DNA of 64,000 nt from an uncultured Poribacteria bacterium (lineage in GTDB: Bacteria; Poribacteria; WGA-4E; WGA-3G), in NCBI GenBank assembly GCA_951828515.1, contig OX639992.1, positions 4,304,509 through 4,368,508 of the forward strand. Direction: 5' to 3'. The notes below the pieces were generated by a model that was not told the origin of the DNA, did not search any database, and saw only the letters and a list, made by a program, of their open reading frames with translations. Shown here piece after piece: positions 1-64,000 of the stretch. A program made the position numbers and the translations under genes. Position 1 is the first letter of the stretch. Every line of letters starts with the position of its first letter.

Positions 1-2
1 AG

Positions 3-71
3 TCTAAGATCGAATTGTTCGCTCGAAAGCGGCACCAAGGCTGGGACGCATGGGGACTCGAAATTCATTAA
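3..71 (+). CDS. C-terminal end of an MT-A70 family adenine methyltransferase (truncated by window edge)
   Basis: Manual translation SKIELFARKRHQGWDAWGLEIH* matches the MT-A70 terminal motif ELFAR...GW..WG.E. Confidence 0.75.
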   Translation, partial: SKIELFARKRHQGWDAWGLEIH

Positions 72-195
72 TAATTATTAACAGACCGGACGCGACGGTT
101 TTGGTTAACCACGATTGAACCGTTGTGTTACGCCGGTCATTCACATCTCTATTTTGCCTAAATCTATTTGAAAGGCATACTATCGAATCGACCTA

Positions 196-3003
196 ATGCA
201 AGGATTATCGCTTAATTTTCGTTCGGAAACGCTTTTCGCGTTAACGGATAAAATCAAATCCAGTATTGAGGGGCGGATGAGTTGGGGGGATACCTTCGGC
301 TTGGGGCTTGGTGTGAAATCGGATAAACATCTGATCGTTTGGACACCAAAAGAAAGCTCAGAAGGCGACATTCTACCCGGTTTTGACTCAGAAGATGGCG
401 AGCTGACAGTGAAAATGCGACCGCGTCCAGGAGCATGGATTTCCTGGATTGACGAGGCAAAGGTCACAGCTGAGACACAGGACGACTATGACCGAGTGCA
501 CAGAAGCATCCAAGAATTGGAGCGGAATGCACGCCAAATCACTGACTTCGCCGATGGCATTGTATCAGATATCGCTATCCAAAACTTGGGAAAATCCCTA
601 ACGCTTGCCGAACTCGCTCAGGATGTTTTGAAAGCACGCTTGACAATACCCAGTACCATCAAAACTGGTGGATATGTGCTCGCAAATATTGAGGATACTG
701 AGGCTGAGGTCATGCCCTCGGCTACTGTTATCATTCCGGAGCAAACCCACATTCATCGCGTTCATCTCAATGAAGATGCTCTGTTTGACCAAATACTCGC
801 GCAGGACTACAATCTGCTCCTTGTGGTCATCAGAACCCATATTAAGCAGTACCCTGACCTGATCGATTTAGGGTACGGTTTAACACTTCACACTCGACTG
901 TCTAATGTCTTTGATGATCAAGAAGCAGAAACATCGGAGACAATTAACGAAGAACTTGATTCCATTCAAGTGCTTGCCACAGCCGCGGTTTACGATCCTC
1001 TTGACCCGGAGACACTGCGGTTCGTGCCTATCGCTTTCAACGCACCCGCTGAGGAAATTGAGACCGCAATTACCGAGAGTTCAAAGAAAATCGAAACGTA
1101 CACGGTGAAAGCCAACCAGAACGCTTATCAACTTATGGCGCAATTCCAACAAGGTGTGGAAACCCGTTTAAGGGCACTTGTTCTTGGACCCGGGCAACGC
1201 GTCCATAATAAGGTATGGGACGATCTGGTGATCCGTGAATTGCGGAATACTATGCTTGCTTTCGCCGAATTCTATGCAGAATATCTTGCCGAGCATTTTG
1301 AGGCATCACTCGCAACTGCGAAAACCGAAGTTCTCAAAGAGAATATTGACCCCATGATAGAATTTTGGCAATTACAGGATAATCAACAGTTAACCCTGAA
1401 TCACCTCATTCAATCCTCATACAAATTGGCGAATCAGGTACTGGATCGAGCCGCCGGGTTGTTTCATGATCTGGTGTTTGAACAGGACTTTATTGAAACC
1501 AAGCTTGTCAAGCAGATGGAGTTCTCAACTTTTGAGAATAACGAACTCTTAAACGAAATTTACTTACCCCAATGGACGCGTGGAACGGTGCGAGAGAAGA
1601 TGGCAGGTATTACCCTGCGCTCGACTTTACATGCGACTCAAGTTGAACGTTTGACGACCATCTGGTTGGAATTACTCGAACTCGCGAATTTCGTGAGTCA
1701 ACGCAAGCAGGATTTTGAAACCGTTATTCAACCCTTAGTCAATCTCCTATTAGCCGTGAAAACAGGGAAACCAACACAGCGCCGAGGGCAGCAGGCACAG
1801 CCACGAGGTGGGAGTACCACCAATTTTGCTGGCTTTGAGATTCCGGATAACACTGTCGAGCAGGTACTCGATCATGTAAAACTGCATCTACCAACTATAA
1901 AGCAGTGGTTGCAAAATATGCCTTCAGCGGTTGACGAGCAACAGCATTACGCGACTTTGTGGGCGTTGGTACTTGATGGTAGACTACGTGAACGGCTCCT
2001 CGCAGATATTCAACCTACCTGTGATATTAATCTGAGTGTCCCCGACCAGACCAAAAGGTTAATCAACCTCATGTTGGGAAGCACACTTATTATTCAAGCT
2101 GAGAAGGACCGCAAGTCATTAGAACGCAACCTGAATCGGGCGGTTATCTCAAAAACCGGACACGAATTGTCAAGCATCACTACAGCAACAATGCTTGCTA
2201 TTCATGGCGATACGCTGCTCGCAATGCTTTACGAGGAATTGCTCGGTTATCATGATACTTTGGCGAAACGGGCAGGGCGGCTCGCGAATGCTCCTCAAAA
2301 AGGAAGGAAACGGAAGCGTGGGCAAGCAGGAAATAGCGGTTCTGCAAACGCTGAGGCGATTGAGGCGGAACAGCAGAAAGTTAAGGAACTCATGGCTTTC
2401 CTCAGACCCTACCGTCCAGAAGAAGTTATCACTACTTTAGCGACTGCCGGTATTGATCCGATCGCTATTAACCTTGAAGAGATTCGGAAACAGCAGGTGC
2501 TCAGTTTCGATGTAAGTGATTTACCAGCGATAGACGAAACATGGCTTGGAGACAGTAAAAGCGTTGAAGATTATCCAAATTTGCGGGTGTTCCTCCTGCA
2601 AAATCAGCTTCCGATATCGACGACTGGTAGGTTGCTTATGAAATTGCGACAGCAATTCCCGGATGAACTTTTCAATCATGTGTTAGGACTCATCCAAGAA
2701 GTTAAAGCACTCCAAGGTGATGATTTTAAGGGCGAGCTACTCAATCAGTTTGTCTCTTATATCTCCGAAAAGGTGTGGCGATGGGAGTTGACGCAGATTA
2801 CGGAAGCCGAACTTCCGCTCTTGTTGAAGGAGAAGGTGCTTGCATCGGCGATTTGCTATGAAAAAGAGGTTGATACCTTGCTCGAATATGTTGAGCGTTA
2901 CGATGAACTGGTATCTACAAAACTGGCGGCAGGTTCAGAAACCGACAACCACCGTCAATATATTGAGGAACAATTTCAGGCAATCGTTGAAACCCTTTTA
3001 TAG
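196..3003 (+). CDS. Large hypothetical protein (935 aa), likely mostly helical, with two basic low-complexity loops
   Basis: Long ORF; no recognisable catalytic motif; QRRGQQAQPRGG and QKGRKRKRGQAG segments. Confidence 0.75.
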   Translation: MQGLSLNFRSETLFALTDKIKSSIEGRMSWGDTFGLGLGVKSDKHLIVWTPKESSEGDILPGFDSEDGELTVKMRPRPGAWISWIDEAKVTAETQDDYDRVHRSIQELERNARQITDFADGIVSDIAIQNLGKSLTLAELAQDVLKARLTIPSTIKTGGYVLANIEDTEAEVMPSATVIIPEQTHIHRVHLNEDALFDQILAQDYNLLLVVIRTHIKQYPDLIDLGYGLTLHTRLSNVFDDQEAETSETINEELDSIQVLATAAVYDPLDPETLRFVPIAFNAPAEEIETAITESSKKIETYTVKANQNAYQLMAQFQQGVETRLRALVLGPGQRVHNKVWDDLVIRELRNTMLAFAEFYAEYLAEHFEASLATAKTEVLKENIDPMIEFWQLQDNQQLTLNHLIQSSYKLANQVLDRAAGLFHDLVFEQDFIETKLVKQMEFSTFENNELLNEIYLPQWTRGTVREKMAGITLRSTLHATQVERLTTIWLELLELANFVSQRKQDFETVIQPLVNLLLAVKTGKPTQRRGQQAQPRGGSTTNFAGFEIPDNTVEQVLDHVKLHLPTIKQWLQNMPSAVDEQQHYATLWALVLDGRLRERLLADIQPTCDINLSVPDQTKRLINLMLGSTLIIQAEKDRKSLERNLNRAVISKTGHELSSITTATMLAIHGDTLLAMLYEELLGYHDTLAKRAGRLANAPQKGRKRKRGQAGNSGSANAEAIEAEQQKVKELMAFLRPYRPEEVITTLATAGIDPIAINLEEIRKQQVLSFDVSDLPAIDETWLGDSKSVEDYPNLRVFLLQNQLPISTTGRLLMKLRQQFPDELFNHVLGLIQEVKALQGDDFKGELLNQFVSYISEKVWRWELTQITEAELPLLLKEKVLASAICYEKEVDTLLEYVERYDELVSTKLAAGSETDNHRQYIEEQFQAIVETLL

Positions 3004-3138
3004 TAAAGTAGTTATCAGGTGTCAGCACGGTTTTGCTACGAAAAACCTTTCAGGTGTCGGACAAGAGTGGTTTCTGGAAACTGATAACTATTAAAACTGA
3101 AGACTGAAAACTGGAAACTGATAACTATCAAAATAAAA

Positions 3139-4050
3139 ATGAAAGTAGCTTTATTGGGCAACAGTCAGTTAGCCGTCTCGACTGCCTGGGGCTTGTGTCA
3201 ATCGGAGGCGGCGCGTGAAGTTGCCTTTGTGGCGGATGCAACATCGAATAAGGATAGGTTTGTCCATCCAAAAGAGGGCGCACCTGGGAACCTCCAAGAT
3301 CTCGTCGAAGCGAACGCTTTAAGCGCAAGTGACACCGCGATTTCTGCTTTCGATTCGTTAGAGGGGCTCGCGAATGCAGACGTGGTCGTTCTGTTGCCAC
3401 CGGTGGGTCAATCTATTTTTCGGTCTCCACAAGCCTCGAAGACAACAGGTATCGCGCTCACTCGGAGGTATGTAACCGGAATCGAGCAGTATGCTTCGGA
3501 TGCCAAGATACTGGTAGCAATATCCCCGACGAATTACATCTCTGCATGGATACATCAGATGCTTGACGGAGGACAGATTATTGGGCTTGGAAACGGAGCG
3601 GCTACGGCACACTTAGCCTCCGAAATTGCGAAGCGTGTCGATGTGTCTGTGAAAGACGTGATGGCTCTGGCGATCGGGAGTGACCAAGAAACGTACCCGC
3701 TTCCACAGTACTGCCGAGTGAACGGTATTCCACTCAATCAACTGATATCCGAAACTGACGTCGAGGGTCTCTGTGAAGCCGTTACGCAGCGTTCCCCGTA
3801 TGCCATAAGCGGCGAATGGACATTGGTCAGTCATATTTTACAGGTCGTTTCAGCGATCGCGCTTGATAAGAAACGAGTGATGAGTGTCGGTACACGTGTC
3901 TCGGCTGGAACAACATCGGTATATCTGAATGTTCCCGCACAGATCGGATACGATGGGGTCGCTTCTATTGTCCCACTTGAATTGACTGAGCAACAAAGCG
4001 ATCAGTTTAGAAAATTGGTCGGGCAAAGTGCCGCAGACCAAATTCTATAG
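3139..4050 (+). CDS. Lactate/malate dehydrogenase-fold protein with degenerate active site
   Basis: MKVALLG start, ADVVV, 'V.ALAIG', 'LNVPAQIGYDGV..IVPLELT' LDH/MDH-like C-terminus; canonical GxGxxG and catalytic His absent. Confidence 0.7.
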   Translation: MKVALLGNSQLAVSTAWGLCQSEAAREVAFVADATSNKDRFVHPKEGAPGNLQDLVEANALSASDTAISAFDSLEGLANADVVVLLPPVGQSIFRSPQASKTTGIALTRRYVTGIEQYASDAKILVAISPTNYISAWIHQMLDGGQIIGLGNGAATAHLASEIAKRVDVSVKDVMALAIGSDQETYPLPQYCRVNGIPLNQLISETDVEGLCEAVTQRSPYAISGEWTLVSHILQVVSAIALDKKRVMSVGTRVSAGTTSVYLNVPAQIGYDGVASIVPLELTEQQSDQFRKLVGQSAADQIL

Positions 4051-4174
4051 AAGTTTCATCGAACGGCTATCGGTCTCTATCGGCAGTCGTCGGAAGGAAA
4101 CACCCAAGTAAAAACACGCTACTTTATCAGAATACCTCTTTACTAACGACTGAAAACCGACAACCATTAAAAAA

Positions 4175-5281
4175 ATGAGAGAAATATACCAAAAAATTCC
4201 AGAACTAATTGAGTCCGCTCAAGTCGGGGCATACTGCACTGTTGTCGAGACGAAAGGCTCAACCCCACAAAAGCCCGGTTCAAAACTCTTGATTCTCCCA
4301 GATTTGCGGAATATTGGAACTCTCGGTGGTGGTTGTGTTGAAGCCGAAGCGCGGCGACAGGCGATCGGGTTGATGCAAGACGGTGTGCCGAGGCTGCTTG
4401 AGTTTCAATTGGATAGCGATTACGGATGGGACGATGGACTCATCTGCGGCGGGAATATGAAAATCTTTATCGATTTGCCAAGAACCCCCGCCGAAGCCGA
4501 GATGTTTGAGAGACTTCAAACGTTGAACGCCGAGAAAATTCCGCTCGTCTGTGCAACGGTTGTGGCGAGTGAAAAGCAGGGCATTGATGTTGGCATGAAG
4601 ATGATCTTTGCGAACACCGGTGAACATATCGGCACGTTAGGGGATCCGGCTTTGGAAGCGGCTGTGGAAGAGGAGACTGCAAAGGTACTTGCGCGGAACA
4701 GTGCTGGCTTGTTTCGGGAGAACGAAACGGCTTCTGTCTTCTTGGAACCGCTACAACCGAGACCGACGTTGCTTATCGCAGGGGCAGGACATGTCGGTCA
4801 AGCACTCTGTCATCTTGGGAACTGGTTAGATTTCGACGTTGTGATTGTTGACGACCGCGCCGACTTTGCTTCCGCTGAGCGGTTGCCGGAGGCACACAAG
4901 ATTATCATCGGCGATATCGAAACGGAACTCCGAAACTATCCGATTACCCCACTAACGTATGTTGTGATTGTCACCCGTGGACATCAACACGATGAATCGG
5001 CACTCCATAGTGTTGTTGAATCGAATGCCGGTTACATCGGCTTAATCGGCAGCCGCCGCAAGATTAAACTGATATTTGATGATTTGCTGGAGGCGGGGAT
5101 TTCCAAGGATAAACTTCAGCGAGTTTACGCACCCATCGGACTCGATATTAACTCGAAAACAGTCCCAGAGATCGCAGTCAGCATCGCATCGCAACTCGTC
5201 CAGATACGCAACGCTGCTGACACTCTTGACACCTTTAACGCACAGCCTGCACGAATGCCTACCGTTAAAATAGCGGGGTGA
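4175..5281 (+). CDS. xdhC: XdhC/CoxI family molybdoenzyme maturation factor
   Basis: GSTPQKPG, GTLGGGCVEA, GLICGG, GAGHVG, VTRGHQHD, YIGLIGSRRK, APIGLDI...PEIAVSI. Confidence 0.9.
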   Translation: MREIYQKIPELIESAQVGAYCTVVETKGSTPQKPGSKLLILPDLRNIGTLGGGCVEAEARRQAIGLMQDGVPRLLEFQLDSDYGWDDGLICGGNMKIFIDLPRTPAEAEMFERLQTLNAEKIPLVCATVVASEKQGIDVGMKMIFANTGEHIGTLGDPALEAAVEEETAKVLARNSAGLFRENETASVFLEPLQPRPTLLIAGAGHVGQALCHLGNWLDFDVVIVDDRADFASAERLPEAHKIIIGDIETELRNYPITPLTYVVIVTRGHQHDESALHSVVESNAGYIGLIGSRRKIKLIFDDLLEAGISKDKLQRVYAPIGLDINSKTVPEIAVSIASQLVQIRNAADTLDTFNAQPARMPTVKIAG

Positions 5282-5287
5282 TAATAG

Positions 5288-5638
5288 ATGAACGATATCC
5301 AGATAACAGAGGACAAAACCTATACGCTTTCAGAAGTTATAGACTTTGTAAAACAGACGTTAGACCGTGTTAGTGAAAAGTCTACCCACGACCCACTGCG
5401 ATATTCGTCCACCGATGTTTATTGGTTACTACACGACATGCTTCGGTATGTGAACAGGAATATCCCAGGTGAATTTATCCTGTTGCAGACCCAGAAAGGG
5501 ATTTACCGAGTGACGTATGCGGCTGAAGATTCTGTGAAACAGAAGTCGAGTCGAAAACTCAATGCGGAGGTAAACCGCACCGCCCGTTATCTTGAAGAAT
5601 TGACCGGCAGGAAGCCATCATGGGGCGAAAAAGAGTAG
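5288..5638 (+). CDS. Hypothetical protein (116 aa)
   Basis: ORF directly downstream of xdhC, same strand. Confidence 0.6.
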   Translation: MNDIQITEDKTYTLSEVIDFVKQTLDRVSEKSTHDPLRYSSTDVYWLLHDMLRYVNRNIPGEFILLQTQKGIYRVTYAAEDSVKQKSSRKLNAEVNRTARYLEELTGRKPSWGEKE

Positions 5639-5893
5639 CCATTCGTTTCCCCGCACGCCTTAAAAGTAGCAGGCACACTCCGTGTGCCGTATAACCAACT
5701 TACTTAGAAGTAGCAGGCACCCTCCGTGGGTTCTCCGTAACCAACTCACCAGAACCCGGTAGATGCGGTTTCCCAACCGCACCGGATTTTCCTCATCATC
5801 TTTTCATAAGTTATTGTTCTATTGCTTTCCCTTCTTAGCCCCATAGGGGTGACATCTGAGAAGCATAAATTCCCAAATATAACTTGATTTCCC

Positions 5894-5922
5894 TTGACGT
5901 TCGCTATCAAATATTCTATTAT
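5894..5922 (+). promoter_or_regulatory. Sigma70-type promoter TTGACG-17-TATTAT
   Basis: Consensus match upstream of the 5985 ORF. Confidence 0.55.
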
Positions 5923-5984
5923 TTTAACAAGCGTTTACTATAATGAGTCTATTCATGGTCCCAGCGGGACAAAAGGGGCAGTTC

Positions 5985-6746
5985 ATGGAAGTCATAAATT
6001 GGCTAAATACAAATGATGGTGCTATAATTGGAGTTGCCACGCTTTTTCTCATGGGCATTACTGCTTATTATGCTTATCTGACGCGGCAACTGCTGAAAGC
6101 TAACGATACACCTGAAATTGCAATTTCCTTACGTCCTCACGAAATATCTATTAATCTTGTAATGCTATGTATAGAGAATGTAGGGACCGGAGCAGCCCAT
6201 AATGTGAAGTTCACAACAGATCCCGCTTCTGTTCCAAGTCTTGACATACCATTTGAGAAGATTGGTTTTCTTAAGAGTGGAATTCGCTATTTTGAATCTG
6301 GACGGAAGATTGAACAGTTTCTGGTAAATGTGATAGGTAAGTTTGATGAACTAAAGCAAACGCAGATTAAGATCACTGTTACATATAAGGATTCAACTGA
6401 ACACAAACGTGAACAGATTTTTCACTTGGATTTTAGCGAAGGTGTAGGCTTCTCACAAATTGGCAGCCCTCCACTTTACGAGATAGCCAAGGCTACAAAA
6501 GAAATCCAAAAAGATTTAAACCGTATTATCACTGGCGTTCATAAACCTATAATTCTTACAGAACCGCTGTCTAAGCATCACCTCGGACAGCGTGCCGATT
6601 TTCTGGAAAGACGAATAGAACAACTCCCAAAAGAAGTTCAACAAGAAGTTTTACAGGAAGTGAACGTTTTTATCAGCAAACGGGAGCAAGAGGTTGTGAA
6701 AAAAGAGCAAGATGAGAAAACGGACCTGGACGCAGATTTATCATGA
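5985..6746 (+). CDS. Hypothetical membrane-anchored protein
   Basis: N-terminal TM (AIIGVATLFLMGITAYYAYL); RBS AAGGGG before ATG 5985; AT-rich. Confidence 0.7.
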   Translation: MEVINWLNTNDGAIIGVATLFLMGITAYYAYLTRQLLKANDTPEIAISLRPHEISINLVMLCIENVGTGAAHNVKFTTDPASVPSLDIPFEKIGFLKSGIRYFESGRKIEQFLVNVIGKFDELKQTQIKITVTYKDSTEHKREQIFHLDFSEGVGFSQIGSPPLYEIAKATKEIQKDLNRIITGVHKPIILTEPLSKHHLGQRADFLERRIEQLPKEVQQEVLQEVNVFISKREQEVVKKEQDEKTDLDADLS

Positions 6747-6762
6747 GAAGGAGATAAAATAA

Positions 6763-6993
6763 GTGATAATTCCAGTTCATATCTATCCAAATGAGCGTTT
6801 GATTCTGGAAATCCCTGACGATATCGACGGAGACTTAGCAGATAACAATCAGCGATTATCACATGAGGAATTTGAAGCCGCATTACAGAGATTAGCCGAC
6901 CTATCTATGAAATTTGACAGGCCGGATGCCCAGCCATTATCTGATTACGCGATGAGTCGCGAAAGCATATATGAAAATCATCCAAAATTATGA
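6763..6993 (+). CDS. Putative antitoxin of PIN toxin
   Basis: Small acidic ORF with C-terminal LSDYAMSRESIY motif; stop overlaps toxin ATG. Confidence 0.7.
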   Translation: MIIPVHIYPNERLILEIPDDIDGDLADNNQRLSHEEFEAALQRLADLSMKFDRPDAQPLSDYAMSRESIYENHPKL

Positions 6994-7433
6994 TTTATCT
7001 GACGGATACCAACGTCTTGTTGCGATTTTCACATCATGCGGATCCAAGTTATCAAATCGCTCAGAATGTGGTGCGTAAATTAGAGGCAGAAGGTCATCAA
7101 CTGCAGACTACATTGCAAAATCTGGCAGAATTTTGGAACGTTTCAACTCGGCCTGCAAATCTAAATGGTTTTGGACGCACTCTACTTGAAACAAACCTAC
7201 TCTTGCAAGAATTGGAACTACTTTTTCCTATGCTGCCGGATTCGCCGACTGTGTACCGCGTATGGAGACGGCTTGTTGTGAATTATGATGTGTCAGGTGT
7301 TCAAGTTCACGATGCACGCTTGGTTGCGACAATGATTGTTCATGCCGTGACACATATCTTGACTTTCAATACAGCAGACTTTAATCGTTACACACCCGAA
7401 GGAATTATTGCTGTTGATCCAGCAACTGTTTAG
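6990..7433 (+). CDS. PIN-domain (VapC-like) toxin
   Basis: YLTDTNVL, QNLAEFWNV.TRP, HDARLVA, ILTFN..DF. Confidence 0.9.
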   Translation: MIYLTDTNVLLRFSHHADPSYQIAQNVVRKLEAEGHQLQTTLQNLAEFWNVSTRPANLNGFGRTLLETNLLLQELELLFPMLPDSPTVYRVWRRLVVNYDVSGVQVHDARLVATMIVHAVTHILTFNTADFNRYTPEGIIAVDPATV

Positions 7434-7509
7434 ATATATTCCTCAGCGAGGAGTGGTGTTTCAAGATTATAGCCAAACTGAATAAAAAATAAATTAAGGA
7501 GAATATTTC

Positions 7510-8406
7510 ATGAACCCAGAACCTAAAGTAACAGTTGAAGATATTGAAGTGTCTGTGGACGCGTTAGATGTCCAGAAGGCGGCAGACATCTTTGAGGAAC
7601 ACGGATGTCTTGTCGTGCGTGGTCTGATGGCACCCTATATTAAGGCATTCCATCAGGACATTGAGGCTGCCGCGGCGGAATCTATATCCTTGCTTGACAA
7701 GGCAGAACGGATTGTCGAAGGATGGCGTACACCGAACGGCACGCTATTCCTGCCAGCACCAGAAGGCTACAAACGCGACAAACAGATCATGGTATTGTCG
7801 GTGGGGTATCAGACGAGTGCGGCGTTTTTCCAATCCGCTCTCGATGAAACGACAGTCAATATCGTGGAAGCGATCTTGGGACCGAACGTGGAGATATTTG
7901 GTAACGGGCAGTGCCTCTATAAGGAACCGGTTGGCGGACATCCGAAGCATCTGCATCAGGATTCTGCCTACTTTGAACACCGTTATCAGGGACCCGTCGG
8001 CATTCTGAGCTACGTTGTGGACACGGACTTGGTAAATGGGGCGTTACACGTCGTGCCGGGTTCACACAAACTTGGACAACTCAAGCATATTGATACGTTC
8101 TCGCATCTCGGTCTCGCAGCGGATGAATGGCCCTGGGAAAGCGCACTCCCCGTTTCTGGCAAAGCCGGTGATTCGATCTTCTTCAACGTCAAGACCGTAC
8201 ACGGTTCCAAGCAGAATATGTCGGATAAACCGCGTCCGATTTTCATCAATCGCTACCGTCGGACAGATGACTATGTCATCATCGGTGGGACAACCACGGC
8301 AAATCGGGCAGAGTCGGAGAAACGTGCCGCCGCCGCTGAGGAAGCGAAGAAATCTAATAGTGATCGAGGTTTGATGTTACGCGGGTTCCGTCCCTTTGAT
8401 TCGTAG
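7510..8406 (+). CDS. Phytanoyl-CoA dioxygenase (PhyH) family Fe(II)/2OG enzyme
   Basis: HQD, VVPGSH, distal H (TVHGS..N), R. Confidence 0.9.
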   Translation: MNPEPKVTVEDIEVSVDALDVQKAADIFEEHGCLVVRGLMAPYIKAFHQDIEAAAAESISLLDKAERIVEGWRTPNGTLFLPAPEGYKRDKQIMVLSVGYQTSAAFFQSALDETTVNIVEAILGPNVEIFGNGQCLYKEPVGGHPKHLHQDSAYFEHRYQGPVGILSYVVDTDLVNGALHVVPGSHKLGQLKHIDTFSHLGLAADEWPWESALPVSGKAGDSIFFNVKTVHGSKQNMSDKPRPIFINRYRRTDDYVIIGGTTTANRAESEKRAAAAEEAKKSNSDRGLMLRGFRPFDS

Positions 8407-8442
8407 AAAAAAAGAGGCACATTGTGCGGATCATACGCCACC

Positions 8443-8859
8443 CTACAACTGATACAGCATCAGATAGATAAGCACGCCTGTTACCGAGACGTATAGCCAG
8501 ATCGGGAAAGTGATCTTTGCGATACGACGGTGTTTCTCGAACCGCTCACGCCACGCCAAATAGAGAGTTCGCAACGCCAACGGCACTATCACGAACGCCA
8601 AAATAATGTGCGAGATCAAGATGGTGAAGTAGACTGGACGAATCCAGCCCTGCTTCGTGAACGGCTTCGACCCGGCATGGTAGTGATAGATAACATAGCA
8701 GACCAGAAACAGCACGGACACACCAAACGCTGTGAGCATACATTTTTTATGTGCCGTGATTTTCCGTTGTCGGATTTTCACATATCCAATTGTCAACAGG
8801 ATACCGCTTATTGTATTCAGCGTCGCATTGACCGTCGGCAGATCTGAGATCTCAAGCAC
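8443..8859 (-). CDS. DUF420 family membrane protein
   Basis: LPTVNATLN, HKKCM, YFTILISHIILA, HRRIAKITFPIWLYVSVTG; GTG start after AAGGGG. Confidence 0.85.
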   Translation of the reverse strand: MLEISDLPTVNATLNTISGILLTIGYVKIRQRKITAHKKCMLTAFGVSVLFLVCYVIYHYHAGSKPFTKQGWIRPVYFTILISHIILAFVIVPLALRTLYLAWRERFEKHRRIAKITFPIWLYVSVTGVLIYLMLYQL

Positions 8860-8873
8860 ATTTTCCCCTTTCG

Positions 8874-9752
8874 CTATCGGGGCCACCGATAGGCTTGTGC
8901 ACCCTTAGAATTCTCTAACGCAAATTCCCACCGTTGACACCACGTTTCATATTGAGTGTTACCGGCTTCTGGGCGCAAACGACTCCGCATCAGAAATCCA
9001 GGATAGTAGGGTCTCCCTGTCGGCTGATAGACATCGTGATAGCGCAGATCGAAACTCCATCGGATGCTCTCCGAGGCATTCGGTTTCGCGCTGTGGAGCG
9101 TGTAGTTGTGGAACAGAATAACGCCGCCTGCTCGGATCGGTAACGGTTTCGGTGTGAGGTTATCGGGTTGATTTTCCGACAGCACCTCCAATCCATTCTC
9201 GCTCCAATCGTGTTTGAGAAGTCCCCTCTTATGACTGCCCGGCATTACCTGTAAACATCCGTTTTCCAATGTCGCATCCACGATCGGAATCCAAACAGTT
9301 AACATGAAGTAGGGATCGGTGTCGGGCCAGCACACGCCTGCGTCCTGATGCCAAGGTGTCGGTCCCCGCTGTGAACGCCGTTTCGGCAGGACTGCTCGGA
9401 TATGTTGGATCGGATTGCAGATGATTTCGGAGCCAACAAAAGACTCGGCGATGTCGAGAACTTTCGGGTTCTTGAGAAAATTAAACGTCGCTTCGCCGCG
9501 TGCCTGCATAATGTCCAGATTCGCAGTTATCTCAGGTGCCTCGTTCGCGAGGTGGAGCAACCGTTCCGTAAAGGACTTATCGGCGTGCGTATCTGCGACT
9601 TTCCCTTCGGCATGCAATTTCTCGGCGCGTTCCGCGATAATTCCCTTATATTCGTCAATGACAGGACCCAGATCGTTTTCATCAAGTGCATCTTCGAGCA
9701 GTAAATATCCGTTGTCGTGAAAGAAGGAAACTTGAGATTCGGTTAAACGCAT
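8874..9752 (-). CDS. PhyH family dioxygenase
   Basis: PWHQD, ENGCLQVMPGSH, TLHSA, RWSFDLRY. Confidence 0.9.
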   Translation of the reverse strand: MRLTESQVSFFHDNGYLLLEDALDENDLGPVIDEYKGIIAERAEKLHAEGKVADTHADKSFTERLLHLANEAPEITANLDIMQARGEATFNFLKNPKVLDIAESFVGSEIICNPIQHIRAVLPKRRSQRGPTPWHQDAGVCWPDTDPYFMLTVWIPIVDATLENGCLQVMPGSHKRGLLKHDWSENGLEVLSENQPDNLTPKPLPIRAGGVILFHNYTLHSAKPNASESIRWSFDLRYHDVYQPTGRPYYPGFLMRSRLRPEAGNTQYETWCQRWEFALENSKGAQAYRWPR

Positions 9753-9826
9753 AATTGCGTCCTCCTTGCGTTGTATTGTAGGGGCAGTCCTTGTGGCTGC
9801 CCTTGTGCCTTACAAACTATATCGCT

Positions 9827-10630
9827 TTATCCCCATCGCTGTTCTGGTGGATCGAAGACAAACCCGTGGAAAAATTTCCGCTGTTCGGGTGAGAGTTCCT
9901 TGTTGTAAAAGTCTTTGGGATACCCCCAATGTTCCTGCGAAGCTATCATCCACGGATGCTCGTAAGCGTAATAGAGCATTTCGCGGCACCCCTCCGATTT
10001 TGTGAAGATGCCAGCGGAATGCCAGACGGCATTATGGAAAAGAATCGCACTTCCCGGCGGGGCACATACTTCAAGGGCACCGGGATATTCGTAAGGGTGC
10101 CGCAGATCTTCATGGTTCGGGTCATACATCGCTGTGTGGCTACCCGGTATGAGCCACAGATTCCCCTGTCCACCTTCTGTCATATCCGTCAGATAATAAC
10201 CGATTTTGAGTTGCAAAAACGGAATCGGACGTAGGTTGCGAAAGCCTTCGTCGTGTCCATCGATATGCCAACCCATCCGACGTTCCATGAGATCCGAAGC
10301 GTGCTCGACAATGGCATCTGAAGCGTGGTGATGGGGCATCTGATTGAGCAGTCCTGTGACATACGGTAGGATCGGTTGCCAATCCAGAAGTTCTAAAAAC
10401 GCTGGATGGTCGCCGAGGATATAGAAGATGCGGGTGCTTTTCTCGCCGTGGATGTGTGTCATTCCGGTTTCGGTTATTCCTTCCTCTTCACGTTCCCGCC
10501 GCTTTTCAATGACTTCAGTGAGAGCACTTCTGAGTGTTCCAACGTGCGAAGAATCAAGAAAATTTTCCAAGACAAGATAACCATTGTTTTCAAAGAAAAA
10601 CTTTTCGGCATTCGTCAGTTCGTGTGGCAT
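9827..10630 (-). CDS. PhyH family dioxygenase
   Basis: FFENNGYLV, WHID, IPGSH, VWHSA. Confidence 0.9.
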   Translation of the reverse strand: MPHELTNAEKFFFENNGYLVLENFLDSSHVGTLRSALTEVIEKRREREEEGITETGMTHIHGEKSTRIFYILGDHPAFLELLDWQPILPYVTGLLNQMPHHHASDAIVEHASDLMERRMGWHIDGHDEGFRNLRPIPFLQLKIGYYLTDMTEGGQGNLWLIPGSHTAMYDPNHEDLRHPYEYPGALEVCAPPGSAILFHNAVWHSAGIFTKSEGCREMLYYAYEHPWMIASQEHWGYPKDFYNKELSPEQRKFFHGFVFDPPEQRWG

Positions 10631-10663
10631 GTCGTAAACCCTCTTTTCTTTCGCATTTTACTA

Positions 10664-10800
10664 TATAGTAAAACCCATAATTAAGTTTACACTCTGTAAT
10701 GCGGCGAGGTTAGGGGGAAACGCCCTATCAAAAACACCTCGCCAGCAATGTGGGGTTTTGTGTTTTCGAGAGTGTGCAAGTATTTTCGGGCTTTACTATA
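10664..10800. mobile_element. TATAGT-ended MITE-like element carrying an internal REP
   Basis: Ends TATAGTAAAACCC / GGGCTTTACTATA; ends related to elements at 21336, 46767, 50506. Confidence 0.6.
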
Positions 10801-11764
10801 AATTGAATAATTTTATGGCGTTTTCACTGAAAATTCGCGCTTTATCTGCTTCACGGATGGGCATCTCCTCGATTAAACGGACGAATCGTGGCATATCCAC
10901 CCACGGGTGGTCTGTCCCGAATAACAAGCGGTCCGCGCCAGAATACTCGTAGGCGTACCGCAATGCCTGCACCGATGGTGAGACAGTGTCCAGATAAATA
11001 CGTCGCAGATACATGCTCGGCGGTTGTGTGATATTCTCTCTGGCTCTCCCTAAAACTTCTGTCTGATGGTCAATCCTGCCGCTCATATAGGGTAGAATGC
11101 CACCGACGTGCGGCATCACGATTTGGAGATGTGGGTGTCGTTCGAGAATCCCGCTCAGAATTAGTCGTAAAAGTGCGAAACTGTTATCCACCTGTAACCC
11201 CATCATACCGATCATCCAGTGGTCTTTAATTGCCTCACCCCAGGTCGGGACGGTAGGGTGCATCACAATCGGCATACTGAGTGTTTCGGCGTGTGTATAG
11301 ACGGGTTCAAAGTGTGGCGCGTCGACCGGTTTCCCGCCGATATGGGAATAGAGCATGATCCCACGAAAACCGAGTCCTTTCACCCGATCCATTTCTGTGA
11401 TGGCTTCATCTGGATTTTGCCATGGAAGGCATGCCAATCCTGCGAACCGATGTGGATGTGCATCCACGAGTTCGGCGATGGCATCGTTGATGGCTTGTGC
11501 ACCCTTATTCCCTAATTCAGGCGCGAGCATGCAGGGTGGCGGTATATTGGTACTGAGCAGTGCCATATCGACACCTGCTTCGTCCATATCCTTGAGTTTT
11601 CTCTTTGGATCGTAGGCTTCGTCTTGTAGACGGAATGTCTGGACATCGCCGTACGTAACGACAGATTCCGTCCCGCGCCGGATAACTTGGGGCGGATGTG
11701 GGTTCTGCGCGAGGATTTCGGTATAGGCGTTTGGAAATATGTGGCTCTGACAATCGATTCGCAT
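10796..11764 (-). CDS. Amidohydrolase_2 family protein (ACMSD/decarboxylase-like)
   Basis: IDCQSH, IVMHP, PHVGG, LFGTDHP. Confidence 0.85.
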   Translation of the reverse strand: MRIDCQSHIFPNAYTEILAQNPHPPQVIRRGTESVVTYGDVQTFRLQDEAYDPKRKLKDMDEAGVDMALLSTNIPPPCMLAPELGNKGAQAINDAIAELVDAHPHRFAGLACLPWQNPDEAITEMDRVKGLGFRGIMLYSHIGGKPVDAPHFEPVYTHAETLSMPIVMHPTVPTWGEAIKDHWMIGMMGLQVDNSFALLRLILSGILERHPHLQIVMPHVGGILPYMSGRIDHQTEVLGRARENITQPPSMYLRRIYLDTVSPSVQALRYAYEYSGADRLLFGTDHPWVDMPRFVRLIEEMPIREADKARIFSENAIKLFNL

Positions 11765-11992
11765 TTTTTGAGTCAAAGATGTTTTATTTTTATGTGTCTT
11801 TCAGTATGCCATGTCTAACCCTTTTTTATCAAGGAATCTTTTTTAAATTATTGCGATTCGCGACACCTTGTGCTATCATCTAATACCATTTCTACACGCT
11901 AACCGCAGGCGACTTCACCGCAACGCGCAAACTGCTAATCCGGAAATAATACCTAATTCGCTAAATGTATCGCGTGTTCCCTCGAAAACCTT

Positions 11993-12021
11993 TTGCGTAT
12001 CAAGACGGTTCGTGTTATTAT
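11993..12021 (+). promoter_or_regulatory. Promoter TTGCGT-17-(TGn)TATTAT, probably giving a leaderless mRNA
   Basis: -10 ends 7 nt before ATG 12029; no RBS. Confidence 0.5.
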
Positions 12022-12028
12022 ATAAAAT

Positions 12029-12526
12029 ATGACAACGCATTCTGGAAAAAATAGGCATCGTGTTTACATTGACGCAATGATACCGAGTTATCTCGTCGCG
12101 CCTTTAAGCCGTGCCCCCAAAATAGCAGAATGGCAAAGAATCACGCGTGAATTTTGGCAGGACTCCCGTTTTGAATTTATCTTGTCAGATTATGTTATTG
12201 ATGAAATATCAATCGGTGATAGAAATCAAGCCTCGAATAGATTACGCGCAGTTGCGAAAGTTCCTGTCATAGTTGTTCGGCATTTTGATTTAGCGTTCGC
12301 GGACCGGTTGATACATCAGAAGGCACTTCCGCTGGAAGCTCTTACTGATGCTGTTCACATAGCGGTTACGGCAAGACGTTCTATACCCTATTTAGCAACG
12401 TGGAATTTCGCGCACCTTGCAAATGCAAATACGCGCTCAAAAATTGAACGGATTTGTCAAGATGAGGGTTATTCGCCTCCCCGTATTGATACCCCAGAGG
12501 CGATATTGGAGGCAATCAATGTGTGA
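12029..12526 (+). CDS. PIN-domain protein (toxin-like)
   Basis: VYID..IPSYL, S.YVIDEI, DAVHIA, TWNFAHLAN. Confidence 0.85.
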   Translation: MTTHSGKNRHRVYIDAMIPSYLVAPLSRAPKIAEWQRITREFWQDSRFEFILSDYVIDEISIGDRNQASNRLRAVAKVPVIVVRHFDLAFADRLIHQKALPLEALTDAVHIAVTARRSIPYLATWNFAHLANANTRSKIERICQDEGYSPPRIDTPEAILEAINV

Positions 12527-12701
12527 AGATCCTGGGAAAGACATCCTTGAAGCAAAAGCACGGATCGCCGCTCTTTTCGGTGACTTGGAAACCTATATGG
12601 AATTCGCGATGAAGCGACAAGAGAAGCGTATAAAACAGGGCATAAAATATATAGATTTACCAATCGTCCGCGTAAAGAAACCAGAAAAGCCTGAGGCTTA
12701 A
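12519..12701 (+). CDS. Small putative antitoxin downstream of PIN gene (60 aa)
   Basis: ATG 12519 overlaps PIN stop, RBS GGAGG; MCEDPGKDILEAKARIAA... Confidence 0.6.
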   Translation: MCEDPGKDILEAKARIAALFGDLETYMEFAMKRQEKRIKQGIKYIDLPIVRVKKPEKPEA

Positions 12702-12788
12702 GTCCTTGGGCTACATAACCAAAGAGAGAAGATGCGCATGAACAACTGGAAAATCTTTATTATTCTCCTTAAGGTATTATGTCCTGCA

Positions 12789-15700
12789 CTATTGACTCCA
12801 TTTGACGACACAGTTAGATGGCACCTCTCGGACAAACATGGACGATGCCCGATCCCGATCCCCGAAACGATACACGACGGAACTCAGGTAAAGCTGCGCT
12901 TGCGCGCGCGTCATACCGACATAGAAAAGACGGCGCTCCTCTTCAAGATCTGCTTCTGTGATGTTCTGCCGCCACATCGGGAAACTCCCCTCCTCCATAC
13001 CGATAATGATAACGACCGGAAATTCTGTCCCTTTCGCCGCATGCAAGGTCATTAACGTCAACTGCTCAGTTTTGTCGTCGAGTTCGTCAATATTAGTGAG
13101 GAGTTTCTGATAATCCAGGAAGTTGATAAGTCCATGCTCATCGCTAATCAACTCGAAGTGGAGGACCGCGTTCATGAACTGAATTCGGCGTTGTCGCCAG
13201 TCAGCATCTTCTGGGAACTCACGGATGGCGGCATCTTGTAACGTTTCTATATGTTCTCTCGCGTGTGCCGCTTCTGTAGGATCAAGGGGTAGATTCTCCA
13301 ACGATACGATGTTGTGTGTCTGGACGAAGCGTTTCGCGACAGTTAAGAACATATTGGTCTCCGTTAAAGCCGCCTCTGGAGGAGCGACCCCTTCGGTTTT
13401 CGCAAGGATACCAAGCCCAACAAACGGTAGCAATTCAGGGAGCGATTTCGCCTCACGTTTGTGAGCATCGATTCTGATGAGTTCTTTAAATATCTCTCGA
13501 TTGACTCTGGTGTCCTCTAAGGCACTATGTAAACGTCCGTGTTCAATCTCAAATTTTTCGGCAAGCGCACCCATGCTACAGCGTTGTCGTGGGAAAAGCC
13601 TACGCGCTGTGGCGAGTGTATCGTAATGTGGTGCCGATAAATCCGTTTTCAAATACCTTCTCAGGTCTCGTGCAAGAATGGGATTGTCATATTCCGCTAC
13701 ATTGTGTCCAATCAGAATTCTATCCTGGATAAACCCGAGGAATTCAGGCAACACCATTTCAATGCCCGGTGAACTCTTGACGGTCTCTGTATCAACGCCA
13801 TGGATGCGCGTCGCTGACTGCGGAATGTGTCCGCCTGGTGGTCTGACCAAGCGATAATACCGCTCGACTTCATTTCCTGTTCCACCGAGACGGTGCGCCG
13901 CTATTTCAACGATTTCCGCTGTTTTTGGGTTGAGTCCAGTCGTCTCCAAATCGTAAACGACCATGTCTGCCATGTTTGGGGTCTCAAAACGATTCACAAG
14001 CCGTTGGCAGAGTTTGAGTGCTGTAATGCTATGGATCCCTTCTGCTTCCAAGCGAAGCACGTCCGTGTTTGCTATATCCGCTGTGCCGATGAGGATTGTT
14101 CGCGCGTCCCGGGCACTTTCTCCGATTTCCTCAAAATCGCCGATAAGCAGATGGACCCCGTTTTCGTTCGGTTTAGGACTGTTTCCATCAGGCGGCAACA
14201 ACTGGAGTTCTGCAGTGTGATTCAGGTCAGTTTCAAGCGTCTGGTAGATAATATGCGCCGCACAGTACTCGTCAATCCCGTGGCTGGCGGTAATCTGAAC
14301 CGGCTCACCGAGAGTCAGCGCGCTGTAGAGGACATCTTGCACAGTTACCAGATTCGGCATCTCCGGTTGTTTTTCGATGATCTCCAGTTCTTCAGCGCGG
14401 TAGGGAGTCCGAGAACGTTCTAAAGTATCAAAGAGTTTCGGGATAATTTTATCAACCCGCTCGTCTTCAATTTCAGTCGATAATCTCTCAAGCTGTGTCC
14501 AAAATTGACGGACATTTCGGCGCGTTAGGGGACCGACGTCCTGTGGATATGCTTCGATATTTTTCAGAAGTTCGACAAAAGCAATATCTTCACGTTGTGC
14601 GAGCCATTTCAGGCGCACCCATGTTAAGTCGTCGATGCAAGTTTCAGGGAAATTGATTGCCGCTTCCAAATCTTGCGGGAGTTGCCACTGGATGAAACGG
14701 AGATACGCCAGGATACTTTTGCTATTTTCTTCCGCAAAGGAGGGAGTCGGTTGGATTCGCTGGAATTGGATATGTTGCCGTAGCAACTGTTCTTCCAGAA
14801 CATCCGCGAGTCTGTGTGTGCGGTAAAAAATGGCAATATCGCGATAAGAATAGTTGCGTTGCGTTACCAAGTTCTGGATGACGTTAATGATGCCGTGCGC
14901 TTCCGCTATAGGTGTGTCAAAGGTATAGTGAAAGATGTCACGTCCCGCGTCCTTATGGGTTCTGAGGGTGTGCTGTCTCTGCCGTTCCGTGTTTCTGGAG
15001 ATGACTTCCTCTGCGGCGCGCAAAATCTTCTCGCTACACCGATAGTGGTCGTCTAAAGCGAGTTCTTTCGGATCGTAATCAGTTCTGAAGTCGTCAATAT
15101 ACGCTGGGTTCGAGCCTCGCCAACTATAGATCGCCTGATCTTCGTCAGCGACTATCATGAGATTGTGTTCGGGCGGCGCACAGAGCAGTTGGAGTAAGTG
15201 ATACTGTACGCTGTTTACATCGTGGAATTCGTCAACGAGGATATGGGCAATTGCTTTGTGATAGTCTTGCTGGACATCTTCCACCTGTTCAAACAACTCG
15301 ACAGCCTTCACAAGGAGATCGTCGAAATCGAGCGCATCGTATGCCGCAAGTTTGTCTTGGTAGCTTCGCAGGACGTTTCGGATATTTTCGGCGGTCTCCG
15401 GATCATGAATGTCCGAGGCATCTACGGCATCAACCGGATTCTGCGATTTACATTTGGCATCGCTCAGGATATTACGAAGTTGCCAGGGTGGATAATCATC
15501 GGTGTTGAGGTTCAAAGCACGGACGCTTTCTGTGAGAATCTCATCTTGGAGTTCCTGATCGAAGATAGTGAAGTTTTCGCTTAATCCGATCCGCAGGGCG
15601 TGCTTTCGGAGCACTTTAACGCAAAATGCGTGGAAGGTACTGACTTTAATATTGGAACCGTGCGGTTCGCCGATCTCGGTGTTGACGCGTTCCTGCATCT

Positions 15701-15896
15701 CTTGCGCGGCTTTATTAGTAAAGGTGATCGCAAGGATGTTCTCCGCCTTGATACCGTGTTCGCGAATCAGATAAGCAATACGATGTGTGATAACTCTTGT
15801 TTTCCCTGTACCGGGACCTGCGATAACAAGGAGTGGACCATTTTTATGTGTTACGGCTTCTGTCTGTTTTTCATTTAATTCATGAAGAATGTTCAT
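12789..15896 (-). CDS. UvrD/PcrA superfamily-1 helicase with inserted DEDDh 3'-5' exonuclease domain
   Basis: AGPGTGKT, DEFHD, DQAIYSWRG, TLHAAKGTEF, EERRLFYVGMTRA; insert DLETTG, GHNV..YD, HSALED. Confidence 0.9.
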   Translation of the reverse strand: MNILHELNEKQTEAVTHKNGPLLVIAGPGTGKTRVITHRIAYLIREHGIKAENILAITFTNKAAQEMQERVNTEIGEPHGSNIKVSTFHAFCVKVLRKHALRIGLSENFTIFDQELQDEILTESVRALNLNTDDYPPWQLRNILSDAKCKSQNPVDAVDASDIHDPETAENIRNVLRSYQDKLAAYDALDFDDLLVKAVELFEQVEDVQQDYHKAIAHILVDEFHDVNSVQYHLLQLLCAPPEHNLMIVADEDQAIYSWRGSNPAYIDDFRTDYDPKELALDDHYRCSEKILRAAEEVISRNTERQRQHTLRTHKDAGRDIFHYTFDTPIAEAHGIINVIQNLVTQRNYSYRDIAIFYRTHRLADVLEEQLLRQHIQFQRIQPTPSFAEENSKSILAYLRFIQWQLPQDLEAAINFPETCIDDLTWVRLKWLAQREDIAFVELLKNIEAYPQDVGPLTRRNVRQFWTQLERLSTEIEDERVDKIIPKLFDTLERSRTPYRAEELEIIEKQPEMPNLVTVQDVLYSALTLGEPVQITASHGIDEYCAAHIIYQTLETDLNHTAELQLLPPDGNSPKPNENGVHLLIGDFEEIGESARDARTILIGTADIANTDVLRLEAEGIHSITALKLCQRLVNRFETPNMADMVVYDLETTGLNPKTAEIVEIAAHRLGGTGNEVERYYRLVRPPGGHIPQSATRIHGVDTETVKSSPGIEMVLPEFLGFIQDRILIGHNVAEYDNPILARDLRRYLKTDLSAPHYDTLATARRLFPRQRCSMGALAEKFEIEHGRLHSALEDTRVNREIFKELIRIDAHKREAKSLPELLPFVGLGILAKTEGVAPPEAALTETNMFLTVAKRFVQTHNIVSLENLPLDPTEAAHAREHIETLQDAAIREFPEDADWRQRRIQFMNAVLHFELISDEHGLINFLDYQKLLTNIDELDDKTEQLTLMTLHAAKGTEFPVVIIIGMEEGSFPMWRQNITEADLEEERRLFYVGMTRAQAQLYLSSVVYRFGDRDRASSMFVREVPSNCVVKWSQ

Positions 15897-15960
15897 CGGG
15901 GTTCCCTCCGTACATTCTATTGCAAATTTGTGTGCTTTTTAGAGTCGGTATAATAATTAT

Positions 15961-16085
15961 TAGGACTTACACATTGATGCGATAAATCGCATCACTACAA
16001 ACATAAGGAACTTTGAAGGATGCCCGTTTCTCAAAAGGTGCCTGGTTCGTAGTGGCGCAATTCATTGCGCCTTGCGTAAGTCCTG
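15961..16085. repeat. MITE-like element with AGGACTTAC/GTAAGTCCT ends and internal GTAG-type REPs
   Basis: TAGGACTTACACA ... TGCGTAAGTCCTG; another end near 35723-35735. Confidence 0.55.
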
Positions 16086-16381
16086 AATTATGTCAAAATA
16101 TAGCCGTTCTCCGCTATGAATTCGTTATGGATATTATACCGCATTCAGCGCGAAAAAGCAAGGTATTTTGGGGATAAATAGGGCTATTGAGTTCTCCGTT
16201 TTTTCCCGTTTTTTGATCCCAGTCCCGGCACCCCCAGTCCCGGCACCTCCTGGTCCGGTAGGGTTTTTGCTTGGGTGTTTCTTCACTGTTTTCAACTGCG
16301 CCGGAGTTTACCCACGACCCTTTCTCAACCAAGAAGCGTCTATAATCCTGAAAATCCTTGAATCCTGAAAATCCTGATTCA

Positions 16382-16961
16382 GACAATTAACCTCGCACAT
16401 TCCCCTCCAATTCGACCTCGTTTCCAAATTACCCGTCTGTTTTTGAAAAAAGTCCCTGAAATTCATGAAATTGTGCTTTTTTTCGGGCAAGTTATACAAA
16501 TTTGATTTGACTTCGTATGTCGGATCAAAGTATAATTTAATCTTAATAGGTTAATAAAAATGTATTTTAGAATAATTGTAAAAGTAGACCTAAAAGGTTT
16601 TCGGGCAGGTTATACAAATTTGATTTGACTTGTATTTCAGATTAAAGTATAATAATATCTTAATAGGTCTATAAAAATGTATTTTAGAATAATCATGAAA
16701 ATAGACCTGAAAGGACAGTGATATTTTTCCGTAGACGGAGATCTTGCCACGTCTGCTATATTTCACAAGAAGATTTGTGTGAGAGACACGTTTACGTCCC
16801 TCTATTCACAAACCGACATCTTATAATGTAGGTTGGGTTGCGCCACAAGCGAAACCTAACACTACCCTAAAATGGAAGGAACTGAAACTATGAACGCTTT
16901 TCGATACTTTTTGCGATTTTACTGGCACTCATTTGTATCCCTCATATCACGAGTGCTCAAG
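16382..16961 (+). repeat. Copy 1 of duplicated promoter/leader/signal-peptide block (copy 2 at 21521-21978), with internal ~117 bp tandem duplication
   Basis: Direct alignment by eye; units 16481-16597 and 16599-16714. Confidence 0.9.
16507..16653 (+). promoter_or_regulatory. Tandem sigma70 promoters TTGACT-18-TATAAT and TTGACT-17-TATAAT
   Basis: 16507-16536 and 16625-16653. Confidence 0.7.
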
Positions 16962-18910
16962 AAAACGATGAAGGTCAAGGAGAGGGTGCTGAAATCCCGG
17001 AAACCGATGAATCCGATGCCGTAGAGATTACCGATACCAACTTAGCCTCGGCAATCCGTAGCACGCTTGGCTTAGGGACGGATGCGGAGATAACCGCATC
17101 GGATATGCTGAATCTCACGAGTCTGCAAGCCAAGAAAGCAGGGATCAGCGACCTGAGCGGCTTGGCGCATGCGACGCACCTCACGACGCTCAATCTCGCT
17201 TCAAACTCAATTAGCAATCTCAGTCCGCTGAAAGACTTGCTGAGTCTCAATCACCTCGACCTCTACTCGAATCAAGTAACGGATCTCGGTTCGCTCTCAG
17301 GCCTCGAAAGTCTGACCTCCTTAGAGGTCGGTAAAAATGTGATTACCGACATAGAGGCTCTTGGAGACTTGACATCTCTGACGTCCCTGTATCTTGATGA
17401 TAATAAGTTGACAGACTTCAGCGATCTCTCGAGTTTGACGGGTCTGAGCGTGTTGAGTCTGAGTAAGACGGGTATCAGCGATCTCAGCGTGCTTGAGAAG
17501 CTAACGAACCTAACGCAGTTATATCTGACGGGCAACGAGATCAGTAGCATCACTGCGTTGTCAAAGTTGCCGAAGTTGGGTTGGTTATTTCTTGCGCAGA
17601 ATCAGATAAGTGATGTCAGTCCACTTGTGGGTGTGGAGAGTTTGATGTCGTTGCGTCTGTTGGGGAATCCAGTATCGGATGCGTCACTGCTTTATCCATT
17701 GACGCAAGGGGGCCTGATAGATGTCGATATTGAGATACCGCCCCCGTCGGATACAGACCCTCCGAGTGTAGTGATTACGGTTCCCACGACTGCTCAGAAT
17801 GGCGCGTTTGATGTAACGATAATGTTCAGTGAAGCCGTCTCCGGCTTTGAGCAATCGGATCTGTCGATCTCCGGGGCAGCCACTGCGACTGTCACGGCGT
17901 GGTCCTCTACAGACGACACCGTCTTTACTGCGACGATTACGCCGACGAGGGATAGCGAGATGATGCTGAGTGTCGCCGCGGGTGTTGCCACCGATGCCGC
18001 AAACAATAACAATACGGCTTCGGAGACACTGACGGTCACCGTAGATATGACTTCACCGGGTGTCAGTCTTTCTGTGCCAGCAGATGCTCAGAATGGTGCG
18101 TTTGATGTAACCATCACGTTCACGCAGGTAGTTTCCAACTTTTTGCAAGCAGACCTGACGCTTTCCGGGACAGCGGCTGCGACTGTCACGGCGTGGTCCT
18201 CTACAGACGATAGGGTCTATACCGCCACAGTTACGCCAACGACGAGTGGGAATGTGGTGCTGAGTATCGCCGCGGGTGTCGCCACGGATGCCGCAGGCAA
18301 CCAAAACACGGCTTCCGACTCCCAGACTGTGACTGTGACACTGGAATGGATGCCGGATGCCAACCTCAAAGCTGCCGTTCGAGGCGCGCTTGGGCTTCAA
18401 GCAGAGGAGACACTCACCACGGCGAAAATGACAGAACTGCGGACACTGGATGCCCCATTGCGCGAGATAGAGAAGCTCACGGGGTTGGAACATGCCACGA
18501 GCCTGACGAATTTAGATCTGGGTGACAATTCGATAAGCGACATCAAGCCTCTTGAAGATTTGACGAGCCTGACGAATTTAGAACTGGATGACAATTCGAT
18601 AAGCGACATCAAGCCTCTTGAAGATTTGACGAGCCTGAAGGAGTTAGATCTGAGAGACAATTCGATAAGCGACATCAAGCCTCTTGAAGATTTGACGAGC
18701 CTGATGAAGTTAAATCTGGCAACGAATTCGATCAGCGATGTGAGTGATCTTAAAGGCTTGACGAACCTGACGGATTTATGGCTTGGAGGGAATTCGATAA
18801 GCGATGTGAGTGATCTTAAAGACTTGACGAACCTGACATCGTTATATCTGACGGCGAATTCGATCAGCGATGTGAGTGATCTTAAAGACTTGACGAGCCT
18901 GACAATGCTA

Positions 18911-20147
18911 GTAGTGTGTCAACCTTCTGTTGAAGGATATAGTTTGTTGAGTTTGATCCGTGCATCGTCGGTCGTAAACCGCCACTTGACCGTGGCACGT
19001 TGCTGATTTCTTCGGTCTTGCCATGCCTGGACCTCGCGCTTGAGGGTCTGTTGGTCGGGGATACGCCTTGAAAGGCATTGCCTGCTGAGGACGGAAAACT
19101 CAATCTCGGCGATGTTCAACCAACTGCCATGCTTCGGGGTATAGTGAAACTCTAACTTTTCAGCGATCCGATCCGCTTCGTCGGCTTCAAATGCCTTATA
19201 CAAAGAACCGAGTTTATGTGTATTGAGATTATCGCAAACCAGCAGAATCTTTTCTGCGTCTGGAAAATGCACATCGACGATATCTCGGCAGATATGTGCG
19301 AAATCAATGCTCGTGCGTTGGTCGGTGACTTCAACGTGTCGAAATCCGAAAAAGGGTGCGAAAATCATAAACAGATTGCTGACGCCATTGCGTTTATATT
19401 CAGGATCATATCGGTAAGGTTTCCCCGGACTTAGGGGCAGCGGCGGACGCATTTCCTGAAGGTGCTGTTTATTCGTCTCATCGACACACACCACAGGATA
19501 CCTCGGGTCTTCAGGGCGCCCATAGAGGTCTAAGATGCCTTCCATCGCCGTCACGAATGCCTCCGAAGCTTCTGCTGGGATACACCAGCACTGCTTGCGC
19601 CAGGGACGCAGTTCGTTTTTTTTAGCACCTGTCGGATGCTTTCATGAGAAATACTTGAAAAATGGTGGAGCTCCACCATTTTCTCAGCTAACAGACGCAA
19701 CGTCCAGCAGGCATGCCCCTCTGGCGGATCCGAACAGGCCAAGGCGATGAGATGTGCCTCTTTTTCGCCATCAAACTTTTTCGGTCTTGAGACCTGAGAG
19801 GGCTTTCTCGGGAGCAGGGCGGCTTCGAGACCTTCAAGCGCAAAGGTTTTACGCACGCGCTGAATAGTAGACAGGGAGACATCAAGACCTGCTTTTATCG
19901 CCTTATCGAGGAAAGCGGGTCCAAACTCGCCCGCGTCTGCTTTCAACAAGATCCGGGCGTGCGTGAGTTTTCTCGCAGATGCCGTGCCTGAAGTCGTCAG
20001 AGTTATCAGAGACTCTCGTTGCTCTGAGTCAAGAAGAACAGGGTAACGTTTTGCTGGCATAACAGACTCCAACTGAAAGGATTTATGACATTGACACGCA
20101 GCATACCAGTTTTCACAATAACTATCAATAGAAACTTGACACACTAC
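18911..20147 (-). mobile_element. IS630-family insertion sequence (1237 bp), TA duplication within CTAG
   Basis: Perfect TIR GTAGTGTGTCAA / TTGACACACTAC flanked by TA at 18909-10 and 20148-49. Confidence 0.95.
18919..20060 (-). CDS. IS630 transposase in two ORFs joined by a -1 frameshift at A8C
   Basis: orfA HTH (ARILLKAD, WTLRLLA), slippery CTAAAAAAAACG at 19614-19625, orfB DDE (VDET, DNLNTH, SWLNIAEIE). Confidence 0.9.
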
Positions 20148-21335
20148 TAGATATGGCTATCAATTCGATAAGTGACGTGAATCCTCTTAAAGACTTGACG
20201 AGCCTTGAGCATTTATATCTGTATGAGAATTCGGTAAGCGACGTGAGTGGTCTTAAAGACTTGGCGAGCCTGAAGCATTTATATCTGTATAAGAATTCGA
20301 TCAGCGATGTGAGTGATCTTAAAGACTTGACGAACCTGACAACGCTAGATCTGGGTAAGAATTCGATAAACGATGTGAGTGATCTTAAAGACTTGACGAA
20401 CCTGAAATCGTTACGTCTGGATCACAATTCAATAAGAAACGTGAGTGTGTTTGAGAAGTTGACGAGCCTGGAGTGGGTATGGCTTGCCGGCAACCCGATT
20501 TCGGATACGTCGCCGCTTTATGATCTTTTGTCGGCGAACGGTGGCACCATTACCTATATTGACATAGATGTTTCTCGATATGCGCCGTGGGATGTCAATA
20601 AGGACGAGAGTGTGGATGCCAGCGATGTGGCACTCGTCACCGCCGCCTTAGGACAAAGTGGTGCGGACATCATAGATTCGCGCACGGATGTCAACGGCGA
20701 TGGCACGGTGGATGCCGATGACCTGACGCTTGTCACCGAGAACCTCGATGCTGATGAGGAGGCGGCACCGTCGGCGATAGAGGGTATAGCGTCCCTCTTG
20801 GATCCCGCCGTGCTTGAATCCTTGGATCCAGAGGTGCTTGCTGCGCAGCTCTCAAGTTTGCGTTCAAAAAGCGACGGTTCTCTGAAATACTTACGTGCGA
20901 TCGCATTGCTTGAAAGTGTGTTGGCAACTCTGCGTCCAGCCGAGACGTTGCTGTTGGCGAATTACCCGAATCCGTTCAACCCTGAGACGTGGATACCGTA
21001 TCATCTGTCAAACCCAAGCCAAGTCGTGATAACCCTTTACGATGTGCGTGGCAGCGTCGTCCGCCGCTTGGAATTCGGACATCAGCGAGAAGGCTATTAC
21101 ACGAGTCGGAGTCGTGCGGCGTATTGGGACGGCAGAAATAGTATGGGTGAGCGTGTTGCGAGTGGTGTTTATCTCTATCAACTCCAGGCGGATAATATCT
21201 CCCTCCTGCGAAAGATGCTCCTCTTGAAGTAACCCCTACCCCCAAACCCGGTAGATGCGGTTTGATGAAATTTTACTAAATATGTCGGTAATTCTATGTT
21301 CTCTCCAGGCCCGGTAGGTGCGGTTTTATGCGTTT

Positions 21336-21429
21336 TATAGTAAATTCCGAAAATATCTGCACACCCCTGGTAGGTGCGGTTTCTAACCGCACCGAGTTTG
21401 GTGTAAAAGTAATTACAGAATCCACTATA
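21336..21429. mobile_element. TATAGT-ended MITE-like element with internal REP GGTAGGTGCGGTTTCTAACCGCACCG
   Basis: Near-identical to 50506-50599. Confidence 0.7.
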
Positions 21430-21520
21430 ATAAAATGTTTCGGTAATTCCATTTGGAAAAACGATTGTAGGGGATTTTTGCTTGGATGTTTCTTGGTCTT
21501 GTGCCTGCCCACACATTACC

Positions 21521-21978
21521 GACAATTAACCTCGCACATTCCCCCCAATCCGACCTCGTTTCCAAATTACCCCTCTGTTTTTGAAAAAAACCGCTGAAAT
21601 TCATGAAATTGTGCCTTTTTCGGGCAAGTTATACAAATTTGATTTGACTTGTATTTCGGACTAAAGTATGCTTTAATCTTAATAGGTCAATAAAAAATAT
21701 TGAAAAAAATTGTGAAAATAGACCTAAAAGGACACTGGTATTTTTGCGGAGACGGAGATCTTGCCACGTCTTCTATATTTCACAAAAAAATTTGTGTGAG
21801 AGATACGTGTGGGTATCCCTGTTCACAAACCGATGTCTTATAATGTAGGTTGGTCGCGCCACAAGCGAAACCCAACGCTACCCTAAAATGGAAGAAACTG
21901 AAACTATGAAACGTTTTTCGGTGCTTTTTGCGATTTCACTGGCACTCATTTGTATCCCTTGTATCACGAGTGCTCAAG
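21521..21978 (+). repeat. Copy 2 of promoter/leader/signal-peptide block; promoter TTGACT-17-TATGCT at 21644-21672
   Basis: Alignment to 16382-16961. Confidence 0.9.
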
Positions 21979-24900
21979 GAAATGCTGCGCCAACGTTCAC
22001 CGATGGAGATAGCACGACGCGCTCGGTTGCGGAGAATACGGCGGCAGGCGAAACTATCGGTAGTGCCGTAGCCGCAACGGATACCGATACCGGCGATACC
22101 CTAACCTACACGCTCGGTGGCACGGATGCGTCTTCGTTTGACATTGTCAGCACAAGCGGGCAGCTACAGACCAAAGATGCCCTCGACTATGAGACCGGCA
22201 ACTCCTACGAAGTGACAGTCTCTGTCTCTGATAGCACCGACACCGATACCATCACCGTCACGATCAATGTCACGAATGTCAACGAGGCACCGACGTTCCC
22301 TGATACCACCAACACAACCCTTGAAGTAACAAATCACACACCGGTAGGCACAAACATCGACCCCGCAGTCTCCGCAACCGACCCCGATGTCACCGCCACG
22401 AACACGGATGTCAATCCTGACAATGCTATTGTTGATGCTTTGACGTATACGCTCGGTGGCACGGATGCGTCCTCATTTGAGATTGATGCCGAAACCGGGC
22501 AGCTGCGAACTGTGGAAGGTGTTGCGTTTGACCGCACAATCCAGTCGTCCTATAGCGTGACCGTCACCGCCTCCGATGGCGAGTTCAGTGTCGAAATCTC
22601 AGTAGGTATCACTGTTGTGCTGACCCCGCCCAACGAGCGCACACCGCAGGTACAGGATGCTATCGTTGACGCACTCCCCCATAGAAGTTCTATCGACGAT
22701 GTGACACTTGACGATCTGCGTCTGATTACACATATTCGGATGTGGGATCTTTACGTCCCAGATATGGTGGACCTCACTGCACTGCAAGCGGGGGATTTCG
22801 ATGGATTCACCGAAGTAACGAATATCAGGATACACGGTGCCAACTTGACCACGTTGCCAGAAGGTCTTTTTTCTGGACTCACCAAATTGCAGTATCTCAA
22901 TCTGGGGCATGTCGGTCCCCTTAGTACTGCCATCAGCCTAATTGGTAACCAATTGAGCGAGTTGCCTGCGGATATCTTTGACGGACTCACCGCATTGGAG
23001 GAGCTCCATCTGGGGGATAACAACTTAGGAGAGAACGACTTGCCTGCGGATATCTTTGACGGACTCACCGCATTGAAGCAGATCTGGCTGAATAATAACG
23101 AGTTGACCACGTTGCCAGAAGGTCTTTTTTCTGGACTCACATTGAACAGGCTCCATCTGCAGGAGAACGACTTGGGAGAGGGCGGCTTGCCGGAGGGTCT
23201 TTTTGATGGAGCCACCGTGGGGTCGATAAATCTGTGGCATAACGACTTGAGCGAGTTGCCGGAGGGTATCTTTGACGGACTCACCACATTGTGGAATCTT
23301 TCTCTGGGTAATAACGACCTCAGTGTGTTGCCTGCGGGTATCTTTGACGAACTCACCGCATTGGGAAGTCTCGGTCTGGGTAGTAACGACTTGAGCGAGT
23401 TGCCGGAGGGTATCTTTGACAAACTCACCGCATTGTGGGAGCTCGGTCTGCAGCATAATGAGTTGAGCGAGTTGCCTGCGGATATCTTTGACGAACTCAC
23501 CGCATTGACAGGTCTCGGTCTGGCTAGTAACGACCTCAGTGTGTTGCCTGCGGGTATCTTTGACGGACTCACCAAATTGGAGGAGCTCTATCTGGATGGT
23601 AACGTGTTCAGCACGTTGCCGGAGGGTATCTTTGGCGGACTCACCGCATTGACAATTCTCGATCTGGAAAGTGACTTGGTGTCTTCGTTTCGTGTACCCG
23701 TGTCGATAGAGGAGGTGAGTGGGGGAGCGTTCAAGGCAACGGCACCCACCGGCGCACCGTTTCCGATAGTCCTATCACTTACCGTTACCAAGGGCACCCT
23801 GAGTGAAACGACAGTTACAATCCCTACCGGGGCACTTGAGAGCGACGCATTTGTAGTGGTGCCTACCCCCGGCGAGACGATCGCTGCTGTCAATGTGGAT
23901 ATCGACGAGCCACTGCCCAGTATACCGTCCACTCATAATGGATACAACCTCGTCTATAAAGATATACGAGCACCCAACGTTAGTATCATGGTGCCGACGG
24001 GGGTGCAGAATGGCGAGTTTGAGGTGACGGTGGTCTTTAATGAAGAGGTGCGGTTTTTTGAGCAGATAGGGCTCTTTATGAAGGGCACATCAGAACCGAG
24101 TATAGCGGAATGGAATCCGCAGGAAGGTGGCACCGACTACAAAGCCACGATTACCACCGTCCGTAGCGGCACGGCGATCTTCGAGGTTGCTGCGTCTAGA
24201 GCCGCGGACTTTTCACATAATCTGAACACCGCTGCGGAGCAGAAAACAGTGAATATCCTCATCGGACCGACGTTCAGCGATGGGGATAGCACAACGCGCG
24301 CGGTGAATGAGAATACCGCAGCGGGGGAAAACATTGGGACCCCAGTAGCGGCAACCGACCCCGATAGCGATGATATCCTAACCTACACGCTCGGTGGCAC
24401 CGATGCGTCCTCATTTGATATTGATGCCGAAACCGGGCAACTGCAAACCAAAGCAGAACTTGACTATGAGACCGACGACTCCTATACCGTGACAGTCTCT
24501 GTCTCTGATGGCAACAGCGGTACTGACGCTATTGATGTCACCATCGAGGTCACGAATGTCAACGAGGCTCCGAAATTTGCCACAACCACCGCCACACGTT
24601 CCATCGCAGAGAACACCGCAGCAGGCATAGATATCGGCGAACCAGTGGCGGCAACCGACCCCGATGTCGCCGGCACGAACACAGATGTCAATCCTGACGA
24701 TGCGACTGTTGATGCTTTGACATACACGCTCGGTGGCACGGATACCGCGTCATTTGCTATTGATTCCGATACCGGGCAGTTGGAAACCAAAGTCGCACTC
24801 GACTATGAAACCAAGGACAGTTACGAAGTGACCGTCACCGCCTCCGATGGTGGCACGGATACCGCCTCTATCACCGTTACTATCAACATCACGGATGTCA

Positions 24901-27900
24901 ACGAGGACGTTCCCAATAGTGCGCCGACATTCACTGCTGGGGATAGCACGACGCGCTCAGTTGCGGAGAACACGGCGGCAGGCGAAGACATCGGTAGTGC
25001 CGTAGCCGCAACGGATACCGATATCGGCGATACCCTAACCTACACGCTCAGTGGCACCGATGCGTCCTCATTTGCGATTGTCAGCACAAGCGGGCAGCTA
25101 CAGACCAAAGATGCCCTCGACTATGAGACCGACAACTCCTACGAAGTGACAGTCTCTGTCTCTGATAGCATCGACACCGATACCATCACCGTCACGATCA
25201 GTGTCACGAATGTCAACGAGGCACCGGCATTTGCCACAACCACGACCACGCGTTCCATCGCAGAGAACACCGCAGCATCAACAGATATCGGCACCGCAGT
25301 CTCCGCGACGGATCCGGATGTCGCCGGGACGAACACGGATGTTAATCCTGATGATCCTAATGTTGATGCTTTGACGTACACGCTCGGTGGCACGGATGCC
25401 GCATCGTTTGATATTGTCAGCACAAGCGGGCAGCTGCAAACCAAATTGGCACTCGACTATGAGACTGACAACTCCTATTCCGTGACCGTCACCGTCTCCG
25501 ATGGTGGCACGGATACCGCCTCTATCACCGTTACTATCAACATCACGAATGTCAACGAGGCACCGAAATTTGCCACAACCACCGCCACGCGTTCCATCGC
25601 AGAGAACACCGCAGTAGGCACAGCTATCGGCGAACCAGTGGCGGCAACCGACCCCGATGGCACGACAGATGTCAATCCTGAGGATGATAATGTTGATGCC
25701 TTGACGTACACGCTTGGTGGCACGGATGCCGCCTCATTTGTTATTGATTCCGAAACCGGGCAGTTGAAAACCAAGGTCGCCCTCGACTATGAAACCAAGG
25801 ACAGTTACGAAGTGACCGTCACCGTCTCCGATGGTGGCACGGATACCGCCTCTATCACCGTTGTTATCAACATCACGACTGCGCCAACGTTCACCGATGG
25901 AGCTAGCACGACGCGCTCGGTTGCGGAGAACACGGCAGCAGGCGAAGCCATCGGTAGTGCCGTAGCCGCAACGGATGCCGATAGCGGCAATACCCTAACC
26001 TACACGCTCGGTGGAGACCCGGATGCGGCATCGTTTACGATTGTCAGCACAAGCGGGCAGCTGCAGACCAAAGATGCCCTCGACTATGAAACCAAGGACA
26101 GTTACGAAGTGACCGTCACCGCCTCCGATGACAACGACAGCACTGACGCTATTACGGTGACTATCAATGTAACCAACGTCAACGAGGCACCGACATTCCC
26201 TGGTACTGGTACCACCGCCACGCGTTCCATCGCAGAGAACACGGGGACAGGTGAAAACATCGGTGCCGCAGTGTCCGCGACGGACCCCGATGGCACGACA
26301 GATGTTAATCCTACAGATGCGACTGTTGATGCTTTGACGTACACCCTCGGTGGCACGGATGCCGCCTTATTTGCTATTGATGCCGATACCGGGCAGCTGC
26401 AAACAGTGGCAGGTGTTGTGTTTGACCGCACAATCCAGTCGTCCTATAGCGTGACCGTCACCGCCTCCGACGGCGAGTTCATGGTCACAATCTCAGTAGA
26501 TATCACTGTTGTGGTAACGCCGGTATGTGACCGCACGCCACAGATACGGGCTGCCATCATTGCCGCCGTGCCAGGCGTGACCGACTGCGCTGACGTGACG
26601 GAGACGCATCTCGCTGCGATTCCGACTCTTAATGTGTCCAGCCAGGGCATCACGACACTGAAAGCCGGCGATTTTGATGGTCTCACAACACTGATAACGC
26701 TCAACCTGAACGCCAACCGGCTTAGCACACTCCCGGCAGGAGTGTTTGATGAACTCACGGCATTGACAACGCTCAACCTGCGCCACAACCAGATGATGAC
26801 ACTCCCGGCGGATGTGTTTGATGAACTCACAGCACTCACAAATCTCAACCTGAATCGTAACCAGATTAGCGAACTCCGGGCAGAAGTGTTTGATAAACTC
26901 ACAGCCCTGACAGTGCTCTACTTGGACAACAACCAGATGATGACACTCCGGGAGGATGTGTTTGATAAACTCACGGCACTGACAACGCTCAGCCTGAACG
27001 CCAACCAGCTTAGCGAACTCCCGGCGGGTGTGTTTGATGAACTCACGGCATTGACAACGCTCTTCCTGAACCACAACCAGATGATGACACTCCGGGAGGA
27101 TGTGTTTGATAAACTCACAGTACTCACAACGCTCTTCCTGAACAACAACCTGCTTAGCGAACTCCCGGCGGATGTGTTTGATAAACTCACAGCCCTGACA
27201 TCACTCAGCCTGGGCGCAAACCTGCTTAGCGAACTCCCGGCGGATGTGTTTGATAAACTCACAGCCCTGACAGCGCTCAGCCTGAGCGACAACCTGCTTA
27301 GTGCCCTACCGGCGGAGGTGTTTAAGGGGCTTACAGCACTCACAGAACTCTACCTGAGCGAGAATACCGTTGATCCATTGCCCGTGACGGTCTCACTAAA
27401 GAAGGGTGCAGAAGGGGCGTTCAAAGCCACGGCACACACCGGGGCACCCTTCGCTATAGCGTTACCGGTCACCGTTACCAGCGGGACCCTCGATGGGGAT
27501 GCCACCACGATTACAGTCCCCATCGGTGACGTGGAAAGTGACCCCCTGACTGTGACGCGCACAGCTGGCACAACGGCTGCTGTCACCGTGGATATTGGCA
27601 CCTTGCCCGACTTGCCTTCAGACCATAACGGATACGCCCTCGTCAAATCTGCTGACCTTCCGCTTGAAATCTTCGAGGACGTATCCAATGCTGCGCCAAC
27701 GTTCAGTGCTGGAGATAGCACGACGCTCTCAGTTGCGGAGAATACGGCGGCAGGCGAAGACATCGGTAGTGCCGTAGCCGCAACGGATACCGATACCGGC
27801 GATACCCTAACCTACACGCTCGGTGGCACGGATGCGTCCTCATTTGCGATTGTCAGCACAAGCGGGCAGCTACAGACCAAAGATGCCCTCGACTATGAGA

Positions 27901-30900
27901 CCGACAACTCCTACGAAGTGACAGTCTCTGTCTCTGATGGCACCGACACCGATACCATCACCGTCACGATCAGTGTCACGAATGTCAATGAGGCTCCGAA
28001 ATTTGCCACGACCACCGCCACGCGTTCTATCGCAGAGAACACCGCAGCATCAACAGATATCGGTGCCGCAGTCTCCGCAACCGACCCCGATGGCACTACA
28101 GATGTCAATCCTGACGATGCGACTGTTGATGCCTTGACGTACACCCTCGGTGGCACGGATGCCGCGTCATTCGATATTGATTCCGAAACCGGGCAGTTGG
28201 AAACCAAAGTCGCACTTGACTATGAGACCGACAACTCCTACGAAGTGACGGTCTCTGTCTCTGATGGCACCGACACCGATACCATCACCGTCACGATCAG
28301 TGTCACGAATGTCAATGAGGCTCCGAAATTTGCCACGACCACCGCCACGCGTTCTATCGCAGAGAACACCGCAGCATCAACAAATATCGGCGCAGTGGTA
28401 TCCGCAACCGACCCCGATGGCACGACAGATGTTAATCCTGATGATGATAATGTTGATGCTTTGACGTACACGCTCGGTGGCACGGATGCGTCTTCGTTTG
28501 CGATTGTCGGCACAAGTGGGCAACTGCAAACCAAATTGGCCCTCGACTATGAGACCGACAACTCATACACCGTGACAGTGAGCGTCTCTGATGGCACGGA
28601 TACCGATTCTATTACCGTTACTATCAACATCACGAATGTCAACGAGGCTCCGAAATTTGCCACAACAACCACGACGCGTTCTATCGCAGAGAACGCCGCA
28701 GTAGGCACAAATATCGGTGCCGCAGTCTCCGCAACCGACCCCGATGGCACTACAGATGTCAATCCTGAAGATGCGAATGTTGATGCTTTGACATACACGC
28801 TCGGTGGCACCGATGCCGCATCGTTTAATATTGTCGGCACAAGTGGGCAACTGCAAACCAAAGTCGCACTCGACCATGAGACGAAGCCCTCCTACGAGGT
28901 GACCGTCACCGCCTCCGATGGTGGCACGGATACCGCCTCTATCACCGTTACTATCAACATCTTAGAAACAACACGACCGAACGTTAGTATCACGGTGCCA
29001 ACGGGCGTGCAAAATGGCGCGTTTGAGGTAACAGTCGTCTTTGATGAAGCGGTGACAGGGTTTGCGCAGTCAGAACTCGTTGTGACTGGGACATCAGGGT
29101 CGAGTATAACGACGTGGAATCCGCAAACAGGCGGCACCGACTACAAAGCCACGATTACACCGACGCAAACAGGGACAGCGATCTTTAAGGTTGCGGCGAG
29201 CGTCGCAAAAGATGCCGCAGAGAATCAGAACACTGCTGCGATACAGCAAACCGTGCAAGTCGATATGACGCGTCCGACAGTAAGTATCACCATCCCATCA
29301 GGTGCGCAAAATGGAGTGTTTGAAGTGACAGTGGTTTTTAGTGAAGCGGTGACGGGATTTGCGCAGTCGGAGCTCGTTGTGACTGGGACATCGGGTGCGA
29401 GTATAACGGCATGGAATCCACAGACGGGCGGCACCGACTATAAAGCCACGATTACACCGACCAGTGGTGGCACGGCGATCTTCAATGTTGCTGAAAATGT
29501 CGCAGAAGATACGGGTGGGAATCAGAACACTGTTGCGACACAGCAAACCGTGCAAGTCGATATGACGAGTCCGACAGTAAGTATTACCATCCCTTCAAGC
29601 GTGCAGAACGCGCCTTTTGACGTGACGGTCGTGTTCAGTGAAGCCGTGACGGGATTTGAGCAGTCGGAACTCGTTGTAACTGGCACGTCAGGATCGAGTA
29701 TAACGGCATGGAATCCGCAGGACGGTGGCACCGACTACAAAGCGACAATCACACCGACGCAAACAGGGACAGCGATCTTTAACGTCGCCGCAAACGTCGC
29801 CGCAGACGCAGCAACTAATCAGAACACTGCTGCGACGCAGCAAACCGTGCAGGTCAACCTCACTCGCCCAACGGTAAGTATCACGATCCCTTCAGATGCA
29901 CAGAATGGCGCGTTTGAAGTGACAGTGGTTTTTAGTGAAGCGGTGACAGGGTTTGCGCAGTCGGAACTCGTTGTGACTGGCACTTCGGGTGCGAGTATAA
30001 CGACGTGGTCTCCGCAAACAGGCGGCACGGACTATAAAGCAACGATTACACCGACCAGTGGTGGCACGGCGATCTTCAATGTTGCTGAAAATGTCGCAGA
30101 AGATACGGGTGGGAATCAGAACACTGTTGCGACACAGCAAACCGTGCAAGTCGATATGACGAGTCCGACAGTGAGTCTTACCATCCCTTCAGGCGTGCAG
30201 AACGCGCCTTTTGACGTGACGGTCGTGTTCAGTGAAGCCGTGACGGGATTTGAGCAGTCGGAACTCGTTGTAACTGGCACGTCAGGATCGACGATAACAG
30301 CGTGGAATCCGCAGGATGGCGGCACCGACTATAAAGCGACGATCACACCCACCAGTAGTGGCACGGCGCTCTTTAATGTTGCCGCAAACGTCGCAGCAGA
30401 CGCAGCAACTAATCAGAACACTGCTGCGACGCAGCAAACCGTGCAAGTCAACCTCACTCGCCCAACGGTAAGTATCACGATCCCTTCAGATGCACAGAAT
30501 GGCGCGTTTGAAGTGACAGTGGTTTTTAGTGAAGCGGTGACAGGGTTTGCGCAGTCAGAGCTCGTTGTGAGTGGCACATCAGGATCGAGTATAACGACGT
30601 GGTCTCCGCAAACCGGCGGCACGGACTATAAAGCCACGATCACACCGACCAGTGGTGGCACGGCAATCTTTAATGTTGCCGCAAATGTCGCCGAAGACAC
30701 AGGTGGGAATCAGAACACTGTTGCGACACAGCAAACCGTGCAAGTCGATATGACGCAGCCGACAGTAAGTATTACCATCCCTTCAAGCGTGCAGAACGCG
30801 CCTTTTGACGTGACGGTGGTGTTCAGTGAAGCCGTGACAGATTTCATTCAGTCGGAACTCGCTGTGAGTGGCACATCCGGCTCGAGTATAACGGCATGGA

Positions 30901-33900
30901 GTCCTCAGACGGGTGGCACCGACTACAAAGCGACAATCACACCGACGCAAACAGGGACAGCGATCTTTAACGTCGCCGCAAACGTCGCCGCAGACGCAGC
31001 AACTAATCAGAACACTGCTGCGACAGAAAAAACCGTGCAAGTCGATAGGACGCAGCCGACAGTAAGTATCACTATCCCTTCAGAAGCACAGAATGGCGCA
31101 TTTGAGGTAACAGTCGTTTTCAGTGAAGCGGTGACAGGGTTTGCGCAGTCAGAACTCGTTGTGAGTGGCACATCAGGATCGAGTATAACGACGTGGTCTC
31201 CGCAAACCGGCGGCACAGACTATAAAGCCACGATTACACCGACCAGTAGTGGCACGGCGATCTTTAACGTCGCCGCAAATGTCGCCAAGGATGCCGTAGA
31301 GAATCAGAATACTGCTGCACCCCAGCAAACCGTGCAAGTCGATATGACGCAGCCGACAGTGAGTCTTACGATCCCTTCAGGCGTGCAGAACGCGCCTTTT
31401 GACGTGACGGTGGTGTTCAGTGAAGCCGTCACAGGTTTCGTTCAGTCAGACCTCGCAGTCAGTGGGACATCGGGGTCGAGTATAACGGCATGGAATCCGC
31501 AGGATGGCGGCACCGACTATAAAGCCACGATTACGCCGACCAGTAGCGGAACAGCGATCTTCAATGTTGCCGCAAACGTCGCAGCAGACGCAGCAACTAA
31601 TCAGAACACTGCGGCGACGCAGCAAACCGTGCAAGTCAACCTCACCCGCCCAACGGTGAGTATTACGACCCCTTCGGATGCGCAGAATGGTGCGTTTGAC
31701 GTGACGGTGGTGTTTAGTGAAGCGGTGACGGGATTTGAGCAGTCGGAGCTCGTTGTGACTGGGACATCGGGCGCAAGTATAACGGCATGGAATCCACAGA
31801 CCGGCGGCACGGACTACAAAGCCACGATTACACCGACGCAAACGGGGACAGCGATCTTCAATGTTGCGGCGAATGTTGCCGAGGACACCGGGAGTAATGG
31901 AAATACCGCTGCATCAGAGCAAACCGTGCAAGTCGATAGGACGCGTCCGACGGTAAGTATCACTATCCCCTCAGGAGCGCAGAACGGCGCGTTTGAGGTA
32001 ACAGTCGTCTTTGATGAAGCCGTGACCGGGTTTGTGCAAAGTGAACTTGTTGTGACTGGCACATCAAGTGCGAGTATAACAGCGTGGAATCCACAGACGG
32101 GCGGCACCGACTATAGAGCCACGATTACACCGACGCAAACGGGGACAGCGATCTTTAACGTCGCGGCGAGCGTCGCAAAAGATGCTGCAGAGAATCAGAA
32201 TATCGCTGCGACACAGCAAACCGTGCAAGTCGATATGACGCTTCCAGCGGTAAGTATCACCACCCCTTCAGGAGCGCAGAATGGTGCGTTTGACGTGACA
32301 GTGGTGTTCAGTGAAGCAATGACGGGATTTGTGCAGTCTGAGCTTATTGTCAGTGGGACATCGGGCGCAAGTATAACAGCGTGGAATCCGCAAACAGGCG
32401 ACACCGACTACAAAGCCGCAATCACACCGACACAGACAGGGACAGCGATCTTTAATGTTTCTGCGAATGTCGCCGAGGACGCAGCGACTAATGGGAACAC
32501 CGCAGCATCAGAGCAAACCGTGCAAGTGGTGCTGGTAATTCCGAGTGCTGTGAGGGATGACAGTCTCGAACCGCTGATGAGCGTCATCAAAGCGGATGGG
32601 ACGCTCTATGATCCTGACGTTGATATATTTACCAGTACCGATCCTGATAACGATCCGGTGACCTTCTCTGTGAACATTGACTTCGGAGAAGCGGTGTCTG
32701 GGTTTGTTCAGGCGGACTTTACAATCAATCAAAGCGGACAGACAGATGACACCTTGATTACCAACTGGGTAGCAGATGTCGATGGTGCCCGCTACACGGC
32801 AAAAATTATCTGTAAGAAAAAGGGGGGCGTGTCGTTTTGGGTAGATGAAAATGTCGCACAATCCGTTGCTACCGATGCATGGAACACGGCATCGGCAAGG
32901 CAGGTCGTGTCAGTATTTTATGATGTGGGGACGCAAGACGACACGCATCCCTTTGTGACGCTTACGGTGCCTCCGGTGGAAGAAGTACAGACGGAAACCT
33001 TTATTGTGACCGTGAGTTTCAACGAGCGGGTTTTCGATTTTACGCAGTCTGACCTGTCTATCGTCCCGCGTTTTCGGCAAAGCGCGCCCCTTGATGAGAA
33101 GCCGCCGGGAAAGGTAGTATCGATTGAAGGGTGGGAGCCGGATGCTGACGGGATGCGTTACACTGCGACGATCGCTCTCCTCGAGGCTCGTCCTCGTGAG
33201 TCGGATGGGAAGATTTACGATCAATTTTGGGTCGGTTTTATGGTTCAGGAGGGGGTTGCCCAGGATGCTGGAGGGAATCCGAATGGTGCCGTAGGTGAAA
33301 AGTTAGTCACAGTCACCCTTCCCAAGGAATCAGATAAGACATCGCCTACTGTGAAGATTGTCCCACCTGATGATTCGCCGGCGGGCGCATTTGATGCGAA
33401 AATCTGTTTCAGTGAGGTAGTGATCGGTTTTACGGAGTCCGACCTCCAAGTCACCGGCACTGCGGGTGCCACGATTACCGACTGGAAAATACAAGAAGAC
33501 GAAGAAGATGAAGAAAATGTGCATGTGTTCATCGCTACACTCACACCGACCCAGGACGGCACTGTGACTCTCAACGTATCTGCCAACGTTGCCAAAGATG
33601 CAGCGGGGAACGGGAATACTGAAGCCACACAGCAGAGTATCACAGTGGCTGGCTTTGACTCACGTCCGACTGTCCGTATTATTGCGTCTGAAGGGGTCAA
33701 TCTGGATCCTTTTCAAGTGACAATCGAATTCAGTGCGGCGGTCACCGACTTTGTGCAGAGCGAACTCTTATGCACCGGGACAGCGGAAATGACGGTTGCC
33801 GACTGGAGTGGCAGCGGTGTGAGTTACACCGCTATGCTCACACCGAAATGTGGAGGGACACTGAGACTTGATGTCGCGAAAGGAGCGGCGAACGCCGGGA

Positions 33901-34619
33901 CCGTTGAAAGCCCCATCCTGAGCCGCGCCGCACCCCGTGTCACAGTCGTCATTCTACCCGAAGATGTCAACCACGATGGTGTGGTGAGTATCCTCGATCT
34001 GTTTGATGTCGCTGCAAATTTTGGGAAAACGGTTGAGGATCCGACAGAAATTAATCCAGACGTCAATAGAGATGGCATCGTGGATACGACTGATTTCAAC
34101 TTGGTCAAGGAACGGTTAAAATTGGGGACGGATACCCTCGAGGCTGCAAACAATGCGCCTGCGATTGGAGAAATGTTCACCGTGTTGGATCGGGCAACGT
34201 TGGAGAAGTTGGATCCAACAACCCTCAAGGCACAACTCGACAGATTACGCGCTAAAAGCGACGGTTCTCTGAAATACCTACGTGCGATCGCGTTGCTTGA
34301 AAGTGTGTTGGCGGCACTGCGTCCCGTCGAGACGTTGCTATTAGCCAACTATCCCAACCCGTTCAACCCTGAAACATGGATCCCGTATCACTTAGCGAAT
34401 GCCAGCGATGTGGTCATCACGATCTACGATATGCGTGGCAGCGTTGTCCGCCGATTGGAACTCGGTCATCAACGTGAAGGCTACTACACCAGCCGGAGTC
34501 GTGCGGCGTATTGGGACGGCAGAAACCATATCGGCGAACGCGTGGCAAGTGATGTGTATTTCTACCAGTTGGAGGCGGATAATAGGTCTCTTCTGCGTAA
34601 GATGGTCATTTTGAAGTAG
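21906..34619 (+). CDS. Giant secreted surface protein (~4240 aa): signal peptide, ~13 cadherin-like repeats, two 24-aa LRR blocks, ~17 Ig-like repeats, dockerin/EF-hand-like pair, C-terminal sorting-like domain
   Basis: MKRFSVLFAISLALICIPCITSA; AENT...LDYET...NVNEAP; LP.GIFD.LTAL..L.L..N; F.VTVVFSEAVTGF; DVNHDGVV..DL; LLANYPNPFNPETWIPY (alternative start 21888). Confidence 0.92.
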   Translation: MKRFSVLFAISLALICIPCITSAQGNAAPTFTDGDSTTRSVAENTAAGETIGSAVAATDTDTGDTLTYTLGGTDASSFDIVSTSGQLQTKDALDYETGNSYEVTVSVSDSTDTDTITVTINVTNVNEAPTFPDTTNTTLEVTNHTPVGTNIDPAVSATDPDVTATNTDVNPDNAIVDALTYTLGGTDASSFEIDAETGQLRTVEGVAFDRTIQSSYSVTVTASDGEFSVEISVGITVVLTPPNERTPQVQDAIVDALPHRSSIDDVTLDDLRLITHIRMWDLYVPDMVDLTALQAGDFDGFTEVTNIRIHGANLTTLPEGLFSGLTKLQYLNLGHVGPLSTAISLIGNQLSELPADIFDGLTALEELHLGDNNLGENDLPADIFDGLTALKQIWLNNNELTTLPEGLFSGLTLNRLHLQENDLGEGGLPEGLFDGATVGSINLWHNDLSELPEGIFDGLTTLWNLSLGNNDLSVLPAGIFDELTALGSLGLGSNDLSELPEGIFDKLTALWELGLQHNELSELPADIFDELTALTGLGLASNDLSVLPAGIFDGLTKLEELYLDGNVFSTLPEGIFGGLTALTILDLESDLVSSFRVPVSIEEVSGGAFKATAPTGAPFPIVLSLTVTKGTLSETTVTIPTGALESDAFVVVPTPGETIAAVNVDIDEPLPSIPSTHNGYNLVYKDIRAPNVSIMVPTGVQNGEFEVTVVFNEEVRFFEQIGLFMKGTSEPSIAEWNPQEGGTDYKATITTVRSGTAIFEVAASRAADFSHNLNTAAEQKTVNILIGPTFSDGDSTTRAVNENTAAGENIGTPVAATDPDSDDILTYTLGGTDASSFDIDAETGQLQTKAELDYETDDSYTVTVSVSDGNSGTDAIDVTIEVTNVNEAPKFATTTATRSIAENTAAGIDIGEPVAATDPDVAGTNTDVNPDDATVDALTYTLGGTDTASFAIDSDTGQLETKVALDYETKDSYEVTVTASDGGTDTASITVTINITDVNEDVPNSAPTFTAGDSTTRSVAENTAAGEDIGSAVAATDTDIGDTLTYTLSGTDASSFAIVSTSGQLQTKDALDYETDNSYEVTVSVSDSIDTDTITVTISVTNVNEAPAFATTTTTRSIAENTAASTDIGTAVSATDPDVAGTNTDVNPDDPNVDALTYTLGGTDAASFDIVSTSGQLQTKLALDYETDNSYSVTVTVSDGGTDTASITVTINITNVNEAPKFATTTATRSIAENTAVGTAIGEPVAATDPDGTTDVNPEDDNVDALTYTLGGTDAASFVIDSETGQLKTKVALDYETKDSYEVTVTVSDGGTDTASITVVINITTAPTFTDGASTTRSVAENTAAGEAIGSAVAATDADSGNTLTYTLGGDPDAASFTIVSTSGQLQTKDALDYETKDSYEVTVTASDDNDSTDAITVTINVTNVNEAPTFPGTGTTATRSIAENTGTGENIGAAVSATDPDGTTDVNPTDATVDALTYTLGGTDAALFAIDADTGQLQTVAGVVFDRTIQSSYSVTVTASDGEFMVTISVDITVVVTPVCDRTPQIRAAIIAAVPGVTDCADVTETHLAAIPTLNVSSQGITTLKAGDFDGLTTLITLNLNANRLSTLPAGVFDELTALTTLNLRHNQMMTLPADVFDELTALTNLNLNRNQISELRAEVFDKLTALTVLYLDNNQMMTLREDVFDKLTALTTLSLNANQLSELPAGVFDELTALTTLFLNHNQMMTLREDVFDKLTVLTTLFLNNNLLSELPADVFDKLTALTSLSLGANLLSELPADVFDKLTALTALSLSDNLLSALPAEVFKGLTALTELYLSENTVDPLPVTVSLKKGAEGAFKATAHTGAPFAIALPVTVTSGTLDGDATTITVPIGDVESDPLTVTRTAGTTAAVTVDIGTLPDLPSDHNGYALVKSADLPLEIFEDVSNAAPTFSAGDSTTLSVAENTAAGEDIGSAVAATDTDTGDTLTYTLGGTDASSFAIVSTSGQLQTKDALDYETDNSYEVTVSVSDGTDTDTITVTISVTNVNEAPKFATTTATRSIAENTAASTDIGAAVSATDPDGTTDVNPDDATVDALTYTLGGTDAASFDIDSETGQLETKVALDYETDNSYEVTVSVSDGTDTDTITVTISVTNVNEAPKFATTTATRSIAENTAASTNIGAVVSATDPDGTTDVNPDDDNVDALTYTLGGTDASSFAIVGTSGQLQTKLALDYETDNSYTVTVSVSDGTDTDSITVTINITNVNEAPKFATTTTTRSIAENAAVGTNIGAAVSATDPDGTTDVNPEDANVDALTYTLGGTDAASFNIVGTSGQLQTKVALDHETKPSYEVTVTASDGGTDTASITVTINILETTRPNVSITVPTGVQNGAFEVTVVFDEAVTGFAQSELVVTGTSGSSITTWNPQTGGTDYKATITPTQTGTAIFKVAASVAKDAAENQNTAAIQQTVQVDMTRPTVSITIPSGAQNGVFEVTVVFSEAVTGFAQSELVVTGTSGASITAWNPQTGGTDYKATITPTSGGTAIFNVAENVAEDTGGNQNTVATQQTVQVDMTSPTVSITIPSSVQNAPFDVTVVFSEAVTGFEQSELVVTGTSGSSITAWNPQDGGTDYKATITPTQTGTAIFNVAANVAADAATNQNTAATQQTVQVNLTRPTVSITIPSDAQNGAFEVTVVFSEAVTGFAQSELVVTGTSGASITTWSPQTGGTDYKATITPTSGGTAIFNVAENVAEDTGGNQNTVATQQTVQVDMTSPTVSLTIPSGVQNAPFDVTVVFSEAVTGFEQSELVVTGTSGSTITAWNPQDGGTDYKATITPTSSGTALFNVAANVAADAATNQNTAATQQTVQVNLTRPTVSITIPSDAQNGAFEVTVVFSEAVTGFAQSELVVSGTSGSSITTWSPQTGGTDYKATITPTSGGTAIFNVAANVAEDTGGNQNTVATQQTVQVDMTQPTVSITIPSSVQNAPFDVTVVFSEAVTDFIQSELAVSGTSGSSITAWSPQTGGTDYKATITPTQTGTAIFNVAANVAADAATNQNTAATEKTVQVDRTQPTVSITIPSEAQNGAFEVTVVFSEAVTGFAQSELVVSGTSGSSITTWSPQTGGTDYKATITPTSSGTAIFNVAANVAKDAVENQNTAAPQQTVQVDMTQPTVSLTIPSGVQNAPFDVTVVFSEAVTGFVQSDLAVSGTSGSSITAWNPQDGGTDYKATITPTSSGTAIFNVAANVAADAATNQNTAATQQTVQVNLTRPTVSITTPSDAQNGAFDVTVVFSEAVTGFEQSELVVTGTSGASITAWNPQTGGTDYKATITPTQTGTAIFNVAANVAEDTGSNGNTAASEQTVQVDRTRPTVSITIPSGAQNGAFEVTVVFDEAVTGFVQSELVVTGTSSASITAWNPQTGGTDYRATITPTQTGTAIFNVAASVAKDAAENQNIAATQQTVQVDMTLPAVSITTPSGAQNGAFDVTVVFSEAMTGFVQSELIVSGTSGASITAWNPQTGDTDYKAAITPTQTGTAIFNVSANVAEDAATNGNTAASEQTVQVVLVIPSAVRDDSLEPLMSVIKADGTLYDPDVDIFTSTDPDNDPVTFSVNIDFGEAVSGFVQADFTINQSGQTDDTLITNWVADVDGARYTAKIICKKKGGVSFWVDENVAQSVATDAWNTASARQVVSVFYDVGTQDDTHPFVTLTVPPVEEVQTETFIVTVSFNERVFDFTQSDLSIVPRFRQSAPLDEKPPGKVVSIEGWEPDADGMRYTATIALLEARPRESDGKIYDQFWVGFMVQEGVAQDAGGNPNGAVGEKLVTVTLPKESDKTSPTVKIVPPDDSPAGAFDAKICFSEVVIGFTESDLQVTGTAGATITDWKIQEDEEDEENVHVFIATLTPTQDGTVTLNVSANVAKDAAGNGNTEATQQSITVAGFDSRPTVRIIASEGVNLDPFQVTIEFSAAVTDFVQSELLCTGTAEMTVADWSGSGVSYTAMLTPKCGGTLRLDVAKGAANAGTVESPILSRAAPRVTVVILPEDVNHDGVVSILDLFDVAANFGKTVEDPTEINPDVNRDGIVDTTDFNLVKERLKLGTDTLEAANNAPAIGEMFTVLDRATLEKLDPTTLKAQLDRLRAKSDGSLKYLRAIALLESVLAALRPVETLLLANYPNPFNPETWIPYHLANASDVVITIYDMRGSVVRRLELGHQREGYYTSRSRAAYWDGRNHIGERVASDVYFYQLEADNRSLLRKMVILK
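28975..32535 (+). repeat. Twelve tandem 297-bp (99-aa) Ig-like coding repeats
   Basis: Repeating PTVSITIP..QN..F.VTVVF; antisense shadow ORFs recur every 297 bp. Confidence 0.9.
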
Positions 34620-34779
34620 GCTTCCTCATTGCAGGTGAAATTACTGTGCCAGTGATGCCGTAACACTGGACTGCGTTTTATTTTTGGTTCTAAAAATATT
34701 CAACGACGGGCGGATTGAACGCCATCCCATACAACGTAACTATGATCGCTGGCGAGGTTTTTAACCTCGCCATTTTACG

Positions 34780-35580
34780 TCACGGTTTGGTATCGGTGTT
34801 AACAGGCGGTTCCTCGTTGTTAATAAACCGTTCAATCGTGTTAATTGTTGCTGGACTCGTACGGAAGTCGGCAACCCACGGTTCACGGAAGTATGCCTGC
34901 TTGTCACGCGGTAGCGCGGAGATTACTTCGGGCGGAGTCTTCAACCGATGCCAGTGGGTCGCGAGATGCGCGTAGGCATTTAGAACTGCTACACGCGGTG
35001 CTTCTCGTTGCCAAACAGGACCCGCATGACACAGATTTTCTGTAAAGAAGATCGCACTGCCTGCTGGGCATTCATACGACATCAGGAACGGACTCCGTTT
35101 CGCCTCCTCTAACGACATGTGATCGGGATGCATCGGGAAGTTGGACTTATGACTGCCCGCGATGAAATGCGTGGCACCGTCCTTTTTGGTGACATCTGTG
35201 AGTTCAAAGACGACGCGCACCATTCCCGCGTGAATCCGTCCGTTATTGAACCGATACCCGAAAATCGGATCGCCTTGCTGCGGTCCGCCACCGTGAAGCC
35301 CCCCGTGTTCCTGTCCTTTTTCACGCCAGACGGAGGAGCAGTTCTCCAATCGAACATCGGGCCCGATGATTTCGTGCAAGACATCGAGCACCTTCGGATG
35401 GTCGATGAGGACATTCGCCGGACCACCGGGGACGGCGCGGTGCTCTGGTGGTAAAGACTCCGGCTCGTGATGTATCCGTTCGATCTGTTCAACAATTGCT
35501 GCCACTTCGTCGCGTTCAAGGATAGCAGGGCGAACAAGAAATCCGCTCAAATCGAATCGAAATTTTTCTTCGTCGGTCAT
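34780..35580 (-). CDS. PhyH family dioxygenase with HGG in place of HxD
   Basis: FDLSGFLV, LHGGG, IAGSHK, FTENLCH; RBS GGAG before MTDEEK. Confidence 0.85.
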   Translation of the reverse strand: MTDEEKFRFDLSGFLVRPAILERDEVAAIVEQIERIHHEPESLPPEHRAVPGGPANVLIDHPKVLDVLHEIIGPDVRLENCSSVWREKGQEHGGLHGGGPQQGDPIFGYRFNNGRIHAGMVRVVFELTDVTKKDGATHFIAGSHKSNFPMHPDHMSLEEAKRSPFLMSYECPAGSAIFFTENLCHAGPVWQREAPRVAVLNAYAHLATHWHRLKTPPEVISALPRDKQAYFREPWVADFRTSPATINTIERFINNEEPPVNTDTKP

Positions 35581-35814
35581 AGGTTTAGCATCTCCTTCAT
35601 AGGTTCTTCTGAGATAGGATGGACACAGTTTACCCTTTCCGTACAGGCTTTCGTTTGTAGTAGCGCAATTCATTGCGCTTTCTCTGGGAATATCCGTTTA
35701 ATGTCAGCATGAACTCCAAATCTGCGTAAGTCCTGTGAGATAGAGAAGTATAATATGTTTCCGTTTTCTCTGTGAGATTTCTTTTCCAGACGGCACCGAA
35801 ATTTTAGAACGTGT

Positions 35815-36330
35815 CTACCCACTCAAAACTGCGGCCAGGTTCTTGGCTTGACCACATTTACCTTTCTTGATTGCAACAGTTTGGCGGTGAAAACGTATCT
35901 TAGCACGTTCGAGTTTGTAACGTTGAGATTTATCTATCCCTTTACCATGGAACAAGGCAGGAATGCATACGATTTCGAGCGACTGTAATGCCATTGTCGC
36001 GGGTTCAGGCAATTTCCCAAGTACCTCCGTGACGAAATCAGCTGCGCCTTGCAATTGTCCGGTTACCTCTGATGCTTTGAAGGTGCCGCTCTTGAGTTCG
36101 ATGAGCACAACAACCAGTCGGTTTTGGGATGGATTCCCGCAGAAGAGAACATAGTCACATCGTTTCGTGCGCATTTGTTGCTGTTCAAACTCACATTCAA
36201 GGTTTACGATAATCCGAGTAGAGGGGGTGCCAGTTAAGTATACACGACACCCATCTCCACGACAGGATTTGCTAAGACATTCTTCATTTACCTGCTTCCC
36301 GATTTCTGCGAGAAGCTCTTTTAATCCCAC
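35815..36330 (-). CDS. Small PD-(D/E)XK-like putative nuclease
   Basis: RCDYVLF...LIELKSG...QL; directly downstream of the ATPase. Confidence 0.6.
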   Translation of the reverse strand: MGLKELLAEIGKQVNEECLSKSCRGDGCRVYLTGTPSTRIIVNLECEFEQQQMRTKRCDYVLFCGNPSQNRLVVVLIELKSGTFKASEVTGQLQGAADFVTEVLGKLPEPATMALQSLEIVCIPALFHGKGIDKSQRYKLERAKIRFHRQTVAIKKGKCGQAKNLAAVLSG

Positions 36331-36336
36331 TCGTTG

Positions 36337-37782
36337 CTACTCCTTGTTGACTTTCTCAAGTAGGTCTTGGAGGTTAACCGACCGGTCATAGAGTTTATCA
36401 GCCACATCTTCGTAATCTTTCGGTTCTATACCTTCGGTAGGGTCAAACGGAATCTGTTTCACTATCCCATCCTCTTGGAACCACCATGTACCTACTTCTT
36501 CTGGAAGCAGCCAGTGTATTGATTCCATCTTTTTCACCTGCGGTACACCTTTTCTCTTGAGATCGCCTATCCGAATCAGATTCGCAATTTCTTTGAGTAA
36601 CCAGTCGCTGTGCGTTGTCACAACCACCCGTACACCAGCGCGGACTAAGCCAGCAAGGGTTAATGCTATTTCTGTTTGCGCACCGGGGTGTAAGTGTGCC
36701 TCCGGTTCTTCAATGATGAGTGTAACGCCAGGATGGATGCCACTACGGAGAAGAAGCACGACCGGCGCAAGTTCGGACACCATGGATGCCGCACGTGTGA
36801 GACGTACCTCTTCTCCCATCTCGCGTGGGCGATAAAGAAAATCCGGATATCCACTCGGGGCAGGTTTTATTAGAATCTGCCCCGCGAGCACGTCGGATTC
36901 TAATGCATCAGCAAGGTGCTGCATCTCTTCGTCAGGTTCTTCGGATTTTTCGTAGAGGATAAGTTGTTTCATAAAGTCTGCAACAATCCCTGAAAACGTT
37001 GGAACCTCTAAGGGCGTGAGACCTCCACGAGTCGCACGCTCAATCAGTGAACTGGCTATTACTCGATGACTCTGCATAATTCCACTTCGGGCCGCCGGTA
37101 AGTAGGCCCTGTCTTCTGCATATCTGCTTAATTCAAGGGCAAGCGCAATGTATAGATCGCTAATGTCAAGTTTCTCCGTTGACATTACCCATTCTTTGGA
37201 TTGGATGGCTAAATTCTCGTTAACCGATCCGCGTACTGTAAGGTCTGATTCAAAGGCCTTCAAGTTAAAATCCCACAGTTTTTGGTTTTCCTCGCTGACT
37301 TCCAGAGCGACTGTCATTTCATCACGTTGACCGTCTTTTAGCCGAATCAGATCCGTAATTGAATTAAGATCGAAGCAACGTTTGAGCTCGGTCCTGAGAC
37401 TTTCTGGATCTTTGATTTCTGACTGTAACATGTCACAGATTTCCTGTGGTAAGTCAGAAAACTTGAGGGACCGACTAGATGTATTTAGTTTTTCGAGAAC
37501 AGCACTAATGTCAGCATTGATCCGACGGAGCGATTCGTACAGACCCAAGGGGCCCATTTGTCTAGGTCGTCCTGGTAATCGAGAAAAACCGTTAAAAATG
37601 CCGTGTAACGCATAGATAAGGGTGGAGAAATAGGTTTTTCCTGTGTTACTTGGACCTACAAACACCGTCAAAGGATGAAGGTTTATTGTAGCTTCTGCTA
37701 TCGGACCGAAATTCTTGACAGCAATTTCAACATTCGGGGGGCTTGGCATTTCTGGTGTTTCAGGCGTTTTTGTTTTGCTCAT
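36337..37782 (-). CDS. ABC/AAA_21-type ATPase
   Basis: KNFGPI, GPSNTGKT, LIIEEPEAHLHP, TTHS. Confidence 0.88.
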   Translation of the reverse strand: MSKTKTPETPEMPSPPNVEIAVKNFGPIAEATINLHPLTVFVGPSNTGKTYFSTLIYALHGIFNGFSRLPGRPRQMGPLGLYESLRRINADISAVLEKLNTSSRSLKFSDLPQEICDMLQSEIKDPESLRTELKRCFDLNSITDLIRLKDGQRDEMTVALEVSEENQKLWDFNLKAFESDLTVRGSVNENLAIQSKEWVMSTEKLDISDLYIALALELSRYAEDRAYLPAARSGIMQSHRVIASSLIERATRGGLTPLEVPTFSGIVADFMKQLILYEKSEEPDEEMQHLADALESDVLAGQILIKPAPSGYPDFLYRPREMGEEVRLTRAASMVSELAPVVLLLRSGIHPGVTLIIEEPEAHLHPGAQTEIALTLAGLVRAGVRVVVTTHSDWLLKEIANLIRIGDLKRKGVPQVKKMESIHWLLPEEVGTWWFQEDGIVKQIPFDPTEGIEPKDYEDVADKLYDRSVNLQDLLEKVNKE

Positions 37783-38855
37783 TGGAATTTCTCCCTATTT
37801 TCTCTGTGTGTTTTTTGAACAGCGTCAACCAATTTATCCGCACCGAACCGCACGACATCCGTTGCAGGTAACCCTGTCTCTGCCTCCGCTGCGATGATCG
37901 CCTCACGCGCCGCTGCCTCGGACAGGTCGAAACAATTCAACGCCAATCCGATCACTTTGGCAGGCTTGATCGGTGCCGCCATCGCTTCGTATTGCGCTAT
38001 CATCTCAGGAACCGGTGGCAACGGCACTGTATACCGAGCAACTGTATCCCGAGAGGGTTGATGGCAAAATATCATCGCATCTGGTAGACTGCCATGGAGT
38101 AAGCTTAACGTCACGCCGGAATACCCCGGATGTACAAGTGATCCCTGTCCTTCAACGATAAGGAGCGAGTGATCTTTCGCACCCGCAAGCACGATCTGTT
38201 CCGCGGCACCGGCGGTAAAATCAGAGACAACTGCATCGATCGCAATGCCCCAGCCCCATACCATAATCCCGTTTTGCCCTGTTGGACAGAATTCTGCATC
38301 CAAACCACGTTCGCGTGCCGTACGCGTAACCTCTATACCGGATAACATTTTACCGACGCGGCAATCTGAACCCACGGTGAGGATGACTGTGGCATCGACA
38401 GCATCGGCTTTGCACGTGGCAACGGGTAGATCTGCAGGCGGTTTCCGGGCATCCCATAACAGCACATCGTGTGCCGCAGCGAGTTCTGTGAGTTCTGCAT
38501 CTTCACTCAGGAATTGGTGCAAGCCGCTCATAACGTGGAGTCGATTGTGTATCGCTTCATGGAGGATTGCGCGCCAAGCGTGCGGTAATTCACCACCGGG
38601 TGGAGCAATACCGATAGCGAGCATGGTCGGCTCAAACTGCATCGCCTCGGCGAGATCCCGGACAACAGGAATACCCTTCCCAATCTCGATGATTTCGCTG
38701 GTGTCTCGTCCCGCGTTTGCCCTATCGATAACGGCGACGACGTTCTCAGGGAGATAGCGGACTAAGACCGTAGCGGTTTTCGATTCGAGGATGCCGAATG
38801 AACCTTCAGCAAGAATCACGATTCTATGTAATTTCGGTTGTAATTGCTTTAGCAT
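37779..38855 (-). CDS. DUF1611 family P-loop protein
   Basis: GIAPPGG, SGLH, GSDCRVGKM, TGQNGI, VEGQGSL.HP. Confidence 0.85.
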   Translation of the reverse strand: MLKQLQPKLHRIVILAEGSFGILESKTATVLVRYLPENVVAVIDRANAGRDTSEIIEIGKGIPVVRDLAEAMQFEPTMLAIGIAPPGGELPHAWRAILHEAIHNRLHVMSGLHQFLSEDAELTELAAAHDVLLWDARKPPADLPVATCKADAVDATVILTVGSDCRVGKMLSGIEVTRTARERGLDAEFCPTGQNGIMVWGWGIAIDAVVSDFTAGAAEQIVLAGAKDHSLLIVEGQGSLVHPGYSGVTLSLLHGSLPDAMIFCHQPSRDTVARYTVPLPPVPEMIAQYEAMAAPIKPAKVIGLALNCFDLSEAAAREAIIAAEAETGLPATDVVRFGADKLVDAVQKTHRENREKFQ

Positions 38856-39096
38856 TTTTTTGTCCGTCGTTTCAGCAGGATAGGATACTTGTAAATTAGC
38901 ACAAATCGAAATCAATTTCAAGGGGTAGGCAGATAAATTGCTCCTGTAGGAGGGAACTCCGATTCCCGACTCTTGCCGACCGCTGACTGCCGACCGCTAT
39001 TCTGCTGACTGCCGATTGCTGTCTTGCTGATTGCTGTCTTGCTGACGGCTATTCCTGTAGGAGCGAGTTCCACTCGCGATTCTTACCGGATAACTC

Positions 39097-39975
39097 CTAT
39101 AGAAATTGACGCAGATACCTACCACCAAGTGCGAAGCCTTCTAACCCAGGGGCACCGCGATCTTCATTCTCGACGCAAAGGACATAGTCGTAGCCGGATT
39201 CCTGGAGCGCACCGGTAATCGTTCCCCAATTCAATTGTCCGCGCCCGGGCACACGATACTGCCACCACCAGTTCCCTATGATCCCCTGCCGGAACTTCAT
39301 CTGAGGACTGATTTCACAATCCTTCACATCGGCATAATACCATTTGCCGTTGAACATACGGATCGCATCTTCAGCGGGTAGGATACCCATCCAGAGCCAG
39401 TGCGATGGGTCGCAGGAGAGTCCCAGCGAATCCGACGGAATCGCGTCGAGAATTCGTTCCCACATTTCAGGATTACAGGCGATGTTGCCCATACGGACGG
39501 CGCAATCAAGCGCAAGTTGCACGTCTCTCTCTTCGGCGAAGCGGACGACAGGGGTCCACATCTCTTTGAATCGTCCGACGAGTTCAACCGACCTGTCACC
39601 GGGGTTACCGGGTTCTGAAGAGAACTGTCCATAGAAATGCCAACCTACCGGACTGCCAGCGTAGGTCACCACCACGGGAGCACCGAGGATGTGTGCCGCT
39701 TCGATCGCTTGCATCAGTGCGTCGCGCGCGTCATCCCGTATTTCTGGATCATCGTCAAGAAGGTTACAATGCGCAGTTATGGCAGCGAGATAGATACCGT
39801 GGGCATCCAAAATTTCCTTGACCGCTTCGCCGCCAGATTGTATAATGGCACTCGGTTCGACAACGCCGGTGGCGTTCGGACGGATCGCGTCAAATCCGTT
39901 GACTTTTGCCCACGCTGCACATTCGGCAAGGCTCCAACCGCCATTGCCAGCACTCGTACTGAAACTTAAATCCAT
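39097..39975 (-). CDS. Sugar phosphate isomerase/epimerase (AP endonuclease 2 TIM barrel)
   Basis: DPSH, KD, YRVPGRG.LNW, GYDYVLCVENED. Confidence 0.85.
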   Translation of the reverse strand: MDLSFSTSAGNGGWSLAECAAWAKVNGFDAIRPNATGVVEPSAIIQSGGEAVKEILDAHGIYLAAITAHCNLLDDDPEIRDDARDALMQAIEAAHILGAPVVVTYAGSPVGWHFYGQFSSEPGNPGDRSVELVGRFKEMWTPVVRFAEERDVQLALDCAVRMGNIACNPEMWERILDAIPSDSLGLSCDPSHWLWMGILPAEDAIRMFNGKWYYADVKDCEISPQMKFRQGIIGNWWWQYRVPGRGQLNWGTITGALQESGYDYVLCVENEDRGAPGLEGFALGGRYLRQFL

Positions 39976-40009
39976 GATTTTTCCTTTTTGGTGAAGGGAC
40001 TTTCTGCGT

Positions 40010-40687
40010 ATGCAAATTTTATGTGAAGGAAATATTACCGAAAAACTGTTTACACTCTATAATCAACTGCTCGCGCAACACGGGAACCGTAAATGGTGGC
40101 CCGCAGACACACCGTTTGAAGTGGCACTCGGTGCAATTCTAACACAAGCGACTTCGTGGCGCAACGTCGAAAAAGCGATGGAGAATCTCAAAGGGGCTGA
40201 TGCTTTTACGGCTGAAGGGATAGCATCTATCAGTCAAGCCTCTTTGGAACGCCTGATCCGACCCTCACGCTACTTTCGTATGAAGGCACAAAAGGTGCGT
40301 GCTTATGTGGAACATATCGAAGAACGTCCCATGCACGTGATGTTCACGCAAGATGTCCCTGAATTGCGTGAAGAACTGCTCTCCATCTACGGTGTCGGTC
40401 CTGAAACAGCGGATACGATTATCCTTTACGCCGCTGGCAAACCGAGTTTTGTTGTTGATTCCTATACCTATAGGCTTTTCTCACGGCTGGGATGGGTTAC
40501 AGGAAATTACAACTATGACAAGCTTCGTGCGTTGTTTATGGACAACCTTCCCCACGATGTTGACCTATTCAACGAATACCATGCACTAATTGTTGGACAC
40601 GGTGCAAGAATCTGCCACAAGAAGACACCGAATTGCCAGGAGTGTCGTTTACAAACATCGTGTGCATATTACCAGTCGTCTGAATGA
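40010..40687 (+). CDS. HhH-GPD endonuclease III-related protein
   Basis: WWPADTPFEV..GAILTQ, LLSIYGVGPETAD, C-terminal Cys cluster. Confidence 0.88.
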   Translation: MQILCEGNITEKLFTLYNQLLAQHGNRKWWPADTPFEVALGAILTQATSWRNVEKAMENLKGADAFTAEGIASISQASLERLIRPSRYFRMKAQKVRAYVEHIEERPMHVMFTQDVPELREELLSIYGVGPETADTIILYAAGKPSFVVDSYTYRLFSRLGWVTGNYNYDKLRALFMDNLPHDVDLFNEYHALIVGHGARICHKKTPNCQECRLQTSCAYYQSSE

Positions 40688-40804
40688 GAATATGAGGTGT
40701 GCACCAACTTACGACACCGGGGGGATAGTTTGAGATTCGAATAAAGTATATTCGATTGTAGGGGCAGTCCTTGTGGCTGCCCTCTTAAAATTCTCGGCGT
40801 GTTG

Positions 40805-42814
<2,010 letters not shown>

Positions 42815-42884
42815 TTATCCGGTTTTAGAAGGGCTTCTAAAAATTTTAAACAACCTGGACCGGTCGCAAATACATCTATTTGCG

Positions 42885-44315
42885 TCATTGGGTATGTACT
42901 GATAAATCGCTTGCGATCGTTAATCGTCTCTGACGTGTAAAGGTACGTGGACGCGTGAACCCTTCGCCTGTCGGTCCCGCGATAGTCATCGCGAGGTAGC
43001 CTTCGCCTTCTAATCCGCAGGAAGAGTAAGAAGGTGCGTTAATGACTGTAACGCTACAGTCCATTGCCTTTGTGAACTGCGTAATGCGTTTGGTGTTGTT
43101 TGTGTGAAGCACTGCGGTGTGCCCACGTCCACCTTCTGCTCTGACCGCGCCTGCCAATGCCTCATCGAAGTCGCGACAACGAACGACGGGCAGAATCGGC
43201 ATCAGATATTCGTTAATGACGAACCCATGATCCGCTGGTACCTCAACAACGATTGCAACTGTCTGTGGGGGTGCTGTGATACCGGCGGCGTTTAAAATGG
43301 TCAACGCATCTTTGCCGATGTACTCCTTGTTTGATTCCTCTTTTTCTGTGACAACCGCCTCTAATGCCTGAAGCTGGCTCACATTGAGTAGATGCCCGCC
43401 ATTCCGTGTTAACTCCTGAACTGTTTCGTTTGCTACGGAATCGATAACGAAAAGTGCTTTCTCACCGATACAGAGCAGATTGTTGTCAAAACTTGTGCCG
43501 GCAATGACATGTTCCGCTGCCTGCTGAACATCCGCTGTTTCGTCAATGATTGCAGGCGGATTGCCGGGTCCAGCGGCGACTGTCTTTTTACCGCTTGAGA
43601 GTGCAGTCCGGACGACGGACGCGCCACCTGTCGCAACGAGCATAGCGATGTCAGGATGCTCCATGATCTCCTTTGCTGTTCGCAGACTGGCGTTCGCAAC
43701 CGAAGTAAGTAAGTTAGCAGGACCCCCTGCCTTGACGATTGCTTCGTTGATGACGTGCATCGTTTCTTCGGTGCAGTCGCGCGCATTCGGGTGCGGGCTG
43801 AACACAACAGAATTCCCTGCTGATAGCATTATAATCGCATGGTTAATTACCGTTGAGGTCGGATTCGTGGTAGGGGTGATCGAGTTGATAACGCCGAAAG
43901 GAACATATTCGATGAGAAGTGTTCCAGAATCGCCCGATACCGCCTCAGACAGAAGGTCATCCACACCCGGTGAGAGTGTTACCGCCCCCTCATTCTTCAT
44001 CACCTTATGTGCCGCATCCCCCATATTTGTGTCTTGTACTGCCAAGTCCGCAAGACGTTTCGCGTTCGCGAGTGATACCTCTTTGATCGCTTTGATGATC
44101 TCGCGCCTTTTGGCAAACCCAAGTTTGACAAGTGCTTTCTGTGCCGTTTGTGCGGCTGCGATAGCCTCTGCCGCTGTCCCAAAAACGCCTGCTCGCGAGG
44201 AGGAACTCACCCCCACGGACGTAACTGGCTGTGTTGCGACTGGTCTGTCTTGTTGGAGTGTTCTTAAGACTTGGGAGACAATTTCTTCAATCTGTTTTTC
44301 GTCAATTTGTGCCAT
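42885..44315 (-). CDS. EutE/PduP-type acylating aldehyde dehydrogenase with N-terminal BMC encapsulation peptide
   Basis: PTTNPT, ATGG, AGPGNPP, FDNNLLC.GEK, TGEG; N-term IDEKQIEEIVSQVLRTL. Confidence 0.9.
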   Translation of the reverse strand: MAQIDEKQIEEIVSQVLRTLQQDRPVATQPVTSVGVSSSSRAGVFGTAAEAIAAAQTAQKALVKLGFAKRREIIKAIKEVSLANAKRLADLAVQDTNMGDAAHKVMKNEGAVTLSPGVDDLLSEAVSGDSGTLLIEYVPFGVINSITPTTNPTSTVINHAIIMLSAGNSVVFSPHPNARDCTEETMHVINEAIVKAGGPANLLTSVANASLRTAKEIMEHPDIAMLVATGGASVVRTALSSGKKTVAAGPGNPPAIIDETADVQQAAEHVIAGTSFDNNLLCIGEKALFVIDSVANETVQELTRNGGHLLNVSQLQALEAVVTEKEESNKEYIGKDALTILNAAGITAPPQTVAIVVEVPADHGFVINEYLMPILPVVRCRDFDEALAGAVRAEGGRGHTAVLHTNNTKRITQFTKAMDCSVTVINAPSYSSCGLEGEGYLAMTIAGPTGEGFTRPRTFTRQRRLTIASDLSVHTQ

Positions 44316-44483
44316 TCAGCCCTCCAATACCTCGTTGCGCAGGGCGCGCTACGGGAACACATGCTGAACCACTAATGGATCCAGACGATAGATATAGACC
44401 CTGTGGCAGGGCAACGTGTTCTCTACTAAAGCGGTGTAGGGTTGGGGTACGAAAGCCATCCCTCACCCTACAAAATTTCCGAT

Positions 44484-44783
44484 TTATTTGCTGCTACTCT
44501 TGGCTGCAGAATTCCCGCCAAGAATGGCTTCCACATCTGAATGTGGGCGAGGGATGACATGCACCGACACTAATTCGCCGACTGCTTTCGCCGCTTCTGC
44601 GCCAGCATCTGTCGCAGCTTGCACCGCACCGACATCTCCACGGACCAAAACAGTGACAAAACCGCCACCTACCTGTTCTTTTCCGACCAATTTGACGTTT
44701 GCAGCTTTCACCATGGTGTCAGCAGCTTCGACCGCACCAACGAGTCCACGTGTTTCAACCATTCCTAATGCTTCATTGCTCAT
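44484..44783 (-). CDS. BMC-H microcompartment shell protein (EutM/PduA-like)
   Basis: [33 protein letters not shown]. Confidence 0.95.
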
Positions 44784-45005
44784 GTAGTTAGCTCCTTATC
44801 TGTGAAAATAGAATACGAGGCACCGTCCGGCGTACCACCGATGTCTGTTGTTAGGTTGGCCATAGCCTCGGTACGCACAGCGTCCCCTTAATCAAATATG
44901 CTCGTTAATAATGATACTACAAAATTCGCATTTCTGCAAGTCAAATTTTTAATATCATCAGGATAGGTGTGGAGGTTTAATCCAATGTACTTTTCGATTT
45001 TGTCT

Positions 45006-45034
45006 TGACTTTTAATCGGAATTCTGCTAAAATA
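45006..45034 (+). promoter_or_regulatory. Sigma70 promoter TTGACT-17-(TGn)TAAAAT
   Basis: Consensus upstream of citrate synthase-like gene; divergent TTGCAG-17-TATCAT on minus strand near 44911-44939. Confidence 0.6.
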
Positions 45035-45201
45035 TATTAAAGTATTGACGCAAGTCGATTAAAAACTTTTTTAAGCGGAATCTGAAGCACCTCATTGTCT
45101 TGTCGCGTGAAGGGGGGTTGCGTGGATTCAGACGAATTAAATTTCGGAGAAACTTGTAAAACAAAAATTTCTATTGGAACGTCAACGAAGGAGAACTCAT
45201 T

Positions 45202-46752
45202 TTGAACAAAGTTTTGGGGGTGAAGCAGGCAGCCGCGGCCCGAAAAATCCTGTCTGGTGTGCCAGAAGCCTCAACGTATGCCCCAGTAACGGATTCCTTA
45301 AACAGAGCGGCAGAGTTGGGTGAAGATAAGATCACAGCCGTGCTTACCAGTTTCAGCTCGATGCCACAATCGACAACCGTTTTCGCGAATCCGGCGTTGC
45401 ACAAAGTCGCAGTTGATTGTGCTGGCACCCAAATAACATTGAACATTCGCAGCTTTGCTATTCGGGGTATTGTATCTGAAAGTGAGATCGTTGCAGGACA
45501 GATCAGTCCCGCTGGTGTCATCTTCGCTGGACTCTTCGGTAGAAAACCTGAAACGGATGCAACTGGACTTGACGAAGAGGCACTGCTGGCAGAATTAATA
45601 GATAAGAAATTTTATAACTTTGTTACGACTCGCAGAGATAGCCTCACCGGTAAACATCGGCTCGTCAATCAGGTCGCTGAATTTGTTAAAGCCTTCCCAG
45701 AAGCAGGTCCCGAAGCTGCCATTCAACATTTCTCAACACTCCGTAAACTCAGTCATCCGAATCAGAAAGGGATTAACAGCACAAGACACCCCGGCGCACT
45801 CCTGCTTGAACTGATCGGGACGCACATGGAGAATGTCGCAGTCGGGACGGTTTCTGTGTACATGCGCCATCAGCTCCGAGAGAACAATGCACTGCATCCG
45901 CAAGTCCTCGCAATGCGCGCATCCGATCTCATTACCGAACATCAGAAAAATGGAAAAACCGCTTTCCAAACCTCCTATAGTCTCCTTTTGGGGCGTGAAG
46001 CAAGCACCGTCGAAGCGAATATCTTAGAACGAATGGGGATCATACAGGCGCACCACGGTTCCGCAGGTTCCAACGTTGTCGCACGCTATCTTGCCACTTT
46101 GCATACCGGCGCAGTCTCTGACTTTTTTGTCGCATCACAAATGACGTTAGATGGCGACCGACACTTCGGCGCAATTCACGACATGACGGCTTTCATTAAT
46201 CAAATTGAACCGCTTGATACCGAAACCCGTGAAGACGCAATTCGTCAACGGATGCTGTCTGCGCTGCCGACCTTTGGACACCCAGAAATCGCTGCCGCTG
46301 GACGATCTGATGAAATCCAGCAAGACCCCAGACCTGCCATCTATTTCAATCCTTTCTTAGAAGCTGTTGACAATGGTGACATTCAACTCAACGATCGACA
46401 GAAAAAACGGTTGGGTATTACGCAGCGCATTTACCAACTCGCTTTCATCGAAGGCTTTGTCCGTCCCGGACGTGAGGACGAACCGCCCCTCCGTTTAACA
46501 CCGAATACCGATTTCGGTGGATGGGCAGTCCAAGAAGGGTTGGACATCTATGAGAGTGATAGAACCCTATTGACCTATATCTTCCGTGGTTTTGGTTGGA
46601 TGATGGATGCCCGCGAACAACTCCAACTCAGGATTATCCGGCCCGTTATTCCACCCCACCCAGATGTCATTCCCGGACCGACTGACGATATGACCATTGC
46701 AAACGAAGTGGTCGCATTACACAATCGGATGGCAAGCACGAGCACCTTTTAG
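45202..46752 (+). CDS. Divergent citrate synthase-family protein
   Basis: HHG..S, HFGA, FGHP, DPR, PNTDF, RGFGW, IIRP motifs; adjacent to icd; TTG start with AAGGAG RBS. Confidence 0.75.
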   Translation: MNKVLGVKQAAAARKILSGVPEASTYAPVTDSLNRAAELGEDKITAVLTSFSSMPQSTTVFANPALHKVAVDCAGTQITLNIRSFAIRGIVSESEIVAGQISPAGVIFAGLFGRKPETDATGLDEEALLAELIDKKFYNFVTTRRDSLTGKHRLVNQVAEFVKAFPEAGPEAAIQHFSTLRKLSHPNQKGINSTRHPGALLLELIGTHMENVAVGTVSVYMRHQLRENNALHPQVLAMRASDLITEHQKNGKTAFQTSYSLLLGREASTVEANILERMGIIQAHHGSAGSNVVARYLATLHTGAVSDFFVASQMTLDGDRHFGAIHDMTAFINQIEPLDTETREDAIRQRMLSALPTFGHPEIAAAGRSDEIQQDPRPAIYFNPFLEAVDNGDIQLNDRQKKRLGITQRIYQLAFIEGFVRPGREDEPPLRLTPNTDFGGWAVQEGLDIYESDRTLLTYIFRGFGWMMDAREQLQLRIIRPVIPPHPDVIPGPTDDMTIANEVVALHNRMASTSTF

Positions 46753-46766
46753 GAATCATCGGTTTT

Positions 46767-46908
46767 TATGGTGGATTATCAAAATATGTAAACGTTTCAG
46801 GGAACACTGGACCTCTCTGCCACCGCTGGAGAGGGTGTTTTTGCTTGGGTGTTTCCCCTAGTATCCTCGCCCTCTTTTGGTGTATAAGTAATTCTATAAT
46901 TCACCATA
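46767..46908. mobile_element. Degenerate TATAGT-family MITE with internal REP and nested motif
   Basis: TATGGTGGATT ... AATTCACCATA ends. Confidence 0.5.
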
Positions 46909-46994
46909 GTTAAAGACAGAGGTTGTTAAATTAACGTCTCTTTTAACTGATAACTGAAGACTGAAAACCGAAAACTATTGAGAGAGGAACACCC

Positions 46995-48239
46995 GTGATT
47001 GAATTTGAGCAATTAACTGCACCAACAGAAGGGGAAAGAATCGGGATCGACAATGGACAGCTCGTCGTGCCGAATAAGCCGATTATCCCTGTTATTGAAG
47101 GCGACGGCATCGGACGAGACATCATGAAGGTTACACGCCGGGTTGTTGATGCGGCTGTTCAGACAGCGTCCAACGGTGAAAACCAGATCGTTTGGTTTGA
47201 TGTCTACGCTGGCGAAAACGCCATGGCGAAATACAACGAATGGCTCCCACAGGATACCTTTGACGCAATTGAATACTTCCGCGTTGCCCTGAAGGGACCC
47301 CTCACAACACCTGTCGGTGGTGGATTCCGAAGTCTAAACGTGACGCTGCGTCAGGTCCTTGAACTCTACGCATGTGTCCGTCCCGTCCGCTACTTCCAAG
47401 GTGTCCCCGCCCCTGTAACGCATCCCGAAAAGATGGATGTCGTTATCTTCCGTGAAAACACTGAAGATGTCTACGCTGGCATTGAATGGGAGCAAGGCAC
47501 GCCAGAGGTGAAAAAGGTTATCGAATTGCTCCGCACCGAAATGGGAGTAAACATCCGCGAGGATTCCGGTATCGGTGTGAAACCGATCAGCATTTTCGGC
47601 ACAAAACGCTTGGCACGGATGGCGATCCAGTACGCAATTGACCACGGCAGACGCAGTGTCACCTTTGTTCATAAAGGCAATATCATGAAGTTTACCGAAG
47701 GGGCGTTCTGTGCATGGGGATATGAACTCGCCAAAGAAGAATTCGCTGATCAGACGATTACAGAGGATGAACTCTACAGCGATTACGGGGGTGAGTGTCC
47801 AGAAGGAAAAATAATTGTCAATGACCGAATTGCTGACAGCATGTTGCAGCAGATTCTAACGCGAACCGATGAATACGATGTGATTGCCACCCCGAATTTG
47901 AACGGGGATTATCTCTCGGATGCTGCAGCGGCACAAGTCGGTGGTATCGGTATGGCACCCGGTGGTAACCTCAGCGATGAAGTCGCGCTTTTTGAGGCGA
48001 CGCACGGCACTGCACCGAAGTATACCGATCAGGATGTCGTCAATCCGGGTTCACTGATCCTCTCTGCGGTGATGATGCTGGAGCACATGGGCTGGCAAGA
48101 AGCCGCCGACCTGATTATTTCGGGACTTGAGAAGACCCTCCTCCAGAAACGGGTGACCTACGATCTGGAACGTCTCATGGAAGGCGCGACGAAGGTCCGA
48201 ACTTCTGAGTTCGGTGCATCGATTGTCGAGAACTTTTAG
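46995..48239 (+). CDS. icd: Isocitrate dehydrogenase (E. coli-type)
   Basis: [49 protein letters not shown]. Confidence 0.97.
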
Positions 48240-48278
48240 CGAAAACCTCTTCCACCACACATAGCAAAGGAACGACAG

Positions 48279-48416
48279 ATGTCCTTAAAAACGAAGATTA
48301 TTCTGGGAACAGGTGTGTTGGCGGCTATCGGCATCGGTATCGGTCTTGAATTACATCGTCTTCACAGGCGCATTCTGGAAGAATTAGTGGCAATTCGCCA
48401 GCAAGGCGAGCGGTAA
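48279..48416 (+). CDS. Small single-TM protein (45 aa), not in ORF track
   Basis: MSLKTKIILGTGVLAAIGIGIGLELHRLHRRILEELVAIRQQGER*; RBS AAGGA. Confidence 0.55.
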   Translation: MSLKTKIILGTGVLAAIGIGIGLELHRLHRRILEELVAIRQQGER

Positions 48417-48630
48417 TTGATACCGTTTCCAACTGCCCCTGTCCTGCACAATTATCCTTCCTAAACTCTTAGGGCATTCCGTTTTCCCTTCTTGAGTCCC
48501 AGCGGGTTTATTTGCTTGGGTGTTTCCTTCAATATGTTTATAGAAACCGTTCAGAAGAGCCATCAAGCCCTGTAAGGGCGGCATTTGGCAGCTCTAAGGA
48601 CTTTCTGTGCCAGAGAACGAGGTATACATC

Positions 48631-49896
48631 ATGATTACCGAACTCAGCGCGCAAAATTTCAAATCTTGGGAAGATACGGGTAAGTTGCAGATAGCACCCT
48701 TAACCGGATTTTTCGGCGCGAACAGTTCCGGCAAAACCAGCATTCTGCAAACGCTGCTCATGCTAAAGCAGACCGTGGAACGTCCATGGAATTGGGAGGG
48801 AATTATTGATTTCGGTGACGATAATTCACTGGTTAACTTGGGCAGTTTTGACGACCTCATTCACGGACACAGACGTGACCATCCACTCCGAATCTCACTA
48901 TCGTGGAAATTATCAGAAGAACTAAGGATAGGAGATACGGACGAGGTGGATACCCTCTCCTTTGATCTCAGCATCAATAACAATGAAAATTCAGTCTCCC
49001 AGCCGGTTTTCAATTATAGGGTAGACGAACAACGCTTTGGGATAAGTTGGGATAGTCAGGGGATCTGTTGGGTTTCTGCCCCCAGTGTGCCAAATCTCGA
49101 TGCCACCGTGTTTCGGTGTTATGGGATTCACAATTTATACTCTGATATACTGAAACTTTTTTCACCGCTCCAAACTTGTTTTGAAAATCTGTTTCGCAGC
49201 ATCCGTTATCTCGGTCCCCTCCGTGAATATCCCCGCCGGCATTACGCATGGCAGGGTAAGCATTCGCCAGGTGTAGGGCAGCACGGGGAAGATATGGTCA
49301 CCGCCCTCTTTTCCGGACGAATTCAACTCCGTTCTCTTGACGAGCAGATCCCTAAATGGCTACAGCGGTTGGATTTAATCGACTCCTATCGCCTCAATCC
49401 TATCTCCGAAACAGAAAAGGATTACGAATTTCTCGTCAGAAAATACAAGGGCGGACCCGAAGTCCGACTCACAGATGTCGGTTTTGGGGTTTCGCAGGTG
49501 CTGCCAGTATTAGTTCTGTGTTATTACGTGCCTGAGGGAAGTATCCTCATTCTTGAACAACCTGAAGCACATCTCCATCCGAAAGTCCAGTCGGAATTGG
49601 CGGATCTTCTTATTGAGGTCGTAAAAAATCGGCGACTCCAAATTATCCTTGAGAGCCACAGTGAGCATCTGCTGATACGGTTAATGCGACGGATCGCTGA
49701 GGAACAGATTTCAGCAGACGACACCGCCTTCTATTTTTGTGAAATGAACGAAGGGGTATCCGAAATTGAGAAGCTCAATGTGGATGATTACGGAAACATC
49801 ACGAATTGGCCACAAAACTTCTTCGGGGATGAGATGGGTGACTTGGCAGCAAAAACGAAAGCGGAGATGAAACGTCGGAAAGCCGGCAAATTATGA
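48631..49896 (+). CDS. ABC/AAA_21 ATPase with DUF3696-like C-terminus
   Basis: QNFKS, GANSSGKT, DVGFGVSQVLP, LEQPEAHLHP, ESHSEH, NWPQNFF. Confidence 0.88.
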   Translation: MITELSAQNFKSWEDTGKLQIAPLTGFFGANSSGKTSILQTLLMLKQTVERPWNWEGIIDFGDDNSLVNLGSFDDLIHGHRRDHPLRISLSWKLSEELRIGDTDEVDTLSFDLSINNNENSVSQPVFNYRVDEQRFGISWDSQGICWVSAPSVPNLDATVFRCYGIHNLYSDILKLFSPLQTCFENLFRSIRYLGPLREYPRRHYAWQGKHSPGVGQHGEDMVTALFSGRIQLRSLDEQIPKWLQRLDLIDSYRLNPISETEKDYEFLVRKYKGGPEVRLTDVGFGVSQVLPVLVLCYYVPEGSILILEQPEAHLHPKVQSELADLLIEVVKNRRLQIILESHSEHLLIRLMRRIAEEQISADDTAFYFCEMNEGVSEIEKLNVDDYGNITNWPQNFFGDEMGDLAAKTKAEMKRRKAGKL

Positions 49897-50396
49897 AAGT
49901 TATTGTAGATACAAATGTTCCGTTAGTTGCCAATGGGAGAGCAGACCAAGCATCTGAAGATTGCGTGGAAACCTGTATTGACGAACTAATGAAGATTACC
50001 GAAGGTAACGTAAAATTAGTGTTGGATGACCAGCGACGAATTATCGAAGAATACCGAAATAAATTGAATCCGGGAGGTTTTCCTGGTGTTGGAGACGCTT
50101 TCCTTAAATGGGCGGAGATAAATTGGGCAAACCTGCAACAATGTGATTTGGTTTCCATTACACCTATTGATGATTTAGAAACTGATTTTCAGGAGTTTCC
50201 AGCATACCCGGCGTTAGCGGATTTTGATCCGGATGATAGAAAATTTATCGCTGTTGCACTCGCACACTCCGAGAAACCTCCTATCTTGCAAGCGGTGGAT
50301 AGTGGGTGGTGGAACTACCGAGAGGCATTCCATCGAAACGGTGTAACGATTGATTTCATCTGTGAAAATGACATTCGTTTGATGCTAAACCTGTAA
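49893..50396 (+). CDS. PIN-like domain protein
   Basis: VIVDTNV, DPDDRKFIAVA, AVDSGW; ATGA overlap with ATPase. Confidence 0.75.
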   Translation: MKVIVDTNVPLVANGRADQASEDCVETCIDELMKITEGNVKLVLDDQRRIIEEYRNKLNPGGFPGVGDAFLKWAEINWANLQQCDLVSITPIDDLETDFQEFPAYPALADFDPDDRKFIAVALAHSEKPPILQAVDSGWWNYREAFHRNGVTIDFICENDIRLMLNL

Positions 50397-50505
50397 CTTC
50401 TATTTTCCCACCTCAAAAATAAGCCTACCCAATCTTAATCTGATGTTCTGTATTGCCACGACCCAACCTACATACACCGAAAGAAATACCCTTCCGTAAG
50501 ATTTT

Positions 50506-50599
50506 TATAGTAAAGCCCGAAAATATCTGCACACCCCCGGTAGGTGCGGTTTCTAACCGCACCGAGTTTGGTGTAAAAGTAATTGCAGGATCCACTATA
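50506..50599. mobile_element. TATAGT-ended MITE-like element with internal REP
   Basis: Near-identical to 21336-21429. Confidence 0.7.
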
Positions 50600-51177
50600 A
50601 TATGACAATTTTTGTGTGTTTGGACGCAATTTTTGCGTGTTTTCATGCGGTTTCTGCATAGTTGCGAGAGCTTAGGATTGAAAACGGGCTCCGTCTCTTT
50701 GACAGTGACGAAAAAAATGGACGCGTATGCCCGTTCTCTAAACCCAGTGTACGTCTGTATTTGAAGCGCATTACCGTAAAGACCTCCTTCGATCTTGGCG
50801 AAAATATGTCCGTTATGGATAGGATTGGCACGAAATTTGCTACTTTACCATTACCAACTGTTTATATAATCATATCTGGTCATTAGCAATGTCAGATTCT
50901 GTATATAAAATAGTTGTATTCGGTATGCTTTATTGAGAATTCAGCCTATATTTTGTTTAGCAAAGCTGTCGCCGGATTCTTAGGTTCGACTCCCATTTTT
51001 CCTTTCATTAACGAACGGGATGTTCTATCTCTCTGATTTTTCTGTGGAGGGATATGTTTAAACCTTTTCGTTCCTACGGAGTTTTATCGGTGCCAGCGAG
51101 TTGTATTGTAAACGTTTAGCACTTTATAGGCTTTCGGTTCGCACAAGCTTATATTTCCCTTGGTAAGGAGATAGTGA

Positions 51178-51531
51178 ATGGATAGAGGTGTCTTTGACGG
51201 GTTCACTGTGAAAATATTTTATGGCGAGGACGACTATTATCTCGCGCATTTTGTGGAGCTTCCGAATGTTTGGGCTTTCGGAACGACGCCATCTAAGGCT
51301 ATGATTGAATTGGAAGCGACTTGGGAATTAATAAAACAGCATAATCGGATGGACAGAGAACCCATTCCGAAGGCACCTTCACAAGAAGCGTATGAAGGAT
51401 TTTTCAATGTTCCGGTCGATGCGCAACTTTATCACACCCTGACTGTTGCTGCGACGGAAGCAGGTGTGAACCTGTATACCATCGTGGCACGTAAGCTCGC
51501 CGCAGCAACAAAAAATGATGAGGGGTTATAG
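51178..51531 (+). CDS. HicB-family antitoxin (no adjacent HicA seen)
   Basis: YLAHFVELPNV.AFG.T...A..EL, PIP, C-terminal RHH-like segment. Confidence 0.75.
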   Translation: MDRGVFDGFTVKIFYGEDDYYLAHFVELPNVWAFGTTPSKAMIELEATWELIKQHNRMDREPIPKAPSQEAYEGFFNVPVDAQLYHTLTVAATEAGVNLYTIVARKLAAATKNDEGL

Positions 51532-51651
51532 ATAGAGTAAAACCCGTTTGCTGGCGAGGTTTTAAAGCCTCGCCACGCACCCGTACTGCACACCATCACA
51601 AAACCCTCAAGTCCGTATTCCTACCTTTCAGAAAATCCATACAAAAAGCAC

Positions 51652-51680
51652 TTGACACCAACCACGCTTTAAGGTATCAT
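51652..51680 (+). promoter_or_regulatory. Sigma70 promoter TTGACA-17-TATCAT
   Basis: Consensus match upstream of NIPSNAP gene. Confidence 0.6.
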
Positions 51681-51801
51681 CCTCATTGCCTAAATCGCCG
51701 GTTTCAGCCCTACTGGGAGATATGTGTAGAGAGTGGTATTATCTACATTTAACGAGATAGTTCCAATAAATCAGAACGAACGAATAACGCGGGAGGAGAG
51801 T

Positions 51802-52422
51802 ATGATCCACGAAATAAGAACCTACAATTTGAAACTCGGCCAACTTAACGAATACTGGGAACGTTTCGGCGAGAAGTTACCCGGACGCCAGAAGCTATCG
51901 AAACTCGGTGGACACTGGTACACCGAAGTAGGACCCTTGAACCAGATGGTCGCTATTTGGCCCTATGAGAGTCTTGAACAGCGGGCGGAGATCCGGCGCA
52001 CTGCGGAAGCGGGACCGAATCCGGTATGGCCCCCCGATACAAGCGATCTCATTGTGTCGATGGTATCCGAGATTTTTCTGCCAGCCCCCTTTATGGAACC
52101 CTTGGGTGAAAGAGACCTCGGACCGATATATGAGATGCGTTTGTACACCTATCCAGCGGAAGGTATGCCGCAGGTTTTAGAAGCGTGGGGTGCCGCTATC
52201 CCTGAACGCGTGAAGTATTCATCGTTGGCAGGCTGTTGGTACTCGGAATACGGTGGGGTCAACAATTTCATCCATATATGGGCGTATAGGAGTTTTGAAG
52301 AACGCCAACGCATCCGAGTAGAGACGCGAGAGAAAGGCGTCTGGCCCCCCAAAGGTTCAGTCAGACCCATCACGCAGGAGAGCAAGCTTCTGCTACCTGC
52401 CCCTTTTTCACCGATGCAGTAG
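51802..52422 (+). CDS. NIPSNAP family protein (two domains)
   Basis: IHEIRTY, W.TEVG.LN, IYEMRLY, HIWAY.S.EER, PAPFSPMQ. Confidence 0.9.
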   Translation: MIHEIRTYNLKLGQLNEYWERFGEKLPGRQKLSKLGGHWYTEVGPLNQMVAIWPYESLEQRAEIRRTAEAGPNPVWPPDTSDLIVSMVSEIFLPAPFMEPLGERDLGPIYEMRLYTYPAEGMPQVLEAWGAAIPERVKYSSLAGCWYSEYGGVNNFIHIWAYRSFEERQRIRVETREKGVWPPKGSVRPITQESKLLLPAPFSPMQ

Positions 52423-52439
52423 TCTAATAACCCCTCCGC

Positions 52440-53630
52440 ACCGCTGGCGAGGTTTCCCACCTCGCCTTCTTTCTTTTCTCTCATTTCTTAAACACTGCTC
52501 TGTACACTATCGTACTACGATGCTACAATCGGTTTTCCAAATATGGTCACTGACTGCTGATTGCTGACCGCTGACCGCTGTTCGCGGTAGGTGCGGTTTT
52601 CAACCGTACCATAAGTGTCAATCTAAGAAAAAATAACCGTCACGCCCCAGAAAAGTAGGCGCTGTTTGAAACTGCGCCGGATTTTACACAGAACCCCTGA
52701 AAACTTCAAAGACCTCTTGAATCCCGTAGGGTTTATTTGCTTGGGTATTTCTTCAGTATCTCTGTAGAAAAGTGCTACCTTACAGACCTAAGCCCCGTAG
52801 GGGTTTTTTGATAGGGTGTTTCTTCAGCATCTATAGAAATCTGTGGCAAAATGATACCGAAAACCACTAAATTGACACCTATGGTGCGGTTTCCTAACCG
52901 CACCGGGCATAACCAAAAACAGTGGGACCTTTTAAGAGGAATCATCAATCAGAATTGGTATAACTACTGTTCTTCTGTAGGAGCGAGTGTTTTTGCTTGG
53001 GTGTTTCCGCATGCTCGCGAAGCAAGGTAGTAGGCACACTCCGTGTGCCGTTCACTAAGAAAGAACGTGCGATAATGCACGTCGCATTTGGGCGAGTACG
53101 CCGCAAAATCGCACGACTACAAACAGAATTTTGATTTCCCCAGCGGGGCGATATGTGTTAATTGTCTGAATCACGGATTGACACAGATTACGCGGATTAC
53201 GCGGATAAGAGAGCGTTCATTATTGGCATAGTGGATTTTAGTTTTCCTAACAGGGCTTGGCTAATGCGGTGCACACCGTGCTATAAACATACCGCCCTTA
53301 CAGGTTTTAGGTTTACAAAAATCAAATATACTTGGAAATAAGAAACACCTATTATATTTAGCCCAGCAGGGGTTTTGCTTGAGTGTTTCTTCAATATGTC
53401 TATAATTATGTGATGCTTCATCCCTCTTTAGCCCCAACGGGGCGACATGTTTATAGTCGCATGATGCTCCACCACTCCTCAGCCCCAGCGGGGCGACATG
53501 TGTGTAGAAAGCGACAATAACCACCTATCTTTAGCCCCAGCGGGGCGGCATGTGTGTAGGAAAGTGGTAAATCCCAAAACCCAAACCCCGTAGGGGCTGT
53601 GGGTTTCCCAACCTCGCTCCTCGCTACCAA
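52440..53630. repeat. Dense cluster of nested REP/MITE-like repeats
   Basis: Several palindrome families, CCATAAGTGTCAA/TTGACACCTATGG element 52609-52884, repeated AGCCCCAGCGGGGCG. Confidence 0.85.
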
Positions 53631-53637
53631 CCTCTGA

Positions 53638-55086
53638 TTGCTGATGGCTATCTCAAAAAAATATGGGCGAGGAAGGGAGTTCCTCGCCCAAAAGGAATTA
53701 ATTGATAGCAAAATGCTTGCAGAGGCGGAGAGTGAAGATCCAAATAAAAACCGAAGCCAAGCCGCTGAAGACTTGCGGCAGATTGTCGCCACAATCGGCA
53801 AGCGTGGACATCCGGGTGAACAGATTCGATGTGTTGTCTCTGTTGCCATGCTCAACGAGGGTTGGGACGCAAACAACGTCACACATATTCTGGGGCTACG
53901 TGCCTTCACCAGCCAACTGCTCTGTGAGCAGGTCGTCGGACGCGGATTGCGACGCATGAATTACACACCCGATCCAGAGACAGGTCTGCTCACTGAGGAA
54001 TACGTTGATGTCTACGGCATCCCGTTTTCGGTGATACCTTTCAGAGGCAGAACCACGAATGCCCGCGCCCCCGATGACAAACCCAAAAACCACGTCCGTG
54101 CACTATCGGATCGTGAACATTTTGAGATCCGATTTCCAGTGGTAGAAGGATACGCCTTTGCACTCCAAAAGAACGAAATCAAGGCAGATATTGAATCCAC
54201 AGAACCGTTGAGCCTCCAACCCGAAATTAACCCCACAGCACTCTATGTCAAACCCGCTGTCGGGTATGAAACCGGCGCGCCTTCTGCATCAGGTCCTGGC
54301 ACGGTGGAACTACAAGACCGTGAGGAATATTATCAAACCACGCACCTCCAAGCCATCAAATTCGGAATTGCGCATCGGATTGTCCACAAATTGGTCGGCG
54401 ATAGCCAAACCGCACCAGACCCAGACAGCAATCCGAAACTTCGGTTGCTCTCTCGGCACCGACTCTTTCCACAAGTCTTCAGGTTCGTTGATGCTTATGT
54501 CAAGGACAAGGTTGATTTCCGAGGGTGTGATCCCTGTGAACTTGGACAGGAAAAATACGTGACGCGTATTGTCGAACGACTCATGACTGCGATCCAACCC
54601 GATGAAACAAAGGGTGAAATCCCGCTCCTGCCCATCCTTAACCGCTATGCACCCATCGGTACATCTGCGGATGTTGACTTTCTCACACCGCGTCCATGTA
54701 CCGAAACACTACGGAGTCATGTGAATCAGGTCGTACTGGATACCGGCACCTGGGAACGCGCAGCCAAATTTCGGCTGGAGCAATCCGAACTTGTAGAATG
54801 TTATGTCCGCAACGATCACCTCGGACTCGGAATCCCTTATGAACACGATGGCGTATCTCACCTCTACGAACCCGATTTTATCGTCAGACTCACAAACGGT
54901 GTCCACCTCGTTTTGGAGATTAAAGGTTTTGAACCCGATCAAGTGCACGCTAAACACGCTGCCGCCAGACGATGGGTGTCCGCTGTCAATAACTGGGGCA
55001 AACTGAAGAAATGGGATTTCCTTGTCTGTAGAGATCCACAACTGCTGGGACAAGAATTAGATCAACTGGTCGCTTCTGAAGGTTAA
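53638..55086 (+). pseudogene. 5'-truncated type III restriction (Res) subunit
   Basis: TIGK.G.PGEQIRCVVSVAMLNEGWDA, QLLCEQVVGRGLRR, YEPDFIV..LEIKG; N-terminal Walker A/DEAH part and Mod gene missing. Confidence 0.8.
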
Positions 55087-55127
55087 TATCTACAGTTCCG
55101 TTAACGCCCGTGCGGTTAGAAACCACA

Positions 55128-55447
55128 CCATAGGTGTAAATTTAAGAAAAAACTGCTCATGGCATCGTAGGTTGGGTAGAACGGATGCCACCAAACCGCA
55201 AAAAATCAGAGAAAAACGAAGGTTCCTCCATACACGCTACATCAAATAGAGACGGAGTGAAACCCAACGCTTTTGTTCTCAAGTGCCTGCTGTGCCTCTA
55301 ACGGTATAAAGTTGGGTTTCACTCTGTTCTTGCGGGTATATGGCAGCATCTGGAATTTGAGGTGTATTTGAAACATCGACATCTCTTCTCTCACCGTCGT
55401 TCTACCCAACCTACGGGATCACAGAAACCCTAAATTGACACCTATGG
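55128..55447. mobile_element. MITE-like element (CCATAGGTGTAAATTTAAG / CTAAATTGACACCTATGG) enclosing an inverted REP doublet
   Basis: Ends shared with 52609-52884; internal CGTAGGTTGGGTAGAACG / CGTTCTACCCAACCTACG. Confidence 0.65.
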
Positions 55448-55742
55448 TGCGGTTAGAAACCACACCATAAATGTTAATTTAACGCGTAGATTGGGTAGAT
55501 TCGGATGAAACCCAACTGCATACTAAAGCCTTTGAAAAGACAAAGCACACCAAAATCCGCGAAATCTGTCAAATCCGCGTCAATCCGCGATTCAGACGAT
55601 TAACACCTGCCAACTTTAAACCAAATCGCTGACTGCTGACTGCTAAAATACATTTGACATAAACTTCTGAATCTGCTACGGTATTAAGAATTGACCCTTC
55701 GTTTAAAAAAACAGCCACGCAAATTACAAACAAGGAAACGCT

Positions 55743-58436
55743 ATGGCACGTTCAAAACAGTCTGACCTGTCATTAATGGACCTTTATAAACACGTAAAAA
55801 AACAGCACGGAGATGCCATACTCCTGTGTCGGGTCGGCGATTTCTATGAAGCCTTCTTCGAAGATGCTGAACGCATTGCTCGTCTGCTTGAGATCGCCTT
55901 GACAGCGAGAAGCCATAAAAACCAAACATCCCCGCCGCCACCGATGGCAGGGATCCCGCACCACGCACTCGATTCCTATCTCTACAAACTCGTCAAAGCC
56001 GGACATAAAGTCGCTATTTTGGAGCAGACCGAGGACGCAAAACTCGCACGAGACGAGAATCGACTCGTCAAACGCGATGTCGTCCGAATCGTTACACCTG
56101 GCACCGTGACCGACCCAAAGGTGCTTGAGCATAAGGTAAACAACTACATCATCTCGATTTATCCCAACAAAGGCATTTACGGTGTCGCTGTTGCGGATCT
56201 CTCCACAGGTGAATTTCTGGTAACCGAACTCACAGATCCTTCACGTCTCTGGGCGGAAATCCACCGTTTTTCCCCGAAAGAGTGCCTCTTTGCCGACACT
56301 TTTGAAGATGAGGAGATGTTTGAGCGTCTCAAGACCGAACTCAAAATGACACTTAATTTCCTACCCGATTGGCGATTTGAAGTGGATACGGCTCGGACGG
56401 AACTCCTCGAACATTTCCAAACAATTTCGCTCGACGGGTTCGGATGCGAACACCTGCCCACGGCTATCTCTGCCGCTGGCGCGCTCGTCTATTACCTGAA
56501 TGAAACGCAGAAACAGGAAGTCGAACACATTGTCTCCCTTCAGACCTACACGCTCTCGGATTTCATGGTACTGGATGCCGATACACAGCGTAACCTTGAA
56601 CTGACAGCCTCCATTCGCGACGGTTCCACGAAAGGCACACTCCTCGAAGTCCTTGATGAGACGGTGACAGCGATGGGGGGCAGAAGGATACGTCAGTGCC
56701 TCTTGCAACCCTTGCTTGATGAGAAAGAGATTGAGGCGCGCCTCGGTGCAGTTGACGAACTCAAAACCCAGATTAACTTGCAGGAAGAATTGAGAGACGC
56801 ACTCGGACAGATGTACGATATCGAGCGACTCATTTCTCGTATCAGTCTCGGTTCTGTGAATGGACGCGACCTACATGCGCTCAAGGATTCCCTTCACCTG
56901 ATTCCCGATGTTAAAGCGCAACTCCAAAACTGCAGTAGTGCCTTGTTGGTATCCCTCAATGACACGTTGGATCCGCTTCCAGACTTAATCGCGTTGATTG
57001 AACACGGCATCCATCCCAATCCACCCGCGACAATCCGTGAAGGCGACATCATAAATGACGGTTACAGTGAGGAACTCGATGAACTTCGGCAGATTGTAGG
57101 ACAGGGCAAAGACTGGATAGCCGCTATGCAGGAAGAGGAACGCAAACGCAGCGGTATCCAATCCTTGAAGATCGGATTTAACCAGGTCTTCGGCTACTAC
57201 ATCGACGTGACGAAGCCGAATCTGGACATGGTGCCTGAACATTATATCCGTAAACAGACGCTTCGGAACTCCGAACGGTTCATCACACCGGAACTCAAGG
57301 AGCAGGAGGCGAAGGTCCTCAACGCCGAGGATCGGATACAGACTTTGGAATATGAACTCTTCTGTCAGATTCGTGAAGATGTGTCGAAATATACGGAAGT
57401 TATACAGAAAATCGCCGCGGCACTCGCGATGATCGATGTCCTTGCCAACTTCGCGTATATCGCATCGAAATACAACTATGTAAAACCTACCGTCGCGGCG
57501 GTGGACGAGATCGTTATCCGGGATGGCAGGCACCCGGTTGTCGAGCAGTTGTTCACGCAAGAGGGGTTTGTTCCCAACGATACGCTACTCAACTGCGACG
57601 ATGAGCAGTTACATATCATCACGGGACCGAACATGAGCGGCAAAAGCACGTATCTGCGTCAGACAGCACTCATCGTTTTGATGGCACAGATTGGGTGTTT
57701 CGTGCCTGCCTCCGCTGCGAAGATCGGCTTGGTAGACCGGATTTTCACACGGGTTGGGGCATCGGACAATCTCGTCATGGGGCAGAGCACGTTCCTCGTT
57801 GAGATGAACGAGACGGCGAATATTCTCAACAATGCCACCCGCAATAGCCTCGTTATCTTTGACGAAGTCGGACGCGGCACCAGCACGTTTGATGGACTCA
57901 GCATCGCTTGGGCGGTTTCGGAGTATCTCTTAGATGAGAAGCGCATGGGCGCGAAAACGCTCTTCGCAACCCACTATCACGAGTTGGTGGAACTCGCCAG
58001 CAAATATAAACGTGCCAAGAACTACAATGTCGCCGTTCATGAAGATGGACAGAAGGTAACCTTTCTCCGAAAAGTTGTCCCCGGTGGCGCAGACCAAAGC
58101 TACGGTATCCACGTCGCACGGCTCGCAGGGCTACCGCAAGTTGTAATCACACGCGCACAGCAGATACTTGAGGTGCTCGAACAGCACAATCTCAGTGTTG
58201 AAGCGGATGGGGCGACGGGTCAGTCCCCGAAAACACATCCGACACTGCCGAAACCGCGCCGCCGTGTCTCCCGAAAAACACTGCAGAGCGATTCCCTGCA
58301 GTTGGCACTCTTTACCCCGAAGACGCATCCGCTCGTCGAAGAAATCCGACGGCTGGAACTTACGCAGGTAACCCCTTTGGATGCAGTGAATATTCTCTAT
58401 GATTTGAAGGCGAAGGCAGAGGAATCTGAGGGTTAG
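55743..58436 (+). CDS. mutS: DNA mismatch repair protein MutS
   Basis: GDFYE, TPGT, TGPNMSGKSTYLRQ, GQSTFLVEM, DEVGRGT, FATHYHEL, SYGIHVA.LAG. Confidence 0.97.
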   Translation: MARSKQSDLSLMDLYKHVKKQHGDAILLCRVGDFYEAFFEDAERIARLLEIALTARSHKNQTSPPPPMAGIPHHALDSYLYKLVKAGHKVAILEQTEDAKLARDENRLVKRDVVRIVTPGTVTDPKVLEHKVNNYIISIYPNKGIYGVAVADLSTGEFLVTELTDPSRLWAEIHRFSPKECLFADTFEDEEMFERLKTELKMTLNFLPDWRFEVDTARTELLEHFQTISLDGFGCEHLPTAISAAGALVYYLNETQKQEVEHIVSLQTYTLSDFMVLDADTQRNLELTASIRDGSTKGTLLEVLDETVTAMGGRRIRQCLLQPLLDEKEIEARLGAVDELKTQINLQEELRDALGQMYDIERLISRISLGSVNGRDLHALKDSLHLIPDVKAQLQNCSSALLVSLNDTLDPLPDLIALIEHGIHPNPPATIREGDIINDGYSEELDELRQIVGQGKDWIAAMQEEERKRSGIQSLKIGFNQVFGYYIDVTKPNLDMVPEHYIRKQTLRNSERFITPELKEQEAKVLNAEDRIQTLEYELFCQIREDVSKYTEVIQKIAAALAMIDVLANFAYIASKYNYVKPTVAAVDEIVIRDGRHPVVEQLFTQEGFVPNDTLLNCDDEQLHIITGPNMSGKSTYLRQTALIVLMAQIGCFVPASAAKIGLVDRIFTRVGASDNLVMGQSTFLVEMNETANILNNATRNSLVIFDEVGRGTSTFDGLSIAWAVSEYLLDEKRMGAKTLFATHYHELVELASKYKRAKNYNVAVHEDGQKVTFLRKVVPGGADQSYGIHVARLAGLPQVVITRAQQILEVLEQHNLSVEADGATGQSPKTHPTLPKPRRRVSRKTLQSDSLQLALFTPKTHPLVEEIRRLELTQVTPLDAVNILYDLKAKAEESEG

Positions 58437-58465
58437 GCGGCAGCTCGGAAGTCACGCGATCACGA

Positions 58466-59851
58466 TCATCGTGATGGCGTGCTTCCGCAGATGCAATCCC
58501 CTTCTAACGCACCGAGCGTAACGCGCTGAATCTGATTGATTGCGCTCTCTGGGGCGTCCACGAGGACACGGAGATAATTGTCAGTAAAGCCTGCGAGGTG
58601 GTTGTTTTCCCCTTCTCTGCTCGCTTCAATGAGCACCTCTTTCTGCTTTCCAAGCATCCGTTGTCGAAATGCCGTGTTCAGGCGTTCACCAAGCGCAATC
58701 ATCGTTTGGCTGCGTGCCGCAGAGGCGTGTGGAGATACCTGATCCGGATAGGTCGCCGCGGGCGTGCCTTTCCGAGGGGAATAGCGGAACACGTGCAATT
58801 GACTGAATCCGATGTCCTCGACGAATTGGCAAGACTCTTCAAAATGGGCATCCGTTTCGCCGGGAAATCCGACCATAATGTCAGTCGTAATCCCGACATC
58901 ATCGCCAAAGACGCGTCGTAAGTTCTCAACGAGATGTGCGAATTCTGACGTGGTGTAACGCCGACGCATCTGTCGCAGTACCTCATCTGAACCGGCTTGG
59001 AGTGGAAGGTGGAAGTGCGGCATGCATTTCGGAAGTGCCGCCATCCGCTCGCCAAGGGTATCTGGGAAATACATCGGTTCAATCGAGCTGAAACGGATGC
59101 GTTCAATGCCTTCGATGTCGTGGATATGCTCTAAAATGTTGGCGATGTCTTTTTCCCGACCAGTGTCCACGCCGTAAGCACCGAGATGTACACCAGTGAT
59201 GACGACTTCTTTGATACCGCTGTCAGCGATGCGATGGGCTTCGTCAGCAATGTCAGCGAGTGGACGGCTTGTCATCCTACCGCGCACGTACGGGATGATA
59301 CAATAAGTACAGAAGGCACTGCAGCCGTCTTGCACTTTGATAAGCGCACGCGTGCGTTTACCGGCATCACTGACACCTTTGCTAAAGCGTGCGTGTTCGC
59401 GAACCGCATCGTGTTGAACGGGTTCTATGGCGAGGAGTGGGTTCGATGTGTGAGATGCCTCTGCTGTCGAGGTTTCTAACCTCGCTTCGGATGATGTTTC
59501 GGTGTGCAATACATCGAGATATTGCTGAAAATCCGCCTTTTCTCGGTTGCCGAAAACGAACGTCACGCCGGGTATCTCTTCAATCGCCTCGCGGTCGCTT
59601 TCCGCATAGCAACCTGTGACGAGCACTTTCGCATTCGGATGCTGTCGGATCGATCTCCGAATAACTTGCCGTGCTTTCTGATCGGCGGTGTTTGTTACGG
59701 TGCATGTGTTGATGAGATAGAGGTCAGTCTGCTGTTGAGATGTCCCTTCCTCAACAACAGTATATCCGTTGCGCCGAAGTGTTTCGCGCATAGATTGCGT
59801 ATCGTATTGATTGACCTTACAGCCCATCGTAATCAGTTTTGCAGTTTTCAT
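58466..59851 (-). CDS. mtaB: tRNA t6A37 methylthiotransferase MtaB
   Basis: GCKVNQYD, INTCTVT, KVQDGCSAFCTYC, C-terminal TRAM-like domain. Confidence 0.9.
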   Translation of the reverse strand: MKTAKLITMGCKVNQYDTQSMRETLRRNGYTVVEEGTSQQQTDLYLINTCTVTNTADQKARQVIRRSIRQHPNAKVLVTGCYAESDREAIEEIPGVTFVFGNREKADFQQYLDVLHTETSSEARLETSTAEASHTSNPLLAIEPVQHDAVREHARFSKGVSDAGKRTRALIKVQDGCSAFCTYCIIPYVRGRMTSRPLADIADEAHRIADSGIKEVVITGVHLGAYGVDTGREKDIANILEHIHDIEGIERIRFSSIEPMYFPDTLGERMAALPKCMPHFHLPLQAGSDEVLRQMRRRYTTSEFAHLVENLRRVFGDDVGITTDIMVGFPGETDAHFEESCQFVEDIGFSQLHVFRYSPRKGTPAATYPDQVSPHASAARSQTMIALGERLNTAFRQRMLGKQKEVLIEASREGENNHLAGFTDNYLRVLVDAPESAINQIQRVTLGALEGDCICGSTPSR

Positions 59852-60182
59852 GTTTTTTGGTCGGTTTAGTTTCTATTTTTAAACAAATATTATAACGAGT
59901 TTTTACCTGAATTGCAAGTATGATGTAGTTGTTAAGCAGGGACATTTAGTTCTCCAAAATTTTAGATGTTCGATTTTAGCGGATCCGCTGTAGGAGCGAG
60001 CTCCAGCTCGCGACTCTTCGCGTAAATTGGACAAAAACCTTAAAACTAAATAGCCCTGAGTTGTTAAGCGTATCCAGTTTCAGTAATTATCGGCTATCAG
60101 TTTTCAGGGATCGGTTAAGAGAATTGATTTAAAAAACACCTCTTTAACCGACAACCGAAGACCGATAACCGACAACCGTCTC

Positions 60183-61151
60183 TTATGATAATTCAACCGC
60201 TTTGCCGGTCCGTGCGCATTCGTAGATAGCCATGTTGAGTGCGACAGAGCGTCTGCCTTCATAACCATCCACTGCCGGTGAACCACCATCGTTGATGACT
60301 TGGAGCGCATCCTCGATTACACTATTCGGATACGGCGGAAGTTCGATGTTCGGTTCATCATCGACGAACTCCCACATGTCCGGTCCGAGACCGACGATGC
60401 CTTTTTCGCCGTGAACGTGGATCATTGAGACACTGCTGCCGGGGAAAGTTGTCGTCGTCAGGACGTGTCCGAGCGCGCCGTTTTCAAATTCGAGAATCGC
60501 TGAGGTCATGTCCTCGGTTTCACAATTTTCGTGATCGTAGACGTCGAAGTGCGCACCGATAACCCGTTTGACGGGACCCATGAACCAGAGCATCAGGTCG
60601 ATGTAATGCACACCTTGGTTCATGATAGAGCCGCCACCGTCGAGTTTCCATGTGCCGTGCCAACCGACGTAGTAGCTATCCGGACGTTTCCACTTCATGC
60701 GGAGTTCGCAGAGCAGGGGTCTACCGAGACCACCCGTTGCAAGAACGTGCTGGATTTGGCGGTTATGTGTGCCGTATCGCTCGCCAAAATCGACAAGTAG
60801 CTTGACATCGTTGTCTTCGCAAGTTTTGATGAGGGAGTTGCAATTTTCGACGCTGACGTCCATCGGTTTTGTAGTGATGACGTGTTTCCCGCGGCGTGCC
60901 GCTTCTTCTCCAAATCTGCCATGGAGACCGCTCGGAGTCATAATCATTGCCACGTCAATATCGTCGCGATCGAACATCTCAAGCGCGTCGTCGTGGCTTT
61001 CGCAGCCGAAGCGTTCTTCAGCCGTTTTACGCCGCTCTTCGACGAGATCCGCCACTGCGACAAGTTCTGCACCGTCCGTGTCGTGGATTACACCGGAGCG
61101 ATTCATGCCCATACCTAAACCGACAACACCAAAACGTAGAGTATTAGCCAT
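60183..61151 (-). CDS. Gfo/Idh/MocA oxidoreductase
   Basis: GVVGLG, TPSGLH, KHV..KP, GGG..MNQGVH.ID. Confidence 0.92.
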   Translation of the reverse strand: MANTLRFGVVGLGMGMNRSGVIHDTDGAELVAVADLVEERRKTAEERFGCESHDDALEMFDRDDIDVAMIMTPSGLHGRFGEEAARRGKHVITTKPMDVSVENCNSLIKTCEDNDVKLLVDFGERYGTHNRQIQHVLATGGLGRPLLCELRMKWKRPDSYYVGWHGTWKLDGGGSIMNQGVHYIDLMLWFMGPVKRVIGAHFDVYDHENCETEDMTSAILEFENGALGHVLTTTTFPGSSVSMIHVHGEKGIVGLGPDMWEFVDDEPNIELPPYPNSVIEDALQVINDGGSPAVDGYEGRRSVALNMAIYECARTGKAVELS

Positions 61152-61320
61152 TAGAAAATCTCCTTTTTTATAACTCGTCAGGGGAATAGCCCTCAACCTT
61201 CAGCAGTCAGCCTTCAGCAAGACGGTATAACTTCACCAGAAAACCTCTTAACTGAAGGTTTCCGATGGCTGATTGCCGATAGCCAATATGCTGACCGCTA
61301 TTATACCATATACATAATCT

Positions 61321-62994
61321 ATGCGTTACAAAAAATTAACAATACCCACAATCGGTTTTACCGTTCTTCTCTTTATCTTACACGCCGTGTTGAAATCCGC
61401 ATTCGCACAACCCGTTTCTTCACAAAACCAAGGCGTGCGTTTCACCGATATAACAACGGAACTCGGTATCGAATTTCGGCATGTAAACGGTGAGAGCGGT
61501 AAGAAGTATTTTATTGAACCGATCGGCAGTGGCGTCGCACTCTTCGATTTTGACAATGATGCAGATTTGGATCTCTACTTCGTCAACGGTAGCGATTTGC
61601 CCGGAATATCCCCTTCTATTCCGCCGACAAACCGTCTTTATCGCAATGACGGTGGCACTTTCATCGATATAACGGACACGGCTTCTGTCGGTGATACGGG
61701 CTATGGGTTGGGGTGCTGCGTCGGTGATTACAACAACGATGGTTTCACGGATCTCTATGTGACGAACTACGGTCCAAACGTGCTGTATCTCAACAATGGA
61801 GACGGCACGTTTACGGATGTTGCTGCCACTGCTGGTGTTGATGGCAATCAATTCAGTAGTGGCTGTGCTTTTGTAGACGTTGATGCCGACGGCTATCTGG
61901 ATCTCTATGTCGTCAACTATGTCCAGTTCGATCCAGAGACGAACCCAGAATGCACCCGACAAGGTATTCTAACGTATTGCACACCCGAAGCACTCCCCGG
62001 CGTTGCCGATGTATTTTACCGGAATAACGGTGACGGCACCTTCACGGATGTTTCGGAAAAGTTAGGGGTTGGTAGGGCAAATGGAAAAGGATTAGGGGTT
62101 GTCTGTGGTGATGTGGATAACGATGGGGATGTCGATGTTTTCGTTGCGAACGATACCACCCCGAATTTTCTTTATCGCAACGAACGGAACGGTGTGGCAA
62201 TGACGGAGGACGCGCTTTTCGCAGGTGTTGCACTCAGCGAGGAAGGGCGCGCCTATAGCGGGATGGGCGCGAATCTCGGTGATTTTGACAACGATGGCTA
62301 TCTCGATATCGTGATTACGAATTTTCAGGATCAGACAAATAGTCTCTATCACAATGCCCAGAGCGGATTCTTTACCGAGATGAGTTTCGCCACAGGGATT
62401 GGGGAGCGGAGTCTTCCGTATTTGGCGTGGGGTGCCGATTTCATTGACTTTAACAATGATGGCTGGTTAGATCTGTTTGTTGCCAACGGTCATCTGGATG
62501 ACAATATCGCGGAGATCGATCCAATCGGTACGTACGCACAACCGAATCAACTTTTTCTCAATGATCGAGGTATCAGGTTTTCAGAAAATCCTGACGCGGC
62601 GATAGCACAGCAGAAAGTGAGTCGAGGCACAGCCTTCGGTGATATTGATAACGATGGCGATATTGACATTGTTGTTTCAAACCTCAAAGACACGCCGACC
62701 GTTTTACGGAATGACGGTGGCAACGCGTCGCAGTGGCTGGCTGTCAAACTCATTGGCACGCATTGCAATCGAGATGCGATTGGGACACGAGTCACAATTG
62801 TTTCTGGGGGTTTAACCCAGATGCGTGAGGTCAAAAGCGGTTCGGGGTACCTCAGTCAAAACGATCTCCGTTTACATTTTGGGTTGGGTGCCGCGGTGTC
62901 GGTTGATACACTAACGGTGCGGTGGCTCTGTGGCAAAGTCCAAACCTTACAGGACGTCGAAACGAATCAGGTGCTTGTTATCTCCGAGAATTAA
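61321..62994 (+). CDS. CRTAC1-like FG-GAP repeat / ASPIC-UnbV protein, secreted
   Basis: Signal peptide, repeated D.DNDG..D, NRDAIG.RV, SGYLSQND.RLHFGLG. Confidence 0.92.
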   Translation: MRYKKLTIPTIGFTVLLFILHAVLKSAFAQPVSSQNQGVRFTDITTELGIEFRHVNGESGKKYFIEPIGSGVALFDFDNDADLDLYFVNGSDLPGISPSIPPTNRLYRNDGGTFIDITDTASVGDTGYGLGCCVGDYNNDGFTDLYVTNYGPNVLYLNNGDGTFTDVAATAGVDGNQFSSGCAFVDVDADGYLDLYVVNYVQFDPETNPECTRQGILTYCTPEALPGVADVFYRNNGDGTFTDVSEKLGVGRANGKGLGVVCGDVDNDGDVDVFVANDTTPNFLYRNERNGVAMTEDALFAGVALSEEGRAYSGMGANLGDFDNDGYLDIVITNFQDQTNSLYHNAQSGFFTEMSFATGIGERSLPYLAWGADFIDFNNDGWLDLFVANGHLDDNIAEIDPIGTYAQPNQLFLNDRGIRFSENPDAAIAQQKVSRGTAFGDIDNDGDIDIVVSNLKDTPTVLRNDGGNASQWLAVKLIGTHCNRDAIGTRVTIVSGGLTQMREVKSGSGYLSQNDLRLHFGLGAAVSVDTLTVRWLCGKVQTLQDVETNQVLVISEN

Positions 62995-63021
62995 CCTAAG
63001 TTGATACCGATCCGCCAAGGT

Positions 63022-63154
63022 TTCCGCTGTCGAGGTTTCTAACCTCGCCTACCGTCAAATCCTTCCCAGTTCCGCTGTCGAGGTTTCTAACCTCGCCTAC
63101 CGTCAAATCCTTCCCAGTTCCGCTGTCGAGGTTTCTAACCTCGCCTACCGTCAA
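63022..63154. repeat. 48-bp tandem repeat (2.8 copies), each with a REP palindrome
   Basis: TTCCGCTGTCGAGGTTTCTAACCTCGCCTACCGTCAAATCCTTCCCAG at 63022, 63070, 63118. Confidence 0.92.
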
Positions 63155-63310
63155 TGTTTAAGTAATTTGGGTTTTACTATATAATCTTACTTTTGTTCTG
63201 ATATACTATTCAAACCAGTTTGGGTGGCAGGGCAAAATGGACCGCATAATCCGCCTGTCACCCTCCCACCTTCGCAGGGGGATAAATCGACTGGGGATCG
63301 GGAAATTCAA

Positions 63311-63571
63311 ATGGATATGTTGGAGGAACTTAAAGCGCGTGACGAACGCATTGAAAGATTGGAACGCGCGCTGTTGTTGGTGCTGAGTTTAAACGTTGGA
63401 AATCATCTCGACAAATCTTCTCAGAATTGTTTTAGCCATGTCTCATCTTTCGCAGTCGAGCAGATGGAAACCCTTGTTGCGGAGTCTGGGAGCACGGAAA
63501 AGGTTATCGAGGCGTTGCTGGACGCCACTGAAAAACGGTTTCGTATTGAACTCGAGGCATTGAGTCGGTAA
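63311..63571 (+). CDS. Hypothetical protein (86 aa)
   Basis: ORF with coiled-coil-like N-terminus behind an extended -10 and structured leader. Confidence 0.55.
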   Translation: MDMLEELKARDERIERLERALLLVLSLNVGNHLDKSSQNCFSHVSSFAVEQMETLVAESGSTEKVIEALLDATEKRFRIELEALSR

Positions 63572-63761
63572 CCTTGTGGGACACGGCATATCATAAGGTA
63601 GATTAACCCGAGTTGCTGCCAACAAATTTCGGGTCTTCTCATAGCGTTTTCCAGGCACTTCCCACCCCGTAGGGGTGATATGTCTATAGAAAACAACGTG
63701 TATGAGCAATCGCACCCCGTAGGGGTGCTATGTCTATAAATAGATGGCAACTTGCGTTAAA

Positions 63762-64000
63762 TTAGGAAAGTGGTACCGCGTAATCGTCAGGATTGTCCTT
63801 TCGCCAATTCGGGAGATACCCTTCTTTGTGCCCAAAACCGTAGGACGGACCGATTTGATTGATGCTCGACCAGGGCCACGCTTGCCCACCGATGAGACGG
63901 AATTCCTCACCTTTGCCGCAGAGCCAGTAGAAGATATGCGCCACGTATCTCGCCACGCCGTGTCCTCCGTATTCGGCGGTTTGGATGTCAAATTCTGGCT
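63762..64000 (-). CDS. C-terminal part of a gene truncated by window edge (unknown product)
   Basis: Open frame PEFDIQTAEYGGHGVARYVAHIFYW...AVPLS*. Confidence 0.5.
   Translation of the reverse strand, partial: PEFDIQTAEYGGHGVARYVAHIFYWLCGKGEEFRLIGGQAWPWSSINQIGPSYGFGHKEGYLPNWRKDNPDDYAVPLS

Follow-up and report, generated by a model that had tools for sequence, protein, structure and literature searches.

How does one short, non-palindromic motif come to lie inside REP families that share no sequence homology with each other? The question was raised by a 64,000-nucleotide stretch of a poribacterial genome (the window), in which an original prediction, made from the letters alone, had listed ten intergenic copies. 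All ten exist. A search with GTTTTTGNNNGGGTGTTTC, allowing up to two mismatches, found nine copies in the window compared with 0.07 expected, a count that 0 of 100 shuffles reached, and the remaining copy, at 52731, has diverged to a TTTATTTGCTTGGGTATTTC form and was detected by a 25-nt weight matrix. The copies and the MITE that hosts one of them are listed below; copy coordinates are those of the 25-nt weight-matrix matches.

4094..4118, minus strand: element copy inside a hairpin module with flanking heptamer repeats, common to the orthologous site of G110 and G050
10714..10738, minus strand: ATA-variant element copy occupying the loop of a REP, GCTGGCGAGG...CCTCGCC, within a 135-nt MITE
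~10661-10795: the 135-nt MITE hosting the 10714 copy, with TTTA flanks; 46 copies in the genome, missing at the orthologous G110 site
16260..16284, plus strand: element copy after CCGGTAGG, in a member of the REP family beside the RAYT gene at genome position 2484729
21471..21495, plus strand: element copy after TGTAGGGG, within REP TGTAGGGGCAGGTCTTGTGCCTGCCC, whose 5' arm has its CA replaced
46834..46858, plus strand: element copy in a GCTGGAGAGG...CCTCGCC REP, itself part of a larger repeat module
48505..48529, plus strand: element copy, TTTATTTG form, after CCCAGCGGG; orthologous REP empty in G128 and G109
52730..52754, plus strand: element copy, TTTATTTG form, after CCCGTAGGG; orthologous G110 REP empty, ATG there being 24 nt here
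52801..52825, plus strand: element copy, ATA variant, after CCCCGTAGGGG; orthologous G110 REP empty, CG there being 23 nt here
52986..53010, plus strand: element copy within the REP loop of GTAGGAGCGAG...CTCGCGA; orthologous G110 site also filled
53368..53392, plus strand: element copy after CCCAGCAGGG; crossed with 0 differences by independent contigs of public runs X3 and X6

Because the copy at 4094..4118 is filled in G110 and G050 as well, it is an old insertion. The larger repeat module around the 46834 copy was absent from the orthologous spacer in 29 of 29 other loci of the genus examined. Public contigs over six window copies showed no 20-24-nt indel, but short contigs cannot show absence. 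The empty forms named in the prediction were present at every position given for them:

9777..9802, plus strand: empty REP TGTAGGGGCAGTCCTTGTGGCTGCCC, kin to the host of the 21471 copy; second copy at 40757-40782
39057..39079, plus strand: empty REP GTAGGAGCGAGTTCCACTCGCGA, host family of the 52986 copy
52443..52466, plus strand: empty REP GCTGGCGAGGTTTCCCACCTCGCC, empty also in orthologous G110, G063 and G068
52655..52680, plus strand: empty REP GTAGGCGCTGTTTGAAACTGCGCCGG, host family of the 16260 copy
53429..53454, plus strand: empty REP GCCCCAACGGGGCGACATGTTTATAG, of the family flanking the RAYT gene at genome position 2864911; further member at 63663-63689

Genome-wide copies of the element

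The unit reads GTTTTTG(CTT/ATA/CTG)GGG(T/C)GTTTC, a non-palindromic core of about 20 bases followed by a short variable tail of 1-5 nt, mostly CCC(TA) or TTC(A). Scanning the whole genome with the 25-nt weight matrix (cut-off, at least 14 bits) gave 352 non-overlapping copies, compared with 3 matches in the reversed-genome control. The conserved block covers about 21-25 nt, and information content drops to about zero within 3-4 nt beyond either end. The 352 copies occupy 161 different flank contexts, 117 of which are unique. Among 295 left halves, 226 were complete, 38 were broken by the start of a new element and 31 were point-mutated (by eye); none was a copy truncated at its 5' or 3' end. 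Inverted repeats were absent from the element, its longest self-complementary run being 2 nt, and a hairpin looked for in the unit was not found. The G/T-rich strand lies on the leading strand in 223 of 352 copies, with the origin assumed at dnaA; the host REPs have a stronger bias of their own, from which that of the copies may come.

Junctions and target

Insertion occurs 3' of R-G-(G/T). In 41 host families, position -3 was a purine in 37, -2 was G in 32 and -1 was G or T in 39, while +1 was a pyrimidine in 32 and +2 was G in 17. The 5' junction is exact, whereas the 3' junction is looser, with 0-5 of the next host bases lost (usually about 2 nt, most often CG), so that a filled site exceeds an empty one by 20-23 nt. 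The predicted replacement of a few host bases was seen directly in orthologous alignments, in which CG, ATG and ACGGC were replaced. No target-site duplication was seen at the junctions, which show loss of target bases instead. The CTT, ATA and CTG variants were all found at one and the same junction of a single host family.

The same target recurs in the middle of the element (TTGGG|YG|TTTC, a GGG|YG site), which therefore inserts into itself and gives nested left-left-left/right-right-right stacks. Stacks of three are present.

Filled and empty sites between species and paralogues

All comparisons of filled and empty sites were made between species or between paralogues, and both states were found. 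REPs or hairpin repeats filled in one related species and empty in another occurred at window positions 48508, 52731 and 52804 and at genome positions 4604562, 4648510 and 4603046. The clean orthologous differences did not go beyond the element's 20-27 nt, the REPs being otherwise conserved; at the 48505 copy, for example, ACGGC of the empty G128 and G109 REP was replaced, with a net gain of 22 nt. The two members of one tandem pair of 53-nt REP units, identical in their flanks, differed solely by a clean 20-nt insert.

For 39 G000 copies in a 480-kb stretch syntenic with G110, 14 sites were filled in both genomes; of the other 25, G110 was cleanly empty at 2 and gave no clear picture at 13, the flanks lacked collinearity at 8, and an orthologous flank was missing at 2. 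Resolution by hand added 2 of the 8 not-collinear sites and 1 of the 13 unclear sites as empty in G110. Reciprocally, 12 of 23 G110 copies had a filled counterpart in G000 and 1 a cleanly empty one, the remaining 10 being unclear (2), not collinear (4) or without orthologous flank (4). Copies in other species lay in contexts unseen in G000 in 65 of 141 cases. The REP orthologous to the empty one at window 52443 carries a CTT-type insertion in G050 and one of ATA type in G109, in opposite orientation in both, and was thus hit independently in two species by different variants.

These data show that a complete unit was inserted many separate times into the intergenic DNA of one poribacterial genus. 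We infer by parsimony, on unrooted comparisons, that the species differences reflect insertion and not precise deletion, and that insertion took place in several lineages once they had separated. With a probability of about 0.8, the motif is a tiny insertion element, non-autonomous and similar in behaviour to the small dispersed repeats (SDRs) of cyanobacteria. The original prediction had proposed a dedicated process that writes into REPs a fixed sequence some 20-25 nt long. Its core, dedicated insertion of a fixed sequence, is upheld by the clean junctions at orthologous and paralogous sites, the all-or-none copies, the variants at one junction and the independent hits in two species; writing by reverse transcriptase (RT), REP specificity, fixed orientation and novelty were not supported, as described below.

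Host repeats

The host repeats are genuine REPs, as had been assumed. They have GTAG heads and adjoin RAYT genes; the genome contains five Y1_Tnp (RAYT) genes, each with its own flanking REP family, and four of these five families host the element. An element-free homologue exists for 207 of the 352 copies and 76 of the 161 contexts, and some lie elsewhere in the genome and are closer than those in the window (e.g. TGTAGGGGCAGGTCTTGTGCCTGCCC for the host of the 21474 copy). Heptamer-flanked modules also occur among the contexts. The T-run of the element comes after a hairpin in some hosts.

REP specificity did not extend beyond the window. Single-copy contexts lay in DNA with an empty homologue elsewhere in 37 of 117 cases (32%), compared with 181 of 700 random intergenic sites (26%), or 215 of 700 (31%) when these were taken after GG, and pairing of the flanks across the element was no commoner than at random intergenic sites. 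Since single-copy contexts are no more often in repeats than random intergenic sites, REP targeting is weaker than the window suggests. REPs and hairpin repeats look favoured because they offer GTAGG, GGGG and GAGG runs, because they take up much of the intergenic space, and because filled REPs and MITEs were later copied as composites. The fixed orientation to the REP head likewise broke down outside the window: of the copies in the GTAGGAGGGAACTCCGATTCCC family, 17 share the GTAG strand and 18 lie opposite, and the REP of window 52443 is filled in reverse orientation in both G050 and G109.

Distribution in Poribacteria

The element was found in 42 of 44 sampled genomes of the same genus, with 3-218 copies each (218 in G063, 160 in G050 and 150 in G068 as copy-rich examples). 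The motif occurred in 4 of 32 sister-genus genomes, with 1-3 copies, and in 4 of 44 genomes from all other genera, with one match each. Exact copies were present in Poribacteria MAGs of many different names, at least 115 stretches in all, both in short-read-style contigs and in chromosome-level records, and the named genomes with the motif were almost all Candidatus Poribacteria MAGs. The element is restricted to one sponge-associated poribacterial genus, with few matches elsewhere.

Alternative explanations

Synthesis by RT or from an RNA template, primed at a nick in the REP and the foremost mechanism in the original prediction, is improbable as the way in which the sequence is written. The exact 5' and ragged 3' junctions fit a fixed template start with imprecise joining at the far end, and RVT_1 genes were present in 28 of 46 sampled genomes of the genus. 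However, this genome (one contig, 95% complete) had no RVT_1 match, nor had 17 others (18 of 46 in all), including the copy-rich G063, G050 and G068; RVT_1 count did not follow copy number (Spearman rho -0.06); and truncated copies were not seen. An RT route has reportedly been proposed for the cyanobacterial SDRs.

It is less probable still that the motif is immobile, having entered a few repeats once and spread by amplification of composite REPs and MITEs and by gene conversion. Spread of this kind does occur: the 46 near-identical copies of one 135-nt MITE include the one at window 10661-10795, an insertion by comparison with G110; all five copies in the TGTAGGGG host have the same junction and variant; and at window 46837 the whole module, not the motif alone, is lineage-specific. 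As the only process, it is largely refuted by the orthologous filled/empty pairs and by the REP that received two variants in two species. The 117 unique contexts, insertions in unrelated REP families, differences confined to the element and self-nesting at one internal site argue against it as well.

There is very little chance that the motif is a selected protein- or RNA-binding site, or a terminator-like U-tract module, kept by function and not by insertion. Two GKTGTTT half-sites, 14 nt apart, form an internal direct repeat; 295 of the 352 copies lie outside long ORFs; between tandem genes there is a mild sense bias (120 vs 90); and the hairpin and T-run of some hosts would suit a terminator. 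Selection for function leaves the nested stacks, the all-or-none copies and the insertion junctions unexplained, and orientation relative to genes is nearly random. Copies shared by G000 and G110 diverge like the genome (332 of 350 positions identical, 94.9%, vs about 95%), the element alone (both strands of two copies) folded no better than shuffles (z -1.56 to +0.68), and a search of the window against Rfam at gathering scores gave no match. Inserted copies may have taken on a secondary function.

A library adapter, primer or assembly artefact, against which the prediction had cautioned, is refuted, since the motif occurs in MAGs of many named assemblies, in nearly all genomes of the genus, in contigs from independent runs and at conserved orthologous positions, and nothing was found in its favour.

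Candidate mechanisms

Our guess for the mechanism is a host-encoded activity that works in trans on single-stranded DNA. No enzyme, intermediate or master copy came to light, and multicopy IS200-like transposases were absent from this genome. According to the available parts of PMC3333891 and PMC3116915, TnpA-REP of E. coli cleaves single-stranded DNA at C|T near the REP and carries out strand transfer; by analogy, strand transfer of this type could in principle swap short segments. A RAYT/HUH nuclease that exchanges a short stretch lying between two cuts, a reaction within the reach of TnpA-REP in vitro, is a doubtful candidate. RAYT count was weakly related to copy number (Spearman rho 0.33, p = 0.07, n = 31 related genomes), G054 has 5 Y1_Tnp matches and no element, and G063, with the most copies, has only 2 weak Y1_Tnp matches, one of which contains a stop. 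Host replication or repair that uses existing copies as its source would be about as doubtful, and an RNA/RT route would be a poor prospect; some other enzyme is the likeliest of the four candidates, at less than even odds.

Comparison with known systems

The SDRs, SDR1-SDR8, are the nearest known parallel and were reportedly described by Elhai et al. 2008 in Nostoc punctiforme and relatives as units of 21-27 nt in many unrelated contexts, within minitransposons and beside heptamer tandem repeats, self-nested, confined to one coherent clade and encoding no protein; SDR4-6 are said to share a predicted secondary structure with compensatory changes. The poribacterial element resembles them in its size of 20-odd nt, its many copies and contexts, its lack of an encoded protein, its presence in a 135-nt MITE and in heptamer-flanked modules, its nesting in its own copies (38 of 295 left halves), and its confinement to a clade with signs of recent mobility at orthologous filled and empty sites. 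The likeness drawn to SDR1-8 is one of described features, and the hosts are Poribacteria instead of Nostocaceae. Unlike SDR4-6, the element is not predicted to form a structure by itself; it also differs in that its target rule (R-G-K, with about 2 nt lost) and its filled and empty orthologous sites have been worked out, and in that RT is disfavoured. The available part of PMC5861425 places SDRs only in Nostocaceae. The SDRs as reported are a thing of the same kind, and the statement that no description was known is therefore not supported. The element is among the smallest mobile DNA elements seen and, as far as the literature found shows, the first of its kind outside cyanobacteria.

The REP/REPIN-RAYT system is shared to the extent that the hosts are true REPs with GTAG heads beside RAYT genes. 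The element itself is non-palindromic, has no GTAG head, lies in either orientation, inserts into itself and occurs beyond REPs too, and its copy number follows RAYT count weakly. The BIMEs of E. coli contain non-palindromic linker motifs (PMC3333891 and PMC3116915, available parts); as described there, these lie between two REPs, whereas the element lies inside one.

As far as the available part of PMC3333891 goes, IS200/IS605 elements (IS608, ISDra2) are similar in making no target duplication and inserting 3' of a short specific sequence. A leading-strand orientation bias, and with it strand-specific insertion into the lagging-strand template, may be shared too, but the bias of our element assumes the dnaA origin and may come from the host REPs. 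By the same source, they differ in having subterminal hairpins, a transposase gene and a length of >700 nt compared with about 24 nt, and in that insertion of our element loses about 2 target bases. Subterminal hairpins for a Y1 transposase, as expected of an IS200/IS605-derived (PATE-like) element, were not found in the unit.

MITEs, as treated in the available part of PMC3184786, are likewise non-autonomous, intergenic and recognised by filled and empty sites, and REPs can serve as IS insertion targets according to the parts available of PMC3184786 and PMC1525189. The element differs from MITEs in having neither terminal inverted repeats nor a target-site duplication, and the MITEs of PMC3184786 (about 104-435 bp in the part available) are five to ten times longer.

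Copies and Shape of the Element

The original prediction named ten copies in the window of a non-palindromic unit of ~20-25 nt that begins with GTTTTTG and has CTT and ATA variants, and all ten were present. A pattern search recovered nine of them, against 0.07 expected, and the tenth, at 52731, was a diverged form that was visible in the sequence and was recovered with a weight matrix. In the whole genome that holds the window (G000; a single contig of 5.85 Mb, 47.8% G+C), the core 19-mer occurred 65 times exactly and 225 times at ≤2 mismatches, and a 25-nt matrix identified 352 non-overlapping copies vs 3 in the reversed genome. Information content was ~2 bits over GTTTTTGCTTGGGYGTTTC and dropped to ~0 within 3–4 nt of each side. 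Greedy clustering with 14 nt from each side sorted the 352 copies into 161 flank contexts, 117 of them unique. The element is a short, sharp-edged block in many different surroundings.

When 295 left halves were inspected, 226 were complete, 38 led directly into the start of another element, and the remaining 31 were judged by eye to be complete with point changes. No truncated copies were seen among the 295; the element is all-or-none. The 38 interrupted copies fitted exactly if a 24-nt unit, GTTTTTGATAGGGCGTTTCCYCAA, took the place of YG in the GGG|YG|TTTC within the element itself. By manual parsing, this self-insertion rule reproduced letter for letter a stack at genome position 11957, in which three left parts are followed by three right parts (left-left-left/right-right-right). 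A folding test found no structure of the element's own, and a search of the window against Rfam gave 0 matches at gathering scores.

Filled and Empty Sites within the Genome

An element-free homologue was found elsewhere in G000 for 207 of the 352 copies, representing 76 of the 161 contexts. Alignment of filled and empty members for 51 contexts showed the same pattern each time: the left flank extended to R-G-(G/T), the GTTTTTG start followed, and the filled form was 20–23 nt longer. Among 41 host families, the base at –3 was a purine in 37, that at –2 was G in 32, and that at –1 was G or T in 39; on the 3' side, +1 was a pyrimidine in 32 and +2 was G in 17. Two neighboring REP units of 53 nt, identical in their flanks, differed solely by a 20-nt insert.

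The copy at 10717 had come within a 135-nt MITE (46 copies) that was missing from G110, a related poribacterial genome, and part of the element copy number is therefore composite spread. This MITE lies at window ~10661–10795 and 45 other genome places and carries a filled GCTGGCGAGG REP. Because there was no copy at the orthologous G110 site and the MITE has TTTA flanks, an IS630-type transposase may move it. An IS630-like insertion sequence, of which G110 has at least 10 copies at 86–95% identity, was also present in the window:

18908–20150: IS630-like insertion sequence with a split transposase
19551–20144, minus strand: HTH_32 part of the transposase
18919–19554, minus strand: DDE_3 part of the transposase

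Filled and Empty Sites between Species

Comparison with other sampled poribacterial genomes revealed filled and empty forms at orthologous sites. The REP at window 48508 was filled in G000, and its ortholog between the same genes was empty in G128 and G109. The neighboring REPs at 52731 and 52804 were filled by two different variants in G000, and in G110 both were empty (ATG in place of 24 nt and CG in place of 23 nt), with several hundred bases collinear. The spacer downstream of this pair was not conserved in G128, G050, G068, G063 or G109, so the polarity there is read from G110 alone. At 52443, just 3' of a NIPSNAP-family gene, the REP was empty in G000, G110, G063 and G068 and was filled by a CTT-type element in G050 and an ATA-type element in G109, both lying on the opposite strand to the GCTGG head. 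Since the ancestral REP could not have held both variants, at least these copies were gained independently.

A 480-kb stretch of G110 was syntenic with G000 4.305–4.817 Mb at ~95% identity. Of 39 G000 copies in this stretch, 14 were filled in both genomes and 2 were cleanly empty in G110, with 13 unclear to the script, 8 in non-collinear flanks and 2 without an orthologous flank. The 23 G110 copies comprised 12 common to both genomes, 1 cleanly empty in G000 and 10 unresolved. Two of the eight non-collinear cases were the 52731 and 52804 copies, which were checked by hand and were empty in G110. Manual inspection of one unclear case (G000:C1:4603000-4603110) showed three nested copies (+70 nt) in a REP that was empty in G110, with flanks 98–99% identical; nested stacks may form quickly or in a single event. 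The G110 copy at 344057 proved to be an entire additional REP unit, already filled, instead of an element insertion and was left out of the count.

In other species, 65 of 141 element copies were in contexts not found in G000, including those species' own REP families. The copy at 4097 was common to G110 and G050 and is an old one. Copies common to G000 and G110 were 94.9% identical, which is about the genome-wide value, and there is thus no sign of selection on the element sequence. The spacers at window 11843–12030 and 38900–39110 were too diverged between G000 and G110 for filled/empty comparison. Public contigs from four runs covering window 38000–55000, which are short and break at repeats, showed no 20–24-nt indel at the element sites among the best-supported differences listed.

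The core of the original prediction, that a dedicated process writes this sequence into host repeats, is supported by the filled and empty sites both within the genome and between species. We estimate a probability of roughly 80% that the element is a small insertion element.

Several genes were noted in the course of these comparisons. The ORF at window 48607–49896, which adjoins the filled REP at 48505, has AAA_15/AAA_21 (AbiEii-like) and DUF3696 domains and is possibly a defense-type ATPase. Within a conserved 593-aa ORF at G000:C1:4802845, G110 has an in-frame partial REP, part of which is replaced by the element in G000; the replacement adds 3 nt net and leaves the ORF in frame. A 4243-aa ORF occupies window 21888–34619. 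The syntenic G110 stretch had no match of ≥300 nt (E≤1e-20) between window 15957 and 34680, and this gene may therefore be lineage-specific.

Host Repeats and Orientation

Six Y1_Tnp matches were found in G000, five of them over the Pfam cut-off, and each of these five RAYT genes had arrays of a repeat of its own on its flanks:

Family 1: CCCCGTAGGGGTG.TATGTCTATAG, hosts the element
Family 2: CCGGTAGGTGCGGTTTGCAACCGCACCGG, hosts the element
Family 3: GCTGGCGAGGTTTCCTAACCTCGCC, hosts the element
Family 4: GGTAGGAGGGAACTCCGCTTCCCGAC, hosts the element
Family 5: AGTAGTAGGCACGCTCCGCGTGCCG, outside the four listed as element hosts

The view that the host repeats are genuine REPs was thus borne out, with four of the five families hosting the element. 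Further hosts were a ~120-nt family, hairpin modules with heptamer tandem repeats on either side, and the 135-nt MITE. The ~120-nt family, which starts with GTAGCCTGCAACAACGGCGCAGG and reads GTAGCCTGCAACAACGGCGCAGGCGGATATACGG...CTGACCGAACCGCAAGGTAAAATTAAAAA, ends on one side in a GTAG-headed hairpin and hosts the element more often than any other family, with >100 copies in G000 and none in the window; it may be REPIN-like, a MITE or an RNA gene. The heptamer repeats (CTGACTG, GTTTTCA, CGGTTAT and their complements), which supply some of the genome's most frequent 12-mers, flank small hairpin modules such as those at window 4051–4174, 38950–39050 and 46940–46990. These modules were gained and lost between species, resulting in intergenic spacer turnover.

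The element was intergenic: crude ORFs covered 84% of the genome, yet 295 of 352 copies fell outside them, and most of the 45 copies inside were ≤300 nt from an ORF end. The expected specificity for REPs did not hold: unique contexts were in repeated DNA no more often (37/117) than random intergenic positions (181/700 and 215/700). Nor did a general location in hairpin loops, since flank complementarity of ≥6 nt was seen in 29% of contexts vs 21–24% at random intergenic positions. The proposed fixed orientation relative to the REP head did not hold either; the copies of one REP family were split 17 to 18 between the GTAG strand and the opposite strand, and reversed copies occurred in the GCTGG family. 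It is the local R-G-K run that sets orientation. Relative to genes orientation was near random, and a reading as an intrinsic terminator (hairpin plus T-run) was rejected on that ground.

Distribution of the Element

When one genome per prokaryotic species was scanned for the exact motif, at least 115 stretches matched, nearly all in Candidatus Poribacteria records from many differently named assemblies. The non-Poribacteria among the matches listed were one Pyrinomonadales MAG, which by its context looks like a chance match within other sequence, and two 'uncultured bacterium' records. At ≤1 mismatch, 42 of 44 sampled genomes of the genus to which G000 belongs had 3–218 copies, 4 of 32 sister-genus genomes had 1–3 copies each, and all other sampled genera of the phylum, pooled, had one match apiece in 4 of 44 genomes; the reversed pattern gave zero matches in every sampled genome of the phylum. 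Two members of the genus, G054 and G105, had matches at control level only; they do have REPs, RAYTs or both. The copy at 53368–53392 showed 0 differences in independent public contigs covering the site. Given this spread over many assemblies and independent contigs, the motif is neither an adapter nor an assembly artifact, a concern raised with the original prediction.

In the whole IMG/VR set, the exact 19-mer was present in 1 contig only, indicating that phages do not generally carry the element. In that contig (L240:13317-13335) the copy follows GTAGGGG, and the contig may be a prophage-like part of a poribacterial genome.

Candidate Machinery

Writing by a reverse transcriptase, the mechanism first suggested, is disfavored. 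No RVT_1 match was found in G000 or in 17 other genomes of the genus (18 of 46 sampled), including three of the most copy-rich, and RVT_1 count did not correlate with element copy number.

RAYTs were present in all 46 sampled genomes. Among 31 related genomes, their number correlated only weakly with that of element copies (rho 0.33, p 0.07); G054 had five Y1_Tnp matches and no element, and G063 had 218 copies and two poor matches. E. coli TnpA-REP cuts single-stranded DNA at C|T near the REP, at variable distance, and performs strand transfer (PMC3333891), so it is conceivable that an enzyme of this type swaps segments. Manual reading of the A/C-rich strand showed C|T at many element 3' junctions, which by analogy would be a lead towards a RAYT-like segment swap.

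The GC skew of G000 indicated neither origin nor terminus, and the origin was placed at dnaA (2.349 Mb). With this origin, 223 of 352 element copies, and 77 of 117 unique contexts, had their G/T-rich strand leading. The host REPs were more strongly biased than the element: the GTAG strand of five REP families was leading in 75–85% of exact copies.

It is a tentative proposal, and rather a doubtful one, that a ~24-nt unit with no structure, inverted repeats or coding capacity is moved by an undescribed mechanism independent of both a reverse transcriptase and its own transposase. One option would be that a short piece of single-stranded DNA is swapped sequence-specifically at R-G-K|Y-G sites. 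Such a swap would replace a dinucleotide, and its repeated action could yield nested stacks. Dozens of near-complete genomes from the one genus, with 0 to >200 copies, are available, and profiling of genes against copy number could identify the machinery.

Likeness to Small Dispersed Repeats

Mobile DNA is usually taken to need an enzyme of its own or else structured ends of ≥100 nt. To our knowledge, the small dispersed repeats (SDRs) of Nostocaceae are the only reported exception at ~24 nt, and we know of no explanation since 2008. The Nostoc SDRs of Elhai et al. (2008) are reportedly 21–27 nt long, self-nested, located within heptamer repeats and minitransposons, and clade-restricted. The element matches these features point for point in size, self-nesting, heptamer/minitransposon setting and clade restriction, and by this analogy its behavior is that of an SDR. 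Its host taxon, Poribacteria, sets it apart from SDR1–8. Nor does it belong with the REPs, MITEs or IS200-type elements. The original statement that no description of such a process was known is not supported, as the SDRs in Nostoc are reportedly the same kind of repeat. A cyanobacterial origin, our first guess from the SDR likeness, was rejected; HIP1 was not enriched (156 vs ~89 expected), and the named matches were Poribacteria.

A literature search, with most subscription journals outside its reach, found no description of REPs, MITEs or such elements in Poribacteria, or of such an element outside cyanobacteria. SDRs are regarded as clade-specific to Nostocaceae in one paper (PMC5861425), and other papers citing the Nostoc work touch on them briefly. 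The element belongs to a known but rare kind of repeat and is a second, independent case of SDR-like mobility, in a distant phylum; the two may have machinery in common. It brings a defined target rule, exact junctions, self-targeting, lineage-specific gains and many near-complete genomes at 0 to >200 copies, which opens the question of what moves a 24-mer to tests by comparative genomics and simple oligonucleotide biochemistry. Its insertions break or remodel REP hairpins and drive rapid intergenic turnover in sponge symbionts, and repeats this short can break up short-read assemblies.
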